A DNA stretch of 64,000 nucleotides, taken from NCBI RefSeq assembly GCF_964355755.1, contig NC_092679.1, positions 23,605,432 to 23,669,431 of the forward strand, given 5' to 3'. Below, piece after piece: positions 1 through 64,000 of the stretch. A model generated the notes under the pieces. That model saw only the letters and a list, made by a program, of their open reading frames with translations. It made no database searches and had not been told where the DNA came from. Both the position numbers and the translations under genes were made by a program. This DNA comes from Antedon mediterranea (Eukaryota > Animalia > Echinodermata). Numbering within the stretch: position 1 is the first letter of the stretch; each line of letters opens with the position of its first letter.

Positions 1-265
1 CTTATGGCCAGTTAAAAAGTAGTTTTTAAATTTCCTTAGTCAAAGTTATACACATTTTAAAGAGCACGCATTGCGTCTGTACGTGCCAAATTCTCTTCCA
101 ATTATTATATTTTGTTTGCTCAATTCATTATAATAGGCACAACTCAGCACTATAAGCGTTTAATGTTGATGTATGCCATCCTGGCATCCGCCCCTGTAGA
201 TGAATTCATTCAGCGTATTTTAAGTCCGTTTTAATGAATAAATTAAGTTAACTTTATATACTCAC

Positions 266-337
266 AGTATTTTCAATGCTGTCAAATCAGCAAATGCATT
301 GGCTGGCAATGTAACTATTTGGTTACCGCTCAATTTC
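266..337 (-). CDS. LRR exon (72 nt, phase 2/2) of LGR/GRL101-like gene C: (L)KLSGNQIVTLPANAFADLTALKI(L)
   Basis: Minus strand reads tttaaag|GAAATTGAGC...AAAATACT|gtgagt. Open frame with an LxxLxLxxN LRR consensus; near-identical to exons at 50832, 55385 and 55802. Confidence 0.85.
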
Positions 338-546
338 CTTTAAAAAAGAATACAAAAGTAAAAATTACAAATTATCAGTGGTACCAGGATTGTACCGCCA
401 AGGTGATATGCAACAAGCGAAGCGAGCATCATCATTGGTATGGTTGGTGCAGGGCCACAGTTAAGGATCCAGGGGAAGAATGACGTTCAGTGTATTTAAT
501 TTGAGGCCATTTTAATGAATAAAATAAGTTAACTTACTATACTCAC

Positions 547-551
547 AGTTC
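547..551 (-). pseudogene. Remnant of an LRR exon (donor side only), truncated by repetitive DNA
   Basis: The intron module 340-546 matches 50630-50831 and ends in atactcac-agttc, as at 50826-50836. Similarity then stops abruptly. Confidence 0.5.
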
Positions 552-1463
552 AGTACACTTTTTTTTCGATTTCCATTTTACAACCTTTCTTTGGAAATTT
601 TATCCTATTTTATTCAATTTTCAACTTGAAATCGCTATATACGAGCATGCGAAAGTGACAGGCTACACACAGAAAAACTCGTGAAAATGTTATGAAATGT
701 ACTGAATTTTAAAATTAAAGTTGAACCTCCGTGAGCGGCCACCTCCCGTATTTCAAAAGCCCGTGCATTTGGTGCCAAAATGATATCACTCTCACTGGGT
801 TGTTACATTAGAAAATCTTTGTAATTCAATCTGTTTCCTCTTTTAATCACATTTTATTTTAAGGCTTTGGTACAACCAGTCGTGCAAACGCTGACTTACT
901 ATACGCGCGAAGCGCTCTGTTGTGACGCTTTTACTCAAAATAGGCATACTGTATGGGGGAAAATGTCACCTTTTCATAGCCTATTACCGCAGTTTTCATA
1001 GTTTAAATATCAATTTTTAACACATTTATAATAACGAGAGTGCCATTTCCGACCATCTAGAGGTGTTATATTTGCAAAATTGGTTTTATTAAAGTGTTAT
1101 GTTGCTGTAATTTCTAACAAGAATTTATGAATCCTTGACTGTGATTGGCTACAGAGATAAATTACGCTCTCTGATTGAATTAATAAAATGATATCTTTAA
1201 AAAAATAGATTATCTTTATTTACTAAATCAAGGCATAATCTATAATTCCGTCACATTAAATCTTGTTATTTTTATTTATATTTTCTGAAGCACCTAATAA
1301 TGTTCTGTATTTTGATTAGGCTTACAAAGTAATTAATTGTTCTGATAATATCAACCAATCCCATGCACTTGACTAGCGGCATCACTTGGTTGGTACTAGG
1401 CCCGCTAGGTCCGTTATTCGACGACGCTATCATCGTTACTTAACTTAAGTAATATTTTATTAC

Positions 1464-1529
1464 AAAAATAATGTTAAATCAGCAAATTCATTGGCTGACA
1501 ATGTAACTATTTCGTTATCGTACAAATAC
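1464..1529 (-). CDS. Shortened LRR exon (66 nt, in frame) of gene C: (L)YLYDNEIVTLSANEFADLTLF(L)
   Basis: ttaaag|G TAT TTG...TTT TT|gtaata. Same cassette family with a 6-nt deletion and a weaker donor, so possibly degenerate. Confidence 0.55.
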
Positions 1530-1769
1530 CTTTAATGCAAAAGTAAAAATTACAAATAGGGAGATGATTCTGATCAGCTGATAAGAACACAACGCACTAT
1601 TATTAGGCCAACAAATTTTAATGTAGAATAAAAATAATGTTGAAACAGCTCATAAGTTCAACCACCCTACTAGGAGCATTTACCCACATAACAACAGGAT
1701 ATTTTACCAAAATACGTAAATGTTGAATAGTAAAATTCTTGTTTCCTGTGTTTGTAAATATATGCTTCT

Positions 1770-1900
1770 GTGGACTGTAACCATATATGGACACAATGAT
1801 GTGATACCACTACCATATTTGGGCACATCACTACCATATGAGCACATCACACTTTTTTTGTCAAACTCTTTTTTTTTATACTGTAGTGTAGACAGAGCTT
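1770..1900. mobile_element. Partial PIF/Harbinger-type MITE (AGCTCTGTCTACAC family)
   Basis: Right TIR gtgtagacagagct followed by tta; internal cactaccatatttggg repeats as in the copies at 27042 and 52437. Confidence 0.6.
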
Positions 1901-1924
1901 TAGTTGTTAGACTTTTTAACTACC

Positions 1925-2135
1925 GGTACACCTTTCTCCCCTAAAGGCCACGTCCGTACTGTCCGTACTGCCAATACGGCGCGCGCTTTCGTCCACGATA
2001 GTGTAACCAGGGTAATTACTTCCTAGTCGACTCGAAAGATGTACTAGGTTATTTAAGGTACACACGAGCATTCTGTGTAAACTGGACCTACTGCTTAATA
2101 GTCCTTATATCTAAGAACCATATAGTCCACCAGGT
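1925..2135 (-). mobile_element. Probable SINE central/3' fragment
   Basis: The reverse complement resembles invertebrate SINE core sequence (gtaggtccag...tgctcgtgtacc...cctagtacatctttcgag...ttaccctgg). Recognised by eye only. Confidence 0.35.
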
Positions 2136-2357
2136 TCGTCAGGTCAGTCAAACATCTGAACTGCTATCGTTCAAGCTGTATTCCGATACAACCTGTATCA
2201 GCTACAATACTACCAAAGGTCTAGTTGTCATCATGTCTGAAAGCTATACTGGCGAGGACACTTGTCCCTAGTAGGTTTAACCAAGTCAGGCAGGTTTCAG
2301 GCTCTTCAGGCCTATAGTAGTATGAGTCAGTCGGTTCCTCGGCGACTAATTATAATA

Positions 2358-2500
2358 ATAATAAATAATATATTTATACAGGATAAACAATCAGATAACA
2401 GTGTATTTGTTTTATATTGTGGTCCTGTCTTAATCAAAATATACAAAAGAGAAACTTAATTAAATATAATACAGTGTTTATGAAAAGAAGTGAGATCTGA
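2358..2500 (-). mobile_element. 3' tail of a CR1/L2-group LINE, same family as 22240-25515
   Basis: Reverse complement of 25380-25515 (ttgattaagacaggaccacaat...tatcctgtataaatatattatt). Confidence 0.75.
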
Positions 2501-2502
2501 GT

Positions 2503-5320
2503 CCCAGTGCACACTGGAATTTTCAGTGTGAGGAGGGGGAGTTGGACCTCCTGTCAGAATAAGATCAAGATGACTTAAAGGACTTCTTTAGATCGGGCTG
2601 GAGCCCAAGAAATCCATTTCAACCTCCACCAACACGCCTTGCCAGCGTGGTGCGAGTAGGCAAATTACCTTTACCAATTATGAAGAGAAGTAACACTAGA
2701 GCTCGTAATGCCCATGACCATAACGGGCCCTTCTCTGAGAAGACAATCACGAACAATGTGCTCAAATTTAAAACATATTCCGACAGAATACTGTACTGAA
2801 GCTACATATCAACAACAAACACACACTAAGACTAGTCCAAGCCTATGCTCCAACCACTAGCCACGATGACGAAACCATAGAATCATTTTACGAAGAACTA
2901 GACCAGGCACTAGAGGAGGATAAAACATACACACTTAATATGGGCGACTTTAACTCTAAAGTTGGAATAAGACAAACTAGGGAAGAAAAAGGCATAGGTC
3001 CTTTTGGCATTGGTGAAAGAAACGAGAGAGGTGAGAGACTGCTGGAATATGTTGCCAGCAGGAACCTTGTTATTGGAAATACATTATTCCGAAAATCTAT
3101 CGACAGGTATTGGACATGGGAGAGCCCCAATGCCTCTTCGCATAACCTCATTGACTATATTGTAACCAATAGAAGAGATATACTGATGGATGTTACTACA
3201 GTCCCTAAAGTTGATATTGGAAGCGACCACCGACTTGTGAGATCAAAAGTTAGGATGGATACGAGATTGGAGCGACTTAGAATCTTGAAAAGACCTAAAA
3301 AGATAAGGATCAAGATCAATAAATTATCAGATCAAAGCATCGAATTCAGATTAGAAATGAAAAACAGATTTGCATCATTACACGATCAGATGAATTACCA
3401 AACAGTAACTGAAAGTTACGATTAAATCGTCCAGACTACACTTGAAGCTGCTGAGAATCTAGCAAAAGAAGAAACAACACATGTTAAAATAGATAACAAA
3501 GAGATGGCAGAAATCAGACAAATGAACCAGAAAAGGAAATACTCTGTTCGACACCAAGTAGAATATACAGAACTCAACAAAACTATAAGGAAGAAACGAA
3601 GGGAAGTAAGGAGAAGACATAGATCAAAGATGGTTCAAGAGATTCTTGAAAAGCAAAAAGGGACAAAGTTTATCAACAGAAAAATGCAAACTGGAAAACA
3701 AATCATAACTTGTTTGAAAGACTCAGATGGAAATGAAACAAAAGACAAACAGCAACTCAATAAAGTGTTAAGGGACTTCTATAAGACCCTTTATAATAGC
3801 AACCAATCAGACTGGAGAAGGAATGAAAATCAGAGCTGATGTGGTTCCCCCTCCTACCGAGTGAAGTGCGCCATGCCCTTAAGAAAATGAAAAATGGAAA
3901 GGCACCAGGTGAAGACCAGCTAACATCTGACATAATCAGCCTCGGAGATGAAGAGGCAATTACAATAGTCACAGATCTATTCAACAAGATCATACTAGAA
4001 GAGGAAATCCCTCACCAGTGGGATGAAGCCAAAGTCATTCTTAAATTCAAGAAAGGAGACAGAAAGGATGTTAAAAATTACAGACCAATCAGCTTGCTTC
4101 CGCACCTGTATACAATCTTTACCAGGGTGATACTTGCTCGTATGGAGTCACAGCTGGATGATAACCAACCAAGAGAGCAGACGGCTTTTAGAGCAGGGTT
4201 TGGTACATCAGACCACCTACACACACTCAGCCTAGTTATTGAGAAATCAATGGAATATAATTTCAACTTGTTCTTGGGTTTAGGACTACGAAAAGGCTTT
4301 TGATAGCCTTGATCATCAGTCACTTCTGAGAGCTTTGAAGCACCAAAACATTGACGAGAAGTACATCAAACTTATCAAAGCTATCTACAAGAATCCCATT
4401 TCCAGGATTCACCTTGATGATACCATTACAGAGTCAAGGAGATCCAATATCCCCTAAATTGTTCACAGCTGCTCTAGAGGAGGTATTTAAGAACACAAAC
4501 TGGTTCGACAAAGGTATCTTATCCTAGTAGATGGTGAACGATTAACACATCTTCGCTTTGCAGACGATATTTTCATCCTAAGCCACACATGTCAAGAACT
4601 TCAAGAAATGATGCAGGACCTTGACAAAGAAAGTAGGAAGGCAGGTCTCAAAATGAACATAAAGAAAACCAAAGTCATGTCAAATACCAAACATCAAAAC
4701 TTCAAAGTAACTGTACTTGGAAAGAATTTGGAAATCTACATCTATCTTGGAAAGAAAATAACCTTCATAACTAGCTCAGAAGAGGAGATCAAAAGAAGAA
4801 TTCAGCTAGGTTGGGCAAAGTTCGGTTCATTGGGATACATATTCCGCGACACATCATTACCTATCTCGTTGATAAGACAGGTCTTCAACCAATGCCTCAT
4901 ACCAACCCTTATCTACTGTTCGGAAACATGGACCATTACTAAGCGTCTCGAAAAATGGCTGAGGGTAACAGAAAGGGCAATGGGAAGAGTACTAATAGGT
5001 GTCACAAAAAAAGATAAAGTGTCAAATACAAATCTCAGATTTAGATCAGGACATAATAAGCAGCATAAAATCAAAGAAATGGAGGTGGGCAGGACATTAG
5101 GCCAGGAGATATGACAACAGATGGACAGTCAGACTGACAAATTGGACTCCAAGAACCTACAAAAGAGGCAGAGGGAGACAAAAGATGAGATGGAGGGATG
5201 AACTAACAACACATGGTGGCATTGCATGGCAAAGAGTAGCTAGAGACGTGAATGGTCAATTGGTGAAGAGGCCTTCGTCCTGCAGTGGAAAGAAATAGGT
5301 TAAGAAGAAGAAGAAGAAGA
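2503..5320 (+). mobile_element. RTE-clade non-LTR retrotransposon, degenerate APE-RT
   Basis: ORF pieces with MGDFNSKVG, RNERGERLL, WTWESPN, IDYIV, SDHRLV (APE); KAPGED, NYRPISLL and FADD at about 4557 (RT); (GAA)n tail at 5303-5320. Several frameshifts; 5' boundary approximate. Confidence 0.92.
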
Positions 5321-5582
5321 TAGTCTACCAGAACCATGATGGAGCGTGTGAGCCTTGCCTAGCCTATATTCACAATTTTTAGCGTTTTTACCGTTTTATC
5401 TTTCTTTTTATCATTATCATTATTGCCATTTTTACATTTGTTTTCTCATGTTTTACTATTTTAAACCATTTTTACCATTCATCATTATTGTTGATATCAG
5501 TAATAACCATTTTAATTACATAAGTGTCTAACAACAATTACAAACTGTGTTAACAATTACAGAATCTGTTATTTCACTGATT

Positions 5583-5712
5583 CCTAGCTGCATTATTATG
5601 AGAGTATGTTTCCATACGTGTTAAATTGATCCAAAAAATGTCCGGGGTAATAATGTTCAGTGCATTGAGCGCTTGCTTATATGCGCTATATAAGAATGAA
5701 CTATTATTATAA
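5583..5712 (+). mobile_element. SINE 3' fragment (family of 10973-11340)
   Basis: Matches 11139-11260 (ctagctgcattat...gtatgtttccatacgtg...ccggggtaat...atgcgctatata). Confidence 0.7.
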
Positions 5713-5731
5713 TATCAACAGTCATACGTAC

Positions 5732-5864
5732 AATTCTTTTACCGTATTATTTGTATTGAACTCAACGAGCTGTGAATGTACGGTTGTATTCCATCTATAA
5801 CATGGTATACGCCAACCACGCAAATAGGTGACATTATAGCAACGGCAATTTGTTGGGCATACAC
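5732..5864 (-). CDS. LRR N-terminal cap (LRRNT) exon of gene C: (G)VCPTNCRCYNVTYLRGWRIPCYRWNTTVHSQLVEFNTNNTVKE(L)
   Basis: aacgtag|GT...TT|gtacgt; 133 nt, phase 1 to phase 2. It joins the signal-peptide exon and the LRR exons in frame, carries a CPxxCxC...C cap motif and is homologous to 25837-25954. Confidence 0.85.
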
Positions 5865-7799
5865 CTACGTTTAATAAAGAACAATAGAATTAGCAATAAT
5901 AAGAAAACGCCAAAATGACATTTTACATCAGTTTTTTTATTTTAGATCACAGACACGTGCACAGAAAGTACTCAGGAATTACACCGCCCTAGTCTAGGTT
6001 CAAGACTGTGTTTCGAATTAATAATAATATTAGCAACAAGGGTTAGGCTATATATTTTAGCACATATGGCGTTTCATACGTATACACTCTAGCTCAAAAC
6101 CAACATTCCAGTAAAAAAAAAATGTCTGATTTCTCCGAACTTTCGTTGTACAGCCGCCGACAAACGTACTCACTAATCAAACAATTATTCATCTACACAC
6201 ACCATGGAAGTGTGATTCACTCCTCCCCCTTCCCTGATGGATACACGCCATTCGCCAATATACTTATTACCATAGAGGAAGACTTTGACCATTATTCAAT
6301 GATAAATGCCTACGTTGACAGCCAAAACGTAAACATTGTTTATTGAATGTCTTATAGACTACTGTCCGCATACATCTCATAGACTCTCTTCTCCCAGACG
6401 TGTTTGGTATTTGAGCATGCCCAGTCTGAGTTTAAAATTTCCATTTTGTCAGCCTTAGTCAACTAAACTTCCGCGTGATACAGTTTCCTAATGCTTCCGT
6501 TCTCTTGATTAGTGAGCTTTCGAAGTGCCGACGCGGGGAAGTGTTTAAATAATAAATGATTGAGTTAAACTTAATTAGATACTTAACAGTTTTAGTATCT
6601 ATATTTGAATACAGAAAACAATGGATGGACACGAAAATCGTTGCCATCGCAACTGTTATTAGAACAAACTGGAAACCATGATTGTTTCGACAATAAAGGT
6701 AAATATTTTTTTAATAATTCAGTACTTCTAAACTGGAATTACATTAGTTCCATTACTTTTAGTTTTGAAGCAGATCTATCTTTATAATCTTTAGTTTATA
6801 CACAAGTAGCTTTTTATTACCAAGTCCAAGTGTTATAGCATATACAATTATTTAATTATATCCATACGGCGTCGATTTCAATTATCGATTCATGGAATAA
6901 AGTTATAATTATAAACTTTAGAGAATTTAATTAAATTATCAAGTATTTTTATGAGATGATATCTGAATGATATCAAATTTTATTTCAACTGGTAGATTGT
7001 TTGAACGTGTGTATTTTCATTATGTTTTATTTATTACTCACTTTACAACATGGTTTGAAATTGTAGGCGTTTGTTCAAGTTAAACTATGCCTACAATACA
7101 GATAAAATACAGAAAACAATTCCAAGAAAAAACAACTTCACAGTTAACATTACGGTAGTTAAAAGTTACAATTTAAAAGGATTGGTGTTTACAGTGTAGA
7201 GTTTCCATTACCGATTGAAATGCATCGTCACATACGGATGAAAAGAGTTCCTGACGTTTTCCATTTTGAATAAGCTAACCTAAAGAATTTGTTAAAAGAG
7301 TGCTGATCATCTAAACAAAATTGCTTTAACTTTCTTGCCAATGGATTTCATCAACCTTCTTACTACTTTTAATTACTAATATTCTATCGTAACTAATCCT
7401 GTCTATTCCACTGAATTCATAATATCATCATAAGTCTATTGAATAAAAAGACATATTAAAACATCTATGATTACATTCTTTGTAACATACATTGAGTTTT
7501 CTTTCAAATTTAGTTTATTATACAAAGATATATTTGTATAACGTTTGACAATTTCTACTTTATTCATAACAGTTAGGCCTAACTGACTAAATTTCCTAAA
7601 TTAATAATTATTTCTTTTTAGTTTTAATTACATTCAACTGTATTAATTGTTGTAGAACAACATTATCAAAGTATAGAACTGAGTAAAGTTACTGTAGATT
7701 TCACAAGTTCAAAATTCACAAAAAAATTGAAACTATTGTTTGTTATCGATATAACTTAAACTGCACGTGTTGCTATACGTTTTTCAAGAAAATGTAGTT

Positions 7800-8120
7800 C
7801 AAGCCAAATAGGTATGAGATCATCCCAATTTGCCTTCATGAATTTCTGTGTTTGTTTGTATATGTGTTAGCAAGATTACGTCAAAGCTACTAAAAGGATT
7901 TTGACCAAATAATCACCATAGATATCAATAGATACGTGATCTACGCGCGATTTTCTAAAATAACGTAATTAATCTTAAATCATAAATACACCATATTTAT
8001 AAAGACATTTATTAGGCCGGCATATGAACGGTTGACGGGTTGGGCTGTCGACAAGTTTAGCCGCCGGTGATTTATATGAAACGCCCAGTGCGTCTATTAC
8101 GACATTTCGCGTAGTCTAGT
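7800..8120 (+). mobile_element. Degenerate Helitron/HINE-like non-autonomous element
   Basis: tgtttgtttgta-gttagcaagattac start, as in the 40921 family, and a ctagt 3' end at about 8120. Confidence 0.4.
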
Positions 8121-8510
8121 GATTACAGTAAGTACTATGTGTATGTAGTTCACCATGGTCTTTAGGTTTATTGTGTTATAAAAATAAATAATATATAATT
8201 ACATACTACAATTTTGTTGGTTAAACTACCATAACAACACAACAAAGGAAAGTAGGCCTAGTAATATTTAATAAATTAATTGTTTTTAATCTGTCAAGTT
8301 AAAAATTCAGTGCACTTCATAATATTTTTCTCGCGTGTACCACGTGAAGTCATGTTGTCTCTCAGGACTAATAAAGTATTGACATCCTTCGAATGAGGTT
8401 AAAGAAATATTATTTCTTAACTAATCATTTAATATCACATTTTATTGAATTTTACAATGTTAATACACAAAATATTTTACTATGATTAGATTTAAAAATG
8501 ACAGTCATAC

Positions 8511-8568
8511 CTGAAGAGATGGAAAACGGCAAAACGGCCAATATCACAAGGATTTGAAAGATGAACAT
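8511..8568 (-). CDS. First coding exon (signal peptide) of gene C: MFIFQILVILAVLPFSISS(G)
   Basis: aaaaagATG...TCTTCAG|gtatga. Hydrophobic 19-aa leader with a phase-1 donor; paralogous to 27404-27461. Confidence 0.85.
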
Positions 8569-8845
8569 CTTTTTACACAATTCTGTATAAACGCTAAACT
8601 TTACCTCCGACAGCTCGTACTGTGTCTGGTTAATGTTAATATAGCATGTTGTGTTGGCTTTATAACAGGGAGAACTCCCTGTTTATAACATACCTGATTG
8701 TATTCTTGCAATGTGATTGGTCAACATATATTTACATTGGCTACATACTTATATCATAACAACGAACACACTAGCTTAGAAAAATACAAACATTGTATTT
8801 CACAATAATTGTTTTTTTCTCGTTATTACTTCTTCATTTTGACGT

Positions 8846-9086
8846 TTTTTGGTTTTTTATTGACCATATTTAAGGAGGGTGATCCAACCAGCAATCGCTG
8901 ATCCTTAGGAACCCTCAGAGGTTCACAAGACAAACATATACAAAAGATGCTATACATAAACAAAGTCGTATTACAAGAATTTGTGAGTGGAGTTGTAATT
9001 TTGTCCTTAGAAAAAAAAAGTGACGGGACTTGAACCCAGGACCCTTGGATTTGTAGCCAAGCATCATAACCACCAAGCCACTCCAC
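8846..9086 (-). mobile_element. tRNA-derived SINE
   Basis: Reverse complement has an A box (TGGCTTGGTGG), a B box (GGTTCAAGTCC) and an A-rich tail. Degenerate copies lie at about 18075-18270 and 32260-32420. Confidence 0.7.
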
Positions 9087-9696
9087 AATAGGTATTAGGT
9101 ACCGTAAATAAACGAAATCCAATTTAAATCCAGAATCCTCCTTTAATACAGGCCTACAGTATAAATGTGAATGAGAATGATTTAAATTAGTATTGCTAAT
9201 GACATTTCTCTAATTCCATTAAAGTTCCAACAAGTTATATACTTTGTCAATATCACATTTAATCTAAACATAATTATTCGATAGGATGCATATAATAATT
9301 ATTGTACACGTTTCTCTTTATTCTGGTTTCTCTAGACTAGTTTCACGCAAGTAAATATTTCGCCTTTTACTAAAGATTTCCGTGAATAGAAACAAACCTG
9401 TTTTTGTAAAATGAAGGCCTAATTATAATTATTATTAAAAGTAGAATAACTTTCCTTTTAAGTAAGTAACGATGAAATGAGGCGATTTAGCTATAAGAAT
9501 AATACCACACGTTGAGAAACTTCACATTGAATACAATTTGGTGAAGTTGGAATTGTCAGTGGAGACAATTGAAATAAATACTATCTTCCAGACTGTTTTT
9601 GAAACTGGTACGTCGATATAATCAATTGATCTGTCATTAGCGCTTAAATAGATATACTGCACTTTGTTTTGGGAATTTTGTTGACCGAATTGCCTG

Positions 9697-10545
9697 AATA
9701 GGCCTACTGTATTATGCCTTATACATAATAGGCCTACTGTATTATGCCTTATACATAATAGGCCTACTGTATTATGCCTTATATTAATAGGCCTACTGTA
9801 TTATGCCTTTTATTAATAGGCCTACTGTATTATGCCTTATACATAATAGGCCTACTGTATTATGCCTTATTTTAATAGGCCTACTGTATTATGCCTTATA
9901 TTAATAGGCCTACTGTATTATGCCTTATATTAATAGGCCTACTGTATTATGCCTTATATTAATAGGCCTACTGTATTATGCCTTATATTAATAGGCCTAC
10001 TGTATTATGCCTTATACATATTAATAGGCCTACTGTATTATGCCTTATATTAATAGGCCTACTGTATTATGCCTTATACATATTAATAGGCCTACTGTAT
10101 TATGCCTTATACATATTAATAGGCCTACTGTATTATGCCTTATACATATTAATAGGCCTACTGTATTATGCCTTATACATATTAATAGGTCTACTATTAT
10201 GCCTTATACATATTTAGCCCATTAACACTGCACTTAATAGGCCTACTATATTTGGCCTTATACATATTTAGCCCATTAACACTGCACTTAATAGGCCTAC
10301 TATATTTGGCCTTATACATATTTAGCCCATTAACACTGCACTTAATAGGCCTACTATATTTGGCCTTATACATATTTAGCCCATTAACACTGCACTTAAT
10401 AGGCCTACTATATTTGGCCTTATACATATTTAGCCCATTAACACTGCACTTAATAGGCCTACTATATTTGGCCTTATACATATTTAGCCCATTAACACTG
10501 CACTTAATAGGTCTACTTTATTATGCATTATACATTATTTAGCCC
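9697..10545. repeat. Compound minisatellite: 29-33-bp units (taataggcctactgtattatgccttata) switching to 54-bp units at about 10200
   Basis: Direct inspection; the periodic ORFs (18-aa MYKAKYSRPIKCSVNGLN) reflect the 54-bp unit. Confidence 0.95.
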
Positions 10546-10972
10546 ATTGCACTATTTGGAATTACATTGTTTATTAAATATGGGCAACGACAGGAATAAC
10601 GAGAGAAAAATGAATAAATGAATGAATTAATGAATGAATGCATGTAAACAAAATCGGAAAATTTATTCCACGAGATATAAAATATATATTCGTGAGGTAA
10701 TTTCCCGCATGATCGCAATCAAAAAACGGTACTGGACTTGGTCTACTAGCGTTTTGCCTCATAAATATTCATGAAGTCATCATTGGTATTTACCCCATTG
10801 TTTTAGCGGTCATTGTTATTTATTAGTTACCATTATTGTAGTCGTTTTTAACTGTACGGTTGATGTGTCCTAAGAAGTGTAACAAGAAGGCAAAACAGGT
10901 ACATCACTGCTAATGTTGAAGTGGTGATCTCATAGTGAGTTATGTTGTGTTATTTAACTATTTATTAGAATA

Positions 10973-11340
10973 GGGCGTGTGGCGCAGTGGCTTGAACGGT
11001 AGATTACTGATCGTGAGATCGTGGTTCGAATCCAACTCATGCCGCATTGCTTGTATTCTTAGGCACTTTACTTTACTACCTAAGTGTATGAGTGGGTAGG
11101 CCTACCGGTTAGATCCAGAGACAACCTTGCGCTAATTACTAGCTGCATTATAATGGGAGTATGTTTCCATACGTGTTTGATCCAAAAAATGACCGGGGTA
11201 ATAGACATAATATGCAGCGCATTAAGAGCTTGCTTATATGCGCTATATAATGAACTATTTGTTAAGCACCTTTGAGCATGTTTATTCATGAAAAGGGCGC
11301 TATATAAATGTGGTATATCATTATTATTATTATTATTATT
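10973..11340 (+). mobile_element. tRNA-derived SINE with L2-like tail
   Basis: A box TGGCGCAGTGG, B box GGTTCGAATCC, 3' gcgctatataaat and (TTA)n tail. Confidence 0.8.
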
Positions 11341-11893
11341 AGAATTTGGGTTTGTTCTTAATCTTAATCTTAGTCAGGCAAGTTCACGAATCGAACCATC
11401 TCGCTCTACACCATGTAACCTACATTTGATAGTGATCCAGTTTACTCGCATCATTGTCAGTAAAGTAAGCCTATAACAAACTCAAATAATACAAACAACA
11501 TCACAATTTTAACTAATTCTACTTTATTTTAATCGTTAAATTGCGCATCATGTCAGAGTAGTTATAATTAAAATCATAATTAATACAAACCAATTCTATA
11601 ATAATTTAAAACGAAGATCTACGATATCTTAATTATCTTTTAAAATGAAGGTTACTTAAAAGTATAAAACAAATCAATATACTTAGCAATTGCTTTTTTA
11701 TCAATTTGTATAATATAAACTAATATACCAATAGTAAGTTTTATCAGATGACAAAAACAAACAATGTTGGCCTAATGCATTGGCAAACACATTGATGTAG
11801 GCCTGTAAAGTGCACTTTATCTATACTTTTCTATTGAATAAGTTATTTATAATCTATACACATTCTTCACATAAATAACATTAATTATAATAA

Positions 11894-13186
11894 CTAGATG
11901 GCACGCTCGCTTCGCTCGCGTACCATCTAGGTCGTGCCCACAGATGGTTCTCGAATACACAGTATTTTCCAGCGAGAAAAAAATGGAGATTTCAAATGTA
12001 CGTACTGCAGGACTATAATACATTGTCGTTTACAGAAACGAATAAATATACACGATGATTTATGTAGTCAGCTAAAATTAGCACCCTGGGAATTACTTCC
12101 GAGAGACAACCAAAATGAGTCAATTTTTTTTATTTGGACTCATTTAAACAAACCCAATTTGTGTTTTGTATGTAACATTAAGGGTTGAGGGATGGGGGAA
12201 GAAGATAGGTACAAAGAGGAAACATTTTAAAATATATTTTTATCCACTAAGTAACGAAATATTGTTTTTAATGTTTTATAGGCCTATAAATAATATACCA
12301 CTAAATACAGTAAAACATTTACGATTTAATACTTTGTTAAAACTCTCACTGTCATAGTCGATTGAAATAGTAAAGTACATGTAACGATACACCACTACGT
12401 ACGTTTATATATTTTTAAATTATTAATTAATACAAACGTTGAGAAGCAACTGTCAGTAATAACGTTTATTTATTTGTATATTATATGTTTATAATCTAAC
12501 AGTAGGGCCTACCCACACTCACAGTAATAAAGTTTATTTGTATATTTGTTTATATTATATCTAACAGTACCAACACTCACAGTAAGAAATTTGCGATTCA
12601 AATTGCGATCAAAAGTGGTTAATACCTTAACAGTATTGTACAGCATTGCAATACTATTTATGTTTATTCTCCAAAGGGGCCCATAAATCTAAATCTATAC
12701 CTCTATGGTTAAACCAAATAATTTGGAATGTTCCATTCATCACAAATCAATACATTTGTAAAAACGTATATTACATGTATCAAAATAGCATTTTTTAAAG
12801 AAAATCGGCCTGTCTTCAACATTATGATGCTGTACTCGAACTGTTCAACCGGTTTTCAGCTATTAAAAACAATTATCGTAGGAGGAGATAGGAAAATGCG
12901 AAGTGTCCTCGTATTATTGTGTGCGGGTATTTTTCAAATTGACATCCATTAGACAGTGTATACCACGATCGGAAAACACCCCTATTTGGGGCAAATCGTT
13001 GAACCTAAATTCGTTTTAATCGTCAATAACTAATTATCGAACTCAATTTAATTAGTAAACAGGGTTACATCAGGTGGTTAAAATTAGTACCGAAAGTACG
13101 AACCAACTTTATATACCATCGAGTAAACATTCTAGAAAGAACGCACGATTTACCGATTTTTGCCCTTACGTAAATTTATATATAGA
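11894..13186 (-). mobile_element. Non-autonomous Helitron
   Basis: Minus strand A|TC...hairpin...CTAG|T with no TSD. The exact empty site (taataa|taattg) is present in the paralog at about 31382. Confidence 0.88.
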
Positions 13187-13360
13187 TAATTGTATAAAGA
13201 AACGAATGTAGATAAAAAACAACTATGTAATAAAAAAGTGTTAATGGATTATATGTATAAAAAGAGGAAAGCAGTATTAGTAGAAATTATATATTAAAAC
13301 AAAATTATGAAAAATGTGATAAAATGTAACGAAATGAATACAACTTAAAAAAAAGCTTAA

Positions 13361-16205
13361 AGATGTATTGTCCCCCTGAACAAAAAAAAAATTTTTTTTT
13401 AAGGCCATTTTAATGATACATAAAAGTTATTCACTTTGAAAAAAAAATTGGATCAAAAAAAAAATTATTTACCTTAGAAAATCGTAATTTAAAGTAAAAA
13501 ATAGTCAACCGGAAGTCGGTTGGCTGGCAGCCAGCTGGCTTCCGGTTAAATTTAACCCTTGACCTGAATTAGCTTATGAATTATGCATATTGTATGATTC
13601 TTGTGCGTGTATGTGACCTCTAGGTCATCAGAAAAAAAATACGACGTGATATGGCGAGACGACGATGTGGGAAAGTTCTGTAGTTTAACAACAACAAAAA
13701 ACAACTCCTACTTGAAGAAAAGACTATGGCTAGGCCCTAACAGATTGGTAAGTAAGAACTGTAGTTTCTATGGTGCAGCTTTGTTAGTTAGTATAGGAAG
13801 CCTAGCTAGCCCATTACAGCTGTACTGGCTATCTAGTGTACTATCCCCTATCTATTGGCTAGGCCTAGAGTAGTAGCTAGTCTAGTAGTGGTAGTAGTAC
13901 TAGGCCTAGTTGTAGGCCTGAGTGAGGGTTCACCCTGAGTGAGTAGCAGGCCTAGCTAATACTAATAGATACAACTTGTAAGCCTTATTAATAGTTATTG
14001 CCAACCTAGCTTTAAATAGGATTAGGCCTATAACATTCATCTGTGAGCATGGAGTAAGGAATAAGGTTTTAGCATGGAGGTATAAAAATAAAATATTTTA
14101 TACCTCCGTGGTTTTATTGTGACTTGTGTGAATTTCGACACCACCAACTCGTCTTATTTTTAGTATAATATTATAATATTAATAATAGTCTTTAATTTAT
14201 CATTATTCATATCACTTTTCATTCATTTTAAAACATTTAATTTTTTTTTCTATGTAGAGTTTGTGATTTAAAAAAATTATACATAAGAGCAGCGAAACTC
14301 AAAAAGCGAAAACTTGTGAATGGCTGCCAAAAATAGAAAATAAGGTCACCACCAGGGCCAGGAGAGATTATGGTGCTTGGTTTTTCCTTCATGATTAATC
14401 AGATTTTAATGCTAATATAAATTTGTGAACATTGTAACTAGGCCTATACTGTACATCCAATAATGTAATTATTTTAGAGAAAATGACCAAATAATCTAAG
14501 TTGAATATTTTTTGGAATGTGTACTTTACAGTACTTAGTACCGTTATGTTGAAAATTCTTCCAAAGCAATAACGTTCAAACCAACATTCACACAATTAAA
14601 CTTTTTATGTACATATTTTAATAAATAATGTCTTTCTTTTAATAGGTATTAACACACTTGAATGAACAATATGAGCAAGTAGTGGAAAATGGTGAAGAAA
14701 TCAATACAAAATGTGGTAGCAACATTCACAATATTTATTTGAACGTTTCTTACTATGACACTTTAAAATGGATGAACAATCACAGAAGACAAGCTATTGC
14801 TGTAATGCCACAATCAACACATCAATTAATAGTTGAAAATAAATTGTCAACAATAATGCAGAAATTCAATGAAATATACTAGTAATTAACTCATTTTTTA
14901 CTGTACTGTACTGTACTGTAAATCTTCACACATTAAAATTATGGTGATTTTATCTCATGTACTGTAGTAGTATTTTTTATTTATTTAATGCTGTATACAA
15001 ATGTTATTGCTCTAATTATGAAAACTATACAAAATTTTAAAAGCTGGAAAACAACCAACACATTTGCCTAATGCTTTATGATAGTCATCCAATATTTATC
15101 TTGTGTTCCACTACCGAGTCTACTGCCAGTTGCCTTTAAAATGCTGTATGGGTGTAACTTCTGTTCCAGTCTTCATTAGCTTAAGTCTATAAATTGAAAA
15201 ACAATGATGTATAAATACAAAAGTCAAATAGAAAAGTTAAATATTTCACAATTTATTGCATACATATAATTATTATTTCTGTACATGAATCTGAAGTTTT
15301 CAATTTGGGGTACTAATGTACAGTAAGGAATCCCTGAAAAGTGCATCTCCTCCCTAAAAAAGGCCTAGTCTATTTTACTAGTGTTTTCGTTTTGGTTGCT
15401 ATCAACAACAATCTATTCTACCGTCAACTTCTTTGGTACTGTATGCTGATCATTTTCCAAATGTTCGTTTTTTGTCATCAGTTAGTCTTTTTTAGACTTT
15501 AAAATTAATTCGAGCTCCAAATGTATATCAGTGGTACATCAACATAGTAGGCCTATTTCCTGTAGCTAGTTGTGGAGTGATGGCTTAGCTAGGTGAGTAC
15601 GACATATAGGACCTAGCTAGGCCTCAAAGTGGGTTCCCGTCTACTTTTCTGACCCGATTATCTGCCTGCCTACAGCTGCCACTACACTACACAGTAGTAA
15701 ACTACAGTACTAACTAGGCCTAGGCCCTACTAGATAGTAGAAGTAGGCTTATATTATAGCCCTAGCCTAGATAGCTAAGCCTATAACTATACGCCAAAAA
15801 CTATTATAGGAGGATGTGTCATTCATCTAAAATAGAATTCTACTTACCAGCAAATTAACGGCAGAGCTTTTTACATCATACGATCAGGGAAACCCCAGCA
15901 CTTTCTTCTGTTCTTCGCACATGTTTGTTTACGTGGTGAACAGATCGGATCTCCCCTGTTTGGATACTCATTAACATATCATGCATATGTATGAGCTGTT
16001 AGCTAACCATCGTTATTTTGGCATTTCTGAACTTATGAGTTCGAAAAAATGGTAAACTTATTTTGATTTTTTATAAGCGAAATCAATATTTTTTTCGGAT
16101 TTTTTTTCGGCGAAAGTGAATAACTTTATTATAACTACAAAATGGTCTATTCAAAATTTGATTTTTTTCATCTTTATTTTTCATGTTTTGGGGGACAATA
16201 CAACT
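13361..16205. mobile_element. Non-autonomous Kolobok-type DNA transposon (2.85 kb)
   Basis: ttaa|AGATGTATTGTCCCC...GGGGACAATACAACT|ttaa; absent from the paralogous site at about 31597. Confidence 0.85.
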
Positions 16206-16576
16206 TTAAATGTAAGCAGATGATAAAACAAACATTATCAATAGAATAATAGGCAAAGTGTACTGAAATGAAAATGTTTTTAGAGAAAACTATATGTAAC
16301 GAGATAAGGAACTTATGTATGGAAAGATAAAAAAAAACATTAATTATAATAATGTACATTTTTATATATTTTTTACAATGATTTATTGGTCAAACTGTCT
16401 AATTATGAAGTTTAAACTGTAGTTCTAAAAACATTGACGGTTTATTTTAATCTACAAAATGTTTAATAATCAAGAAACCATGAAACTACTTAATGCAGAA
16501 TGTACAATTTAGATATACTTAAAATGATAAACAATTTAAAACTCCCAAATAACAATGATGATTTATTTCAATTTCA

Positions 16577-16886
16577 TTTTTTTTTTCTTTTGTTTCATAA
16601 ACAACAATTACAGAATCTCTAAGCATTTTCTACATTTTTTTCGTTATTTTCTTATTTTTATCCTTTATAATATTTGGCCTATACGTAGTACCCAATGTTT
16701 TCTTAATGTATATATTTGTTTTTTTCTACTACATTTATAAAATATATATATGTTTACATTATTTTCTGCATATTTTTTGTTATGTTATCTATTACAAAAT
16801 ATATTGCATATTAATAAAAAAGTTGTTTACTTATGAAACGTTTGTTAACTTATTTAAATCATAATTTGTGTGTCTATCAGTTTATA

Positions 16887-16924
<38 letters not shown>

Positions 16925-17785
16925 CAACACATTCACACACACCGTATATACTGTATATATAGAAATACATATACTACTGTATATATCAAATATAATATAT
17001 ACATATACACACATATATATCCATACATATACCCATACAATACAGACACATATGCATACAATTAACATTAAAACCAAGAACGATAAAAAATATATACAAA
17101 TATAATACATTAGACCTATATACACGGGCATAAAAAACCTATAAAAACTGTAATATACGCATACATACAGACAATATACTTTATTTTCATTAAAGCTTAC
17201 TGAAAAAAATCTGACAGTTTTTCTTTGACGTTAGCCCATTTTTTTCTAGCATTGATAATGTTACATGCGTATTCATTCTTAATTAAATTTAAAAGTTCTA
17301 TTCTGTATAGGTTTCATCGTTTATTGTACATTTCGTTTTTCAACGTTATTTATATGTTATACATGATTTATATATTAAAATCAAAAAACAGAAATTAATT
17401 CATTGATGAGTTTGCTATTTGTATTTCCAGTAACTATATTAGTCCAACTTGAAAAGTTGTGTTGTGTTTCGTTAACAGGAAAACACTTAACCATCATTGA
17501 ATCGAACTTTCTCCAGACTGGCTGAATTGTATTACATGTATAAAGCATATGTTTTTCCTTTTCTACTTCTATTTTACATTTTTGGCATTTATCACTATCA
17601 GCTAATTTCCATAGTTTCAATTTTTTTCTACATGCTATAATCAGGGAGTTGTAAAATAAGACAACTCCCTGCTATAATTATGTGTAGCAATTTAAAGTTG
17701 AATTGGGCAACTTTTACAATGTGTTTGGTGCTTTTTTTACACCATATTGTGTGCCAATTTAAATCGACACCAAATTCCTGTCCCC
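16577..17785 (-). mobile_element. 5'-truncated Tx1/L1-type LINE (CCHC zinc-knuckle C-terminus and 3' UTR)
   Basis: FNFKLLH and CQKC...EKHMLYTC..IQPVW motifs, poly-A end, 12-bp TSD atttcaatttca (16565-16576 / 17786-17797); absent in the paralog. Confidence 0.85.
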
Positions 17786-18767
17786 ATTTCAATTTCAATT
17801 TTAATAAAATTATAGAACTCACTAAACTTATATAATCACAAAAAAAAAATCACGAAATGATAGTTTTTCATACTTCAAATCATTAACATGATAATAATAT
17901 ATAATAACATAAAAAATAATATACACAAGAATGTTTATTATTTTTTTTTAAAAACTTACACTGTTATAAACTAAACTTTTATTTAATGAATCCATATTTA
18001 ATCAATAGGGAGTTTTTGATTTCCGACGACCGATGACCAACCTAGGTCAATCGTGTCGGTCGTGGACCTACTGTAGAGTTGTGGTTTGGTGGTTGTGATG
18101 CTCAGCTACCAATTCTAGTGGCTTGGGTTTAAGTCCTGTCATGTCAGTGTTTTTCTAATGACAATAAACAATTCCAAAAACTTGTAATAAGACTTTGTTT
18201 ATGTAGAGGATCTCGTGTGTATGCTTGTCTTAATTTATGTAGAGGATCTCGTGTGTATGCTTGTCTTGTCTTTCCGCTTCAACCTTGAATTAAATAGCCA
18301 TGTAATAGTTTCATGTGATATGACGTATAGCAAAAAACAACAACCATAAAACAGAATGTTGCTATAATAGTAGTGATAGTAGTAATAGTATACACTTTTA
18401 AAATGATTTCAATCATGTGACAGTTCGTTGTGGAAGTCGAAAATAGACAGGAACAAAAATAGTTTCTTCAAATTTGATAAAAATATACATAAACAATAGA
18501 TACTGTAGACTAACTAAGATATTACAAAGAAACAAAATGATATTTAAAAAAATAAGTAAAACAATTAATTTTGAAGTAATTCTATCTTTTTCTATGAAAT
18601 GCATTCGATATGATGACATTCCTAAAGCGATTATAATGAATTCTACTTTTTTCCGAAACAAATCTTTGACAGATATGACGTGTTAAAATATTGCAAACTA
18701 ATGCTTACTAAAGGATTTACGCGCCTTTTTTTATAAGAAAAAATGGCAAAAGCTTTTCGTTTAGGTT

Positions 18768-19888
18768 TTATCTGTCAGTATTTCTAGGTCTCATTTCCTG
18801 AAGCTGTATAACAACCACAGGTCGTGTTCGATTGGTATAAGCAACGTTTGGTTTCTTATCTTTGCTTAAACAAGTAAAGCAATAGTCGATAATTGTGTAT
18901 AGATAGGGATTGACCGAGGAGTTAATTGGTATGATGAACATTGCAGAAAAAACATATATTTCCACAGGAGGTACCCACCAATCCAGTTCAGCACCAATTG
19001 CCATCAATACAATAGGAAACCAGCAACAGAAATCTGTGAAAATGAGAAACCCTATTTTTACAGCAAGTTTGATATCTTTTTTTCTTCTTCGTTTTCTGTT
19101 AGCACCTGCTGATGAGCGCTTGATAGACACGAAAATGATTACGTAACTCACAGCGATGACGATAAAACCTAAACTGTCCGATGTAGATAGCAAAAGCATA
19201 CTCCCAGCCTGGCCAGTGGCTTTTTGATAACGGCAGTGCAAGGCACACACTCTTTACTCCATAATAATTATCCCCGAAATAATACCACGCCACGTCGTCG
19301 TCGAAGTAATAATACTTGTGTTTTATGACGTTTGCTACTTCTGGAAGAAAGCTGAGCACAATCCAACACACCCATGCAATTCCGATAATAATTCTACAAT
19401 TTCTGCAACTAAGACGTTTGGTACTAAATGGATAAGCGATGTTTATAGCACGGTCGATGCTTAAAAGAATTAGTGTAAAAACCGAAGACTGACCAGAGAG
19501 AGTAGCAATGGCACCAGCAAAACTGCAAAGAAAACTATCCTTCCAATCCGATTCAAATTGTGCGTATCGACCTCTATAATGCATATCTACACTTAAAATG
19601 ATAATCAAATAGATTACCATCAGCAGGTCCGACACGGCAAGGTTGGTGATGAGTATGGTTTGCACTTTATTAATTTCGTTATCATTACTTTTGTTGTTAT
19701 CCTTTTTACACTGTCGTGATATGATAACGACTAAATTTCCAGTAACTGCTGAAATTACAATAATCCACATCAATACCCGTATGTATTCACTTTCTAGTAA
19801 GTCTTCACATGAAGCAAATGGATCTACGCCAGGATAGCAATAATCAATGTCACCCACAATGGAACATAAACATGATAAATCCGCCCAC
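18768..19888 (-). pseudogene. 7TM exon of GRL101/RXFP-like LGR gene A, frameshifted
   Basis: ttatag|G TGG GCG GAT acceptor; SCEDLL, NLAVSD, SIDRA, FTDFCCWFP and PINSSVNPYLY motifs. A 5-bp deletion (TTCAA) at about 19177 relative to gene B splits it into two ORFs. Confidence 0.9.
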
Positions 19889-20484
19889 CTATAAGAGTAA
19901 AGGTTAACATAATAATAAATGTTTTATCTCTAGGGTAAACATACACTGCAAACTGGACTGGAACTTGTGGAATCATGATAATAAGTAAATTATATAGTCT
20001 AATGAGAAAATGAAATAATAAGATTTTTGTATCATTACTTCTCAAATAATGTAAAAAAAAAACAACCTACAACGTCGGACGGGACATTATGAATTTTAAA
20101 TGAATGTATGAAATTAATAAACAACATTTTAATTAATAGTTTATTATTATATATAATTGAGACATAACGTAACTATATTAATTTAAAAAAAAAAGGAATG
20201 CCCCTATGAATGTTTTGCTAATGAAAGTCTAACCTGGATGCACTGTGCTACAATGATTTCGAGAAATGAGCTAGTTTAACTAGGATTTTATGGTACATGT
20301 GCATCAATTCCGCCAACTCCAGTGGCAGTTATCACTGCTCGTGTATAACAATGGATAGACAAAGGCATCAACTTATATTCGAAAAAGTAGAGATGTATTC
20401 AAGCTATGATCATCTTGAACCCACCCTTTCAACAGATTTTATTCAATACTATTCTAAAACCGATTGCAATACATGCAACTTTAA

Positions 20485-21115
20485 AGGTGGGCTCCGGGAA
20501 TAAAATTTCCATTCTTTTACTTGTAATAATTGTCTTATGAGAGGTGGAAATTGTAATTGGCAAAATGAATGTGAAGGCTCAATGCAAGAACAAGGCTGTC
20601 AAACTTTGCCCAGCTAGGTAATTAGTGGTATTATCAAATTACACAATGGTAAAGGATAGGTCATTTTGTGTGTGGACCAACTTTCATGACTTGCATTAAA
20701 TAACTATACAATAAAACATAGAAATGAATAGCTATCCTCATACAATTTTGACCAATATTTACATTTATAATGGCCATTTTTTTTGGTTGTGGCCCAATTT
20801 TCAAATAGCAAAAATTACAGTAGCTAAGGAGTTTGTTTTCTATCCAATTTGAATCAGCTCATAAAATACATCGCGAGAGAAAACCAATGAGACCTCCATG
20901 GAATAAACATTGTACAACTAGACAAAACACAATGATATTATTACATTTTGTGATAATTGTCCAGTATAACAAATGTTGAAATGACAGGGCATGTTTTAAA
21001 AGGCTACTGAGAAGAAATGGATATAATTTGAGCAAAGTTAGGAGGCTCATTCTAGTAGCCAGGCTTAGCCTAGCTAAGTTAAGCATAGCCTAGCCAAGAC
21101 CAGGGCATGTTTAGC
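20485..21115. mobile_element. One-ended Kolobok-like fragment
   Basis: ttaa|AGGTGGGCTCC begins exactly where homology to gene B stops; no matching right TIR found. Confidence 0.45.
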
Positions 21116-21125
21116 ATCAGTAGAG

Positions 21126-22203
21126 GGGTGTCACGAAACCTAAGACCACGAAAGCTCAGACCCCTAAGACCTAAGATCACGAAAGCTAAGACCCAACACC
21201 TAAGATTACAAATACTAAGATATACTACAGCTTAAAAACAATACTTGTTTATCCATACATAATTTTAAACACAGTAGGTTTCATTTATTACCATAAATAT
21301 AATTTAATACTACCGCAAAACATAGATAAACTCACATTATTTTCGCCCGTTGAGTAAATGTATATTTTTTACTTTACAACAAACAAACTTGACGGGTTGT
21401 TTGTTGGTATATATTTACTCCATTGTGTTGGTTCAGAGGATGTTTTTCTTACGCACCTGCCTTTCTTGTATTTTGACTCCAAATTTGTTGACTAACTTTA
21501 TCCTGAACACCACACTTTAAAATTAGGACTTATAAGTACTTTCAGAAGGAGAAACACATAATAACAAATAAATAAATCCTTTAAATTGATGATTTTACAG
21601 ATGTGTTTCTTTGTATACTGTAATGTAACTCCTCGAGCTCCCACCATGCTCAATGTTTTTGTTTCTATGGAGCGCCAAAAGAGCAACAATAATAGTACAA
21701 GCATAAAAACAGAAAGAAAACGAAACAAAAAACTTATCATGATTTTTAAATTAAAATTTATTTGCCAGTATTTATTTCTTCGTACTTGCATGATTATACT
21801 ATTATCATTACAATTTTAATTTTACATTGTTCCATCCACACTGTAGATGAACTCCACAGAGTTTTCAGCCCTCTATATAATTTTTGCTCTTTTGACGTTC
21901 CATAGAAACAAAAACATTGAACATGGGGTAGGCCTACTGTAGTACTGTATGCTAGTCATTCTGTGTGCGAGAAAAACGTCTGTAAAATCATCAATTTAAA
22001 AATGTATTTGTTACTTTTTATGTGATTCTTTTTCATGAAAGTGCCAATTCTAATGTGTGGTATTCAGAATAAAATGTTGGGAGTTAAAATACAAGGCAGG
22101 TGCGAAAGATAAATATTTGTAATCTTAGGTCTTGGGTCTTAGCTTTCGTGATCTTAGGTCTTAGGGGGTCTGAGCTTTCGTGGTCTTAGGTTTTGTGACA
22201 CCC
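21126..22203. mobile_element. Mutator-like foldback MITE
   Basis: TIRs GGGTGTCAC...GTGACACCC with subterminal AAGACC repeats, 10-bp TSD atcagtagag, and an additional internal inverted segment (21450-21680 vs 21890-22110). Confidence 0.85.
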
Positions 22204-22239
22204 ATCAGTAGAGGTATCATATACCGATACCGATACGCT

Positions 22240-25200
22240 GCCAAGTTAGAATAATCCACCTAGTGAATATTCCTTAAATTTTATAAATGTTGATGTAAAT
22301 ACCATTAAAAGGAAGCTTTATAATTTGCCAGAAAAAAATTTAGATGTTTTAGATTTTGATAGTGAATTGTTAAGGTTAGCAGCTCCATACATTGCTTATC
22401 CATTGTGTCATATTGTGAATCTCTCTCTCAAGTCTGGTCTTGTCCCAGCTGATTGGAAAGTAGCAAGGACAACTCCTATATATAAAGGAAAGGGTAGTAA
22501 AGACAGTACAGACCAATATCTGTCGTTGCTCATATCGCAAAGATTATTGAGAGAGTGGTTCAGGAACAAATCATTTCTTTTCTTCAATTCAATTCATCGA
22601 CATTTTTATTCCATAATCAAAATAAAAACATATACAAATACAATACAAATAATAAGATAATGGAATGGGATACAAAATAAGCACAAGTGCTTTAAGCATG
22701 TAACCCTAACAAAAAGATCAAACAATTAGTACAAACAAAAAGAACAAACCAAAATAACATAATGTGATTTACTTAACTTAAATATTTCTATTGTTATAAT
22801 ATTGCTTTAATCTCTGTTTAAACAAACTTAAAGTGGGGGATTGTTTTATATAGTCTGTTAAATTGTTCCAAATATGTGTTCCTTGGTAGGAAATACATTG
22901 CTGTCCGACTTTGGTGCGTTTTAGTTGTGGACAGTAGTTTGACCTGTTTCTAGTTGAGTAATTATGGAATGAGGCAGATGTACTAAATAAGTTATTAAAT
23001 GATTCAGGTAATAGATTATGTTTATATTGATACATAAATATAGCAGTGTGTTTCGTATAAAGGTCAAACATATTTAATGTTTGGGTTGAAATAAAAAGTG
23101 GATGAGAAGGATGCATAAAATGAACATGACAAATATTTCTAAGTGCTTTTTTCTGGAGAATATGTATACGGTTTAAGTTTGTAGCAGAAGTAGCACCCCA
23201 TACTGTGATAGCATACGTTATTCTAGGTAATATAAGTGCATTGTATACCGTTAACAAGATTTTACTTGATAACATAGACTTCACTTTGTTTAAGACACCA
23301 ATTATTCTAGAAATACTGTTTGCTACCTCATTTACATGAAAATTAAACGATAAAGTTTCATCCAGAAATAAGCCTAGAAATTTAACTTCAATAGCTTTTA
23401 CTATACATTCATTTCCCATCCTCAATTCTAGTGAGGTAGTGTCAGCTGACTTATTTCTAGCCTTAAATATAACAAATTTTGATTTGTTTACATTTAGCGT
23501 TAATTTGTTAGCAATAAACCAGTCCGAAAGTATAGATAACTCCTGGTTCATTGTATCAAAAGCTTGAGTAATATCATTGTGACTATAAAACACATTTGTG
23601 TCATCTGCATACATAATCATGTCTACATGGTTACATGCTAGACTAATATCATTAATGAATATAAGAAATAATAATGGACCCAATATGGATCCCTGAGGAA
23701 CTCCAGTGTTTACTGTCATTTTACTAGAATGCAGTATTAACAATAAATTTGTATTGTAGTCTTTTTTAAAGATAGTTTGAGAACCAGTTTAGCGGAACTC
23801 CTCTTATACCATAAAATCTTAACTTATCTAATAATATATCATGATCGATTGTATCAAACGCTTTTGATAAATCAAGGAAAACTCCTAGTGTGAACTCTTT
23901 ATTCTCAATAGCGTTTGTGATTTTTTCAATCGTTTGTATTAAAGCATGACTAGTTGAATGGTGTTGTCTAAATCCATACTGTGTTTTACTCAGTACGTTA
24001 TATTTTGAGAGGTAACAAATCGTTTGATCATACACAATCCTCTCAAATATTTTGGAAAAAAAGGGTAAAATGGAAATAGGCCGATAATTATTTATATCGG
24101 AGATGTCACCATTCTTAAATACCGGGATAACTTTAGCAATTTTTATATCAGCCGGGACACAGCCCGATGATAATGACGTATTAATAATATGCAATAAAGG
24201 TTTTAAAATAAACGGGGAAGCAGATTTTATGAGTTGGGCACTTATACCATCATGGCCAGGAGAAGTATTTTTTGTGTTTTTAATATAGTGGTTAAGTTCA
24301 TGTTCAGTAACAGGCTTAAAAAACATTGAAGAGGTAAAATTTCTTAGTTTCTTAGTTTGTTTGATTTAATTAACATTGATCAATTTGCCCTTTTGAAAAA
24401 CCATTCTACTGTAACATGCTTGCACAGAGTAGTTGATGATTGGTAAGAAGGTTTTAATGACTCAGAGGTCGTCGGCGCTTGTTTAGATATATCCAAGTGC
24501 TTTGACACGATAGATCACTCAATTTTGTTATTTAAGCTTTACAAATATGGTTTCCATGAAAATGTTGTTTACTGGTTTAGTAATTACTTAAAAACAGAAA
24601 ACAGTTTGTATACTGTAACAATAACAAATCTACACTTAAGGAAGTGTCCTGGGACCCATCCTGTTTCTCATTTTCATAAATGATATTTCGCAGTCTATAG
24701 TAAATGGAACTTGCAGCGTTTTTGCTGATGATGTTGTGGTTTACACCTCAGGTGATACTGCTAAGATAGTAAATGATTCATAAAATAATTATTGATAACA
24801 TTGGCAAATGGTATGATGACAACCACCTCTCTATAAATACAGAAAAAACAAAGGTTATGTTACTAAGAAACAATCATACAGCTGACAGTAATGATTTAAA
24901 TATACAAATTGGAACCAGTTTAAGTAAACCGTTACTAGAAACTCTATATATAAGTACAATTTAGCCTTGTAGTGATTATGCTATAACAGTCTGGGGAAAT
25001 ACGATAGAGTTAAACAAAAATATTTTAAAGCGACATAAAAAAAGAGCTGCTCGAATTGTAACTAACAACTTCGATTATATTAATGTAAGGGGTGACAACA
25101 TCATCCAGAACCTATCGTGGCAAACTCTTGAAGAGAAACGAGATTTCTCCCTAGCATGTCTAATGTATAAATGTGTTTACGGCATTGCACCAATTAGATT

Positions 25201-25777
25201 AGTAAATGAAATTTCACACCCACTTAACACGTGGAGTAGAAAATTTGAATTTAACAATACATAAATACACCCTTAGTAAAATGAATTCGTCCTTTAAAGT
25301 TGCAGGCGCAAAAATATGGAACAGTTTACCAATTGATATTAAATCGGCACCAACAATTACGTCCTTTAAGGCTAGATACAAATCTCATTTCTTTTCATAA
25401 ACACTGTATTATATTTAATTAAGTTTCTCTTTTGTATATTTTGATTAAGACAGGACCACAATGTAAAACAGATACACTGTTATCTGATTGTTTTATCCTG
25501 TATAAATATATTATTCACACCCACTTAACACGTGGAGTAGAAAATTTGAATGTAACAATACCTAAATACACCCTAAAAATGAATTCGTCCTTTAAAGTTG
25601 CAGGCGCAAAAATATGGAACAGTTTACCAATTAATATTAAATCGACACCAACAATTACGTCCTTTAAGGCTAGATACAAATCTCATTTCTTTTCATAAAC
25701 ACTGTATTATATTTAATTAAGTTTCTCTTTTGTATATTTTGATTAAGACAGGACCACAATGTAAAACAGATACACTA
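22240..25777 (+). mobile_element. Degenerate CR1/L2-group LINE, interrupted by another LINE, with its 3' about 300 bp tandemly duplicated
   Basis: WKVARTTPIYKGKG, DISKCFDTIDH, FADD and WNSLP motifs; 25215-25515 is repeated at 25515-25777. Confidence 0.85.
22575..24340 (-). mobile_element. 5'-truncated CR1/L2-group (Crack/Daphne-like) LINE, RT region
   Basis: [36 protein letters not shown] and YADDT motifs; one frameshift; 3' stem-loop and short-repeat tail. Confidence 0.92.
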
Positions 25778-25836
25778 TAGCAACACATAGTCGGTAGATA
25801 TAAGGTAAAGAAGACAATTAACGATAGGCTACTTAC

Positions 25837-25954
25837 AGTCCTTTAACTGAAGTATAATTGTTATACTCGACAAGCTGTGCATGTTTATGTTTATTCCATC
25901 CGGTACATTGTACGCAATGGTGCTCTAATCCATTACAAGTTGGTCGACAATAAA
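25837..25954 (-). pseudogene. LRRNT-like exon of gene A: (V)YCRPTCNGLEHHCVQCTGWNKHKHAQLVEYNNYTSVKG(L)
   Basis: tttgacag|TT...CT|gtaagt; phase 1 to 2; aligns with the gene C exon (WNxxxHxQLVE). An alternative acceptor at 26043 would be out of frame. Confidence 0.7.
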
Positions 25955-26100
25955 CTGTCAAATAACCAGAGTACAAACACGTCCACCATGGAAATTATAA
26001 ATACAAGATATTGGGCTTCTTGCATTGGGCAGGAATAAGTAGCCTTAAAATGAAGTATACAGATAATAAACTAATACAAATTAGTATTAATACTAATAAT

Positions 26101-26856
26101 ATTTACCATTCATTATGATCATTTACCATTCATTATGATCATTTAACATTCATTATGATCATTTAACATTCATTATGATCATTTAACATTCATTATGATC
26201 ATTTAACATTCATTATGATCATTTAACATTCATTATGATCATTTAACATTCATTATGATCATTTAACATTCATTATGATCATTTAACATTCAGTATGATC
26301 ATTTAACATTCAGTATGATCATTTAACATTCAGTATGATCATTTAACATTCAGTATGATCATTTAACATTCAGTATGATCATTTAACATTCAGTATGATC
26401 ATTTAACATTCAGTATAATCATTTAACATTCAGTATAATCATTTAACATTCAGTATGATCATTTAACATTCAGTATGATCATTTAACATTCAGTATGATC
26501 ATTTAACATTCAGTATGATCATTTAACATTCAGTATGATCATTTAACATTCAGTATGATCATTTAACATTCAGTATGATCATTTAACATTCAGTATGATC
26601 ATTTAACATTCAGTATGATCATTTAACATTCAGTATGATCATTTAACATTCAGTATGATCATTTAACATTCAGTATGATCATTTAACATTCTCTATGATC
26701 ATTTAACATTCTCTATGATCATTTAACATTCTCTATGATCATTTAACATTCTTTATGATCATTTAACATTCTTTATGATCATTTAACATTCTTTATGATC
26801 ATTTAACATTCTTTATGATCATTTAACATTCTTTATGATCATTTAATATTCATTAT
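26101..26856. repeat. 20-bp tandem array (atttaacattcagtatgatc), 37 full units
   Basis: Direct inspection; variants occur in contiguous blocks. Confidence 0.97.
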
Positions 26857-27041
26857 CTAAAAACTTGTGTATAAAGTTGATCAAAATTTGATTATATTAA
26901 CATCATACTCATAATAATAACTGGTAAATAATAAAAGGATAACATTAAAAGAAAACTGTGAAATACTGTTAATGAAAGGTTTGTTGTTTAATTAATTAAA
27001 ATAATATAAAAATATAGGCTATTCAAGTGAATCCAACTTGA

Positions 27042-27197
27042 AGCTCTGTCTACACTATCAAACTATCTTGATAAGAAAGGTGTGATGTGCCTAAATATGA
27101 GAGTGATATGCTTAAATATGGTAATGATATGACACCATCATGTCTATATATGGGCACACTGTTTTGTCACATAAAGTTTGATAGTGTAGACAGAGCT
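27042..27197. mobile_element. PIF/Harbinger-type MITE
   Basis: TIRs AGCTCTGTCTACACTATCAAACT; TSD degenerate in this copy. Confidence 0.75.
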
Positions 27198-27403
27198 TTT
27201 GGTACCAGCAGCACAAGATATAAAGGGTGAGGAATAGTGGTTGGCCGTAGAGTTAAAACTAAAGTATTTCTTAATAGGGGTATTTCCTGAATAATGGTGT
27301 CCGATTGGTCTAAATTAAATTTCTAAGACAGCTCCCTAAATATCATATTATTATTATTATATTATAATTAATATAATATATTAAGAAAGTAATGCAATCG
27401 TAC

Positions 27404-27461
27404 CTGAACATCTAGAAAACGGCAACATCGCCAATATCATGATGGTTTGAAAGATGAACAT
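27404..27461 (-). pseudogene. Signal-peptide exon of gene A: MFIFQTIMILAMLPFSRCS
   Basis: aaaaagATG...TGTTCAG|gtacga; paralog of 8511-8568. Confidence 0.82.
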
Positions 27462-28019
27462 CTTTTTACGCAATTCTGTATAAACGCTATATGAATAGTC
27501 AAATTAAACTTTATCTCTGAGAGTCCGCTCATTTTATGAAAACAAATTTACTTACAGGTTCTTTTTATCATTAAGTTTAGTAAGTTTTAATAATTTAGAT
27601 AAATCACTTCACAGTATTTGGTCTAAAGTAGGTGTAATTGTTAATGTTAATACTTAATAGATTTAAATTTCAAAACATTAATATTAAATGTACAAAGAGG
27701 TTATATACCTCTATTGAACAATGATAAATAAACAGCTTACAGGCCTTGGTTACTTTTGAAAGTTCCCGGCAATTTGAGGCAAACTAAGGAAGTTACGTTT
27801 TGACACACTTAATATAAACCTGTTTAATTCGATATGCCATGCTATAATGTTCACATCTTTATTCTGGTTTCTATCCATCGCGCACAAATCGTTCGCCTTG
27901 TATTATATTCAATATTTTAAATAATTATTTTGGTACAAGAGTATTTATGAATTTAATGTCACATTTACAATATTGTCTAGATATCATATGACAAAGAAAT
28001 TTCTATGCGGTTTTGATGA

Positions 28020-28372
28020 TTGCTTGGTAACACTGTTTCCAGAATCCAGACACCCAATGAAATTTAAGAACCATAACTTTTGTGAGAAAACACTGGGTCT
28101 TCTCTAATTAAAAAAAAGACAGTTAATTTAAGCAACGAAACGACAGCGCTAGTGTACAATGTCCGTATGTTACCGCTGTTTACCTGCTAGGCCTACAGAA
28201 ATAAAGCCTAGCTACGCCAAATACCGTCTACAAGAGAATTCGACGCGAGCTACAGGTAGTGCATTGTTTTTCTCGTTTTATCCATAGAACAAAAAAATTA
28301 AGACAAGGAATTACCTGGTTTTTAAAGCAATGTAATCATTAAATGTATTATTATTATCCAAAACTGCAATCT
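28020..28372. mobile_element. Fragment of the Kolobok-like family at 47792-49215
   Basis: Matches 48860-49195 (cgcgagctac..ggtagtgcattgttt..ttaagacaaggaat). Confidence 0.6.
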
Positions 28373-30228
28373 TTACCTCCGAGAGCTGAGTCTTACAAAC
28401 ACATTTTACTTATATATCGTTTTATCATTGCGTTAGTGAGTTTGAATTATTTAGATAAACCACTTTGCCAGATTTATCTGATAAAGTAGCCGTAAGGGTT
28501 AATGTTAATATTTAATAGATTCATTATTTCAAAACAGTAATATTGAATATAGAAAGTTGTAGAGTTTATATACCTCCATGAAAAAGTTAATTCGGAAACC
28601 ATCCAAAATAAAAAAACTTGCTATTTGATAAACGCATCAGATTATTAAAGCATATTAATATTACGCTTCGTTCCCAATTTCAGACAAACTATGACGTTTG
28701 CAAGATTGTTTGTGATTGCTTAAATTACTTGCTTTGCGTTTCGTCCTAAGAGTGTATCAAAGATACAAGCTACATAAAGGTTGATGAAACTGTATTTGGT
28801 CATTATGGTGTTAAGATTATACTTAGTGCTAAAAACTCAGGTTCAACAATATTCATAATACTTTTTAATATTACACAAAACCTATTAATTTCGATAATGT
28901 TATGCTATACTATAGTATCAGATGTTTATTCTGGTTTCTCACATCACTAAACATTACAGTAGGCCTACTAAATATTTCCGTGTAAAGGAACAACTATTGA
29001 GTTTTGTTCTCAACCTTGTTTTTATACCAGGGTAATTATAAAATTAAGAATGAATGTTTAATAAATAACAAAAATAAATTTACACACATACAACTTGGAA
29101 AAGAACTAGATACCACGGGAGAACTAGAATACCACAAGTTGACTTGCATTTGTGATGTAAGTAACTTACTTTGTTTTTCACATTGATTACAATTTGGTGA
29201 GGGTGTCAGTGGAAAAAATCGAAATAAATGTTATCTTGTCAATAAGGTTATTTTAGCTCGAAAACTGGTACGTCGATACAATTAATTCATAGCGCTTAAA
29301 TAGACATACTGTATACTGAACTTTGTTGTTGATTTTTGCTTGACGGAATTGGATGAATAAAGTGTATATGCCCATATTAGGTCTTTATATTTGGAGCAAC
29401 ACAGCACATTTCTGGACATGGTAATTACATTTTAAAATCTAAATATATCGAAAGGAAAGAAATGGGCAAGAATTACAAGAACAGAATGAATGTAAAAGAA
29501 ACCTCGGATAAAAGTATACAACATTGTATTGAGTTAAACATTGTCTAAAGCGTCTTGTAGGCTGATTCAAGTAGAACATTAAAGATCGTAATGTTCTTCC
29601 TGTGACATGTAAGTAGGCATATTGTTTTACTTCAACTTGCAAATCCAACTTATGTTGTTCAAGCCTATGTGGTCGCTATATTGGATCAAAGCTGGCCGAT
29701 CAAGAAGGTTCTTATTTCATATAAACACTCCAAATGGCGGTAATTTTGAAACCTTTATTATTGCTCACATTTTGAAGAATTAAATGAAATGATTTCTTTG
29801 CTGCATGTATAATCTGAATAATGAACAAAATGGCATCCATTGTAACTGATGATAACTTTATGATTGAAATTCTATATACGAGTGATATTATTGAAAGCAA
29901 ATTAGTACTGTAATTGCTAATAACATTGTTACTGGATTGCTATTGATAATTTGAATGTGTATATAAATCAATAATATATATTAGAACCAGTGATGGCGTA
30001 CAGCGGGGGGTAGGGGGAGGGAGCTACGGGGGATCTATCCCCCTTGTCGGGGAGCCTTTTGACCCGAAACACTCCGGAACTTGATGTTGGTACCTTTCAC
30101 ACCAAAACACCGTGGCGCCCTCCGGAGAATATTCAGCTGTTCAACCCCGCAGTTTTAAACTCCGGAGTTGATTTATTTTACCTTTCACACCAAACAGCGG
30201 GGCGTCAACTCCGGAGTGTCTTCACCCT

Positions 30229-30858
30229 CACACTATCGAACCATCTCGCTCTTACACAATGTAATATTAATAATCTCCTCTGTAACACTATGTAACCACC
30301 CTCGCACTATCGAACCATCTCTCTCTCTTACACAATGTAATATTAATAATCTCCCTCTGTAACACTATGTAACCACCCTCGCACTATCGAACCATCTCGC
30401 TCTTACACAATGTAATATTAATAATCTCCCTCTGTAAGACTATGTAACCACCTTCGCACTATCGAACCATCTCGCTCTTACACAATGTAATATTAATAAT
30501 CTTCCTCTGTAACACTATGCAAACACCTTCGCACTATCGAACCATCTCGCTCTTACACAATGTAATATTAATCTCCCTCTGTAACACTATGTAACCACCT
30601 TCGCACTATCGAACCATCTCGCTCTACACCATGTAATATTAATAATCTTCCTCTGTAACACTATGTAACCACCTTCGCACTATCTAACCATCTCGCTCTT
30701 ACACAATGTAATATTAATAATCTTCCTCTGTAACACTATGCAAACACCTTCGCACTATCGAACCATCTCGCTCTTACACAATGTAATATTAATCTCCCTC
30801 TGTAACACTATGTAACCACCTTCGCACTATCGAACCATCTCGCTCTACACCATGTAAC
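30229..30858. repeat. Tandem array of 72-77-bp units, about 9 copies
   Basis: Unit gcactatcgaaccatctcgctcttacacaatgtaatattaataatctccctctgtaacactatgtaaccacc; seen only once at the paralogous position 11390. Confidence 0.95.
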
Positions 30859-32925
30859 CTACATTTGATAGTGATCCAGTTTACTCGCATCATTGTCAGT
30901 AAAGTAAGCCTATAACAAACTCAAATAATACAAACAACATCACAATTTTAACTAATTCTACTTTATTTTAATCGTTAAATTGCGCATCATGTCAGAGTAG
31001 TTATAATTAAAATCATAATTAATACAAACCAATTCTATAATAATTTAAAACGAAGATCTACGATATCTTAATTATCTTTTAAAATGAAGGTTACTTAAAA
31101 GTATAAAACAAATCAACATACTTAGCAATTGCTTTTTTAGCAATTTGTATAATATAAACTAATATACCGATATTAAGTTTTATCAGATGACAAACACAAA
31201 CAATGTAGGCCTAATGCATTGGCAAACACATTGATGTAGGCCTGTAAACAAACAATATAGGCCTAATGCAGTGGCAAACACATTGATGTAGGCCAATCAA
31301 GTGCACTTTATCTATCCTTTTCTATTGAATAAGTTATTTATAATCTGCACATTCTTCACATAAATAACATTAATTATAATAATAATTGTATAAAGAAACG
31401 AATGCATTATGTAGATAAAAAAAAACCCAAAACAACTATGTTAATAAAAAAAGTGTTAATGGAAATGTGTTAAATAGATTACAGTATATGTATAAAAAGA
31501 GGAAAGCAGTATTAGTAGAAATTATAATATTATTAAAACAAAATTATTGAAAATGTGATAATATGTAACGAAATGAATACAACTTAAAAAAAGCTTGTAT
31601 GCAAGCAGACGATAAAACAAACATTGTCAATAGAATAATAGGCAAAGTGTACTGTAATGAAAATGTATTTTAGAGAAAACCATATGTAACGAGATAAGGA
31701 ACTTATGTATGGAAGGATAAAAAAAAACATTAATTATAATAATGTACATTTTAAATACTTTTTATAATGATTTAGTGGTCAAACTGTCTAATTATGAAGT
31801 TTAAACTGTAGTTCTAAAAACATTGACGGTTTATTTTAAACTACAAAATGTTTAATAATCAAGAAACCATGAAAGTACTGTACCTTAATGCAGAATGTAC
31901 AATTTAAATATACTTAAAATGATAAACAATTTAAAACTCCCAAATAATAATGATGATTTATTTTTCAATTTAAATTTTAATAAAATTATAGAACTCACTA
32001 AACTTATATAATCATAAAAAAAAAACAAAAAACGAAATGATAGTTGTTCATACTTCAAATCATTAACATGATAATAATATATAATAATATAAAAAAAAAT
32101 AATATACACAATAATGTTTATTATTTGTTTTTATAATTCATACACTGTTTTAAATTAACTTTTATTTAATGAATCCATATTTAATCAATAGGGAGTTTTT
32201 TTAATTTCCGACGACCGATGACCAACCTAGGTCAGGTCAATCGATGTGTCAGGACCTACTGTAGAGTTGTGGTTTGGTGGTTATGATGCTCAGCTTAAGG
32301 TTTAAGTCCTGTCATGTCAGTGTTTTTCTAATGACAAATAACAATTCAACTCCCAAAAACTTGTAACAAGACTTTGTTCATGTAAAGGATCTCGTGTATA
32401 TGCTTGTCTTGTCTTTCCAAACGCTTCAACGTTGAATCAAATAGCCATGTAATAGTTCCATGTAATATGATGTATAGAAAAAAAAAAACAACAACCACCA
32501 CAAAGCAGAATGTTCTTATAAAATTGATAGTAGTAATAGTATACACTTTTAAAATGATTTCACTCATGTGACAGTTCGTTGCAAAAGTCAAAAATAGTTT
32601 CTTCAAATTTGACTAAAATATACAGAAACAATAGATATACTGTAGCCTAACTAAGTTAATTAAAGAAATTACAAAAAAACAAAATGATATTTTAAAATAG
32701 TAAGTAAAACAAGAATATTCGTCATTGTGTCATTGTAAAGTACTGTAATTCTCTCTTTTTCTATGAAATCCATTCGATTCGATATGATGACATTCCTAAA
32801 GCGATTACAATGAATCCTAAACAGATATTAGACAGATGTGCCATGTTGAAATATACTGCAAACTACAGGTAAGGCTTACGCGCCTTTTCTATGAGAACAA
32901 ATGGCAAAAGCTTAACGTTTAGGTT

Positions 32926-34030
32926 TTATCTGTCAGTATTTCTAGGTCTCATTTCCTGAAGCTGTATAGGCCTAACAGCAACCGGTCGTGCTTGATTGGT
33001 ATTGGCAAGATTTGCTTTCTTAAAGCAACAATCGACAATTGTGTATAGAAAGGGATTGACCGAGGAGTTAATTGGTATGATGAACGTCGCTGACAAAACA
33101 TATATTTCCACAGGAAGCGTCCACCAATCCAGTTCAGCACCAATTGCCATCAATACAATAGGAAACCAGCAACAGAAATCTGTGAAAATGAGAAAGCCTA
33201 TTTTCACTGCTAGTTTGATATCTTCTTTTCTTCTTCGTTTTCTGTTAGCACCTGCTGATGCGCGCTTGATAGACACAAAAATGATTATATAACTCACAGC
33301 GATGATGATAAAACCTAAACTGTTGAATCCTATGTAGATAGCAAAAGCATATTCCCAGCCTGGCCAGTGGCTTTTTGATAATGGCAGTGCAAGGCACACA
33401 CTCTTTACTCCATAATAATATTTCCCGAAATAATGCGACGTCACTTCGTAATACCAGATGTATGTTATGGCGTTTGCTACTATTGGGAGAAAGCTGAGCA
33501 CAATCCAACACACCCATGCAAATCCGATAATAATTCTACAATTTCTGCAACTAAGACGTTTGGTACTAAATGGATAAGCGATGTTTATAGCACGGTCGAT
33601 GCTCAAAAGCATCAATGTAAACACCGAAGACTGACCAGAGAGAGTGGCAATTGCACCAGCAAAACTGCAAAGAGGACTCCATTTCCAACCCCATTCAAAT
33701 GTTGCATATCGCCCTCTGTAATGTATATCTACACTTAAAATGATAATCAAATAGACTACCATTAACAGGTCAGACACGGCAAGGTTGGTGATGAGTGTGG
33801 TTTGGACTTTATTAATTTCGTTATCATTACTTGTGTTGTTATCCTTTTTACACTGTCGTGATATGATAACGACGAAATTGCCACTAACAGCTGTAATTAC
33901 AATAATCCACATCAATACCCGTACGTATTCACTTTCTAGTAAGTCTTCACATGAAGCAAATGGATCTACGCCGGGATGGCAATAATCAATGTCCCCCACA
34001 ATGGAACATAAACATGACGAATCCGCCCAC
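32926..34030 (-). CDS. Terminal exon (hinge + 7TM + C-tail) of GRL101/RXFP-like LRR-GPCR gene B
   Basis: Intact ORF extended to the phase-2 acceptor ttatag|G TGG GCG GAT. Motifs WADSSCLC, SCEDLL, GNFVV, NLAVSDLLM, SIDRA, VCLALP, FTDFCCWFP and PINSSVNPFLY are typical of LGR class C-like receptors. Confidence 0.93.
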
Positions 34031-34649
34031 CTATAACAGTAAAGGTAAACATAATAATAAATGTTTCATCTTTTAGTCAAAACATACACTGCAAACTGGA
34101 CTGGAACTTGTTGTAATAATACGATTTTTTTTATCATTACAATGAAAAATAAAACAACCTAAAACGTCGGACGAGACATTTATGAATTTTAAATGCATGT
34201 ATGAAATTAATAAACAACATTTTAATTAATAGTTTATTATTATGTATAATTGAGACATAACGTAACTATATTAATTTAAAAAAAAGGAATGACCCTATTA
34301 ATGTTTTGCTAATGAAAGTTTGACCAGGATACAGCATGTTTTTTTTAAAATAAACAGGATTTTAAAAAGTCCCGTCCGTAACGTCAAATATGTGTTTTTT
34401 CATATTTAATATTCAATAATTTAAAGATCAGAAAAATTATTAGTAAATGAACATTTTCAACTCACGAACCAAATACTGTGGAATGCCCTTATGTTAATGT
34501 TTTACTAATGAAGTTCTACAAACGATTTAAAAAAATGGGCTTAACTAAGATTTTATGATACATGTGAATCAATTCCGCCAACTCCAGTGGCAGTTTGTTA
34601 TCACAGTGCTCGTCTATAACAATGGATAGAGAAAAGCATCAACTTATAA

Positions 34650-34992
34650 TGTACACACATAGCCTGTTTTATATTATATGTATTCATACTTTTGCTATAA
34701 TATATATAGAAAGAATCCACATGTATACTGGAAGTAATAAACTGAATATCTTCTTTTTTAAGACAAAATGTATAAATAATCATGTTAGAAAAACAGTATC
34801 GCTTTTTGATGATGAACAACTCTAAAATGTATATAGGAAATGTTTTTTTTATTTTGTATCTATTATGTTGTGTTTATTGTTTTATGTAAAAGGGTCCTGC
34901 AAAAACAGAAGTGTAAACTTCTCTATGCAGGATCCTTGCCATCATTTATGCTATGAAACTGTATTTATAAACGATGAGTAAAAAATAAATAA
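34650..34992 (+). mobile_element. LINE 3' tail insertion
   Basis: Absent from the paralog at about 20378; stem-loop ggtcctgca...tgcaggatcc and an aataaataa end. Confidence 0.6.
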
Positions 34993-35231
34993 TCGAAAAA
35001 GTAGAGAGGTGTTCAAGCTATGATCATCCTGATTGTAAAACCAATTTGAATACATGTAACTTTAAGTTAAGTCAAAATCTCTTTCTAAATAATTCCTACA
35101 TTTTTTTCTAATAAATCTGATTTAAAAACTACACATCTTTCTCAAACCTTTCATTTTGAGAAAATGGCGGCCATTTTGAAATACATTTACCACTTTATTT
35201 ATTTTGTTGCTGACCAAATAAGCCTACTTAC

Positions 35232-35303
35232 AATTCTGTTAAGTTTTTCAATTCCTCAAAAGTACTCGAATTGTAATCCTGTAAGTTGTTACCGCGTAAC
35301 CGT
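35232..35303 (-). CDS. Last LRR exon of gene B: (L)RLRGNNLQDYNSSTFEELKNLTE(L)
   Basis: ttttgtag|A...TT|gtaagt; 72 nt, phase 2/2, LRR consensus. Confidence 0.88.
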
Positions 35304-35613
35304 CTACAAAATAATAGTTTTAAATAAGTAAATCAAGCATAGGCATAAACATGATTAGTAAAATGTGTAAAACAACAAACGACACCCTAACTCATTAACA
35401 CCCCCACAAAAAAATCAGAGTGGCCCTAAGCTTATTTCGAATGTTAGGATAAAAAATCCAATGAGTAAAAGGTTAACATGGCAGTTGTTTTAACCAGTCT
35501 GTTTTCCGATTATACTCTGTAGTGTTTATTTTAACAGAATCAAGAATCCTCCTGATAGACAAAGAAAATAGGTTGTTAAATATGTATTGAAATTACAACA
35601 GTGTTTAACTTAC

Positions 35614-35688
35614 AATATTCTCAGTGATGAAGCAAAAGAAGTAAATGCATATCGATCTATTGTAGTTATGCTGTTGGAATTTAAATGC
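35614..35688 (-). CDS. LRR exon of gene B: (L)HLNSNSITTIDRYAFTSFASSLRI(L)
   Basis: cttttaaag|G...TT|gtaagt; 75 nt, phase 2/2. Confidence 0.88.
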
Positions 35689-36082
35689 CTTTAAAAGATA
35701 AATCAATCAATTAGACAAGGTATGCCTATTACATTATGAAAGTGTACAACATATATGGGGAATAATCAGGTTGTATTTAAGAGAAATTATAGGTCTTGTG
35801 AAACCAATTTGTCTGTTCTGTTGTCACATGCATATGATGCAATAAATGCAAAAGGTCAATGCGAAGTTGTATATACAGATATGGCTAAAGCCTTTGACAG
35901 GGTCTCCCATAAGTTGCTTTTGTTCAAACTTCAAACAAGTTATTTATCGGACAGGTTTCAGAGAGTCACTTTTGATGGTAACGCGCTTCCAGTTTTATCT
36001 GGCGTACCTCAGGGGTCTATGTTGGGGCCTCTTTTTTTTTATTATGTTTATCAACGATTTTTCCTTTGTTCCTTGTCCCTGA

Positions 36083-39000
36083 AATGTTCACGCACCCGCA
36101 TTGATAACCGTCTATTGGTTTCACCAATATACATGGAATTACATCCCATACATTTAAATTTATAAACAACACGAGAGCGGAACACATCAGGGACAGGGTC
36201 CTTAGGACTAAACAAGTTTGACATTTTGAATGATTTGAAAGCTAATTTAATATTAATACCTTTGCAATATTTACGTGTAATTTTGTCGATTCTTTGTTGT
36301 GCGCATTTGGCAAACTAACCTTGTTTTGTTCAATAATCGACTCAACTGACGCAACATTGCAAGGAGAAAAAATATTATTAAGATATCTGTAAATATTGTC
36401 ATTAATTATACTGAGTGGAAAACAGTTTTTACTTAAAATGGTTTTATGTCATTGTTAAAGCTAGACCAGGAATTATTCAATTTCTAAACTCTGTCAATCA
36501 AAGTACGAACAAGCCCAATTTTGTAAGAAAAGGAAGTGAAACTGTTAAAATTAGTGAGGAGACCCGTGAAGGTAGGCTTTCTGAAGACCGAACCATTATT
36601 GTTTAACATTATATCTAAAAATGAAAGACAATGGTCAATTTCATATTCAATTGTGAACTTGTACATAAATTGGCAACTTGTACATAAACGGAAGTTTGCA
36701 CTCTTAGGCAGGACAGCCAAACCTAACGTTATTATTATTATTTTATAACTAACATTACTTATTTAGTAGCTTTTTCTCCACATAATAATTTAAAAGATAT
36801 TTTCTTTTATCACATTCGGTTAAACGTAGACGAGAGTAGACTCTGATACCATTGTTTATTAAATAACTGTTTTTGTTGACTTTTCCTTGCAGATTACAAA
36901 TGCAACACTTTTTAAAAATTTACTCCATTAGAAGTTTGGAATTTTTTAATTTACATATTAAAGGCATATTACCTTTTTTTTTTCTATTTTCGTCGTTTAT
37001 TTTTATTATATATGTATATGTATTTATTATTACTTGTTGTGCATGGCAATATACTTTTATGAATATATTATGTCCCTAGAGACAAAACGAACACTATATT
37101 TTCTAAAAACAATTTCTTATTAATATGATTTGTATTGTATGTAGAAACGCTCTCATGAGTGGCGATATTAATCTAAACAGATGTGCATTATGTAATGGGT
37201 ACGCACATGCCCAATGTTCTTTCATAGAACCAGAATGGTACTGTACGTCATGTAATATTTCTCTACTTCCGTTTAATCATATACTCAATGATGATGAGTT
37301 TTTACATGAAATAAAACAATTTCACGTAAACCAATTTGTTGATTTTGATCATCTAAATTCATTAAGTATTAACCCTTTTGACGTAAATACATCCATTCCT
37401 TCTACATGTAGATATCATCTCAGCGATAACTTTAATAGTTCAATTGAAAATATTAATAACAATTTTAGTTTTATTCACTTTAATTCACGTAGCCTGGTAA
37501 AAAACTTTACTGAATCAACTGAATATCTTGAAACTCTTAATCACAAATTTAATATATTATGTTTCACTGAGACCTGGTTTAGTTCAAATACTGTACATAC
37601 TTTATATAACATTCCTGGTTATACATCATTAATTTATAAGAAAGGTGGTGGCGTCTGTCTTTATATTATGGATGATATTAATTTTAGAATGAGAGATGAT
37701 TTGAGTTCTTTAATAATGAAGCTGAAAATATCTGCATTGAAATAGAATTAAAACCAAAAAATTATATTTTCTCAGTAATATACCGACCACCAGAAAAATC
37801 CATAAAAACTTTTAATGAAAACATATCACTATTATTTGAAGTAATCAACACAGAAAAAAAAAGTTTTTATGCTTGTGGAGATTTTAATATTGATTTGCTT
37901 AAATTCAGTTCCCATACACTAACATCAGATTTTTTAAATTGTATATATTCAGTTAATTTATTTCCCGTAATAGACAGACCCACCCGTCTCACCCGTACAT
38001 CTGCTACGTTAATTGACCATATCTACTCTAACAATTTTCATGAAGATATTTTTTCAGGATTACTGTATTGTGACATTACTGACCATTTACCTATATTTTT
38101 TATTTCTCATACATCCAAACCGTCTAATAAAATGAATGACCAAAAATATATATTTAAAAGAGTAATCAATGACACTACCACTTCATCACTAGGCATTGAA
38201 TTACTAAATACTGACTGGTCAGAAATAATATCGATTACAAATGACCTGGATAAAGCTTATAATTCTTTTCACACTAAATTTATGAACATTTATGATAAAC
38301 ACATTAGAATATGTAAAAAAAAAATAAATTTTCGCAAGCAAAACAAACCATGGATAACAAATGGCATTATCAACTCCATAAACAAACGAAATAAACTATA
38401 TAAAAGATATATACAATCTGGCAAAGCCACTGATAAAACTAAATATACTGATTATAGAAACAAATTAACTAATCTAATAAGAATATCACGTAGTATACAT
38501 TACAAAAAGCAATTTGACAAACATAAAAATGATATTAAGAAAACATGGCAAACTATAAATTCAGCTCTTGGCAGAAATATAAAAAGTAAACTTCCAACAT
38601 ATTTTTTAGAAAACAACATAAAAATTGATGACGAAATTCAAATTGCTAATAAATTTAATAAATATTTTGTTGATACTGGCCATACACTTTCACAATCAAT
38701 TAACTCATCTCATTCAAACTTTTCAACATTTTTAAACCAACCCAACAATCACTCCATGTTCCTTTCACCAATCACTGAAAGAGACATAATTAATGCAACC
38801 GAAGAGCTCAAAAATAATAAAAGTCCTGGTGTAGATGAAATACATTCCAACGTTATTAAACAAATTTCTCCGTTTATTTCTAAAACTTTATGTCACATCT
38901 TTAACCTTTCATTTAAATGTGGGAAATTTCCTAATGCGCTAAAAGTTGCCAAAATTGTGCCTATTTTTAAAAAAGATGACCCCCATAAATTTTCAAATTA

Positions 39001-40915
39001 TAGACCGATTGCTTTACTTCCATGTTTTTCAAAAATATTTGAAAAGCTAATATATGCTCGTCTAATTTCTTTTTTCACAAAACATAATATTATATACAAC
39101 AATCAATATGGCTTTCGAAAATCACATTCCACAGATCTCGCACTTCTCCACTTATATGAAAAAATAACTAAATCATTTGCAAACAAGCACCATACTATCG
39201 GTATTTTTTTAGATTTGTCAAAAGCATTTGACACCATAAATCATAACATTATTATTTCTAAATTATCGAATTATGGTGTCAGAGGTCTTCCACTACTACT
39301 TTTAAAAGACTACTTATCATTTCGCCAACAATATACATCAATAAACTCAACCAATTCTCAACTCTTGCATGTTACCTGTGGGGTACCACAAGGGTCAATC
39401 CTTGGCCCACTACTCTTTTTAATTTACGTTAATGATCTTCCAAATGTTTCAAAATTATTTAATTTTATCTTATTTGCAGATGACACAAATGTTATTATTT
39501 CTCACGAAAACAAAAATAATCTTGTATCTATAATTAATAATGAACTTAACAAAGTGTCTCTTTGGTTTAAAGCAAATAAGTTATCATTGAATATTTCTAA
39601 AACAAATTATATTTATTTTAATATTAATAAAAAAAGTAACAAACAGCTAACAGAGCAATTATATATCAATGGCAACCAAATAAAGAGAACAGAAAACTTA
39701 AAATTTCTTGGAGTCACTATTGACTCGGAACTAAATTGGAAACCTCACATAACATATTTAACTAAAATAATCTCGAGAAACGTTGGAATTTTAAGTAAAT
39801 TGAAGTACATACTTCCTTTAAACATCTTATTTTCCCTGTATAATACTCTTATTTTACCCTATTTATCATACTGCAATGTTGCTTGGGCTACAACTGTAGA
39901 TAAATTTACTGGATGCTGCCCCTGGACAGGTTCTGATAACACGAAAATTAATTCTCTCTTTAAATTACAAAAAAAGGCTATCAGAATCTGTTCGGGAGCA
40001 CCTCCAAAATCTCATACTAAACCACTTTTTTATTCTCTAAATACTTTAAATACATTTGATATAAATAAACTCCAAACAGCTTTATTCATGTTCCGCTTAA
40101 ATCATAATAAATTACCAACTCAATTTTACTCCTATTTTCAAAATTTTAATCATTCTTACAACACCAGATCTTCAACTGCAAAAAATCTGATAAACGAAAA
40201 GCATACCATATTACTTAGAAGAACATCTTTTATTTACAATGGACAGTATATATGGAACAACTTACCGCTCAATCTAAAAGCAATAACCATCATAAATACA
40301 TTTAAAACAAAATACAAACAAACACTTATTTCAAACTATTTAGAACATTAGTAATTCACAATTGCCTTAAGACTGTTTTTTTTTCTTTTTTGTTCCTTTT
40401 GTTTAATTTTATTTGTCAATTTGACGAAAGAAAGAAGTTTATTTTTGTTCTCTCACTTAAATTAAATAATTAAATATATTAATTATCTGGAGGACCAAAC
40501 TTAAAGCCTTGGCTTAATGCGTCCTCCTCACACAATTGTTTTTATTAATTTATGTTACTGTTATATTGTATTGTATTGTGTGAAACAATAAACTTGAAAC
40601 TTGAAAAACTTTATGTTGGGGTGCTGATCGTTAATATAGTCAAAGAAAGTATTTGCATCATCTTTTGTATTGAAAAAAAACAAAAAAAACATGACCGAAG
40701 CTTGTGAGAAGTTCTTTAACCATGTTTGTTCATGATGACCCATACATAAATTGGCTAAAACAGGTACAAGTGAGGATCCCATTGACACACCGTCTATTTG
40801 ATCATAAATATCACCATTGAATATGAAATTGTAAATGTCACATTTACATTTTAAGGCAATTTGCCTTTTTATTAAATGCCTCGCTATAGTCATCCTAACT
40901 CGTAAGTTTGGTGGT
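36083..40915 (-). mobile_element. Penelope-like retroelement remnant (36083-36660 and 40607-40915)
   Basis: FNGDIYDQIDGVSMGSSL..VLANL and HPNIKF|TIEYE..LSFLD..VFRKPTFTG: Penelope-type RT motifs continuous across the inserted LINE. Confidence 0.85.
36661..40606 (+). mobile_element. Near-complete CR1/L2-group LINE; single PHD-APE-RT ORF (37125-40351) with one frameshift at about 37720
   Basis: C4HC3-like N-terminus; HFNSRSL, TETW, GGGV, YRPP, GDFN and TDHLP (APE); full RT with FADDT; 3' stem-loop and aataaa(cttgaaa)n tail. Confidence 0.93.
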
Positions 40916-40920
40916 ATTAT

Positions 40921-42367
40921 TTACCTCCGCCAAGGAGGTATATGTAATCGATCGCGTGTGTTTGTCTGTTTGTCTGTTTGTTACTTGGCAAAAAGAATTT
41001 TGCCAAGTATAGTATTTACTTTGTTTGTTTGTTTGTATGTTTGTATGTATGTTTGTTTGTTAGCACGATAGCGCCTACAGTTTTCAAGTTATCCTTCTGA
41101 ATTTGTGGGTTTAGATAGGTATATACTTTCAGACCATGCCTATGGAAAATCAACAACATTGATTTATTAATAACTTCACAAATAACAAAAATGATATTAT
41201 TTTCAGACCGGCTAGTTTTAAAAGATAGGAGACAATTTTCAAAAGCAGGTGAGCAGTCTTAAAGTAACACGTAAACTGAAATTACATTTTCTCGAGAACT
41301 ACTAGTCCAAAAAACCTCATTTTTGGACAAGAGGCAAGGATTATAATTTTTGATTTGTAATTTTAAAACAAAAATTGGTTGAATGTACCGGCTTTTTCAT
41401 TCGAGTAGTTTTAAAAAACCTATTTCTTTTCAAATTCACCCGTTTGGTTTTGGCGTTGCTGTTCTATTGTTATTCAAATTAAACTATTGTTAGTTGATAA
41501 TTAATTTTGTTAGTACCGGCGTATGTCCTTTCTTATTTCATTCTGTACATAGGTATATTACTTACAGAACATGTCTATTGATTTTCAGGAAAACTGATAT
41601 ATTGGTCATGTCTCAAAAGCTTATCTTCCGTACGATATATTAAATAGCACGCATTCTGTCTTTTTTTAACATGGACATATTCTTTGATATGGACCAAAAT
41701 ATTAGTCGACTGGTCACGCGGTTAAGCTTACTACATGGGTTAAGGCAGAGGCGCCGCAAATCGGCACAGCTTCAAGACACTCCTCGACCATTATTCTGGT
41801 CAATCTTGATTTTAGAAAGGTCATTGTTGCAATACCGGAGTTGTTTGTATCAAAAAATTATTTAAACAAATTATTAACCCCAGCAGGATTTTAACAATGT
41901 AAAGCTAATACCTAAAGCAAACAAATGTATCTTTCAACATGCTCCGAGTCAGTGGATATATTTTGCCAAGTACTTCACTCAGTTTCTGAGTGCTTTCATT
42001 TGTTTGTTAGCAGGATTACTCAAAAAGAGTTATAATTGCTGATTTGTAATTTTAAAACATAATTTATTTAATGTGCACGTTTTTTGATGGGAGTAGTTTA
42101 AAAAAACCTATTTCTTTTCAAATTCACTCGTTTGATTTTCGCGTTGCTGTTCTATTGTTAGTCAACTGAAGCTATTGTTGTTGAAAGGCTTGTTACATAA
42201 CCATTACACCACACTCGCATTCACATGCTTGTATTTAAATTAGCCTAAATCAGAAACAGCATTAAGACACACACAAATATATATATATTTCTTTTTAACC
42301 GGAGAAATCTTATGTAGGAGAATTTTACAGTAGGCGGAGGTATGTACTCTCGGAGTGTCTTTCTAGT
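40921..42367 (+). mobile_element. Helentron-associated (HINE/DINE-1-like) element with a second HINE nested at 40981-41998
   Basis: ttacctccgcc...ggcggaggta subTIRs, (GTTT/GTCT)n, 3' hairpin and ctagt. The nested element has acttggcaaaa/ttttgccaagt subTIRs. Confidence 0.75.
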
Positions 42368-43375
42368 TCATGATTTATCTAATAATATCTTACTTGAAAG
42401 AGTGTCTGTTCACAAAGACCTTGGTATTTTTTAGATAGTTCGTTAACCTTTTGTAAATATATTGATTTTATAGTCTCTAAATGCAATAGACTTCTTGGTT
42501 TTCTTTGGAGACATTGCAGACATATTAATGATAAAAAGGCATTAGTTATTTTATACAAATCTTTAGTTAGGTTGAATCTTGAATTCTGAAGTGTTATTTT
42601 CAACTCTATTTCTCTTGCCCAGTCTTGTAGACTACAAAGTGAACTCAATTATTCATGGTAATTTTGAAGTGTTCTTTCCTATTTCTGTTCCACAATATCA
42701 ATTGTAATCCATCCTTTATTTTCTATATCAAGAATGAGGGTAAATATTACTAAAAATGGTTTTGTTAATCGTTTGCCTCCTAAGTTATACCACTTACTAT
42801 GTAAAGTTGATGGATCTGTAGATATTTTTGTTTATTCACTTGCTTGTTTCCGTCACAAGGTCTTGTCTAATGTCCGTAATATCTAAATGTTGTCTTGTTC
42901 TCTGTTGATTTTGCTTGTATATTTTATATTATATATAATAATTTATAGCGCCCTTTAAGTTTACGTATTTTGGAAAGTCTCACGTATTTTGGATTAGTAT
43001 AGCGCCCTCAAGTTGATGTATTTTGGAAAAAATTCTGCGTATTTTGGACTGATGTTCACCAACTCGACTCTTCAAATGACGCTAGAACGCGTTGCTTCCG
43101 CCACCGCTGCAATGTACCTATACCAGGGCGCTATGCGGCGTGGGTAGACGTGTTTTAGACCCAAGCAATCATGGTAACGAAGAAAAAACTAGAAGAGATC
43201 AAGCAATCGCTTGACATCGCAGCTAAATGAACTCAAAGAAGGCCAAAAGAAACAGAAGGAGATTAGTGAATCTTTCATTAAACGGATTGGAGTATTGGAG
43301 GCCGACAATGGAAAAAAAAAGTAAGCAAAATTTAATTACTGGAAAATAGAGTGAACGAATTAGAACAATACCGTA

Positions 43376-45523
43376 CCAGTGGGACAGCCAGTCGACAAAT
43401 CGTGTCAAATTTCGACTCGGAGAGGGCGCCCTAATTTTCTAATTTAGTTCAAAATTGCTAAATTTTAGGGTGTTGGAAAAACACAATATTTGTAAATTTA
43501 GCTGATTATCGGAAAAATATTGTTAGTGAAATAAATTCATAAATGGTTTTAATATATTGTCATGTAAAATTAAATGTATTTGAACAAAACGATAATCTGT
43601 AATTTAACGGCAAAATCAACCAATGTCTTTTTTCCGAAATTGTACCCTAGAAAATCGTTAAAATAAAATATTTAGAAAAATTGAACAGTCCTGAATTTAA
43701 AATCCCTGTTAGAAAAATTAATAATCTACAGAATACGATATTAAGATACAAAATTCGGTGGTTGGGATGCAGCTCCGACTATTCAAACTAAAGGTACCAC
43801 TATTTGTTCCATCGAAAACTAGCGAAACCGCCATTTTGTAAACACATCGTCATCGTGTTTATGAATTTATTTATAGCGAACGATATACGCGATGTTTAAG
43901 AATTCATATAAATAAATACATTCCAATACAACGTATATTATTTACTTGTTTATTTATCACAGTATACATTTTAGTTGAGGAATATTTATCATAACTATTA
44001 TAATAGCTTTTATACGAGTCCGAGGCCTAGCCCTATTAGCGAGCGATTGTTCCAGGGGCGGAAAGTCACTTAGTGACGTTGTGATCGGGTGCGTCGGGCC
44101 TAGCTAATATTAATAATATGACCTGAAATAAGCGGCTAACAAGAACTGTTATATACTTGCTTACAATTGTTTTGTTATTGATGAACAAACAAGCAATTAG
44201 ATTGAATAACAAATTATTTATTCATTTTTTTTGGGTAAAAACATGTACAAACTAATACTGTATAATAATTAATATAAATTAATAGTATTATTATTAATAC
44301 AGTATTAATAAAATATAAAATAGGCCTAACATACAATAAATATTCAATTTTTAAGGTCTACCACATGACAATAACATAATTTACAGAGTATAGTGTAGTA
44401 GGTTTGCATTCAACATAAATATTTGTATTGTAATTCATCTAAATCCTCTGCAACATACATATTTGTAATTCAACATTTTGTTTTAAATAATTAAATTATA
44501 GTTTGGGTATATGACAATGTCGGTAGGTACCGGTGTCATCTTTTTATCCACTTCACTCTCAGTTTGAAGTCACAAAGACAAAGAACTCTGCATCATCAAC
44601 GCTTCCTGAAAGTGTCAGAAAAAATAATAAATATTATTTAAAAAAAATTTTAATGTCTGGTTGTATATATAATTATAATATTATATGACATAAAAGTAAG
44701 GCAAATGGAAGCTGTATTTTATTAATTAATATTACAGTATTTACTACTGTATTATTATTTATATAATCTAGGCCTACTAGTAGCCTAGCTAGGCATCTAT
44801 TGAGCCTAATAAATCAAATAATAAATGAAAAATAAAATTAATACTGATTGAAAAAAAGTATTTTTTGGGAGGGATCAGATCACCAGGCTAGGCCGGCCAG
44901 GACCAATGATACTCGTAACCAGTACAACTTAACGACTATCGGATCAGCATCAACACAGTGTACAACACACGTCTCGCTATCGCCTATACTGACACACGTG
45001 TCTCGCGTTGCCGAAACCACGCTCACAGCTAGAAAATGTACCTACCTTTCGAGGCCTGAGAATACACCAACACATTTTGAACAGGATAGAAATATATCAT
45101 ACTCGATTAAACTAATATTATTCTTGATAAAACAATTGATTATAATTTTTTTAATTTGTTGGGATGCACCTCCGACTATTCAGAAAATGGACAACAAAAC
45201 AGTAGTCAAATCGTACCACATTTATAAATTTCACGAGTCCCGACTTCAGTCGCCGAATGTATTGTATTAGCTTCGGTTTCTTTGAAGGAAACCGATTGGT
45301 TATTCAATTATACTTATTAGGAAATGCTTTTACCATAATAGGTAATGTTGGGCGGTTCTTAAATATTCATGAGAGCTTAAAATAAAACAGCACTTATTTG
45401 CTAGGCGACGAAAAATCGTGGTTTCAGTTTTCAACGATAGGTGGCGCTTCAAAATCGTCAATGCGGAAGTAAGTCGATTTTACACGATTTAACGGTCAAA
45501 ACGCGAAGTGGCTTTCCCACTGG
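43376..45523. mobile_element. Non-autonomous DNA transposon, TA target
   Basis: TIRs CCAGTGGGA(C/A)AGCCA flanked by TA; interrupts LINE ORF1 at a Tyr codon. Confidence 0.8.
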
Positions 45524-47791
45524 TACAGCAGATACAACAATGTTCTAATTACGGAACTACAATATGTGCATTCCTCATACGCATCAGCTGCATCGGCTGA
45601 CCTTGGTGTTTCGTCGGTGGAGTAGACCGCAGATAAAGAACGTGGGTCTATCGAAGAAGCTGTGTTAAAGTTATTTAAAGAGAAAATGAATGTTGACGTT
45701 AACACTTGTGATTTGGAAGCTGTACATATTTTACCAACTAAAAGTAATTCGCAATTAACTAGGCCTTTAGATTTTGTTCGCGAAGAAAGAAACAGAAAGT
45801 GATGAAACCTAAGGTAAAGGTCAAAGCAGAGAATATTTACATAATGATCATTTTGACTAGAGCAAATGCGGAGTTATACAAGCGTACCAGAGATTTAAAA
45901 AAACAAAAGAAACTAGAAGCCACATGGACCAGAAATGGTAAACTTTTTATTAAACGTATTGATAAAAAATGTGTGCATATTAAGAATACATTTGACATTA
46001 ATGACCGTGCATAATTCTTTGCTAAAAAATAACCAATATTCAGTTCGTTATAAATTTGTGGTGTTATCATTAGCAAGTATGTTATTGTTAATGGTTGAAA
46101 CTATTACACAAGTACCAAATATGTTAACAAAGAAAGAACTAGAAGAGAACAAGCAGTCGCTGAACCTCATGACATCTCAGTTGGAAGAACTCAAGGAAGG
46201 CAAAAAGAAACAGAAAGACATTAATCATTTTGCAATTAAGACAGCCAACATAAACCTTCCTCATGGAAGAACCTTTAATTGACCTTAATGTAGGCTCCCT
46301 TTCATCATCTGTGTTTAATCCTAGCAATCTTGACGGAGATAGAGATCCTGATAATAATATTCTTAATACTATGAGTGCAATTACTACACAAATGAACCAT
46401 TCAGTAGAGAATGTGATATTAAAAATAAGTTTACTATTATTCATTTTAATAGTCGTAGTATGGGTGCAAATTTTGAGAAAAATAAAAAATTATTTATCAG
46501 AGTTGGGATCATCACCTGACGTAATTGCAATTAAAGAAACATGGATACGACCTGATAATTCGGTTACTTTTTACATTAATGGCTATGTATTTAATAGTAT
46601 TTCAAGACAAGAAAAGTATGGAGTGGGTGTTGCTCTTTTTATAAGAGAAAGTCTTAACCATAATGTCCGTGATACCCGACTGCTGTGAATATATTTCTGT
46701 TATTGTCTATATTAATAATTCTAATTCAATTTACATATCATGTATATATCGTGCACCTGGTACAGATATAAAAATATTTACTGACACATTTTCAGATCTG
46801 GTCAAGTCAATAACTGATAAGCGGTTATTTATATGTGGTGACTGGAATATAGACTTACTTAAACATGAGAGTAATTGGAACACTAAATGTTTTATTGATA
46901 ATAGTTTTAGTTTAGGAATTTTTCTTCTAATTATTAAACCAACAAGAATAAGAGAAACAACAGCAACCCTAATAGATAATTGTTTCACTTGTGATGTTCA
47001 TTCTGTCATAAATAGTGGTATCTTGATTAACCATATCACAGATCATTTACCAATTTTTACAACAATTAATTATAATGTTACGCCAAGTACTACACATAAA
47101 AATATTACTAAAAGATATTTTATTGAGGTTAAAGTGAATGCTTTAAAAAATGACTTGCGTTACACTGATTGGAACAGTGTATTTATTGAAGAAGATCCAA
47201 ATAATGCTTACGATGTTTTTCATGTAACATTTTATACACCTATTCAATAAATATTTCCCTCCCCAAAAGATTAAATTGACGCAGAAAAGTAATTCAAAAC
47301 CCTGGCTCACATCTGGCCTAATTAATGCATGTAAAAAGAAGAATAATCTATACAAACTTTTTTTTAAAAGATCGAACATCATCTTCAAATAGGTATAAGC
47401 GATACAAAAATAAGCTAACAAATATTATGAGAAATGCTGAGAAACAATATGATAATAACTTATTATTGTTAAAACAAAATGATATTAGGGGTACTTGGAG
47501 TATCATCGATGGTCTGATTAAAACAAGAAATTATTGAAATCTGTCAAAAGATTTTATCGATAATCCTGTTGATACTGTAAATGGTTTCAATAATGTTTTT
47601 GCTAAAGTAGCCAAAAATATAACAAGTCAATTTCCAAGTCGTGATAGTCCCAATGATTATAATAAAAAACGTATTCTAAATTCTATTTTTTAGAGGCCGG
47701 CACTTCCAAAGAAGAATTAATGACAGAAGTGAACTTATTTAAGTCTAAAAATTCCAGCGGACATGATTATGTACCTATGTCAATAGTTAAA

Positions 47792-49216
47792 GCCCCCTTC
47801 CCTACGTTTTTTTAGATCTAATTTAAGATCACAAACTATATTTAATGTAAAAATAATACTATATGGTCCTATTGCGATAACTTTTTTTCGTCTTTAAACG
47901 GTTAAAAATGTGAAAAATAAGTCGATTCTAATAATTATAGCGGCCCGCTATAAATCCCAAAATGCATTGCGCGCGGATTGATATTGTTGTTTTTAGTCGC
48001 GTGGAAGCGACTCTATAGTTCACTATGTCGGTCGGTCGGTCTGTCTGTCTGTCGGTCGGTCTGTCTGTCGGTCTGTCTGTCGGTCTGTCTGTCTGTCTGT
48101 CGGTCCGGTATCACTATGCGTTTTATCGCTTTATGACCTTATCTTGATATCAGTTTAATCTAGCTAAGTCAATTTTTCACAGAATATTCCTTATGGCCAA
48201 GAATCGATGTGGTTATGTTTTCACGGTGCGCAATAAAAAATTACGCGGTCTACGCACGATTTAACGAAATCACGTTTGTAATCATATCTTAACAACCATG
48301 AATCACAATTAAATAAAATTTTGTACTAATAAATTTCAGGGCATAAATCATCATATGGCAATACAATTACGTGCATAGCGCATGTAACGCATGCGTAAGC
48401 GCGCTTAAAATTTTCAAAATTTATTTTCGATGAAATAAGAGTACGTTTCAGGCAATTTTAAGCGTTTACAAAATTGCCATGAGTGCGCAGATTTTTGCGC
48501 GCGCACTGCGCGTTAAATGTTATTGCGCACTCTTCTTGCCCGATTTCTGTTTTCTTGACTTACTTTTCAACTCGAAATTACGTTAGCCTATACGAGCACG
48601 TCAAAAGTGACAGGCTACGCACGTGTAAATTAATAAAATATAAATGTTTTTAAACATTTCAACATTTTTAAACATGTTCAGTAATTTCGGTCAGTATAGT
48701 TCACTATGTCGGTCGGTCCGTCTGTCTGTCGGTCTGTCTGTCTGTCTGTCGGTCTGTTTTTTTGTCGGTCCGGTATCACTATGCATTGTAGCACGCGACT
48801 TAATGGCTGTTGGCCTTGTTCACCTGTAATTCGCCCACTTTTCGATCGATCGTGAGGCCAAAACAAATGGAAGACTCCTAACTCTTCAGCGAAAATACCG
48901 GGTTTTCCCCAATTTGTATCAACGGAGTCTGGCAAAAATAGAAAGACAATTAATGCAGCAACTATACAACGTCAGGCTAGGTATATAGCTAGCGTACGAT
49001 GTTCGTACGTTACCGATGTTTACCAGCTAGGCCTAAGACCGTCCACGAGAGGTCGATCGCCGCGAGCTACTTAGGTAGTGCATTGTTTCTCACTTTTTAT
49101 CATAATTTACCATAAAACGTACATTTAAGACAAGGAATGACATGGTTTAATGTTTTTAAAGTGATATATATGTATTATTTTCCAAAAAACGTCCAAATTT
49201 GCAGGGAAGGGGTCTT
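47792..49216. mobile_element. Kolobok-type MITE
   Basis: ttaa|AGCCCCCTTCCCT...AGGGAAGGGGTCT|ttaa; the LINE RT sequence resumes on both sides. Confidence 0.82.
47991..48820 (+). mobile_element. DINE-1/HINE-like element nested in the Kolobok MITE
   Basis: tttt-agtcgcgtg...cacgcgact subTIRs, (GTCT/GTCG)n and a 3' hairpin followed by ttgtt. Confidence 0.75.
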
Positions 49217-50370
49217 TAAACACATTATATATGAAATCATTGAGACATTGACACATATTTTTAATCGTTCGCTTTAGACTGGTATTTTCCCAGATACCCC
49301 TAAGATTGCAAAAATTGTTCCTATCTACAAAGCTGGGGATAAAAGTAATTTCTCAAATTATCGACCGATCTCCTTGTTGCCCCAATTTTCTAAAATTTTA
49401 GAAAAATTATTTAACACCCGTCTGTTGAAATTTATAGACAAATTTGATATTTTATATTCAGGACAATATGTCCATTAGCCATGCATTGCTTCACTTTTCA
49501 CAGTTCTAAGGTAAATAAATTGACGTTGAATCATATTAAAACAAAGTATATTATTTTTAGCCGCAAAAACAATTATGAACCAACAAATTTAGTTATTAAC
49601 TAAATAAAATAAAGTTTTTAGGAGTTATTATTGATGGAAAATTAAATTGGAAGTATCATATTGACTATATTCATTCCAACATTTCTAAAAGTATTGGAAT
49701 TATCTATAAAGTAAAACATTTACTAAATACATCAGCTTTATTTAAATTAAATATAATTCATTAGTTTTGCCTTATTTTACATATTGTTGTGATGCCTGGG
49801 GTAATACCTTTAAAACTAATTTAAATTGTTTATACATATTACAAAAAAGGCACTCAGACTTGTTATGGAAGTCCAAGTAAACCAATTTTTTATTATTTTT
49901 ATACTCTTGACCTTTATAATTAAATAAAACTATATACAGTTTCTCTAATGCATAAAGCTTGCCATAACTTACTCCCAGCGATTGTTCAAAAGAATTTCAT
50001 TTTATGCTCAGTTGTCCACGATAAATATACTCGTTAAAAACACCAATTCTACCAACAAAACAAAACACTAAAAAATCATTAGGTTTAGTTAGTAAAAGGG
50101 TTAAACTTGAGCGTGAACTACCTGAGACTCTTAATAAGTTACATAAGAATCCTATCCTTTTAAAATAAAATACAAAAATAAATTACTTTTGCAATACTCT
50201 AATTAAAACAGGTATTTTTTACAATTACATTTTACTCTCTGAGAAAACTATCTTTTTTTTTTGTTAAGATAACAAAAAAAGATTGTTTGCATTTTCTTAA
50301 AAGTTACATTTCTTTTTGTAATGAATATTTATGCATGTTTATGTTTTTTGTGGTAAATGGGAAAAAACAC

Positions 50371-50624
50371 ATTTGGTTTATGGCCACATTCCTTTAAAAA
50401 AAGATACAAAAACTAAAAATTACAAATTACAAAAAGCGGTAGAACCAGGATCGTCCCGGCCCGACAAGGGGATGTGCATGAAAAAGCGATCACCATTTGG
50501 CTGATTGCATGTCAAGTGGCCCAGGGACAAATGAGCCGTTTTAATAATTTAAAAAGGGTTACTTAATATACTCACTGTATTTTCATTGGGTGACAATGTA
50601 ACTATTTGGTTTATGTACTAAAAC
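50371..50624 (-). pseudogene. Two decayed LRR cassette exons (50371-50391 truncated; 50576-50624 with a deletion and lost AG)
   Basis: They retain the flanking intron modules, the atactcac donor or ctttaaa acceptor, and part of the caatgtaactatttggtt core. Confidence 0.65.
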
Positions 50625-50831
50625 CGTTAAAAAATAATGCAAACGTACAGTAGCAATTAGCAGTGTTACCAGGATCGTTCCGACAAGGGGGATATGCAAC
50701 AAGCGAAGCAAGCATCATCACTTGGTTGGTGCTAGGGCCACAGTTGGGGGTCCAGGGGAAGAGTGACGTTCAGGGTATTTAATTTGAGGCAATTTTAATG
50801 AATAAAATAAGTTAACTTAATATATACTCAC

Positions 50832-50903
50832 AGTTCTTCCAATGCTGTCAAATCAGCAAATGCATTGGCTGGCAATGTAACTATTTGGTTACCGCTCAAA
50901 CGC
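50832..50903 (-). CDS. LRR cassette exon of gene B: (L)RLSGNQIVTLPANAFADLTALEE(L)
   Basis: ctttaaag|G...CT|gtgagt; 72 nt, phase 2/2. Confidence 0.87.
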
Positions 50904-52436
50904 CTTTAAAGAAAGAATACAAACGTAGAATACAATTGTACAAATTACTACAACAAATTACTTATTTCATTATATTATTTCCGCTGAACGACACGAAATC
51001 ACAAAAAAACAGTTTTATTTTATGGTGTTTTTTAATGTGTTTGTTATTATTGACCGTTTTTTTATGATGTTTTATGACGTTATTGCTATGCCTAATTAAT
51101 TTCCTACAATGTCATGTTATTTTTATTTTTTTAGTGTTGAAACATTGTCGTCATTGACGTTTTAAAGTAAGATGATCCCCAAATCGTACTATTGTTGTGA
51201 CGTTTATACGTGATGGCTAAGCATAAAACTATATTAAAGTAGACATGTTCGTAACATTTACTTATCCTGAAATCAAAAACGTCTATAACCTTTGACCTGG
51301 TACATCATGCTATATCAGAGCTATCAGACTTTATAATGACCTAATGTTAAAGGATAGGAGACAATTGGTGGTCTGGGACTGTGTCTCAAGTAAACTGGAA
51401 CTAAATTTCCAAAAACTTTATTTGTGTACGAAGGGGAAAGTTATAATTTGTAATCTGAAAACATAATATGACTTAATAGACCAGTAGCCCAGAGGGGTCA
51501 ACCTAGCTGGAAAGTTAACCAATATTTCTATGCATGTGGCAATTATCTACTATCTATCAATGTATGCAAATGACAGTCTGGCGCAAAGTTTACATTGTAA
51601 AGGGTAAAAAATGATCAAGATCAGCTGAAAAGTTAACCCCATGAAATCTTTTGCAAATTGTTTGCCATAGAGCAAAGTGTAATGAGTGACTATTTCCAGA
51701 CAATTTTAGTGGTTGGGGTGCCTGTCAGACCTCCATTTCAGGATGGCCAACATTGAGCTAGATCAGCTTAAAAGTTAACCCTCTAAAACTGGTGGGAAAA
51801 ATGTTCAATAAACTCATAACTATCATGAATGACCATTGCCAGACATTTTAAGTGGTAGATTGTGCCCGCCAGACTAGAACTAGAATCGTGTGAACGCAAG
51901 TAGTAATTCTTTGATCATGGCCATTAATCGCCACGTTCTTAATGTGTCAAGAATGCACATACAATGGAATGCCTTGTTGCATTGACTTTATATATTTATA
52001 TGTTTTTGTTCTATGAGCTCTTAGATTAAGATTTTTTTTTTCTCTTTTGCTATGAATATAATTATTATGTCACCATGATATTCCGAAAAAAAAGTTAATG
52101 AAAGATGAATGAATGAATGATACAGATCTTTAATTATATTTCTAATTGATAGTCACTTCGTTACTAAATAGTATACATAATTAGAGTTTAAAATTGTGTT
52201 TCTATGAACAGCATTTATCGATGTGCAAATTAAGTCAGAAGTCATAATGCAGGTTTTGTAGTAATTTTCACTCAAAATGTCTCGTGATTTCCAAAATTGA
52301 AGACATTGTGTGTTATCCATACCACTAAGTGCTTGGTGTTTGTAAGTCTTTCTGCTTTAGGTTAATGATATAGATGTAGGGTAAGCTGGTGTGAACCATC
52401 TCTTCATTCCAGTTGAGAATCATTGCTTCGGTCTTA

Positions 52437-53155
52437 AGCTCTGTCTACATTACTTATTATTTATTTAATTTCAATCTTTCTACATAACAAAAAAAGACAT
52501 ATAAGTATAACAGCAGAGTAGCGGAAAAGCAAAAGTAATAAAACTGTCATCTTGTGATGTGCTTGACCAGCCCCTGTCAACTAGGATGATACAATAAAGC
52601 CGAGATTTAACAAATTTAGAAACGTACATAGACAAATATGCTATAATAAAATGTTAATAAAAGTGTTCTAAAAATACAATTGCTGATAAGATTGTATAAA
52701 AGTTAAAAAGTTAAAAATTCTGATTGTATAAAAGTTAAAAAGTTAAAAATTCAGAGTAGGTACAATCTAAAAAAAAATCATGTACATTTTCAAAACTTTT
52801 GGTTTATAAAAATATGAAAAGTTAGAAATCTATAAAATGTTGCTTTAAACTGTGTTTAAACTTAAAAAACGACTCTTCAATAAGATTATTTCTGATCGTA
52901 GCACCAAGTTCTGAAAACATTTTAGGAAACCGTACTATCCCTGAGTATTTAAAAGCATCAGTACGAGCTCTACCATGATGAAAGGTGAGTATATCTAGGT
53001 GTCGGTTATTAACTATCAAACTTTATGTGACAAAAAAATGTGATGTGCCCATATATGGAAATGATGTCATATCACTACCATATTTGGGAATATCACTATT
53101 ATATTTGGGCACATTACACTTTTTGTCAAACTAGTTTGATTGTGTAGACAGAGCT
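52437..53155. mobile_element. Harbinger-type MITE (TTA TSD) interrupted by a minus-strand LINE 3' fragment (about 52452-53010)
   Basis: tta|AGCTCTGTCTACA...TGTAGACAGAGCT|tta; the ARTDAFKYS ORF fragment and ttattt tail belong to the LINE. Confidence 0.75.
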
Positions 53156-53661
53156 TTAGTAAGGTACATATTGATGTCTATAATGTGTAGCTCATCAGAT
53201 GACTGAGCTGGACTGAGCTGAACTGAGCTGAACTGAACTGCTGGGCATAGCCTATCTCACATTAAGTGCATAATCCACTTTTGTGTTCTATTAGTATTAA
53301 TTAGTGGCTTTATTTGAAATTTTATACAGTACTTGTAGCTCCTGAACGTCTGCGATATTATATGATTATTTTCTGTCAGTGTCGTAAAGGAACAGGTAGA
53401 GAGTATATTGGCTGCAAGAATTTGTGTATTGTGAGTATGGTAGAGTTGTTTGAAGAACGCAGGAAAGCCTATTGTTGTGATGATTTTTATGATTTTGGGT
53501 TGCGGGTGATAACAAAGTATTTTGGCTACAGCTGGTTTGGGAGAAACGGCATAGAAATATCGAAGTCGAAGGATAACATTCATTGCAACCGTTACAAGGG
53601 TAGGCCTATATTCGATGGAGATTCATCTATAGATAATAAAGTTAACGGTCAATAACCTTAA

Positions 53662-53996
53662 AGGCCGGGCACACTGTCTGGCACGAAGAACAGTTTGCTC
53701 ACTAAAAATTTTTCGTAAATTATGATTGTATTCAATCAGAGTGCTTTCAAACAAAATTATACGCCACACACTGACTAATAAATTAGATTGTACATGCGCA
53801 GTGGAATTTTCTTGTCAGCAGTTAGCTCACGTTCGCCGCACAGTGTGAGGAAAAAGAAATGCGTGAAAAATATTAAACATGATAGATATTTTCCTCAACG
53901 GCATCCATGGCCAATCACGAATTTCCCGCCGCACAGTACACTGTGAGCAAAGTTTTATTCGTGCCAGTTGGCTCAGCCGATAGTGTACGCCGAGCT
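53662..53996. mobile_element. Harbinger-type MITE
   Basis: Imperfect TIRs ggccgggcacactgtctggc / gccgatagtgtacgccgagc with TWA-like flanks. Confidence 0.5.
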
Positions 53997-55384
53997 TTAC
54001 TTCAAACCATTTTGTCACAAAATATCTCATTATAGGCCTATACAAAATATAAATGTATATATTCTGAAACATTTGAACAATAATAACTGTTTCTATGGTC
54101 AGTAGTTATCGAGATATAGCATATCAAGGTCAAAAGAAAAAAAATGGCATTTCCTGTAATTGTCAGAATGTTTTAGAGTAAATATAAATATGTGTATATT
54201 CTCAGTATTTAAAGCCCATAGTTTGCCGAGATATTGAAATGCTACTGAAAAATATCAATTTCAAAGGTCAAAAAATGCAAGAAATAGAATTTCCGGGCAT
54301 TTTTGGCCAAAATGAGAGCAGAGCAAATATAAATTTATATATGTGAACTTTATTCAATCAATCGTACATTTGTTATAATGGTAACCGCAATAAGGTATAA
54401 TATTACAAATAAATATGTTCTGAATATTTTGGTACCAGAAACATGTCAATAAACAAATTAAAATGTCCATATCTTAAAGATCTGGAAATTTTTACTTGTT
54501 TTTCCGGTCGAAAATTCCCAATACTACCAAATCCGTTGAAATCCGTTCTACTCTACTATTTAAGTTAGCTTTAGGCTAATCTATGTATGTTTGGGGTGGT
54601 TGTTCAATACTAGGGAGGCATGTTTTACAAGATAAGCTTTTGAGCTGATCTACTGAACATTAAAAATGTCAATGGCAATGGTCATTTATGATAATATTAG
54701 GGATCATGCTGAACATTTTAAAGCATGTTTTATAAGGTTAAGTCGAATTTTTGGAGGGTGGGGTGTTTCACAGTGTCTGGCGGGCAATTAGAATGTTAAT
54801 TTAAACTGATCTAGCTCATTTGTGGCCCTCCTGAAATGGGGTCTGGCAGGCACACCCACCAGTAAAATTGTATGGCAATGGTCATTCATTACATTTCACT
54901 CTATGTCAAACAATTTGCAAAAGATTTCATTGAGTTAACTTTTCGGTTGATCTAGATCATATTTTTGACCCTAGTACAATGCCCCTCCTAGCCACACCCA
55001 CCAAAATAAACTCGCCAGACTGTCATTTCCATTTGATATGTACGTTGATAATTGCCACATGCATAGAAATTGGTTAACTTTCCAGCTAGGTTGACCCCTC
55101 TGGTCTCCTGCTCTATAATGTCAGGTGTTTCGACACACAAGTAGTTTTAAAAACCCAATTTGTTCAAATCAATCCGCTTGTTTGAGGCGTTTTGATAGGC
55201 TAGTCTATTATACTATAGGAAGCAATCTCATCCGTTTGGCTTTTTTTTTTATCTAGTAAAGTGGTGGTACGGTCCTGCATGGTTAACCAAGCACCACTGT
55301 CTTAAGCCTGTTTTCCAGCCGACGTTATTCGACGACGCTATCATCGTTGATCGTTAAAAGTTAACTTAAGTAATATACACTCAC

Positions 55385-55456
55385 AGTTCTTTCAATGCTA
55401 TCAAATCAGCAAATGCATTGGCTGGCAATGTAACTATTTGGTTATAGCTCAAATAC
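55385..55456 (-). CDS. LRR cassette exon of gene B: (L)YLSYNQIVTLPANAFADLIALKE(L)
   Basis: ctttaaag|G...CT|gtgagt; 72 nt. Confidence 0.87.
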
Positions 55457-55801
55457 CTTTAAAGAAAGAATACAAACGTAGAATACAATTATACATTATT
55501 TTAATGTGATACAAATTTACTACAAAATACACATTTCTACAAAAAAAGTACTTATTATTATATTATTTCCGCTGAACGACACGAAATCACAAAAAAACAG
55601 TTATTTTAATAATGTTTTTTTATTTTCATGACTGTTTCGGTATTGTTATGCCTATTAATTACCTACACAATGGTATGTTATGTTTTTTTAAGTTTTTGAA
55701 ACAGTAAAGAAAAGTGGTACGGCCCTGCATGCACTGTCTTAAGCCTGTTTTCTCGACGCTATTATCGTTTAGTTGTAAAAGTTAACTTAAGTAATACTTA
55801 C

Positions 55802-55873
55802 AAAAATGTCAATGCTGTCAAATCAGCAAATGCATTGTCTGGCAATGTAACTATTTGGTTAAAACCCAATTTC
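55802..55873 (-). CDS. LRR cassette exon of gene B: (L)KLGFNQIVTLPDNAFADLTALTF(L)
   Basis: tttaaag|G...TT|gtaagt; 72 nt. Confidence 0.87.
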
Positions 55874-57063
55874 CTTTAAATAAAAAGTACAAACGTAGAA
55901 TACAATTATACATTATATTAATGTGATAAATATTTACTACAAAATACAAATTACTACAAAAAAGTACTTACTTCATTATATTATTTCCGCTGAACGACAC
56001 AAAATCACAGAAAAACAGTTATTTTATGGTGTTTTTTAAGGTATCTCTGTGTTATTATTTGACCGATTTTTATGACTGTTTCCTTATTTTTATGCCTAAT
56101 TATTTTCCTACAATATCATGTTGTTTTTATTTTTTTAGTGTTTGAAACATTGTCGGCATTGACGTTTTAAAGTAAGATGATCAAAAAATCGTCCTATTGT
56201 TGCGACGTCTATGTGGACTGCACCCGATTCTGTAGCTGTTAGTACATTCAACGTGGAAGACTATTGACAGTCTACCAGAGACCTATCTGACTGTATTAAG
56301 TACTTTTAATACACGATATCGCTGTCATTAGGTTCCTATCTGGAGACAATTTGTAACGTTATAGCTATATTCAATATAAAATCCACTCGGCAACCAGAAT
56401 AGTATAGTAGCACAGGTTATGGTATTGCCATGCAAGAAAGGCCTAGGCCTAGTCAATTATTGTACGAATTACGTAATTAGTTTAGTAGCTCATCTACCTT
56501 TTTAGCAGGGCATAATGAATATCGTAGCTAGGCTAGGCCTACTAGCGTGAAATCAACCAATTATTTGGGTGGTATGAGGGGGGTGGGTAGGAAGTTAAGT
56601 ACGAGTTGGCATGGGTACGAGTCGACCAGGGTACACCCACTAGCCCCACTACTAGAGCATAGGCTATAGTCCTGCGAGAATGGGAAATCTGGCCTAGATA
56701 GGCATAGGCCTAAATTAGGTACGCCGCAAAAAAGCTATCCTATGAGCATAAAAAGGCCTCGTAGTAGAGCCAAAGGTGTTAGCCCACTACTACGGATCAC
56801 TAATTAATCTATCTAGGCCCGGGCTAGCTAGCCTAGGCCTATAGAGTTAATTTTAAATTAAGTAGGCCTAGGCCTGGTTGGTTGGTTGCTGGGCTTCAGT
56901 AATTTCGGTCGCATTTTCGGCCTACTTTTCAGGACATGTGAGAGGTGAGGTAGGTTAGCCCAGCTAGGCTAACCTAACCTGTAAGTAGTATTCTAGCCCA
57001 TCCATGATGCCTGATGGGTACGAGTTGGCAGCCATTGGTACGAGTTGACCCGTATTCTAGCTA

Positions 57064-57265
57064 GGGTGTCCTGGTCAACCCGTACCCAAACCAACCCGTA
57101 TGTAATATAAATATACTTTTAATAGCATTAAACATGGGTACAGGCGCGCCAGCCCATGATGAGTACGAGCCAGCCCATGATGTGCAGGAGTGGGCCAACA
57201 TTTTGGGTATGAGTAAACCAAAATTTGGGTACGTTGTTGGCATGGGTACGTGTTGACCTGTATCC
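57064..57265. mobile_element. MULE-type MITE nested in the foldback arm (mirror copy at 62862-63064)
   Basis: GG...CC termini, cgtaccc subterminal repeats, 9-bp TSD ttctagcta. Confidence 0.75.
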
Positions 57266-59201
57266 TTCTAGCTAATCTTACTAGGCCTAGAGTAGAGTAG
57301 GTCTATGCTATACCCAGACCGGTTACAATAATGGTCTATTCATTCTGTTTATACTGTAGCTTTATTGATAGCTGGGTTGGGGCGGCTTTTTCTCATTCTA
57401 AAACAGATTTCCTTATCATAATAAAATAATATATAAATTTAAATGTAATATTGTATACATAATATTAGTAATTGCCATTGCATTTATTATAATTATATAT
57501 TATACGGTTACCCCTTAATTATACTATAGTATAATTTTCTTGTTATATTTTACAATATTTTCTTCATAGTTCAACAATTTTTTCTTTCACAGGAAAAATT
57601 ATCATACTGAATCATCACACACCAAGTCTCATAAAGCTCTACTGTATTTCTCCAAGGTACTCCAGCTACATGGTATTGCCTTGAGGCTAAACTACAGTAA
57701 ACGATATACTGGCACTACCATCATTCCTGGCCCGTCAACCTGGACCACATTACAGTATGGTCCAACACATAAGTACAGTAGTCGTACTACTGATTCAAAA
57801 TAGTGAATTACACCCTGTGGTCAAGGCTTTATTTGCTCTTATGCTTATTTCCTCCAAATACAGAGTACGTAGGGCTTTCAATTTGCTTTTATACCTGTTA
57901 ATTTAAAAATCGTTTATGCCTATTGTTGCATAAAGTATCAAATTTAGACTGTAAATACTGGGATGATCACCCTAAATTTTCTTTTTCAATTAACAATTTT
58001 ATATTTCACAGCTGAAAAATGCACTAAAGCATCATATAGAGATTTTTTATTCATAACTGTTAAATTGCATCCCAATACATGGTACCTATATAAAAATACA
58101 AAGGCGGCCAACACAGATAGTTTGATATATACAGTACTCTCTTATAAATAGATGTATCTCTCCAAACTACTCCAACTACCTAATTAGCATACTATTGTAC
58201 ACTTTGTAGACAAGAAATAAATTGTATCCACCTAGAGGACTTATGGTAGTACAGTCGATCGTCCTGTCACTGGCCCGGTCAACATAATCTACGCCTAGAT
58301 TATTACAGTAATTAAAGTACATTATTACAGAGATTTTTTTTTTTTTGCAGATCAAAGTTATGTGTATAGAAAGCAGTACTCGTATTAAAAACTAAGCAGG
58401 TTATATTCTTGTACGCAAACTGGCAGGATGTTTTGAATATTTTTTGTTGTTGAAATGATGGAATCCTAACGTCATTTTCCACGAGCTGGAGAGTGACAAA
58501 GACATATTACGACCCTTTTATTTAAATTTATTTGGATAGACCTCCATGTAAATTCATTAAAGGCTATATGATTGTTTTATATTTTAATATGTGATAGTAG
58601 ATAATCATTGTGCATAATGAAGACTATGAATCTAATATTTACTTGCATTCTCATCTTTGTTTATGTAACTATTTTGTCTAATTGCATTGGATTTTTGTAT
58701 AGGCCAATGGCATTAATGTTTTTCTCAAAGCAAATTAGCCTAATAATGCCATATTTAGACACATAATTCATTGATTTCTGATATTCTGTACTTGTGTATG
58801 CATTACTAAAATAGTAGTTATTTTATTACTTTTATAATGTATAAACATTTATTCATTTTTTTTTTACATTTTTTAATTTAAAAATTATTAAAATACCTAT
58901 CTACCTTTCTGTTATTGTTACTATTATAATATTTTTTGAGGCAGATTGATTTCAATAAAAAAAAATTAAAACAATTAATTTGACTTATACTGTACTATGT
59001 TAGTTCAGGAGATGAAGTGTGTGTGGGCAGAATCTGGTGTGTTGGAGGTTGGTGATGCGAGGTGTATAGTTGTCACTTTAAGACCTAAATTAGATGTTTT
59101 CTGAAGAAAAGAAGTAAGAGGATAGGCTTTCAAACAACTTCAAGAAGATTCACACAGAAATAATTACTTCCCAATAAAATAGTATGTAACTGTGTATATT
59201 A

Positions 59202-60108
59202 CAGTACATTGAATAAACTCGAGCGGAAAAATAACACACATAAAAAAATATTAATTTTCTTGTCCAAAAACGCCCTCTCTAGTTTTCTATTAATTTATTA
59301 ATAATTATTATTAATTAATGAGCAATTATAAACATATTTTTAACATTTAATGCTTGAAGCTGATTCTACTCCTAACAAAGTTTCTTACCTCCAAATTTCA
59401 TCAACGTATTCAAAGCACTTCAATAAATATCACATTCAACATTAAAAATTAGGGTTATGATAGAATTTTGCTTAAAAACATATACAAAAAACATTGATAA
59501 AAAATATTTTTCGTATTCAAAAACATTTGATACTTGGTATAAATGTTCAATATAGGTTGCTCCATCCATATTGCAAAAAATAAATAAATATCGAGCCATA
59601 TCACTGATTTTTTAAATTTACGTTTTTACAAAATGTACACTTATGAAAGATCGTACAACTCCAACGCATTTTTTAAACCTAATAACGATTTTGAAAAAAC
59701 AACCAAAAAAAAAACGTTCATGAATGAAATTTTTTTTCTGTGAATAGAGCAACCTATATTGAACATATAAAAAAAGTTTCAAATGTTTTTAAATTCGAAA
59801 AGTATTTTTTATCGATGTTTTTTGTATACTGTTTTTAAGCAAAATTCTATCATAACCCTAATTTTTAATGTTCAATGTGATATTTATTGAAGTGCTTTGA
59901 ATACGTTGATGAAATTTGGAGGTAAGAAACTTTGTTAGGAGTAGAATCAGCTTTAAGCATTAAATGTTAAAAATATGTTTATAATTGCTCATTAATTAAT
60001 AATAATTATTAATAAATTAATAGAAAACTAGAGAGGGCGCTTTTCGACAAGAAAATGAATGTTTTTTTATGTGTGTTATTTTTCCGCTCGAGTTTATTCA
60101 ATGTACTG
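59202..60108. mobile_element. Probable Tc1/mariner-type MITE at the palindrome centre
   Basis: ta|CAGTACATTG...CAATGTACTG|ta; its TIRs (about 360 bp) are visibly more mismatched than the outer arms. Confidence 0.6.
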
Positions 60109-63100
60109 TAATATACACTGTTACATACTATTTTATTGGGAAGTAATTATTTCTGTGTGAATCTTCTTGAAGTTGTTTGAAAGCCTATCCTCTTACTTCT
60201 TTTCTTCAGAAAACATCTAATTTAGGTCTTAAAGTGACAACTATACACCTCGCATCACCAACCTCCAACACACCAGATTCTGCCCACACACACTTCATCT
60301 CCTGAACTAACACAGTACAGTATAAGTCAAATTAATTGTTTTAATTTTTTTTTATTGAAATCAATCTGCCTCAAAAAATATTATAATAGTAACAATAACA
60401 GAAAGGTAGATAGGTATTTTAATAATTTTTAAATTAAAAAATGTAAAAAAAAAATGAATAAATGTTTATACATTATAAAAGTAATAAAATAACTACTATT
60501 TTAGTAATGCATACACAAGTACAGAATATCAGAAATCAATGAATTATGTGTCTAAATATGGCATTATTAGGCTAATTTGCTTTGAGAAAAACATTAATGC
60601 CATTGGCCTATACAAAAATCCAATGCAATTAGACAAAATAGTTACATAAACAATTAATACTAATATTGGTAGGCATAAAATAAAAGTGTATATAAACTTT
60701 CCTTAAATATAAACAGTATAGGGCCTTACCAATTTATTTAATACATAATATATAAACTATATTACCACAAAATAAATATAAATGAATTTATAAGGACATG
60801 ATGATTATCAAAAATAGTCAATATAATTTAATATTATGTTCATATTATTATAATTATTATATCATAAAGATTTTCAAAAACATAGTTTGATAACTTTTAG
60901 TTTATGTTAGATATCAGACCTTTAATATTTGGAAATAACCTATAATAACTATAAAACATTCTTCTTTTGAACGCAGTATGCATATGTAGATACAGTACAC
61001 ATATATTGTAAGAACACAATTTCAATAATTTCTTTGTTAGTTATCAACCTAGGGGTTAAGTTATTAGGAAAACATTGGTTTATTTTTTATATAAATTATA
61101 TGTACAGAAATTCGTTCTTCTAGCCTCAGATCATTCCTGAAGTTAGACATAAATCACCCAAATTAGTATTAAGTAATGGATATTAGATGAAGTACAGTAC
61201 AAACATTTTTCAGGAGGATACTTTATGTTAAAAGGTGATAATTAGTTTAAATTTTACCCCGATGAAATTTATTCAATTACCAGGTTGAAGTATGGTGGAA
61301 ACACTACTATATGGCAGAATAAATGTACTCATGTAGAACACAGTCAGTTCTACCAAGGTTAGAGGTGTGCCACAATTTGAGATAAGTGGAAACATGACTT
61401 TTTCAATAGTAAACTCATTACCAGCATTATAAATACAATTTTAAAAAGATGAGAATGCAAGTAAATATTAGATTCATAGTCTTCATTATGCACAATGATT
61501 ATCTACTATCACATATTAAAATATAAAACAATCATATAGCCTTTAATGAATTTACATGGAGGTCTATCCAAATAAATTTAAATAAAAGGGTCGTAATATG
61601 TCTTTGTCACTCTCCAGCTCGTGGAAAATGACGTTAGGATTCCATCATTTCAACAACAAAAAATATTCAAAACATCCTGCCAGTTTGCGTACAAGAATAT
61701 AACCTGCTTAGTTTTTAATACGAGTACTGCTTTCTATACACATAACTTTGACTTCTGCAAAAAAAAAAAAAATCTCTGTAATAATGTACTTTAATTACTG
61801 TAATAATCTAGGCGTAGATTATGTTGACCGGGCCAGTGACAGGACGATCGACTGTACTACCATAAGTCCTCTAGGTGGATACAATTTATTTCTTGTCTAC
61901 AAAGTGTACAGTAGTATGCTAATTAGGTAGTTGGAGTAGTTTGGAGAGATACATCTATTTATAAGAGAGTACTGTATATATCAAACTATCTGTGTTGGCC
62001 GCCTTTGTATTTTTATATAGGTACCATGTATTGGGATGCAATTTAACAGTTATGAATAAAAAATCTCTATATGATGCTTTAGTGCATTTTTCAGCTGTGA
62101 AATATAAAATTGTTAATTGAAAAAGAAAATTTAGGGTGATCATCCCAGTATTTACAGTCTAAATTTGATACTTTATGCAACAATAGGCATAAACGATTTT
62201 TAAATTAACAGGTATAAAAGCAAATTGAAAGCCCTACGTACTCTGTATTTGGAGGAAATAAGCATAAGAGGAAATAAGCATAAGAGCAAATAAAGCCTTG
62301 ACCACAGGGTGTAATTCACTATTTTGAATCAGTAGTACGACTACTGTACTTATGTGTTGGACCATACTGTAATGTGGTCCAGGTTGACGGGCCAGGAATG
62401 ATGGTAGTGCCAGTATATAGTTTACTGTAGTTTAGCCTCAAGGCAATACCATGTACAGTAGCTGGAGTACCTTGGAGAAATACAGTAGAGCTTTATGAGA
62501 CTTGGTGTGTGATGATTCAGTATGATAATTTCTCCTGTGAAAGAAAAAATTGTTGAACTATGAAGAAAATATTGTAAAATATAACAAGAAAATTATACTA
62601 TAGTATAATTAAGGGGTAACCGTATAATATATAATTATAATAAATGCAATGGCAATTACTAATATTATGTATACAATATTACATTTAAATTCATATATTA
62701 TTTTATTATGATAAGGAAATCTGTTTTAGAATGAGAAAAAGCCGCCCCAACCCAGCTATCAATAAAGCTACAGTATAAACAGAATGAATAGACCATTATT
62801 GTAACCGGTCTGGGTATAGCATAGACCTACTCTACTCTAGGCCTAGTAAGATTAGCTAGAAGGATACAGGTCAACACGTACCCATGCCAACAACGTACCC
62901 AAATTTTGGTTTACTCATACCCAAAATGTTGGCCCACTCCTGCACATCATGGGCTGGCTCGTACTCATCATGGGCTGGCGCGCCTGTACCCATGTTTAAT
63001 GCTATTAAAAAGTATATTTATATTACATACGGGTTGGTTTGGGTACGGGTTGACCAGGACACCCTAGCTAGAATACGGGTCAACTCGTACCAATGGCTGC

Positions 63101-64000
63101 CAACTCGTACCCATCAGGCATCATGGATGGGCTAGAATACTACTTACAGGTTAGGTTAGCCTAGCTGGGCTAACCTACCTCACCTCTCACATGTCCTGAA
63201 AAGTAGGCCGAAAATGCGACCGAAATTACTGAAGCCCAGCAACCAACCAACCAGGCCTACTTAATTTAAAATTAACTCTATAGGCCTAGGCTAGCTAGCC
63301 CGGGCCTAGGCCTAGATAGATTAATTAGTGATCCGTAGTAGTGGGCTAACACCTTTGGCTCTACTACGAGGCCTTTTTATGCTCATAGGATAGCTTTTTT
63401 GCGGCGTACCTAATCTAGGCCTATGCCTATCTAGGCCAGATTTCCCATTCTCGCAGGACTATAGCCTATGCTCTAGTAGTGGGGCTAGTGGGTGTACCCT
63501 GGTCGACTCGTACCCATGCCAACTCGTACTTAACTTCCTACCCACCCCCTCATACCACCCAAATAATTGGTTGATTTCACGCTAGTAGGCCTAGCCTAGC
63601 TACGATATTCATTATGCCCTGCTAAAAAGGGAGATGAGCTACTAAACTAATTACGTAATTCGTACAATAATTGACTAGGCCTAGGCCTTTCTTGCATGGC
63701 AATACCATAACCTGTGCTACTATACTATTCTGGTTGCCGAGTGGATTTTATATTGAATATAGCCTATAACGTTACAAATTGTCTCCAGATAGGAACCTAA
63801 TGACAGCGATATCGTGTATTAAAAGTACTTAATACAGTCAGATAGGTCTCTGGTAGACTGTCAATAGTCTTCCACGTTGAATGTACTAACAGCTACAGAA
63901 TCGGGTGGTGGACTGGTACTGAGTCTCAAGTAAACTGGAACTACTTTTCCAAAAACTTTATTTGTGTACGAGTGGGAAAGTTATAATTTGTAATCTGAAA

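What the first reader, a model, noticed from the sequence alone, without database searches (positions are those of the whole stretch)
266..55873. Hypervariable LRR exon cassettes build the GPCR ectodomain: invariant core, variable ligand-binding face
Seen: four intact 72-nt exons from two genes (266, 50832, 55385, 55802) share a 51-nt core, AAC CAA ATA GTT ACA TTG CCA GCC AAT GCA TTT GCT GAT TTG ACA GCA TTG. The core shows only two substitutions in total and no synonymous change. In contrast, codons 1, 3, 4, 22 and 23 are replaced wholesale: K-L-SG..KI, R-L-SG..EE, Y-L-SY..KE, K-L-GF..TF, plus Y-L-YD in the 66-nt copy. Established: these are the x positions of xxLxLxx, the solvent-exposed concave beta-strand that binds ligand and is hypervariable in lamprey VLRs, TLRs and plant LRR receptors. 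Hormone-binding LGRs/RXFPs usually have a fixed set of mutually divergent LRRs. Inference: this may be a diversifying, modular LRR-GPCR recognition system (immune, allorecognition or chemosensory), hidden from ORF finders because each exon encodes only 24 aa.
Basis: partly seen in the sequence, partly recalled or inferred. Interest (0 to 1): 0.93.

Follow-up and report, generated by a model that had tools for sequence, protein, structure and literature searches.

The report
Feather-star GPCRs with hypervariable LRR cassettes
These tiny exons are duplicated one-repeat modules of an expanded family of cell-surface receptors, likely from a feather star, whose predicted binding face differs far more between copies than the DNA around it, which likely reflects selection to recognise changing foreign molecules.

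Summary
Four intact 72-nt, phase-2 LRR exons and four decayed copies lie in a tandem cluster of three LRR-GPCR genes. The nearest relatives are Antedon 'GRL101-like' proteins (83-84% identical).

Between the three gene-A copies, 9 of 10 first/second positions of the five xxLxLxx codons vary, against 36 of 195 flanking intron columns (p=5e-6). Two RNA-like runs hold head-to-tail cassette joints, 12 of 12 listed with period 72 and in frame. The predicted beta-strand straddles the splice junction, so each face is built from two exons. The 7TM's extracellular loops also diverge fast.

Corrections: the core is not invariant in a larger sample, and its lack of silent change is only borderline. The 72-nt phase-2 layout is old LGR architecture. 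Gene B is broken. No LDLa is found, so these are not GRL101 orthologues.

Best reading: a germline, birth-and-death recognition-receptor family under diversifying selection. Non-self recognition is more likely than chemosensing, but this is untested. It works like brown-algal ROCO LRR exon shuffling. GRL101-like expansions are known in snails, and this scan noted a like pattern in octopus adhesion GPCRs (unchecked). Verdict: new variant of a known kind.

The parts
55802..55873 (-). Gene A LRR cassette exon (72 nt, phase 2)
55385..55456 (-). Gene A LRR cassette exon (72 nt); its exon+intron unit repeats the previous one at 417-nt spacing
50832..50903 (-). Gene A LRR cassette exon (72 nt)
   Evidence: laid with public runs
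50576..50624 (-). Decayed cassette: acceptor AG lost, in-frame stop, 23-nt deletion
50371..50391 (-). Cassette remnant: acceptor and first ~21 nt only
35614..35688 (-). Gene A penultimate LRR exon (75 nt, phase 2, not of the cassette type)
35232..35303 (-). Gene A last LRR exon (72 nt, phase 2)
32926..34030 (-). Gene A terminal exon: Cys-rich hinge + intact class-A 7TM (PF00001, E 5.6e-25)
27404..27461 (-). Gene B first coding exon, signal-peptide-like (judged by eye)
25837..25954 (-). Gene B Cys-rich N-cap (LRRNT-like) exon
18768..19888 (-). Gene B hinge + 7TM exon with a 5-nt deletion (frameshift) in TM5; no LRR exon found between it and the N-cap exon: probable pseudogene
8511..8568 (-). 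Gene C first coding exon, signal-peptide-like (judged by eye)
5732..5864 (-). Gene C Cys-rich N-cap (LRRNT-like) exon
   Evidence: (E 2.7e-8 to P0001)
1464..1529 (-). Gene C 66-nt decaying cassette (6-nt deletion, weak donor, frame open)
547..551 (-). Gene C cassette remnant: last 5 nt plus donor; positional counterpart of 50832
266..337 (-). Gene C LRR cassette exon (72 nt); the gene continues off the window's left end

Best explanation
The exons are duplicated one-repeat modules of tandem LRR-GPCR genes in an expanded, likely crinoid-specific receptor family, and their face codons differ far more than flanking introns, likely because selection favours new binding surfaces for variable foreign ligands. 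Step 1 (shown): units of one exon plus a few hundred bases of intron are duplicated in tandem and often decay. Step 2 (inferred): unequal crossing-over between these units changes cassette number in the germline and keeps each gene's framework uniform. Step 3 (shown as excess divergence; cause inferred): diversifying selection acts on codons 22, 23, 1, 3, 4 and to a lesser degree on the 7TM's extracellular loops. Step 4 (predicted): the concave beta-strand is codon 23 + the split Leu + codon 1, so gain, loss, reordering or skipping of a cassette makes a new strand without a point mutation. Step 5 (inferred): bound ligand signals through conserved intracellular loops, without the LDLa module of relaxin/GRL101 receptors. 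For the ligand class I put about 0.5 on pathogen, parasite or allo-ligands, 0.35 on environmental or conspecific cues, and 0.15 on others.
For: Face codons: 9 of 10 first/second positions vary among three gene-A units against 36 of 195 intron columns (p=5e-6) or 9 of 81 proximal columns (p=6e-7); mean pairwise difference 0.67 against 0.06-0.11. Four decayed copies beside four intact ones. Runs X8 and X9 carry head-to-tail joints; 12 of 12 listed (2 more not shown) have period 72, are in frame and keep the split Leu; the two such joints in the main table have depth 0 in X2 and X6. At codons 3 and 4, 10 variant rows fall on first/second positions and none on third. AF2 model of P0112 (pLDDT 82.6; 90-98 over the LRRs): strands every 24 residues at codon 23-Leu-codon 1. 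7TM A vs B: pN 0.151 in extracellular loops, 0.040 in helices, 0.023 in intracellular loops; N/S contrast p=0.004. At least 16 clusters (30 sequences) of close Antedon paralogues on 8 scaffolds, in a 100/100 clade apart from conserved GRL101. Gene-specific frameworks: P0256 0.89 identity within, 0.21-0.34 to other Antedon genes, 0.25 at face positions. Crinoids have only three insulin-related peptide genes (PMC8286064 passages), too few for this many receptors.
Against: The selection test rests on 3-4 copies. Measured against their own silent sites the face codons give only pN 0.54 / pS 0.32 (2.6 silent sites per pair), so import of short tracts from older cassettes could add to the signal. 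Exposed LRR positions vary in any LRR protein, and my repeat pattern fixed the structural columns, so the entropy is not proof of selection. No complete gene lies in the window: A lacks its 5' end, C its 3' end, B is broken. A cassette-to-7TM transcript was not observed; the link rests on reading frame and on RefSeq models P0001, P0112, P0256. The RNA status of X8 is a guess, X9 is unlabelled, and the joints may come from other loci. Extracellular-loop pN/pS is about 0.9, which also fits relaxed constraint. No ligand or tissue evidence.
Confidence: 0.72

Rival explanations
1. Same architecture, but a chemosensory or pheromone/contact receptor family, diversified for environmental or conspecific cues rather than for an immune arms race.
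For: GRL101-like genes expanded to 29-132 copies in apple snails, tandem, many expressed in tentacles and palps (PMC6573481 passage). GRL101-like expression in starfish sensory tentacles and triton tentacles (PMC6267866, PMC13403566 passages). The 7TM extracellular loops also vary.
Against: The starfish gene is an LDLa-bearing receptor, not this clade. A large excess of face change over adjacent introns, with repeat birth and death, is the pattern described for candidate immune receptors (PMC3341825). A GRL101-like cluster with presence/absence variation maps to schistosome resistance in Biomphalaria (PMC12297450).
Confidence: 0.3
2. Neutral exon turnover: recent tandem duplication makes the copies alike, purifying selection holds the structural framework, and exposed positions merely drift in a decaying cluster.
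For: Half of the cassette copies are decayed and gene B is broken. Framework silent invariance is not clearly beyond intron divergence. In the larger sample the core's variants are 8 amino-acid-changing to 2 silent positions.
Against: Drift cannot exceed the neutral rate, yet face sites differ at 0.67 against 0.06-0.11 in introns. Gene A's 7TM helices are under purifying selection (pN 0.04, pS 0.18). Junctions in RNA-like runs are all in frame.
Confidence: 0.1
3. Conversion mosaic: face codons are short tracts copied from older, divergent cassettes (or spared while core and introns are homogenised), so the pattern comes mainly from recombination in the 51-nt core.
For: The core of gene C's cassette is identical to gene A's 50832 though the introns of the matching units differ by about 17%. 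Silent divergence is 0.32 in face codons and 0 in the framework. Frameworks are uniform within genes and differ between them.
Against: Tracts would have to spare or replace 12 nt wedged between a conserved intron end and the core, repeatedly and at both exon ends; keeping that needs selection. Third positions of codons 3 and 4 show no listed variants. It complements rather than excludes the best explanation.
Confidence: 0.2
4. Somatic or splicing-level repertoire: one individual assembles many ectodomains from the cassette pool by alternative splicing or DNA rearrangement, as with Dscam or VLRs.
For: All cassettes share one phase, and the face forms across the junction. Run X9 lists 9 different junctions. 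Brown-algal ROCO LRR exons are alternatively spliced (PMC11378527). Two Anneissia isoforms differ by one LRR (P0261, P0265).
Against: Many genes and many genomic cassettes explain junction diversity without this (218 and 256 contigs laid in the two genome-like runs). Cassettes carry their own splice sites inside genes. No inverted copy was found.
Confidence: 0.12
5. Ordinary insulin/relaxin-peptide receptors (GRL101 or RXFP orthologues).
For: Best PDB sequence hit of P0112 is RXFP1 (E 3.9e-65); database name 'GRL101-like'.
Against: No LDLa found in the window. The clade is separate from conserved GRL101. One GRL101 orthologue and three insulin-like genes are reported for crinoids. Repeats are homogenised, unlike conserved GRL101s (0.14-0.22 framework identity).
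Confidence: 0.04

Closest known systems
Brown-algal ROCO LRR exon shuffling (Zambounis 2012, PMC3341825; Teng 2024, PMC11378527; passages read)
   Same: One LRR per 72-nt phase-2 exon, decayed copies in introns, variable repeat number, selection on the concave face, gene clusters with pseudogenes.
   Different: Those are ROC-COR GTPases; here the output is a class-A 7TM in an animal. No inverted copies were seen here. By the type I consensus quoted there, the exon boundary lies outside the variable strand; here it cuts through it.
GRL101 / type C2 LGRs and their snail expansions (PMC4079206, PMC8286064, PMC6573481, PMC12297450; passages read)
   Same: RXFP-like 7TM and hinge, LRR ectodomain, tandem clusters, presence/absence variation; suggested sensory or anti-parasite roles.
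   Different: No LDLa (or C-type lectin) module found here, separate clade from conserved GRL101, and a homogenised, face-variable cassette array, which the passages read do not describe.
Non-canonical LGRs of Trichoplax (41 of 46) and Nematostella (PMC9545775; passages read)
   Same: Lineage-specific LGR expansions with unusual repeat numbers and unknown ligands.
   Different: Those have their own hinge type; no selection or exon-cassette analysis in the passages read.
Scallop LDLa-less GRL101-like receptors (P0038, P0043, P0063, P0002; database proteins)
   Same: Uniform framework with variable face positions (e.g. P0043 0.64 vs 0.37, P0038 0.51 vs 0.37).
   Different: A separate 100/100 clade with its own LDLa-bearing sister, so likely a parallel origin; exon structure not examined.
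Lamprey VLRs (own knowledge; also summarised in PMC3341825)
   Same: 24-aa LRR cassettes, conserved framework, variable concave face.
   Different: VLRs are assembled somatically into an incomplete gene and have no 7TM; here cassettes are ordinary spliced exons.

Membership tests
LGR (LRR-containing class-A GPCR) | Rhodopsin-type 7TM domain | tested here: met
   PF00001 E 5.6e-25; top fold matches of relative P0112 are TSHR and LGR4
LGR (LRR-containing class-A GPCR) | LRR ectodomain in frame with a Cys-rich hinge and the 7TM | tested here: met
   Five phase-2 LRR exons read into the hinge exon of gene A; same order in P0001; joint to the 7TM not seen in RNA
LGR (LRR-containing class-A GPCR) | Signal peptide and Cys-rich N-cap | tested here: inconclusive
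   Candidate exons for genes B and C, judged by eye; gene A's 5' end lies outside the window
GRL101 / type C2 LGR | Multiple LDLa repeats before the LRRs | tested here: not met
   No tblastn hit with LDLa-rich N-termini of P0004, P0005, P0016 and no LDLa motif in six frames; B and C go from signal exon to N-cap exon. Gene A's 5' end is unseen.
GRL101 / type C2 LGR | 7TM groups with conserved GRL101 orthologues | tested here: not met
   Window rows lie in a crinoid clade (20 rows, 100/100); conserved GRL101s form a separate 6-row clade (100/100) (midpoint root, no formal clade test)
GRL101 / RXFP (type C) | Activation by an insulin/relaxin-like peptide | not testable with these tools
   No assay available
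RXFP1/2 (type C1) | Single N-terminal LDLa module | tested here: not met
   RXFP1 is nonetheless the best PDB sequence hit
ROCO-type shuffled LRR exon system (works like) | One repeat per 72-nt phase-2 exon, with inactivated copies in introns | tested here: met
ROCO-type shuffled LRR exon system (works like) | Diversifying selection on concave-face sites | tested here: met
   Excess over flanking introns p=5e-6 on three copies; no codon site model was run
ROCO-type shuffled LRR exon system (works like) | Inverted LRR exons on the non-coding strand | tested here: not met
   No plus-strand copy in 64 kb
ROCO-type shuffled LRR exon system (works like) | Alternative splicing of LRR exons | tested here: inconclusive
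   Many junctions but contigs cannot assign them to one gene
ROCO proteins (membership) | ROC-COR GTPase domain | tested here: not met
   The LRRs lead to a 7TM; Pfam on relatives shows no ROC/COR
Variable lymphocyte receptors | Somatic assembly from flanking cassettes into an incomplete germline gene | not testable with these tools
   Germline layout differs (cassettes have splice sites inside genes); single-cell DNA would be needed

The most novel reading that the evidence does not exclude
Crinoids, and in parallel scallops, turned a relaxin-type hormone receptor into a combinatorial non-self receptor. Because each binding strand is spliced together from two hypervariable exon ends, cassette gain, loss and skipping give one animal a large repertoire of GPCR binding surfaces: a VLR- or Dscam-like system that signals directly through a G protein.
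Probability: 0.2. Interest if true: 0.88.

Novelty: new variant of a known kind. Interest (0 to 1): 0.62.

Why it matters
Rhodopsin-type LRR-GPCRs are treated as conserved hormone receptors; one survey of Ambulacraria reports a single GRL101 orthologue per species (PMC8286064). Here a relaxin-receptor-like scaffold carries the signature of a fast-evolving recognition protein, in a deuterostome, in a family that annotation lumps under 'GRL101-like'. If real, it gives a testable candidate for non-self or chemical recognition in crinoids. It also gives a way to read the unexplained GRL101-like expansions of snails, scallops and placozoans, including a cluster linked to schistosome resistance. And it would show another independent origin of cassette-built LRR diversity, coupled straight to G-protein signalling.

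Tried and rejected
No whole genome is held, so no genome-wide cassette count or site model was possible. The search for cassette-bearing short proteins (110 hits among 7988 scored candidates) was swamped by unrelated LRR proteins and returned no crinoid protein; it says nothing on whether cassettes occur outside GPCR genes. The run search listed no holder on record as RNA. Laying the 6-kb stretch was dominated by a high-copy short repeat and showed no cassette joint. Summed contig depth at the cassette's variable end is 72-92 times a low-depth intron bin, but the tool states this is no copy number, so I claim only 'many'. The single-sequence fold (pLDDT 40) was discarded for the alignment-based one. 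In one search my motif cut dropped 6 of 46 rows (P0112, P0119, P0126, P0131, P0008, P0009). In one search, 7 of 18 proteins, among them most LDLa-bearing controls, had too few matching repeats to score. 'Invariant core as a recombination signal' was not adopted: borderline statistics and variants. An assembly artefact for the 7.7-kb palindrome was rejected (target-site duplication). The genome look-up of earlier findings was empty. Paper search was empty; the placozoan paper was then fetched by a recalled DOI.
Full report
OBSERVATION. The 51-nt core is found four times within three mismatches, all on the minus strand; 0 of 100 shuffles gave a match. Each copy sits in a 72-nt AG/GT exon with one base before and two after 23 codons, so the junction codon is always Leu. 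The two core substitutions both change the amino acid. Variation is concentrated in codons 1, 3, 4, 22 and 23: 12 of 15 columns against 2 of 54 (p=4e-9). These positions are defined beforehand by the LRR motif LxxLxLxxN (established knowledge), so the test is not post hoc. A looser scan adds four decayed copies: 1464-1529 (66 nt, weak donor), 50576-50624 (acceptor lost, stop, 23-nt deletion), 50371-50391 and 547-551 (remnants). None lies on the plus strand.

ANATOMY. There are three tandem genes on the minus strand. Gene A has three cassettes, a 15-kb intron with LINE pieces, two non-cassette LRR exons (35614-35688, 35232-35303) and an intact hinge+7TM exon (32926-34030; PF00001 E 5.6e-25), all in one frame; its 5' end is outside the window. 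Gene B has a signal-like exon, a Cys-rich N-cap exon and a 7TM exon with a 5-nt deletion in TM5, and no LRR exon was found between them. Gene C has a signal-like exon, an N-cap exon and cassettes, and runs off the left end. The duplicated unit is exon plus intron: spacing 417 nt for 55385/55802, and 297-551 matches 50584-50836 at 83%. No LDLa was found by tblastn with three LDLa-rich N-termini or by motif.

RELATIVES. The 7TM's best hits are Antedon mediterranea P0001 (84%) and P0112 (83%), then Antedon and Anneissia 'GRL101-like' proteins at 51-65% (111 hits of 2073 candidates; 27 of 3019). I infer a crinoid close to Antedon. Excluding the distant P0134, 16 Antedon clusters holding 30 sequences (isoforms may be included) lie on 8 scaffolds; none has PF00057 listed, though many models are incomplete at the N-terminus. 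In a 7TM tree of 40 rows (6 of 46 dropped by my motif cut; midpoint root) the window rows lie in an Antedon clade (15 rows, 100/100) beside an Anneissia clade (5 rows, 96/92). Together (100/100) they group with LDLa-bearing crinoid paralogues. Conserved GRL101s of urchin, hemichordates, snails and an insect form a separate clade (100/100), and scallop LDLa-less receptors another, with their own LDLa-bearing sister. Independent LDLa loss in crinoids and scallops is an inference; no clade test was run.

IS THE FACE UNDER SELECTION? Among the three gene-A units, 9 of 10 first/second positions of the face codons vary, against 36 of 195 ungapped intron columns (p=5e-6) or 9 of 81 proximal ones (p=6e-7). 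Mean pairwise difference is 0.67 against 0.06-0.11. Framework sites are at or below the intron rate: 2 of 36 first/second (p=0.08) and 0 of 18 third positions (p=0.048; 0.21 against the proximal flank). So the signal is fast face change, not an unusually frozen core. Against this reading, face codons measured on their own few silent sites give pN 0.54 and pS 0.32, which leaves room for short conversion tracts.

PROTEIN-LEVEL PATTERN. Among 43 distinct Antedon repeats the five face positions are 5 of the 6 most variable (2.4-3.3 bits; position 16 is the other). Structural columns were fixed by my pattern and do not count. Frameworks are gene-specific: identity at free framework positions is 0.91 among window cassettes, 0.73 to P0001 and 0.24 to P0256, which is 0.89 within its own 11 repeats and 0.25 at face positions. 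Of 138 LRR-GPCR hits, 52 had four or more in-register repeats. LDLa-bearing GRL101s show no such contrast (P0016 0.20 face / 0.14 rest, P0041 0.14/0.16, P0018 0.13/0.22), while crinoid and scallop LDLa-less receptors do (P0001 0.22/0.55, P0043 0.37/0.64).

THE 7TM VARIES THE SAME WAY. Between A and B, pN is 0.151 in extracellular loops, 0.040 in helices and 0.023 in intracellular loops; the N/S contrast gives p=0.004. ECL2 is aromatic-rich and differs in length among four close paralogues. Its pN/pS near 0.9 could also be relaxed constraint.

ARE CASSETTES SPLICED? One cassette with short flanks was laid on four runs at 80% likeness. X8 (organism A, RNA guessed) and X9 (organism B, kind unknown), from two studies, hold joints that go from the start of one cassette to the end of another. 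In 12 of 12 listed rows (3 in X8, 9 in X9; 2 more not shown) the step back plus the inserted letters equals 72. Decoded by hand, all are in frame and keep the split Leu, for example L-Y-L-D-H-N, S-L-D-L-G-L-N and T-F-L-H-L-G-Y-N. The two such joints in the main table have depth 0 in the genome-like runs X2 and X6, where 218 and 256 contigs were laid. This shows intron-less cassette arrays for the family; it does not tie them to this locus or to a 7TM.

VARIANTS IN THE LARGER SAMPLE. The same call lists 23 variant rows. Ten fall on first/second positions of codons 3 and 4 (all three alternative letters at both positions of codon 4; none at third positions), two on codon 22, and 11 on 10 core positions (2 silent, 8 amino-acid-changing; the majority type has Ser at codon 8). 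The table lists nothing for codons 1 and 23, which do vary, so it is incomplete. The core is therefore not invariant.

STRUCTURE. An AF2 model of P0112 on a 48-row alignment (pLDDT 82.6; 90-98 over the LRRs) has strands every 24 residues at 79-81, 103-105 and onward, which correspond to codon 23, the split Leu and codon 1. That this sheet is the concave, ligand-binding face is established LRR knowledge; coordinates were not inspected. The consequence is that each face row is contributed half by one exon and half by the next. Top fold matches are TSHR and LGR4; the top PDB sequence match is RXFP1.

MECHANISM. Shown: tandem exon+intron duplicates, decay, excess face divergence, in-frame head-to-tail transcripts, family expansion. 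Inferred: unequal crossing-over as the source, selection as the cause, and G-protein output through conserved intracellular loops. In RXFP1 the LDLa module is needed for activation (recalled, no call), so these receptors would need another trigger. The ligand is unknown. A hormone is unlikely, since crinoids have three insulin-related genes and one GRL101 (PMC8286064, passages). I favour non-self recognition over chemosensing, about 0.5 to 0.35.

WHAT IS KNOWN (all papers: passages from term searches only; no supplements read). Brown-algal ROCO genes have one LRR per 72-nt phase-2 exon, inactivated intronic copies, concave-face selection and alternative splicing (PMC3341825; PMC11378527); the latter notes the same exon phase in gonadotropin receptors. 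GRL101-like expansions are described in apple snails (PMC6573481) and at a schistosome-resistance locus in Biomphalaria (PMC12297450). Sensory-organ expression is reported in starfish and triton (PMC6267866, PMC13403566). Other expansions: 41 Trichoplax-specific LGRs (PMC9545775), Ciona LDL-repeat GPCRs (PMC2396169) and octopus adhesion GPCRs, some with LRRs (PMC6408891). LGR types follow PMC4079206. Ten searches listed no paper on a crinoid LGR expansion or on face-hypervariable exon cassettes in a class-A GPCR. The library lacks most subscription papers, and genome-paper supplements could mention the expansion. Earlier notes of this scan describe a like pattern in octopus adhesion GPCRs (unchecked, not counted as evidence).

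VERDICT. The feature is real and not ordinary: a known diversification logic on a GPCR scaffold, in a family annotated only by name. Function and any within-individual repertoire are untested. New variant of a known kind; interest 0.62.

Noticed in passing
window 56221-63907: A 7.7-kb foldback element: arms of about 3.3 kb, 97-98% complementary by blastn, 351-nt spacer, 8-bp target-site duplication, no ORF of note. It sits 348 nt upstream of cassette 55802-55873, inside a gene A intron. Resembles sea-urchin TU foldback elements (recalled).
   Followed up: partly
window 18768-27461: Gene B has lost all LRR exons and has a 5-nt TM5 deletion. Its N-cap and 7TM exons are still in compatible phase. 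LINE fragments fill 22250-25776. An assembly error for the frameshift was not excluded.
   Followed up: partly
window 32926-34030 vs 18768-19888: ECL2 is Tyr/Trp-rich and varies in length among four close paralogues, while ICL1-3 are nearly invariant.
   Followed up: partly
P0001 residues 1-345 and about 880-1240: The N-terminal 345 aa have no counterpart in the window and no Pfam hit; by eye they recall an IL-17-receptor-like ectodomain. The C-terminus looks retroelement-derived. Probably a fused gene model.
   Followed up: no
P0038, P0043, P0063, P0002 (scallops): A parallel set of LDLa-less GRL101-like receptors with uniform LRR framework and variable face.
   Followed up: partly
window 53012-53160 (also 1781-1904, 27041-27185): A very high-copy ~145-nt element with sharp ends in all four runs; probably a MITE.
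   Followed up: no
window 37107-40351 (+), 2772-5114 (+), 22778-24365 (-), 46254-47250: LINE elements; 37700-40351 is an 883-aa open endonuclease/RT frame (PF00078) inside gene A's long intron, preceded by a Cys-rich frame.
   Followed up: no
window 9697-10548, 26101-26856, 30223-30857: Young minisatellites (29/54, 20 and 75-nt units); the 20-nt array lies in gene B's first intron.
   Followed up: no
window 11390-20377 vs 30829-34648: Segmental duplication blocks between the downstream regions of genes A and B at 76-93% identity.
   Followed up: partly

What the first reader, a model, noticed from the sequence alone, without database searches (positions are those of the whole stretch)
340..64000. 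The duplication unit is exon plus intron, shared between genes; introns have diverged more than exon cores
Seen: intron 340-546 (gene C) matches 50630-50831 (gene B). 50904-51200 matches 55457-55700 and 55874-56212. 63908-64000 matches 51368-51460, and 1410-1450 matches 55322-55372. These introns show frequent substitutions and indels, yet exon cores have no silent differences. Variable 5' and 3' codon sets appear reassorted: exon 266 shares AAA with 55802 but AGC GGT with 50832. Inference: unequal crossover or gene conversion through the invariant core shuffles the variable ends, and more cassettes probably lie beyond both window edges.
Basis: partly seen in the sequence, partly recalled or inferred. 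Interest (0 to 1): 0.72.

Follow-up and report, generated by a model that had tools for sequence, protein, structure and literature searches.

The report
Feather star receptor repeat-exon cluster
Three neighbouring feather-star receptor genes encode each unit of their predicted ligand-binding arm in its own 72-base exon, copied together with the intron beside it, and the few fast-changing codons sit on the predicted binding face, which likely marks a diversifying recognition family, although the proposed swapping through an unchanging core is not shown.

Summary
The repeats are real. The window holds three tandem, minus-strand LRR-GPCR genes of an Antedon-type crinoid (GRL101-derived; no LDLa found). 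Each 24-residue LRR is one 72-bp phase-2 exon, duplicated with its intron: four intact copies and four damaged ones. All five intron matches check out, but substitutions are only 7-13%; indels dominate. The 17-codon core has 0 silent differences at about 12 sites, which is within chance (P 0.05-0.16). Silent changes do occur in a fifth exon and genome-wide. The 'reassorted' 5' codons fit simple descent from one ancestor, and modules of genes B and C are colinear, so whole-gene duplication can explain their sharing. What stands out is different: the five fast codons are LRR positions 2, 3, 5, 7 and 8, the concave face. They diverge at 42%, faster than introns, and the 7TM extracellular loops are also enriched for change. 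Two modules look mosaic, so some exon-level recombination is likely. Hundreds of related contigs and three spliced 72-nt junctions show a large, transcribed family. Verdict: birth-and-death LRR-exon evolution with likely diversifying selection, like Ectocarpus ROCO genes but on a GPCR; conversion through the core is plausible and unproven.

The parts
55802..55873 (-). Gene B LRR exon B1 (72 bp, phase 2-2)
   Evidence: AAG/GTAAGT splice sites, open frame, Pfam LRR_8 E=0.0085, below the curated cutoff
55457..55801 (-). Intron of class YZ (short form, 345 bp) between B1 and B2
   Evidence: aligns to the B2 downstream, B1 upstream and B3 upstream introns, p=0.08-0.13
55385..55456 (-). Gene B LRR exon B2 (72 bp)
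50904..55384 (-). Intron of class YZ (long form) between B2 and B3, with an inserted inverted-repeat element at about 51469-55123
   Evidence: Y part 55384-55230 and Z part 51210-50904 align to the other YZ introns
50832..50903 (-). Gene B LRR exon B3 (72 bp); junction between the YZ run and the X run of introns
50626..50831 (-). Intron of class X between B3 and remnant B4
   Evidence: 179 matches / 22 mismatches to 546-338; its last 34 nt resemble Z acceptors more than X acceptors
50576..50625 (-). Dead LRR exon B4 (acceptor AG lost, 23-nt deletion, frame broken)
   Evidence: nhmmer E=1.5e-6; alignments; a contig identical over 50560-50696 in two runs of one sample
50392..50575 (-). Degenerate class X intron between B4 and B5
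   Evidence: p=0.20-0.26 to the other X introns, score 103 vs shuffled max 36
50371..50391 (-). LRR exon remnant B5 (5' end only)
   Evidence: nhmmer E=0.01; acceptor alignment
35614..35688 (-). Gene B penultimate (cap) LRR exon, 75 bp
   Evidence: 72% identical to P0001 527-551; splice sites
35232..35303 (-). Gene B last LRR exon, 72 bp
   Evidence: 65% identical to P0001 553-575; splice sites
32926..34030 (-). Gene B hinge plus 7TM exon, intact
   Evidence: Pfam 7tm_1 E=5.6e-25; the six B exons splice to an open frame of 488 codons plus stop
25837..26043 (-). Gene A N-terminal cysteine-rich (LRRNT-like) exon with an in-frame stop
   Evidence: tblastn to P0001 357-393, E=0.054; translation; 52/78 nt identical to the gene C exon
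18768..19888 (-). Gene A hinge plus 7TM exon with a 5-nt deletion near 19177 (likely pseudogene; no LRR exon found between 25837 and 19888)
   Evidence: two 7tm_1 pieces in different frames; alignment to B; dS 0.177, dN 0.068; profile search
5732..5864 (-). Gene C N-terminal cysteine-rich (LRRNT-like) exon; the 5' boundary is inferred
   Evidence: tblastn to P0001 342-382, E=2.7e-8; donor GTACGT
1464..1529 (-). Gene C LRR exon C1 (66 bp, 6-nt in-frame deletion, weak donor); mosaic of X-like acceptor, B2-like 5' end, B1-like 3' end and Y intron
547..552 (-). Exon remnant C1b (only the last bases and the donor remain)
   Evidence: its downstream intron matches that of B3, 108 of 116 aligned bases in the first 120 nt; sequence
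338..546 (-). Intron of class X between C1b and C2
266..337 (-). Gene C LRR exon C2 (72 bp)
55874..64000 (-). Long YZ-class intron upstream of B1, split by a 7.7-kb foldback element (56221-63907)
   Evidence: 55874-56212 and 63908-64000 match the B2-B3 intron; 8-bp target duplication on both sides of the element

Best explanation
The window holds three tandem LRR-GPCR genes of a feather star in which each 24-residue repeat is a single 72-bp exon copied with its neighbouring intron; copies are likely gained and lost by unequal crossing-over, and the five fast-changing codons lie on the predicted ligand-contact face and are likely under diversifying selection. Shown: the exon anatomy, two intron classes (X and YZ) arranged in runs, four intact and four damaged modules, colinearity of the C modules with B2-B4, concave-position codons diverging faster than introns, and spliced 72-nt junctions for family members. 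Predicted: the beta-strand x-Leu-x is centred on the Leu codon that the intron splits. One strand's contact residues therefore come half from the 3' end of one exon and half from the 5' end of the next, and the conserved 17 codons form the convex side. Inferred: every exon is phase 2-2, so any gain, loss or skip keeps the frame. Misaligned crossovers anywhere in an exon+intron unit change repeat number. A crossover between different intron classes can only fall in the exon or its 25-40 flanking bases, and would move a whole strand (3' codons + intron + 5' codons) as a block. This likely happens occasionally, on top of whole-gene duplication and decay. The receptors likely recognise varied outside ligands (microbial, self/non-self or chemical cues) and not one fixed hormone.
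For: Anatomy and frame. Family: best hits are Antedon mediterranea proteins at 82-84%. Genes A and B sit in a 4-row clade (100/100) inside an 18-row Antedon clade (100/99), nested among LDLa-bearing crinoid GRL101-like proteins (43 rows: the 2 window genes and 41 of 226 fetched proteins, chosen by hand). Concave codons (motif positions 2, 3, 5, 7, 8, 10): mean nucleotide difference 0.42 vs 0.02 for the other 17 codons. Against their own introns: 6/18 vs 22/201, p=0.016, and 9/18 vs 44/356, p=0.0002. 5 of 6 concave positions vary vs 2 of 10 other non-consensus positions, P=0.024. In 28 repeats from 9 Antedon paralogues the three most variable of 24 positions are 7, 3 and 5. The model of P0159 (mean pLDDT 82) puts strands on motif positions 3-5. 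7TM of A vs B: 16/56 differences in extracellular loops vs 26/277 elsewhere, p=0.0003. Colinearity: C1~B2 (downstream 43/44), C1b~B3 (108/116), C2~B4 (upstream 121/140). X and YZ interiors do not align (19 vs shuffled 18.4; 16 vs 17.2). Mosaics: the B4 acceptor scores 36-40 against Z acceptors and 17-25 against X acceptors, and mismatches cluster in the last 38 columns of the X intron, p=0.01. P0159 carries a three-repeat block twice. Three contigs with a 72-nt period and no intron occur in the one run guessed to be RNA and in none of the 3 other runs of that call.
Against: Only four intact exons; no codon-model test was run. Within the concave codons the NG86 pN (0.44) exceeds pS (0.29) on about 3 silent sites only, which is uninformative. 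The concave set comes from the established LRR motif, but I applied it after seeing the data, and the breakpoint for the clustering test was also chosen by eye. The 28 repeats were picked by a pattern that fixes several columns and include duplicates. In the central 24 nt of the core, genome-wide diversity at first and second positions (about 0.04) is as high as or higher than at third positions (0.01-0.04). That is not what strong purifying selection on an old core gives, and it leaves room for homogenisation or for many dead copies. Half the modules here are damaged and gene A is broken. No ligand, tissue or expression level is known. The spliced contigs belong to paralogues, not demonstrably to these genes, and the run's RNA status is a guess.
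Confidence: 0.6

Rival explanations
1. One reading: frequent unequal crossover or gene conversion through the conserved core homogenises it across genes and is the main force that reassorts the variable ends.
For: 0 silent differences at about 12 core sites even between modules whose intron interiors do not align (C2 vs B1/B2); P(0)=0.013 if the modules are as old as the A/B gene split (dS 0.177). Only 1 of 8 third positions in the central core shows a variant at 2% or more among 194, 157 and 219 laid contigs. Summed contig depth is about 20-30 times higher on the core than on either intron class (not a copy number). Mosaic C1 and B4 acceptor. All four upstream/downstream intron-class combinations occur if C1's 24-nt X-like acceptor is counted. 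Two incompatible splits alternate along the four intact modules.
Against: The silent deficit is not significant against the introns actually measured (P 0.05-0.16; Fisher 0.10). The 95% interval for 1 of 8 is 0.003-0.53. Silent variants exist. The sites behind the conflicting split lie in codons with three states, where recurrent change is expected; the flanking-intron evidence and codon 8 agree on one split. B-C colinearity. Laying by similarity favours near-identical cores. Splice-related constraint in a 72-nt exon could also lower silent change (recalled, untested). Homogenisation does not explain faster-than-intron change at five codons.
Confidence: 0.27
2. Mostly neutral repeat turnover: a young, decaying exon+intron repeat family in which the variable ends are tolerated changes and many copies are dead.
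For: 4 of 8 modules are damaged; gene A is frameshifted and has no LRR exons; diversity at first and second positions is not below that at third positions in the pooled core.
Against: Neutral decay does not put change above the intron rate at concave positions only; gene B keeps an open frame over six exons; 7TM dN/dS is 0.38 overall with an excess in the outer loops; spliced in-frame junctions exist.
Confidence: 0.1
3. A somatically diversified receptor: dead or spare exons act as cassettes copied into an expressed gene in single cells, as in lamprey VLRs.
For: Many cassette-like copies with a shared core; a second paralogue with an X intron, a lost acceptor and stop codons but a retained core is seen in two runs of one sample (table 5c).
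Against: Gene B is a complete, spliceable germline gene, not an empty frame. The copies carry ordinary splice sites and decay like other pseudo-exons. Nothing here shows cell-to-cell variation. No inverted exon was found in the window.
Confidence: 0.03

Closest known systems
Ectocarpus ROCO and LRR-kinase LRR exons (PMC3341825; passages and part 2 of 7 read)
   Same: One LRR per 72-nt exon; inactivated exons in introns; clustering and gene birth and death; selection on concave-face residues. Their type II exon register, xLxxNxL...LxxL, is the register seen here.
   Different: The signalling module is a rhodopsin-type 7TM, not ROC-COR or a kinase. No inverted exons in this window. Intergenic recombination is shown there for ROCO (type I) exons and only suggested here; their type II exons showed no shuffling.
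GRL101 / type C2 LGRs (PMC8286064, PMC11863921, PMC6267866; passages)
   Same: LRR ectodomain, cysteine hinge and a 7TM that groups with crinoid proteins named GRL101-like.
   Different: No LDLa repeat detected in the window or in the closest full-length relative. At least 16 clusters in one species, whereas PMC8286064 reports a single GRL101 orthologue per ambulacrarian species studied.
Biomphalaria sudanica SudRes2 GRL101-like cluster (PMC12297450; passages)
   Same: Tandem cluster of GRL101-like LGRs with presence/absence variation and truncated copies, proposed to act in recognition.
   Different: Those keep LDLa and add a C-type lectin. The passages seen do not describe single-exon LRR turnover. 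Different phylum.
Vertebrate FSHR/LHCGR and RXFP1 gene structure (PMC4536197; passages; best solved relative RXFP1 7tmw, E=3.9e-65)
   Same: A run of small 69-81-bp exons for the LRRs followed by one large 7TM exon: the exon-per-repeat layout is old in this receptor class.
   Different: Those have a stable exon number, old divergent repeats and a fixed hormone ligand; here the repeats are young, near-identical and variable in number.
Lamprey variable lymphocyte receptors (recalled; mentioned in PMC3341825 passages)
   Same: 24-residue LRR modules with hypervariable concave residues and short shared stretches that could guide copying.
   Different: VLRs are assembled somatically from cassettes into an incomplete germline gene; here the modules are spliced exons of complete germline genes.
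Dscam exon arrays (PMC3236188, passages; Lee et al. 'staggered homologous recombination' seen only as a title in its reference list, mechanism recalled)
   Same: Tandem exon+intron duplication by misaligned recombination; birth-and-death.
   Different: Dscam exons are mutually exclusive, and PMC3236188 found no gene conversion between them. The LRR exons here are included in series (tandem junctions).

Membership tests
LGR (LRR-containing rhodopsin-class GPCR) | Rhodopsin-type 7TM domain | tested here: met
   Pfam 7tm_1 E=5.6e-25, above cutoff, for gene B; seven helices in the model of paralogue P0159
LGR (LRR-containing rhodopsin-class GPCR) | LRR ectodomain in frame with the 7TM through a cysteine-rich hinge | tested here: met
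   five LRR exons plus the 7TM exon of gene B give an open frame; single exons score below Pfam's cutoff but the paralogue P0001 scores LRR_8 E=3.8e-89; top solved relatives of P0159 are RXFP1 and LGR4
GRL101 / type C2 LGR | 7TM groups with GRL101-type receptors | tested here: inconclusive
   nested (100/99) with LDLa-bearing crinoid proteins named GRL101-like, but the tree held no confirmed RXFP/LGR3, LGR4 or Lymnaea GRL101 reference and was midpoint-rooted
GRL101 / type C2 LGR | Multiple N-terminal LDLa repeats | tested here: not met
   tblastn of three LDLa-bearing proteins gave no LDLa hit in the window at E<=1; no LDLa family in P0001 or in the precomputed domains of the 16 clade members. 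Caveat: the 5' end of gene B lies outside the window and many models are partial. Filed as GRL101-derived, not as GRL101.
ROCO-type LRR exon-shuffling system (Ectocarpus) | One LRR per 72-nt exon | tested here: met
ROCO-type LRR exon-shuffling system (Ectocarpus) | Inactivated LRR exons inside introns of the LRR region | tested here: met
   B4, B5 and C1b
ROCO-type LRR exon-shuffling system (Ectocarpus) | Inverted LRR exons on the non-coding strand | tested here: not met
   nhmmer plus-strand hits have E>=0.4; the five best lie inside the minus-strand exons and the other three have E>=5; window only
ROCO-type LRR exon-shuffling system (Ectocarpus) | Positive selection on concave-face residues | tested here: inconclusive
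   faster than introns (p=0.016 and 0.0002) and concentrated on concave positions (P=0.024), but no codon-model test and only 4 exons
ROCO-type LRR exon-shuffling system (Ectocarpus) | Intra- and intergenic recombination of LRR modules | tested here: inconclusive
   two mosaic modules against colinearity of B and C
ROCO-type LRR exon-shuffling system (Ectocarpus) | ROC-COR GTPase module | tested here: not met
   the C-terminal module is a 7TM; works like it, is not a member
Gene-conversion (concerted-evolution) exon array | Silent divergence in exons significantly below linked intron divergence | tested here: inconclusive
   0/24 vs 66/557, p=0.10; P(0)=0.05-0.16; 1 of 8 third positions variable genome-wide
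Gene-conversion (concerted-evolution) exon array | Incongruent trees along the module | tested here: inconclusive
   of 5 fully informative columns, 2 support C2+B1 and 3 support C2+B3; both of the former lie in three-state codons
Variable lymphocyte receptor-type somatic assembly | Incomplete germline gene flanked by unspliced cassettes | tested here: not met
   gene B is spliceable and open from B1 to the stop
Variable lymphocyte receptor-type somatic assembly | Cell-to-cell rearrangement within one animal | not testable with these tools
   only contigs, no raw or single-cell reads

The most novel reading that the evidence does not exclude
Crinoids have turned a GRL101-derived GPCR into a combinatorial recognition family. 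The intron splits each concave beta-strand, so crossovers in the conserved convex core swap whole contact strands (3' codons + intron + 5' codons) among a genome-wide pool of many tens of LRR exons, dead ones included, while selection drives the contact codons: a germline, VLR/ROCO-like repertoire wired to G-protein signalling.
Probability: 0.3. Interest if true: 0.68.

Novelty: new variant of a known kind. Interest (0 to 1): 0.42.

Why it matters
LGRs are usually treated as few, conserved hormone receptors, and one paper reports a single GRL101 per ambulacrarian species (PMC8286064, passages). A feather-star expansion with young, variable-number LRR exons and fast contact residues would add a candidate immune or chemosensory repertoire in the least studied echinoderm class, alongside the GRL101-like cluster linked to parasite resistance in snails (PMC12297450). 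It also gives a clean test of how repeat domains diversify, since exon core, contact codons and two intron classes can be given separate trees. The mechanism itself (one repeat per exon, birth and death, concave selection) is known from brown algae and other LRR families, so the surprise is moderate. Eight completed paper searches listed no paper on this crinoid family; most subscription journals are not searched and no supplements were read.

Tried and rejected
No whole genome is held, so the flanking windows and a genome-wide module alignment could not be examined. A multiple alignment of seven overlapping modules misaligned and was dropped in favour of pairwise alignments. In one search I mis-set the 7TM reading frame and one index of the concave set; both were corrected and only values are used. 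A search for short Antedon LRR proteins returned 187 hits, 120 listed, none named Antedon; it was crowded by generic LRR proteins and says nothing on absence. No RNA holder was listed for the stretch; X9 is only guessed to be RNA and also has intronic contigs. Summed contig depth was not used as a copy number (unique-looking contig 53, intron bins up to about 1460, core bin 31297 in X1). One search showed 40 of 123 variant rows, so its exon rows (8 of 8 at first or second codon positions) were not counted as a test. One search was complete but appears to list only the central 24 nt (my inference from the absence of the strong 50880/50881 variants). Deep homology of X and YZ intron interiors was tested and not found, so their age cannot be used to date the cores. 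Assembly artefact for the dead exon B4 is unlikely: a contig is identical over 50560-50696, though that sample may be the source of the window. Three look-ups of earlier findings returned nothing. The Dscam recombination paper is not held. PMC11378527 was seen only as a listing and abstract start. No complex prediction was run, as no ligand is proposed.

Full report
What the window is. The sequence is AT-rich animal DNA with LINE-like ORFs and tandem repeats. A six-frame motif scan and an AG-to-GT scan found four 72-bp minus-strand exons, each encoding one 24-residue leucine-rich repeat in the register xLxxNxI...LxxL. Two rhodopsin-type 7TM exons lie downstream. The 7TM of gene B is 82-84% identical to two Antedon mediterranea proteins that lie on one contig, and 52-65% identical to 14 further clusters from that species. 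The source is therefore an Antedon-type feather star. No whole genome is held.

Anatomy. Gene B has LRR exons at 55873, 55456 and 50903, dead exons at 50625 and 50391, cap exons at 35688 and 35303, and an intact 7TM exon (34030-32926). The six live exons have canonical splice sites and give an open frame of 488 codons plus stop. Gene A has an N-terminal exon with a stop, no detectable LRR exon, and a 7TM exon with a 5-nt deletion. Gene C has an N-terminal exon ending at 5732, a 66-bp LRR exon at 1529, a 6-base remnant at 547 and an intact exon at 337; its remainder lies beyond the left edge. The introns between LRR modules fall into two classes. X (about 205 bp) occurs at 546-338, 50831-50626 and 50575-50392. 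YZ (345 bp or longer) precedes each of B1, B2 and B3. Within a class, substitutions are 7-13% (20-26% for the most decayed X). Between classes only 25-40 bases next to each splice site align, and the interiors score like shuffles.

Checking the observation. All five intron matches are real, with substitution distances of 0.05-0.11 and many indels. The core has no silent difference among four exons, but it holds only about 12 silent sites. P(0) is 0.05-0.16 at the measured intron distances, and two independent pairs give 0/24 vs 66/557, p=0.10. Counting all sites the core is more conserved than introns (0/51 vs 22/201, p=0.01; 2/51 vs 44/356, p=0.10), which ordinary purifying selection explains. 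A fifth exon has a silent core change. The sharing of AAA and AGC GGT needs no reassortment, since exon 337 can carry the ancestral state. Of five fully informative columns across exon and flanks, three group C2 with B3 and two group C2 with B1, and those two lie in codons with three states. Gene C's three modules match B2, B3 and B4 in order, so the shared intron can come from whole-gene duplication followed by loss of different exons in each copy. Genes A and B have non-coding flanks 2-8% apart and 7TM dS 0.177, the same order as the module introns.

What does stand out. The five codons with several changes are positions 2, 3, 5, 7 and 8 of the LxxLxLxxNxL motif, the concave face (established LRR knowledge; the same face is selected in PMC3341825, passages). 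Codons at the six concave positions differ at 42% of bases against 2% elsewhere, above their own introns (p=0.016 and 0.0002). Five of six concave positions vary against two of ten other free positions (P=0.024). Among 28 repeats of nine Antedon paralogues, positions 7, 3 and 5 are the most variable (pattern-selected, with duplicates). A model of paralogue P0159 (pLDDT 82) places each strand on positions 3-5, centred on the Leu that the intron splits. The extracellular loops of the 7TM also differ more between A and B than the rest does (16/56 vs 26/277, p=0.0003). These are small samples without a codon model, but they point one way: diversification of the outward-facing surfaces.

Evidence for exon-level recombination. 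Exon 1529 combines an X-type acceptor (23/24 with C2), a B2-like start, a B1-like end, and a Y intron (43/44) that runs into a 29-base piece of X. The X intron before B4 ends in a Z-like acceptor (scores 36-40 vs 17-25; mismatch clustering p=0.01 with a breakpoint chosen by eye). By inference, growing a run of either intron class from a mixed array needs at least one crossover inside an exon. Paralogue P0159 repeats a three-LRR block (could be a model or assembly error). So recombination within modules is likely. That it is frequent enough to homogenise the core is not shown.

The wider family. On one 691-bp module 250, 311, 409 and 25 contigs were laid in four runs covering two organism labels. 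On the 84-bp exon stretch 194, 157, 219 and 15 were laid. Depth peaks on the core, but the tool warns that it is no copy number. In the central 24 nt, five variants reach 2%: four replacements and one silent (5-18%). Diversity is about 0.04 at first and second positions and 0.01-0.04 at third positions. This is compatible with young or homogenised cores but has a wide interval. Three contigs of the run guessed to be RNA join exon end to exon start with a 72-nt period and read through in frame; none of the three other runs of that call shows these joints. The tree places A and B with P0001 and P0159 (100/100) in a clade of 18 rows, 16 of them Antedon database proteins from 8 contigs, sister to five Anneissia proteins without LDLa, and nested among LDLa-bearing crinoid GRL101-like proteins (hand-picked rows, no confirmed outgroup).

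Mechanism. Most likely: germline birth and death of phase-2 exon+intron units by unequal crossing-over, plus whole-gene duplication and decay, with diversifying selection on contact codons (0.6). Neutral turnover (0.1) and somatic assembly (0.03) fit poorly. The geometry gives a testable twist: a crossover in the convex core moves one complete contact strand, made of the 3' codons, the intron and the next exon's 5' codons.

Comparison and novelty. It works like the Ectocarpus ROCO and LRR-kinase exon systems (72-nt exons, dead exons, concave selection) but is an LGR. It fails the LDLa test for GRL101 proper, so I file it as GRL101-derived. The exon-per-repeat layout is old in LGRs. A GRL101-like cluster with copy variation is linked to parasite resistance in snails; a starfish GRL101 is enriched in sensory tentacles; one paper found a single GRL101 per ambulacrarian species. 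My searches listed no description of this crinoid expansion. Rating: new variant of a known kind, interest 0.42.

Noticed in passing
window 56221-63907: A 7.7-kb near-perfect foldback element: 2.4-kb arms at 98% identity, an inner 2-kb palindrome at 94%, an identical 8-bp target duplication, and no ORF of 100 aa or more. It sits in the intron upstream of exon B1.
   Followed up: partly
window 51469-55123: A second, older inverted-repeat element (arms about 320-335 bp, 78%) in the B2-B3 intron, apparently flanked by TA on both sides.
   Followed up: no
window 18768-19888 vs 32926-34030: Differences between the two 7TM domains cluster in the extracellular loops (16/56 vs 26/277), with an indel in loop 2.
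   Followed up: yes
window 11390-20377 vs 30829-34648: The last intron and several kb of 3' flank of genes A and B are duplicated; identity rises with distance from the gene (7.5%, 4.3%, then 1.6% substitutions), which may mark a more recent exchange of the distal part.
   Followed up: partly
contigs laid on window 50668-50891 (runs X1 and X3): A paralogue elsewhere has an X intron followed by an exon with the same lost acceptor as B4 and stop codons at its start, yet a core that still aligns; dead exons are being duplicated with their genes (table 5c).
   Followed up: no
window 50880-50881: 87-94% of the summed family depth in organism A reads a different letter at each of these two positions (together Ser in place of Val), so the four exons here are a minority subtype of a larger pool.
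   Followed up: no
P0159 and P0001: P0159 has a three-LRR block repeated almost exactly. P0001 has about 340 residues before its cysteine-rich cap with no Pfam hit, and a C-terminal tail resembling a retroelement endonuclease, so the model may be fused.
   Followed up: no
window 9697-10548, 26101-26856, 30223-30857: Three tandem-repeat arrays between or inside the genes; the one at 26101-26856 (20-bp unit) lies just upstream of gene A's N-terminal exon.
   Followed up: no
window 25213-25776 and 2364-2499: A 265-bp direct repeat at 97% identity in gene A's intron, with a 137-bp inverted copy at 96% in gene C's intron.
   Followed up: no
window 2772-5114, 22778-24365, 37107-40351: LINE-type reverse transcriptase and endonuclease ORFs (recognised by eye, not scanned) inside introns of genes C, A and B; 37700-40351 is an open frame of 883 aa.
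   Followed up: no

Follow-up and report, generated by a model that had tools for sequence, protein, structure and literature searches.

A crinoid GRL101-like LRR-GPCR gene with one-repeat exons and variation concentrated in the predicted binding face

The locus lies in a 64,000-nucleotide stretch of the crinoid Antedon mediterranea (NC_092679.1, positions 23,605,432 to 23,669,431), here called the window. It is a minus-strand crinoid GRL101-like LRR-GPCR gene in which five LRR exons of 72–75 nt precede a last exon for the hinge and 7TM domain (Table 1). A six-frame profile scan gave 7 LRR matches with scores of 19–56 against a shuffled maximum of 1.5: exons E1, E2, E3, E5, and E6, plus 2 of a downstream paralog. 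The same scan found no further intact LRR exon in 35232–64000 and no inverted intronic LRR exons in the window. Two candidates were set aside, an LRR-like stretch near 24940 that did not score in the scan and a small exon at 34612 that introduces an in-frame stop. Three intact cassettes and one dead copy are visible between 35232 and 55873; the 5′ part of the gene lies outside the window and may carry many more. One 15-kb intron of the gene is crowded with mobile-element pieces, and homology in the intron upstream of E1 picks up again past a foldback element.

Table 1. Features of the receptor gene and its neighboring paralogs (window coordinates)
Feature	Position	Strand	Remarks
E1 cassette LRR exon	55802..55873	-	72 nt, phase 2-2; Pfam LRR_8 match weak
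E2 cassette LRR exon	55385..55456	-	72 nt; tandem copy of E1 unit including both intron flanks
E3 cassette LRR exon	50832..50903	-	72 nt; upstream intron E1/E2-like, downstream intron like paralog at 549-337
Dead cassette	50577..50624	-	acceptor AG missing; stop in frame; 48 nt vs 72
E5 penultimate LRR exon	35614..35688	-	75 nt; 25-aa repeat conserved in Antedon subfamily
E6 last LRR exon	35232..35303	-	72 nt
Last exon, hinge + intact 7TM (367 aa), GRL101-like	32926..34030	-	7tm_1 E 6e-25
7.7-kb foldback element, intron upstream of E1	56221..63907		2.4-kb inverted arms, 8-bp direct repeat both sides
Paralog 2, LRR N-cap-like exon	25837..25954	-	same split Leu at end
Paralog 2, 7TM exon (likely pseudogene)	18768..19888	-	1027/1121 nt identical to gene 1; frameshift near 19177
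Paralog 3, LRR N-cap exon	5732..5864	-	tblastn E 1.6e-7 with P0113
Paralog 3, shortened cassette	1464..1529	-	66 nt, weak donor
Paralog 3, intact cassette exon	266..337	-	72 nt; donor-only remnant upstream near 549

The 7TM domain contains Pfam 7tm_1, and its best 20 matches are all crinoid GRL101-like proteins, at 52–82% identity; the gene clusters with P0002 and P0113 at 100/100. The five LRR exons run in frame into the hinge-7TM exon, and the resulting order of LRRs, short Cys hinge, and GRL101-like rhodopsin-type 7TM places the gene among the GRL101-like, type C LGRs. Classic GRL101 has LDLa repeats, whereas Pfam scans detected none in the closest crinoid relatives (P0002, P0113, and P0098), which carry homogenised cassettes in variable number; the 5′ end of the Antedon gene itself lies beyond the window. 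LDLa is present in the more distant crinoid proteins P0116–P0119. A survey of echinoderm insulin-type LGRs gives one GRL101 ortholog per species (PMC8286064).

Repeat number across paralogs ranges from 2 to 13, as counted on predicted gene models of which several are visibly partial or fused. P0002 has a three-repeat block present twice, and P0113 has six cassettes. P0098 has eleven homogenised cassettes, which differ at 1.2 of 19 scaffold and 3.8 of 5 concave residues, whereas P0014 and P0099 from the same cluster have 2 and 0. The P0113 model was used for its LRR and 7TM part only, because its N-terminal 340 aa have no match within the window and its C-terminus resembles a fused retroelement. 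A homolog search with the LRR region of P0098 returned mostly generic unnamed LRR proteins.

Cassette turnover has left signs within the window: the dead cassette, the 66-nt cassette, and the remnant near 549. The intron after E3 is common to paralog 3 (171 matches, 21 mismatches), and the intron upstream of E3 is E1-like. In paralog 2, the profile scan found no intact LRR exon after the N-cap-like exon. Its 7TM exon was considered as an alternative last exon and dropped, being frameshifted.

Sequence change among the cassettes is packed into the concave face. Across the four exons compared (E1, E2, E3, and the intact exon of paralog 3), 12 of the 15 variable columns fall within codons x2, x3, x5, x7, and x8, which together make up 15 nt (Fisher p 1.2e-8, on copies that are not independent). 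pN reaches 0.54 in these concave codons against 0.024 elsewhere; with concave pS likewise high at 0.32 (15.5 pooled sites), pN/pS is only ~1.7, a ratio that is not a formal test. Between E1 and E3, 12 of 15 concave nucleotides differ; the remainder of the exon has 2 differences in 57 nt and the upstream intron 20 in 255. Conversion of exon cores could add to the contrast between core and concave codons.

The non-duplicated exons E5 and E6 repeat this pattern when compared with relatives: 1 of 10 concave and 31 of 38 other residues are identical to P0113, and 2 of 10 and 28 of 38 to P0002. The sequence-only reading, an earlier annotation of this locus, had likened these two membrane-proximal exons to a unique, constant region. 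Unique they are, as neither has a near copy in the window and E6 differs from the cassettes at 34–40 of 72 nt; constant they are not, with 9 of 10 binding-face residues changed relative to P0113, the closest relative, against 7 of 38 others. At one concave codon of E6, an Arg-to-Asp form occurs in contigs of 4 of 4 sequencing runs, as an allele or a paralog.

We favor, at a probability of roughly two in three, a tandem-cluster crinoid GRL101-like LRR-GPCR gene whose one-repeat phase-2 exons diversify in the germline and whose transcripts mostly include the intact exons. Duplication, loss, and exchange of exons in the germline would change the cassette set; unequal crossing-over or conversion may alter repeat number where exon-plus-intron units are nearly identical; and germline exchange would make the same hybrid strands as skipping would. 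Diversifying selection may tune the predicted face, which would bind a variable ligand, microbial or chemical. The best reading of the family is ROCO-like, selection-driven, and diversified in DNA, with some low-level skipping of single cassettes probable as a side effect of exon symmetry.

The exon geometry would allow more skipping than this. The sequence-only reading proposed that a Leu codon is split at every LRR junction, that any cassette subset stays in frame, and that skipping could yield hybrid strands; on all three it was right. E1, E2, E3, E5, and E6 are all bounded by AG..GT in phase 2-2 with the Leu codon of xxL|xLxx cut, and LRR exons finish in CT or TT and begin with G or A, which restores Leu at every join. 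All 8 of 8 subsets of E1–E3 joined to E5, E6, and the last exon lack internal stops, and 3 new strands are possible from the visible cassettes. In the AlphaFold model of the paralog P0098, with exon borders placed by homology, the junction Leu lies inside a beta-strand near its start (for example, strands 41–45, 185–189, and 209–213). The layout is nonetheless not special: the gene fits the symmetric phase-2 one-LRR-per-exon class (69–78 nt, with the first Leu of xxLxLxx interrupted by the intron) as defined in PMC3050792, rice LRR-kinases, ERECTA, and SERK split the same Leu in the same phase (PMC3050792), and PMC11378527 records phase-2 LRR introns in ROCOs and gonadotrophin receptors.

Combinatorial skipping as the main, regulated source of variety, as proposed for ROCO and shown for Dscam, is permitted by the frame but unlikely. 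P0098, with its 11 cassettes, could give many forms, and brown-algal ROCOs with 72-nt phase-2 LRR exons are reportedly alternatively spliced, with up to nine transcripts (PMC11378527). By analogy, such splicing in ROCOs of the same layout would count against the germline reading. So does one crinoid isoform pair: in a paralog from the feather star Anneissia, the gene of XP_033096707/XP_033096713, RefSeq isoforms X1/X2 (P0105/P0101) differ by exactly one 24-aa LRR. This is 1 of the 2 crinoid genes with annotated isoforms, and occasional skipping is therefore plausible. Against a combinatorial scale, however, just three cassettes are in view, which caps the number of isoforms at 8. Among the isoform sets annotated for GRL101-like genes, 4 of 5 vary in parts other than the LRRs. 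Cassette splice sites are as strong as, or stronger than, those of E5/E6, with consensus donors (GTAAGT/GTGAGT) and 13–14 of 16 pyrimidines in the acceptor tract against 10–11 of 16. The E1–E2 intron, at 345 nt, therefore imposes no steric exclusion, and 0 of 3 inverted pairs in 34000–64000 straddle a cassette, although short pairings could escape. The visible part has no large mutually exclusive arrays of the Dscam type, its 3 intact cassettes being additive in frame. A layout common to plant kinases needs, for that reason, no splicing explanation. Skip variants of FSHR and LHCGR are known and were not counted as evidence; a literature search found no relevant paper on LRR-skip isoforms of gonadotropin receptors. 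In sum, the splice geometry is ordinary, and the split-Leu layout is already published and does not in itself point to regulated skipping.

Also unlikely is a decaying, relaxed tandem array of cassette exons, with the gene possibly a pseudogene and the variation without function. Dead cassettes, the frameshifted neighbor, and the mobile-element pieces in the 15-kb intron fit such decay. However, the exon core has a pS of 0 and a pN of 0.024, whereas flanking introns are 8–18% and concave codons 33–80% different; the 7TM exon is open across 367 codons, and the splice sites are all intact.

Contigs from five sequencing runs cover exons and introns alike, in the manner of DNA. Each of two sets listed 15 joints, with 389 and 3 more beyond the lists, and no listed joint connects exon to exon, which in DNA-like contigs is uninformative on splicing. 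Over the cassette core, contig depth adds up to far more than over the neighboring intron, although such a sum is not a copy number. Somatic rearrangement or copying of cassettes, in the manner of lamprey VLR assembly, would accommodate the near-identical cores with variable faces, the numerous core-like contigs (38–48 carrying one variant in X2/X3), and DNA joints that jump about one 417–447-nt unit, but it is very improbable, since the cassettes are ordinary spliceable exons within a gene that looks complete, whereas VLR-type donors would flank an incomplete gene, and the joints, matched at 80% likeness, may be paralogs misplaced on a tandem repeat.

The germline reading has its nearest parallel in the brown-algal LRR-ROCO genes. 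These share one LRR per 72-nt phase-2 exon, dead intronic LRR exons, paralogs of varying repeat number, and variable residues on the concave face (PMC3341825; PMC11378527), and the concave variation and LRR-exon turnover were described for Ectocarpus (PMC3341825). Both the dead exons in introns and the varying repeat number recur in the crinoid genes. ROCOs are intracellular GTPases, unlike the crinoid GPCR, and their type I exon border falls after the strand (consensus ending LxxNxLx), which leaves it whole, whereas the crinoid strand is cut. Plant split-LRR kinases (ERECTA, SERK, and rice group 5) share the same Leu and phase but carry a kinase, and their intron-rich groups show few selected LRR sites (PMC3050792), whereas the crinoid concave codons vary strongly. 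LRRs, a short hinge, a rhodopsin-type 7TM, and clustered paralogs also characterize type C2 LGRs and snail SudRes2; the snail genes form a cluster of 12 that has been tied to resistance to parasites (PMC11863921; PMC11398393). Modular units and variable binding faces recall Dscam and lamprey VLR; however, the visible part has no mutually exclusive arrays, the visible exons limit the forms as above, and there is no sign of donor cassettes next to an incomplete gene.

The useful side result is a family of crinoid GPCRs in which the LRR exons evolve in the manner of algal ROCO or plant immune receptors, with change packed in the binding face; our literature search found no paper on a crinoid GPCR family with ROCO-like LRR-exon evolution. 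It is improbable that feather stars use this family as a variable-receptor system, its homogenised LRR exons, hypervariable at the binding face, both germline-shuffled and combinatorially skipped to give an immune or chemosensory repertoire. If that were true, each skip would create a new half-and-half binding strand in a repertoire coupled directly to G proteins; combinatorial skipping would give an invertebrate deuterostome a GPCR with a repertoire of the Dscam kind.

The truly unusual feature of gene 1, a minus-strand crinoid gene for a GRL101-like leucine-rich repeat (LRR) GPCR, is where sequence change falls in its cassettes, the exons that each encode one LRR. Of the 15 columns that vary across four intact 72-nt cassettes (three in gene 1, one in paralog 3), 12 fall within five concave codons (x2, x3, x5, x7, and x8 of the repeat), the predicted binding face. 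pN is 0.54 at these codons and 0.024 at the other 18, which show no synonymous change in the four cassettes; pS at concave codons is 0.32, from few sites, and the pN/pS contrast is no formal test. Pairwise, cassettes differ at 33% to 80% of concave bases, 2% to 5% of other exon bases, and 8% to 18% of upstream intron bases. Because concave codons outrun the adjoining introns, the sequences argue for diversifying selection.

The exon anatomy itself is real, but textbook. As the sequence-only reading had claimed, every join among E1, E2, E3, E5, and E6 (72 to 75 nt, phase 2-2) yields Leu, and all subsets of E1 to E3 (8/8) are stop-free on read-through. Profile scanning of the window in six frames gave 7 LRR matches above the shuffled maximum of 1.5 and, upstream of 35232, revealed no LRR exon besides these that is intact. 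The paralog P0098, in a single-sequence AlphaFold model (pLDDT mostly 70 to 90 across LRRs, low across the 7TM), has the junction Leu near the strand start in every repeat, so that the upstream exon supplies 2 concave residues and the downstream exon 3. A rice LRR-kinase survey describes 72-nt exons and phase-2 introns cutting the first Leu of xxLxLxx, likewise in ERECTA and SERK (PMC3050792); a brown-algal ROCO paper reports 72-nt, phase-2 exons and mentions that gonadotrophin receptors have phase-2 introns too (PMC11378527). Since this layout is already described in other LRR genes, frame compatibility stems from exon-duplication descent; it is uninformative on actual use of skipping.

The last two LRR exons, E5 and E6, had been likened to a constant region. 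They are indeed unique within gene 1, being repeats that are old and conserved separately (the penultimate one, of 25 aa, occurs throughout the Antedon subfamily), but they are not constant at the binding face. Against the related crinoid proteins P0113 and P0002, 1/10 and 2/10 concave residues match, versus 31/38 and 28/38 of the others. Mean entropy is 1.9 to 2.0 bits at concave positions versus 0.7 to 1.0 elsewhere in 12 proteins (the window plus 11 of 27 parsed crinoid proteins, after exclusion of near-duplicates, wrongly parsed rows, and proteins lacking the 25-aa repeat). One E6 concave codon has an Arg-to-Asp form, allele or paralog, in contigs of 4/4 sequencing runs.

Regulated combinatorial skipping of cassettes is unlikely. 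Some skipping is favoured by an Anneissia isoform pair whose sole difference is one 24-aa LRR. This comparison rests on RefSeq models: 4 of 32 crinoid cluster members listed, from 2 genes, are isoform-labelled; an Antedon pair differs in the C-tail, and in 3 bivalve GRL101-like genes the differences between annotated isoforms lie outside the LRRs. Against regulated skipping, cassette splice sites are consensus-like: donors are GTAAGT or GTGAGT, as in E5/E6, and acceptors carry 13 to 14 pyrimidines of 16 versus 10 to 11 in E5/E6. Each of the 3 inverted pairs detected between 34000 and 64000 stays within a single intron, and the exons in view allow at most 8 isoforms with 3 new strands. Splice sites, introns (345, 4481, 15143, 310, and 1201 nt from E1 to the last exon), and inverted pairs of gene 1 gave no sign of regulated skipping.

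Germline turnover is visible in the sequence. E1 and E2 have matching intron flanks on both sides. The intron upstream of E3 is of the E1 type, and the one downstream of it also occurs in paralog 3. A dead cassette of 48 nt comes after E3, and paralog 3 holds a cassette of 66 nt plus a remnant with only its donor left. That cassettes simply decay without function is unlikely, and their somatic rearrangement is highly improbable. Relatives vary in their arrays: P0002 carries a block of three LRRs twice, P0113 six cassettes, and P0098 eleven, with near-identical scaffolds and different faces. Crossover between homologous introns would yield the very hybrid strand that skipping yields, so hybrid-strand geometry would work in DNA without alternative splicing. 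Dozens of different contigs are similar to the cassette core (55410-55444), which suggests that the genome carries many related LRR exons at other sites. Long homogenised arrays with variable faces occur in the A. mediterranea paralogs P0098 (XP_071956026) and P0091/P0094, which suit a splicing or selection test better than gene 1.

Features of the window
Feature	Position	Strand	Remarks
E1, E2, E3	55873-55802, 55456-55385, 50903-50832	minus	cassettes
E5, E6	35688-35614, 35303-35232	minus	last two LRR exons
Last exon, gene 1	34030-32926	minus	hinge and intact 7TM domain, 367 aa
Paralog 2	25837-25954; 18768-19888		downstream of gene 1; N-cap exon; frameshifted 7TM exon
Paralog 3	5732-5864; 1464-1529, near 549, 266-337		downstream of gene 1; N-cap exon; cassettes
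Foldback element	56221-63907		7.7 kb; 2.4-kb arms, 98% identical
Minisatellite arrays	9700-10550, 26101-26856, 30223-30857		periods ~20/60 nt (second), ~75 nt (third)
Decayed non-LTR retroelement frames	2772-5114, 22778-24365, 45917-47250		translations judged by eye

The foldback element (inner palindrome 2 kb, 94%; 8-bp direct repeat at each end; no ORF of at least 120 aa) is likely a non-autonomous DNA transposon. In the 15-kb E3-E5 intron, DNA contigs join across 36655-40607 (containing an 883-aa, LINE reverse transcriptase-like ORF), 43368-45524, and 47786-49216 (the last in 4/4 sequencing runs); forms without these pieces therefore exist.

The best 20 matches of the last exon are all GRL101-like, from the feather stars Antedon mediterranea and Anneissia japonica, the closest being P0002 (82%) and, among longer proteins, P0113 (84%). 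A tree of 33 7TM regions places these two with gene 1 (support 100/100), within a clade whose 18 rows are all from crinoids; the window thus probably comes from a feather star near Antedon. LGR classes follow PMC4561518 and PMC11863921; a survey of insulin-type LGRs in echinoderms reported a single GRL101 ortholog in each species (PMC8286064). Between its N-cap and 7TM exons, the profile scan found no intact LRR exon in paralog 2, which looks as though the entire symmetric block had vanished. The 7TM paralogs (34029-33330 versus 19887-19177) differ mainly in two likely extracellular loops (6/22 and 14/24 columns versus 12/191 elsewhere, the loops having been picked only after the alignment was viewed).

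With a probability of roughly two-thirds, gene 1 belongs to a germline-diversified LRR-GPCR family: the family would expand and bind putative variable ligands, exon duplication, loss, and exchange would diversify its cassettes, selection would act on the concave face, and splicing would be mostly constitutive with single skips now and then. A snail GRL101-like cluster is linked to schistosome resistance (PMC11398393), and a GRL101-like gene of a starfish shows enrichment in its sensory tentacles (PMC6267866). The cassettes work like the Ectocarpus ROCO LRR arrays (PMC3341825), but in a GRL101-like GPCR rather than a ROCO protein; on the exons in view, gene 1 is not a Dscam-like case. A search of open-access literature listings found no account of hypervariable LRR cassettes in crinoid GPCRs. 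Germline hypervariability of crinoid GPCR LRR exons is a worthwhile new case of a kind already known.
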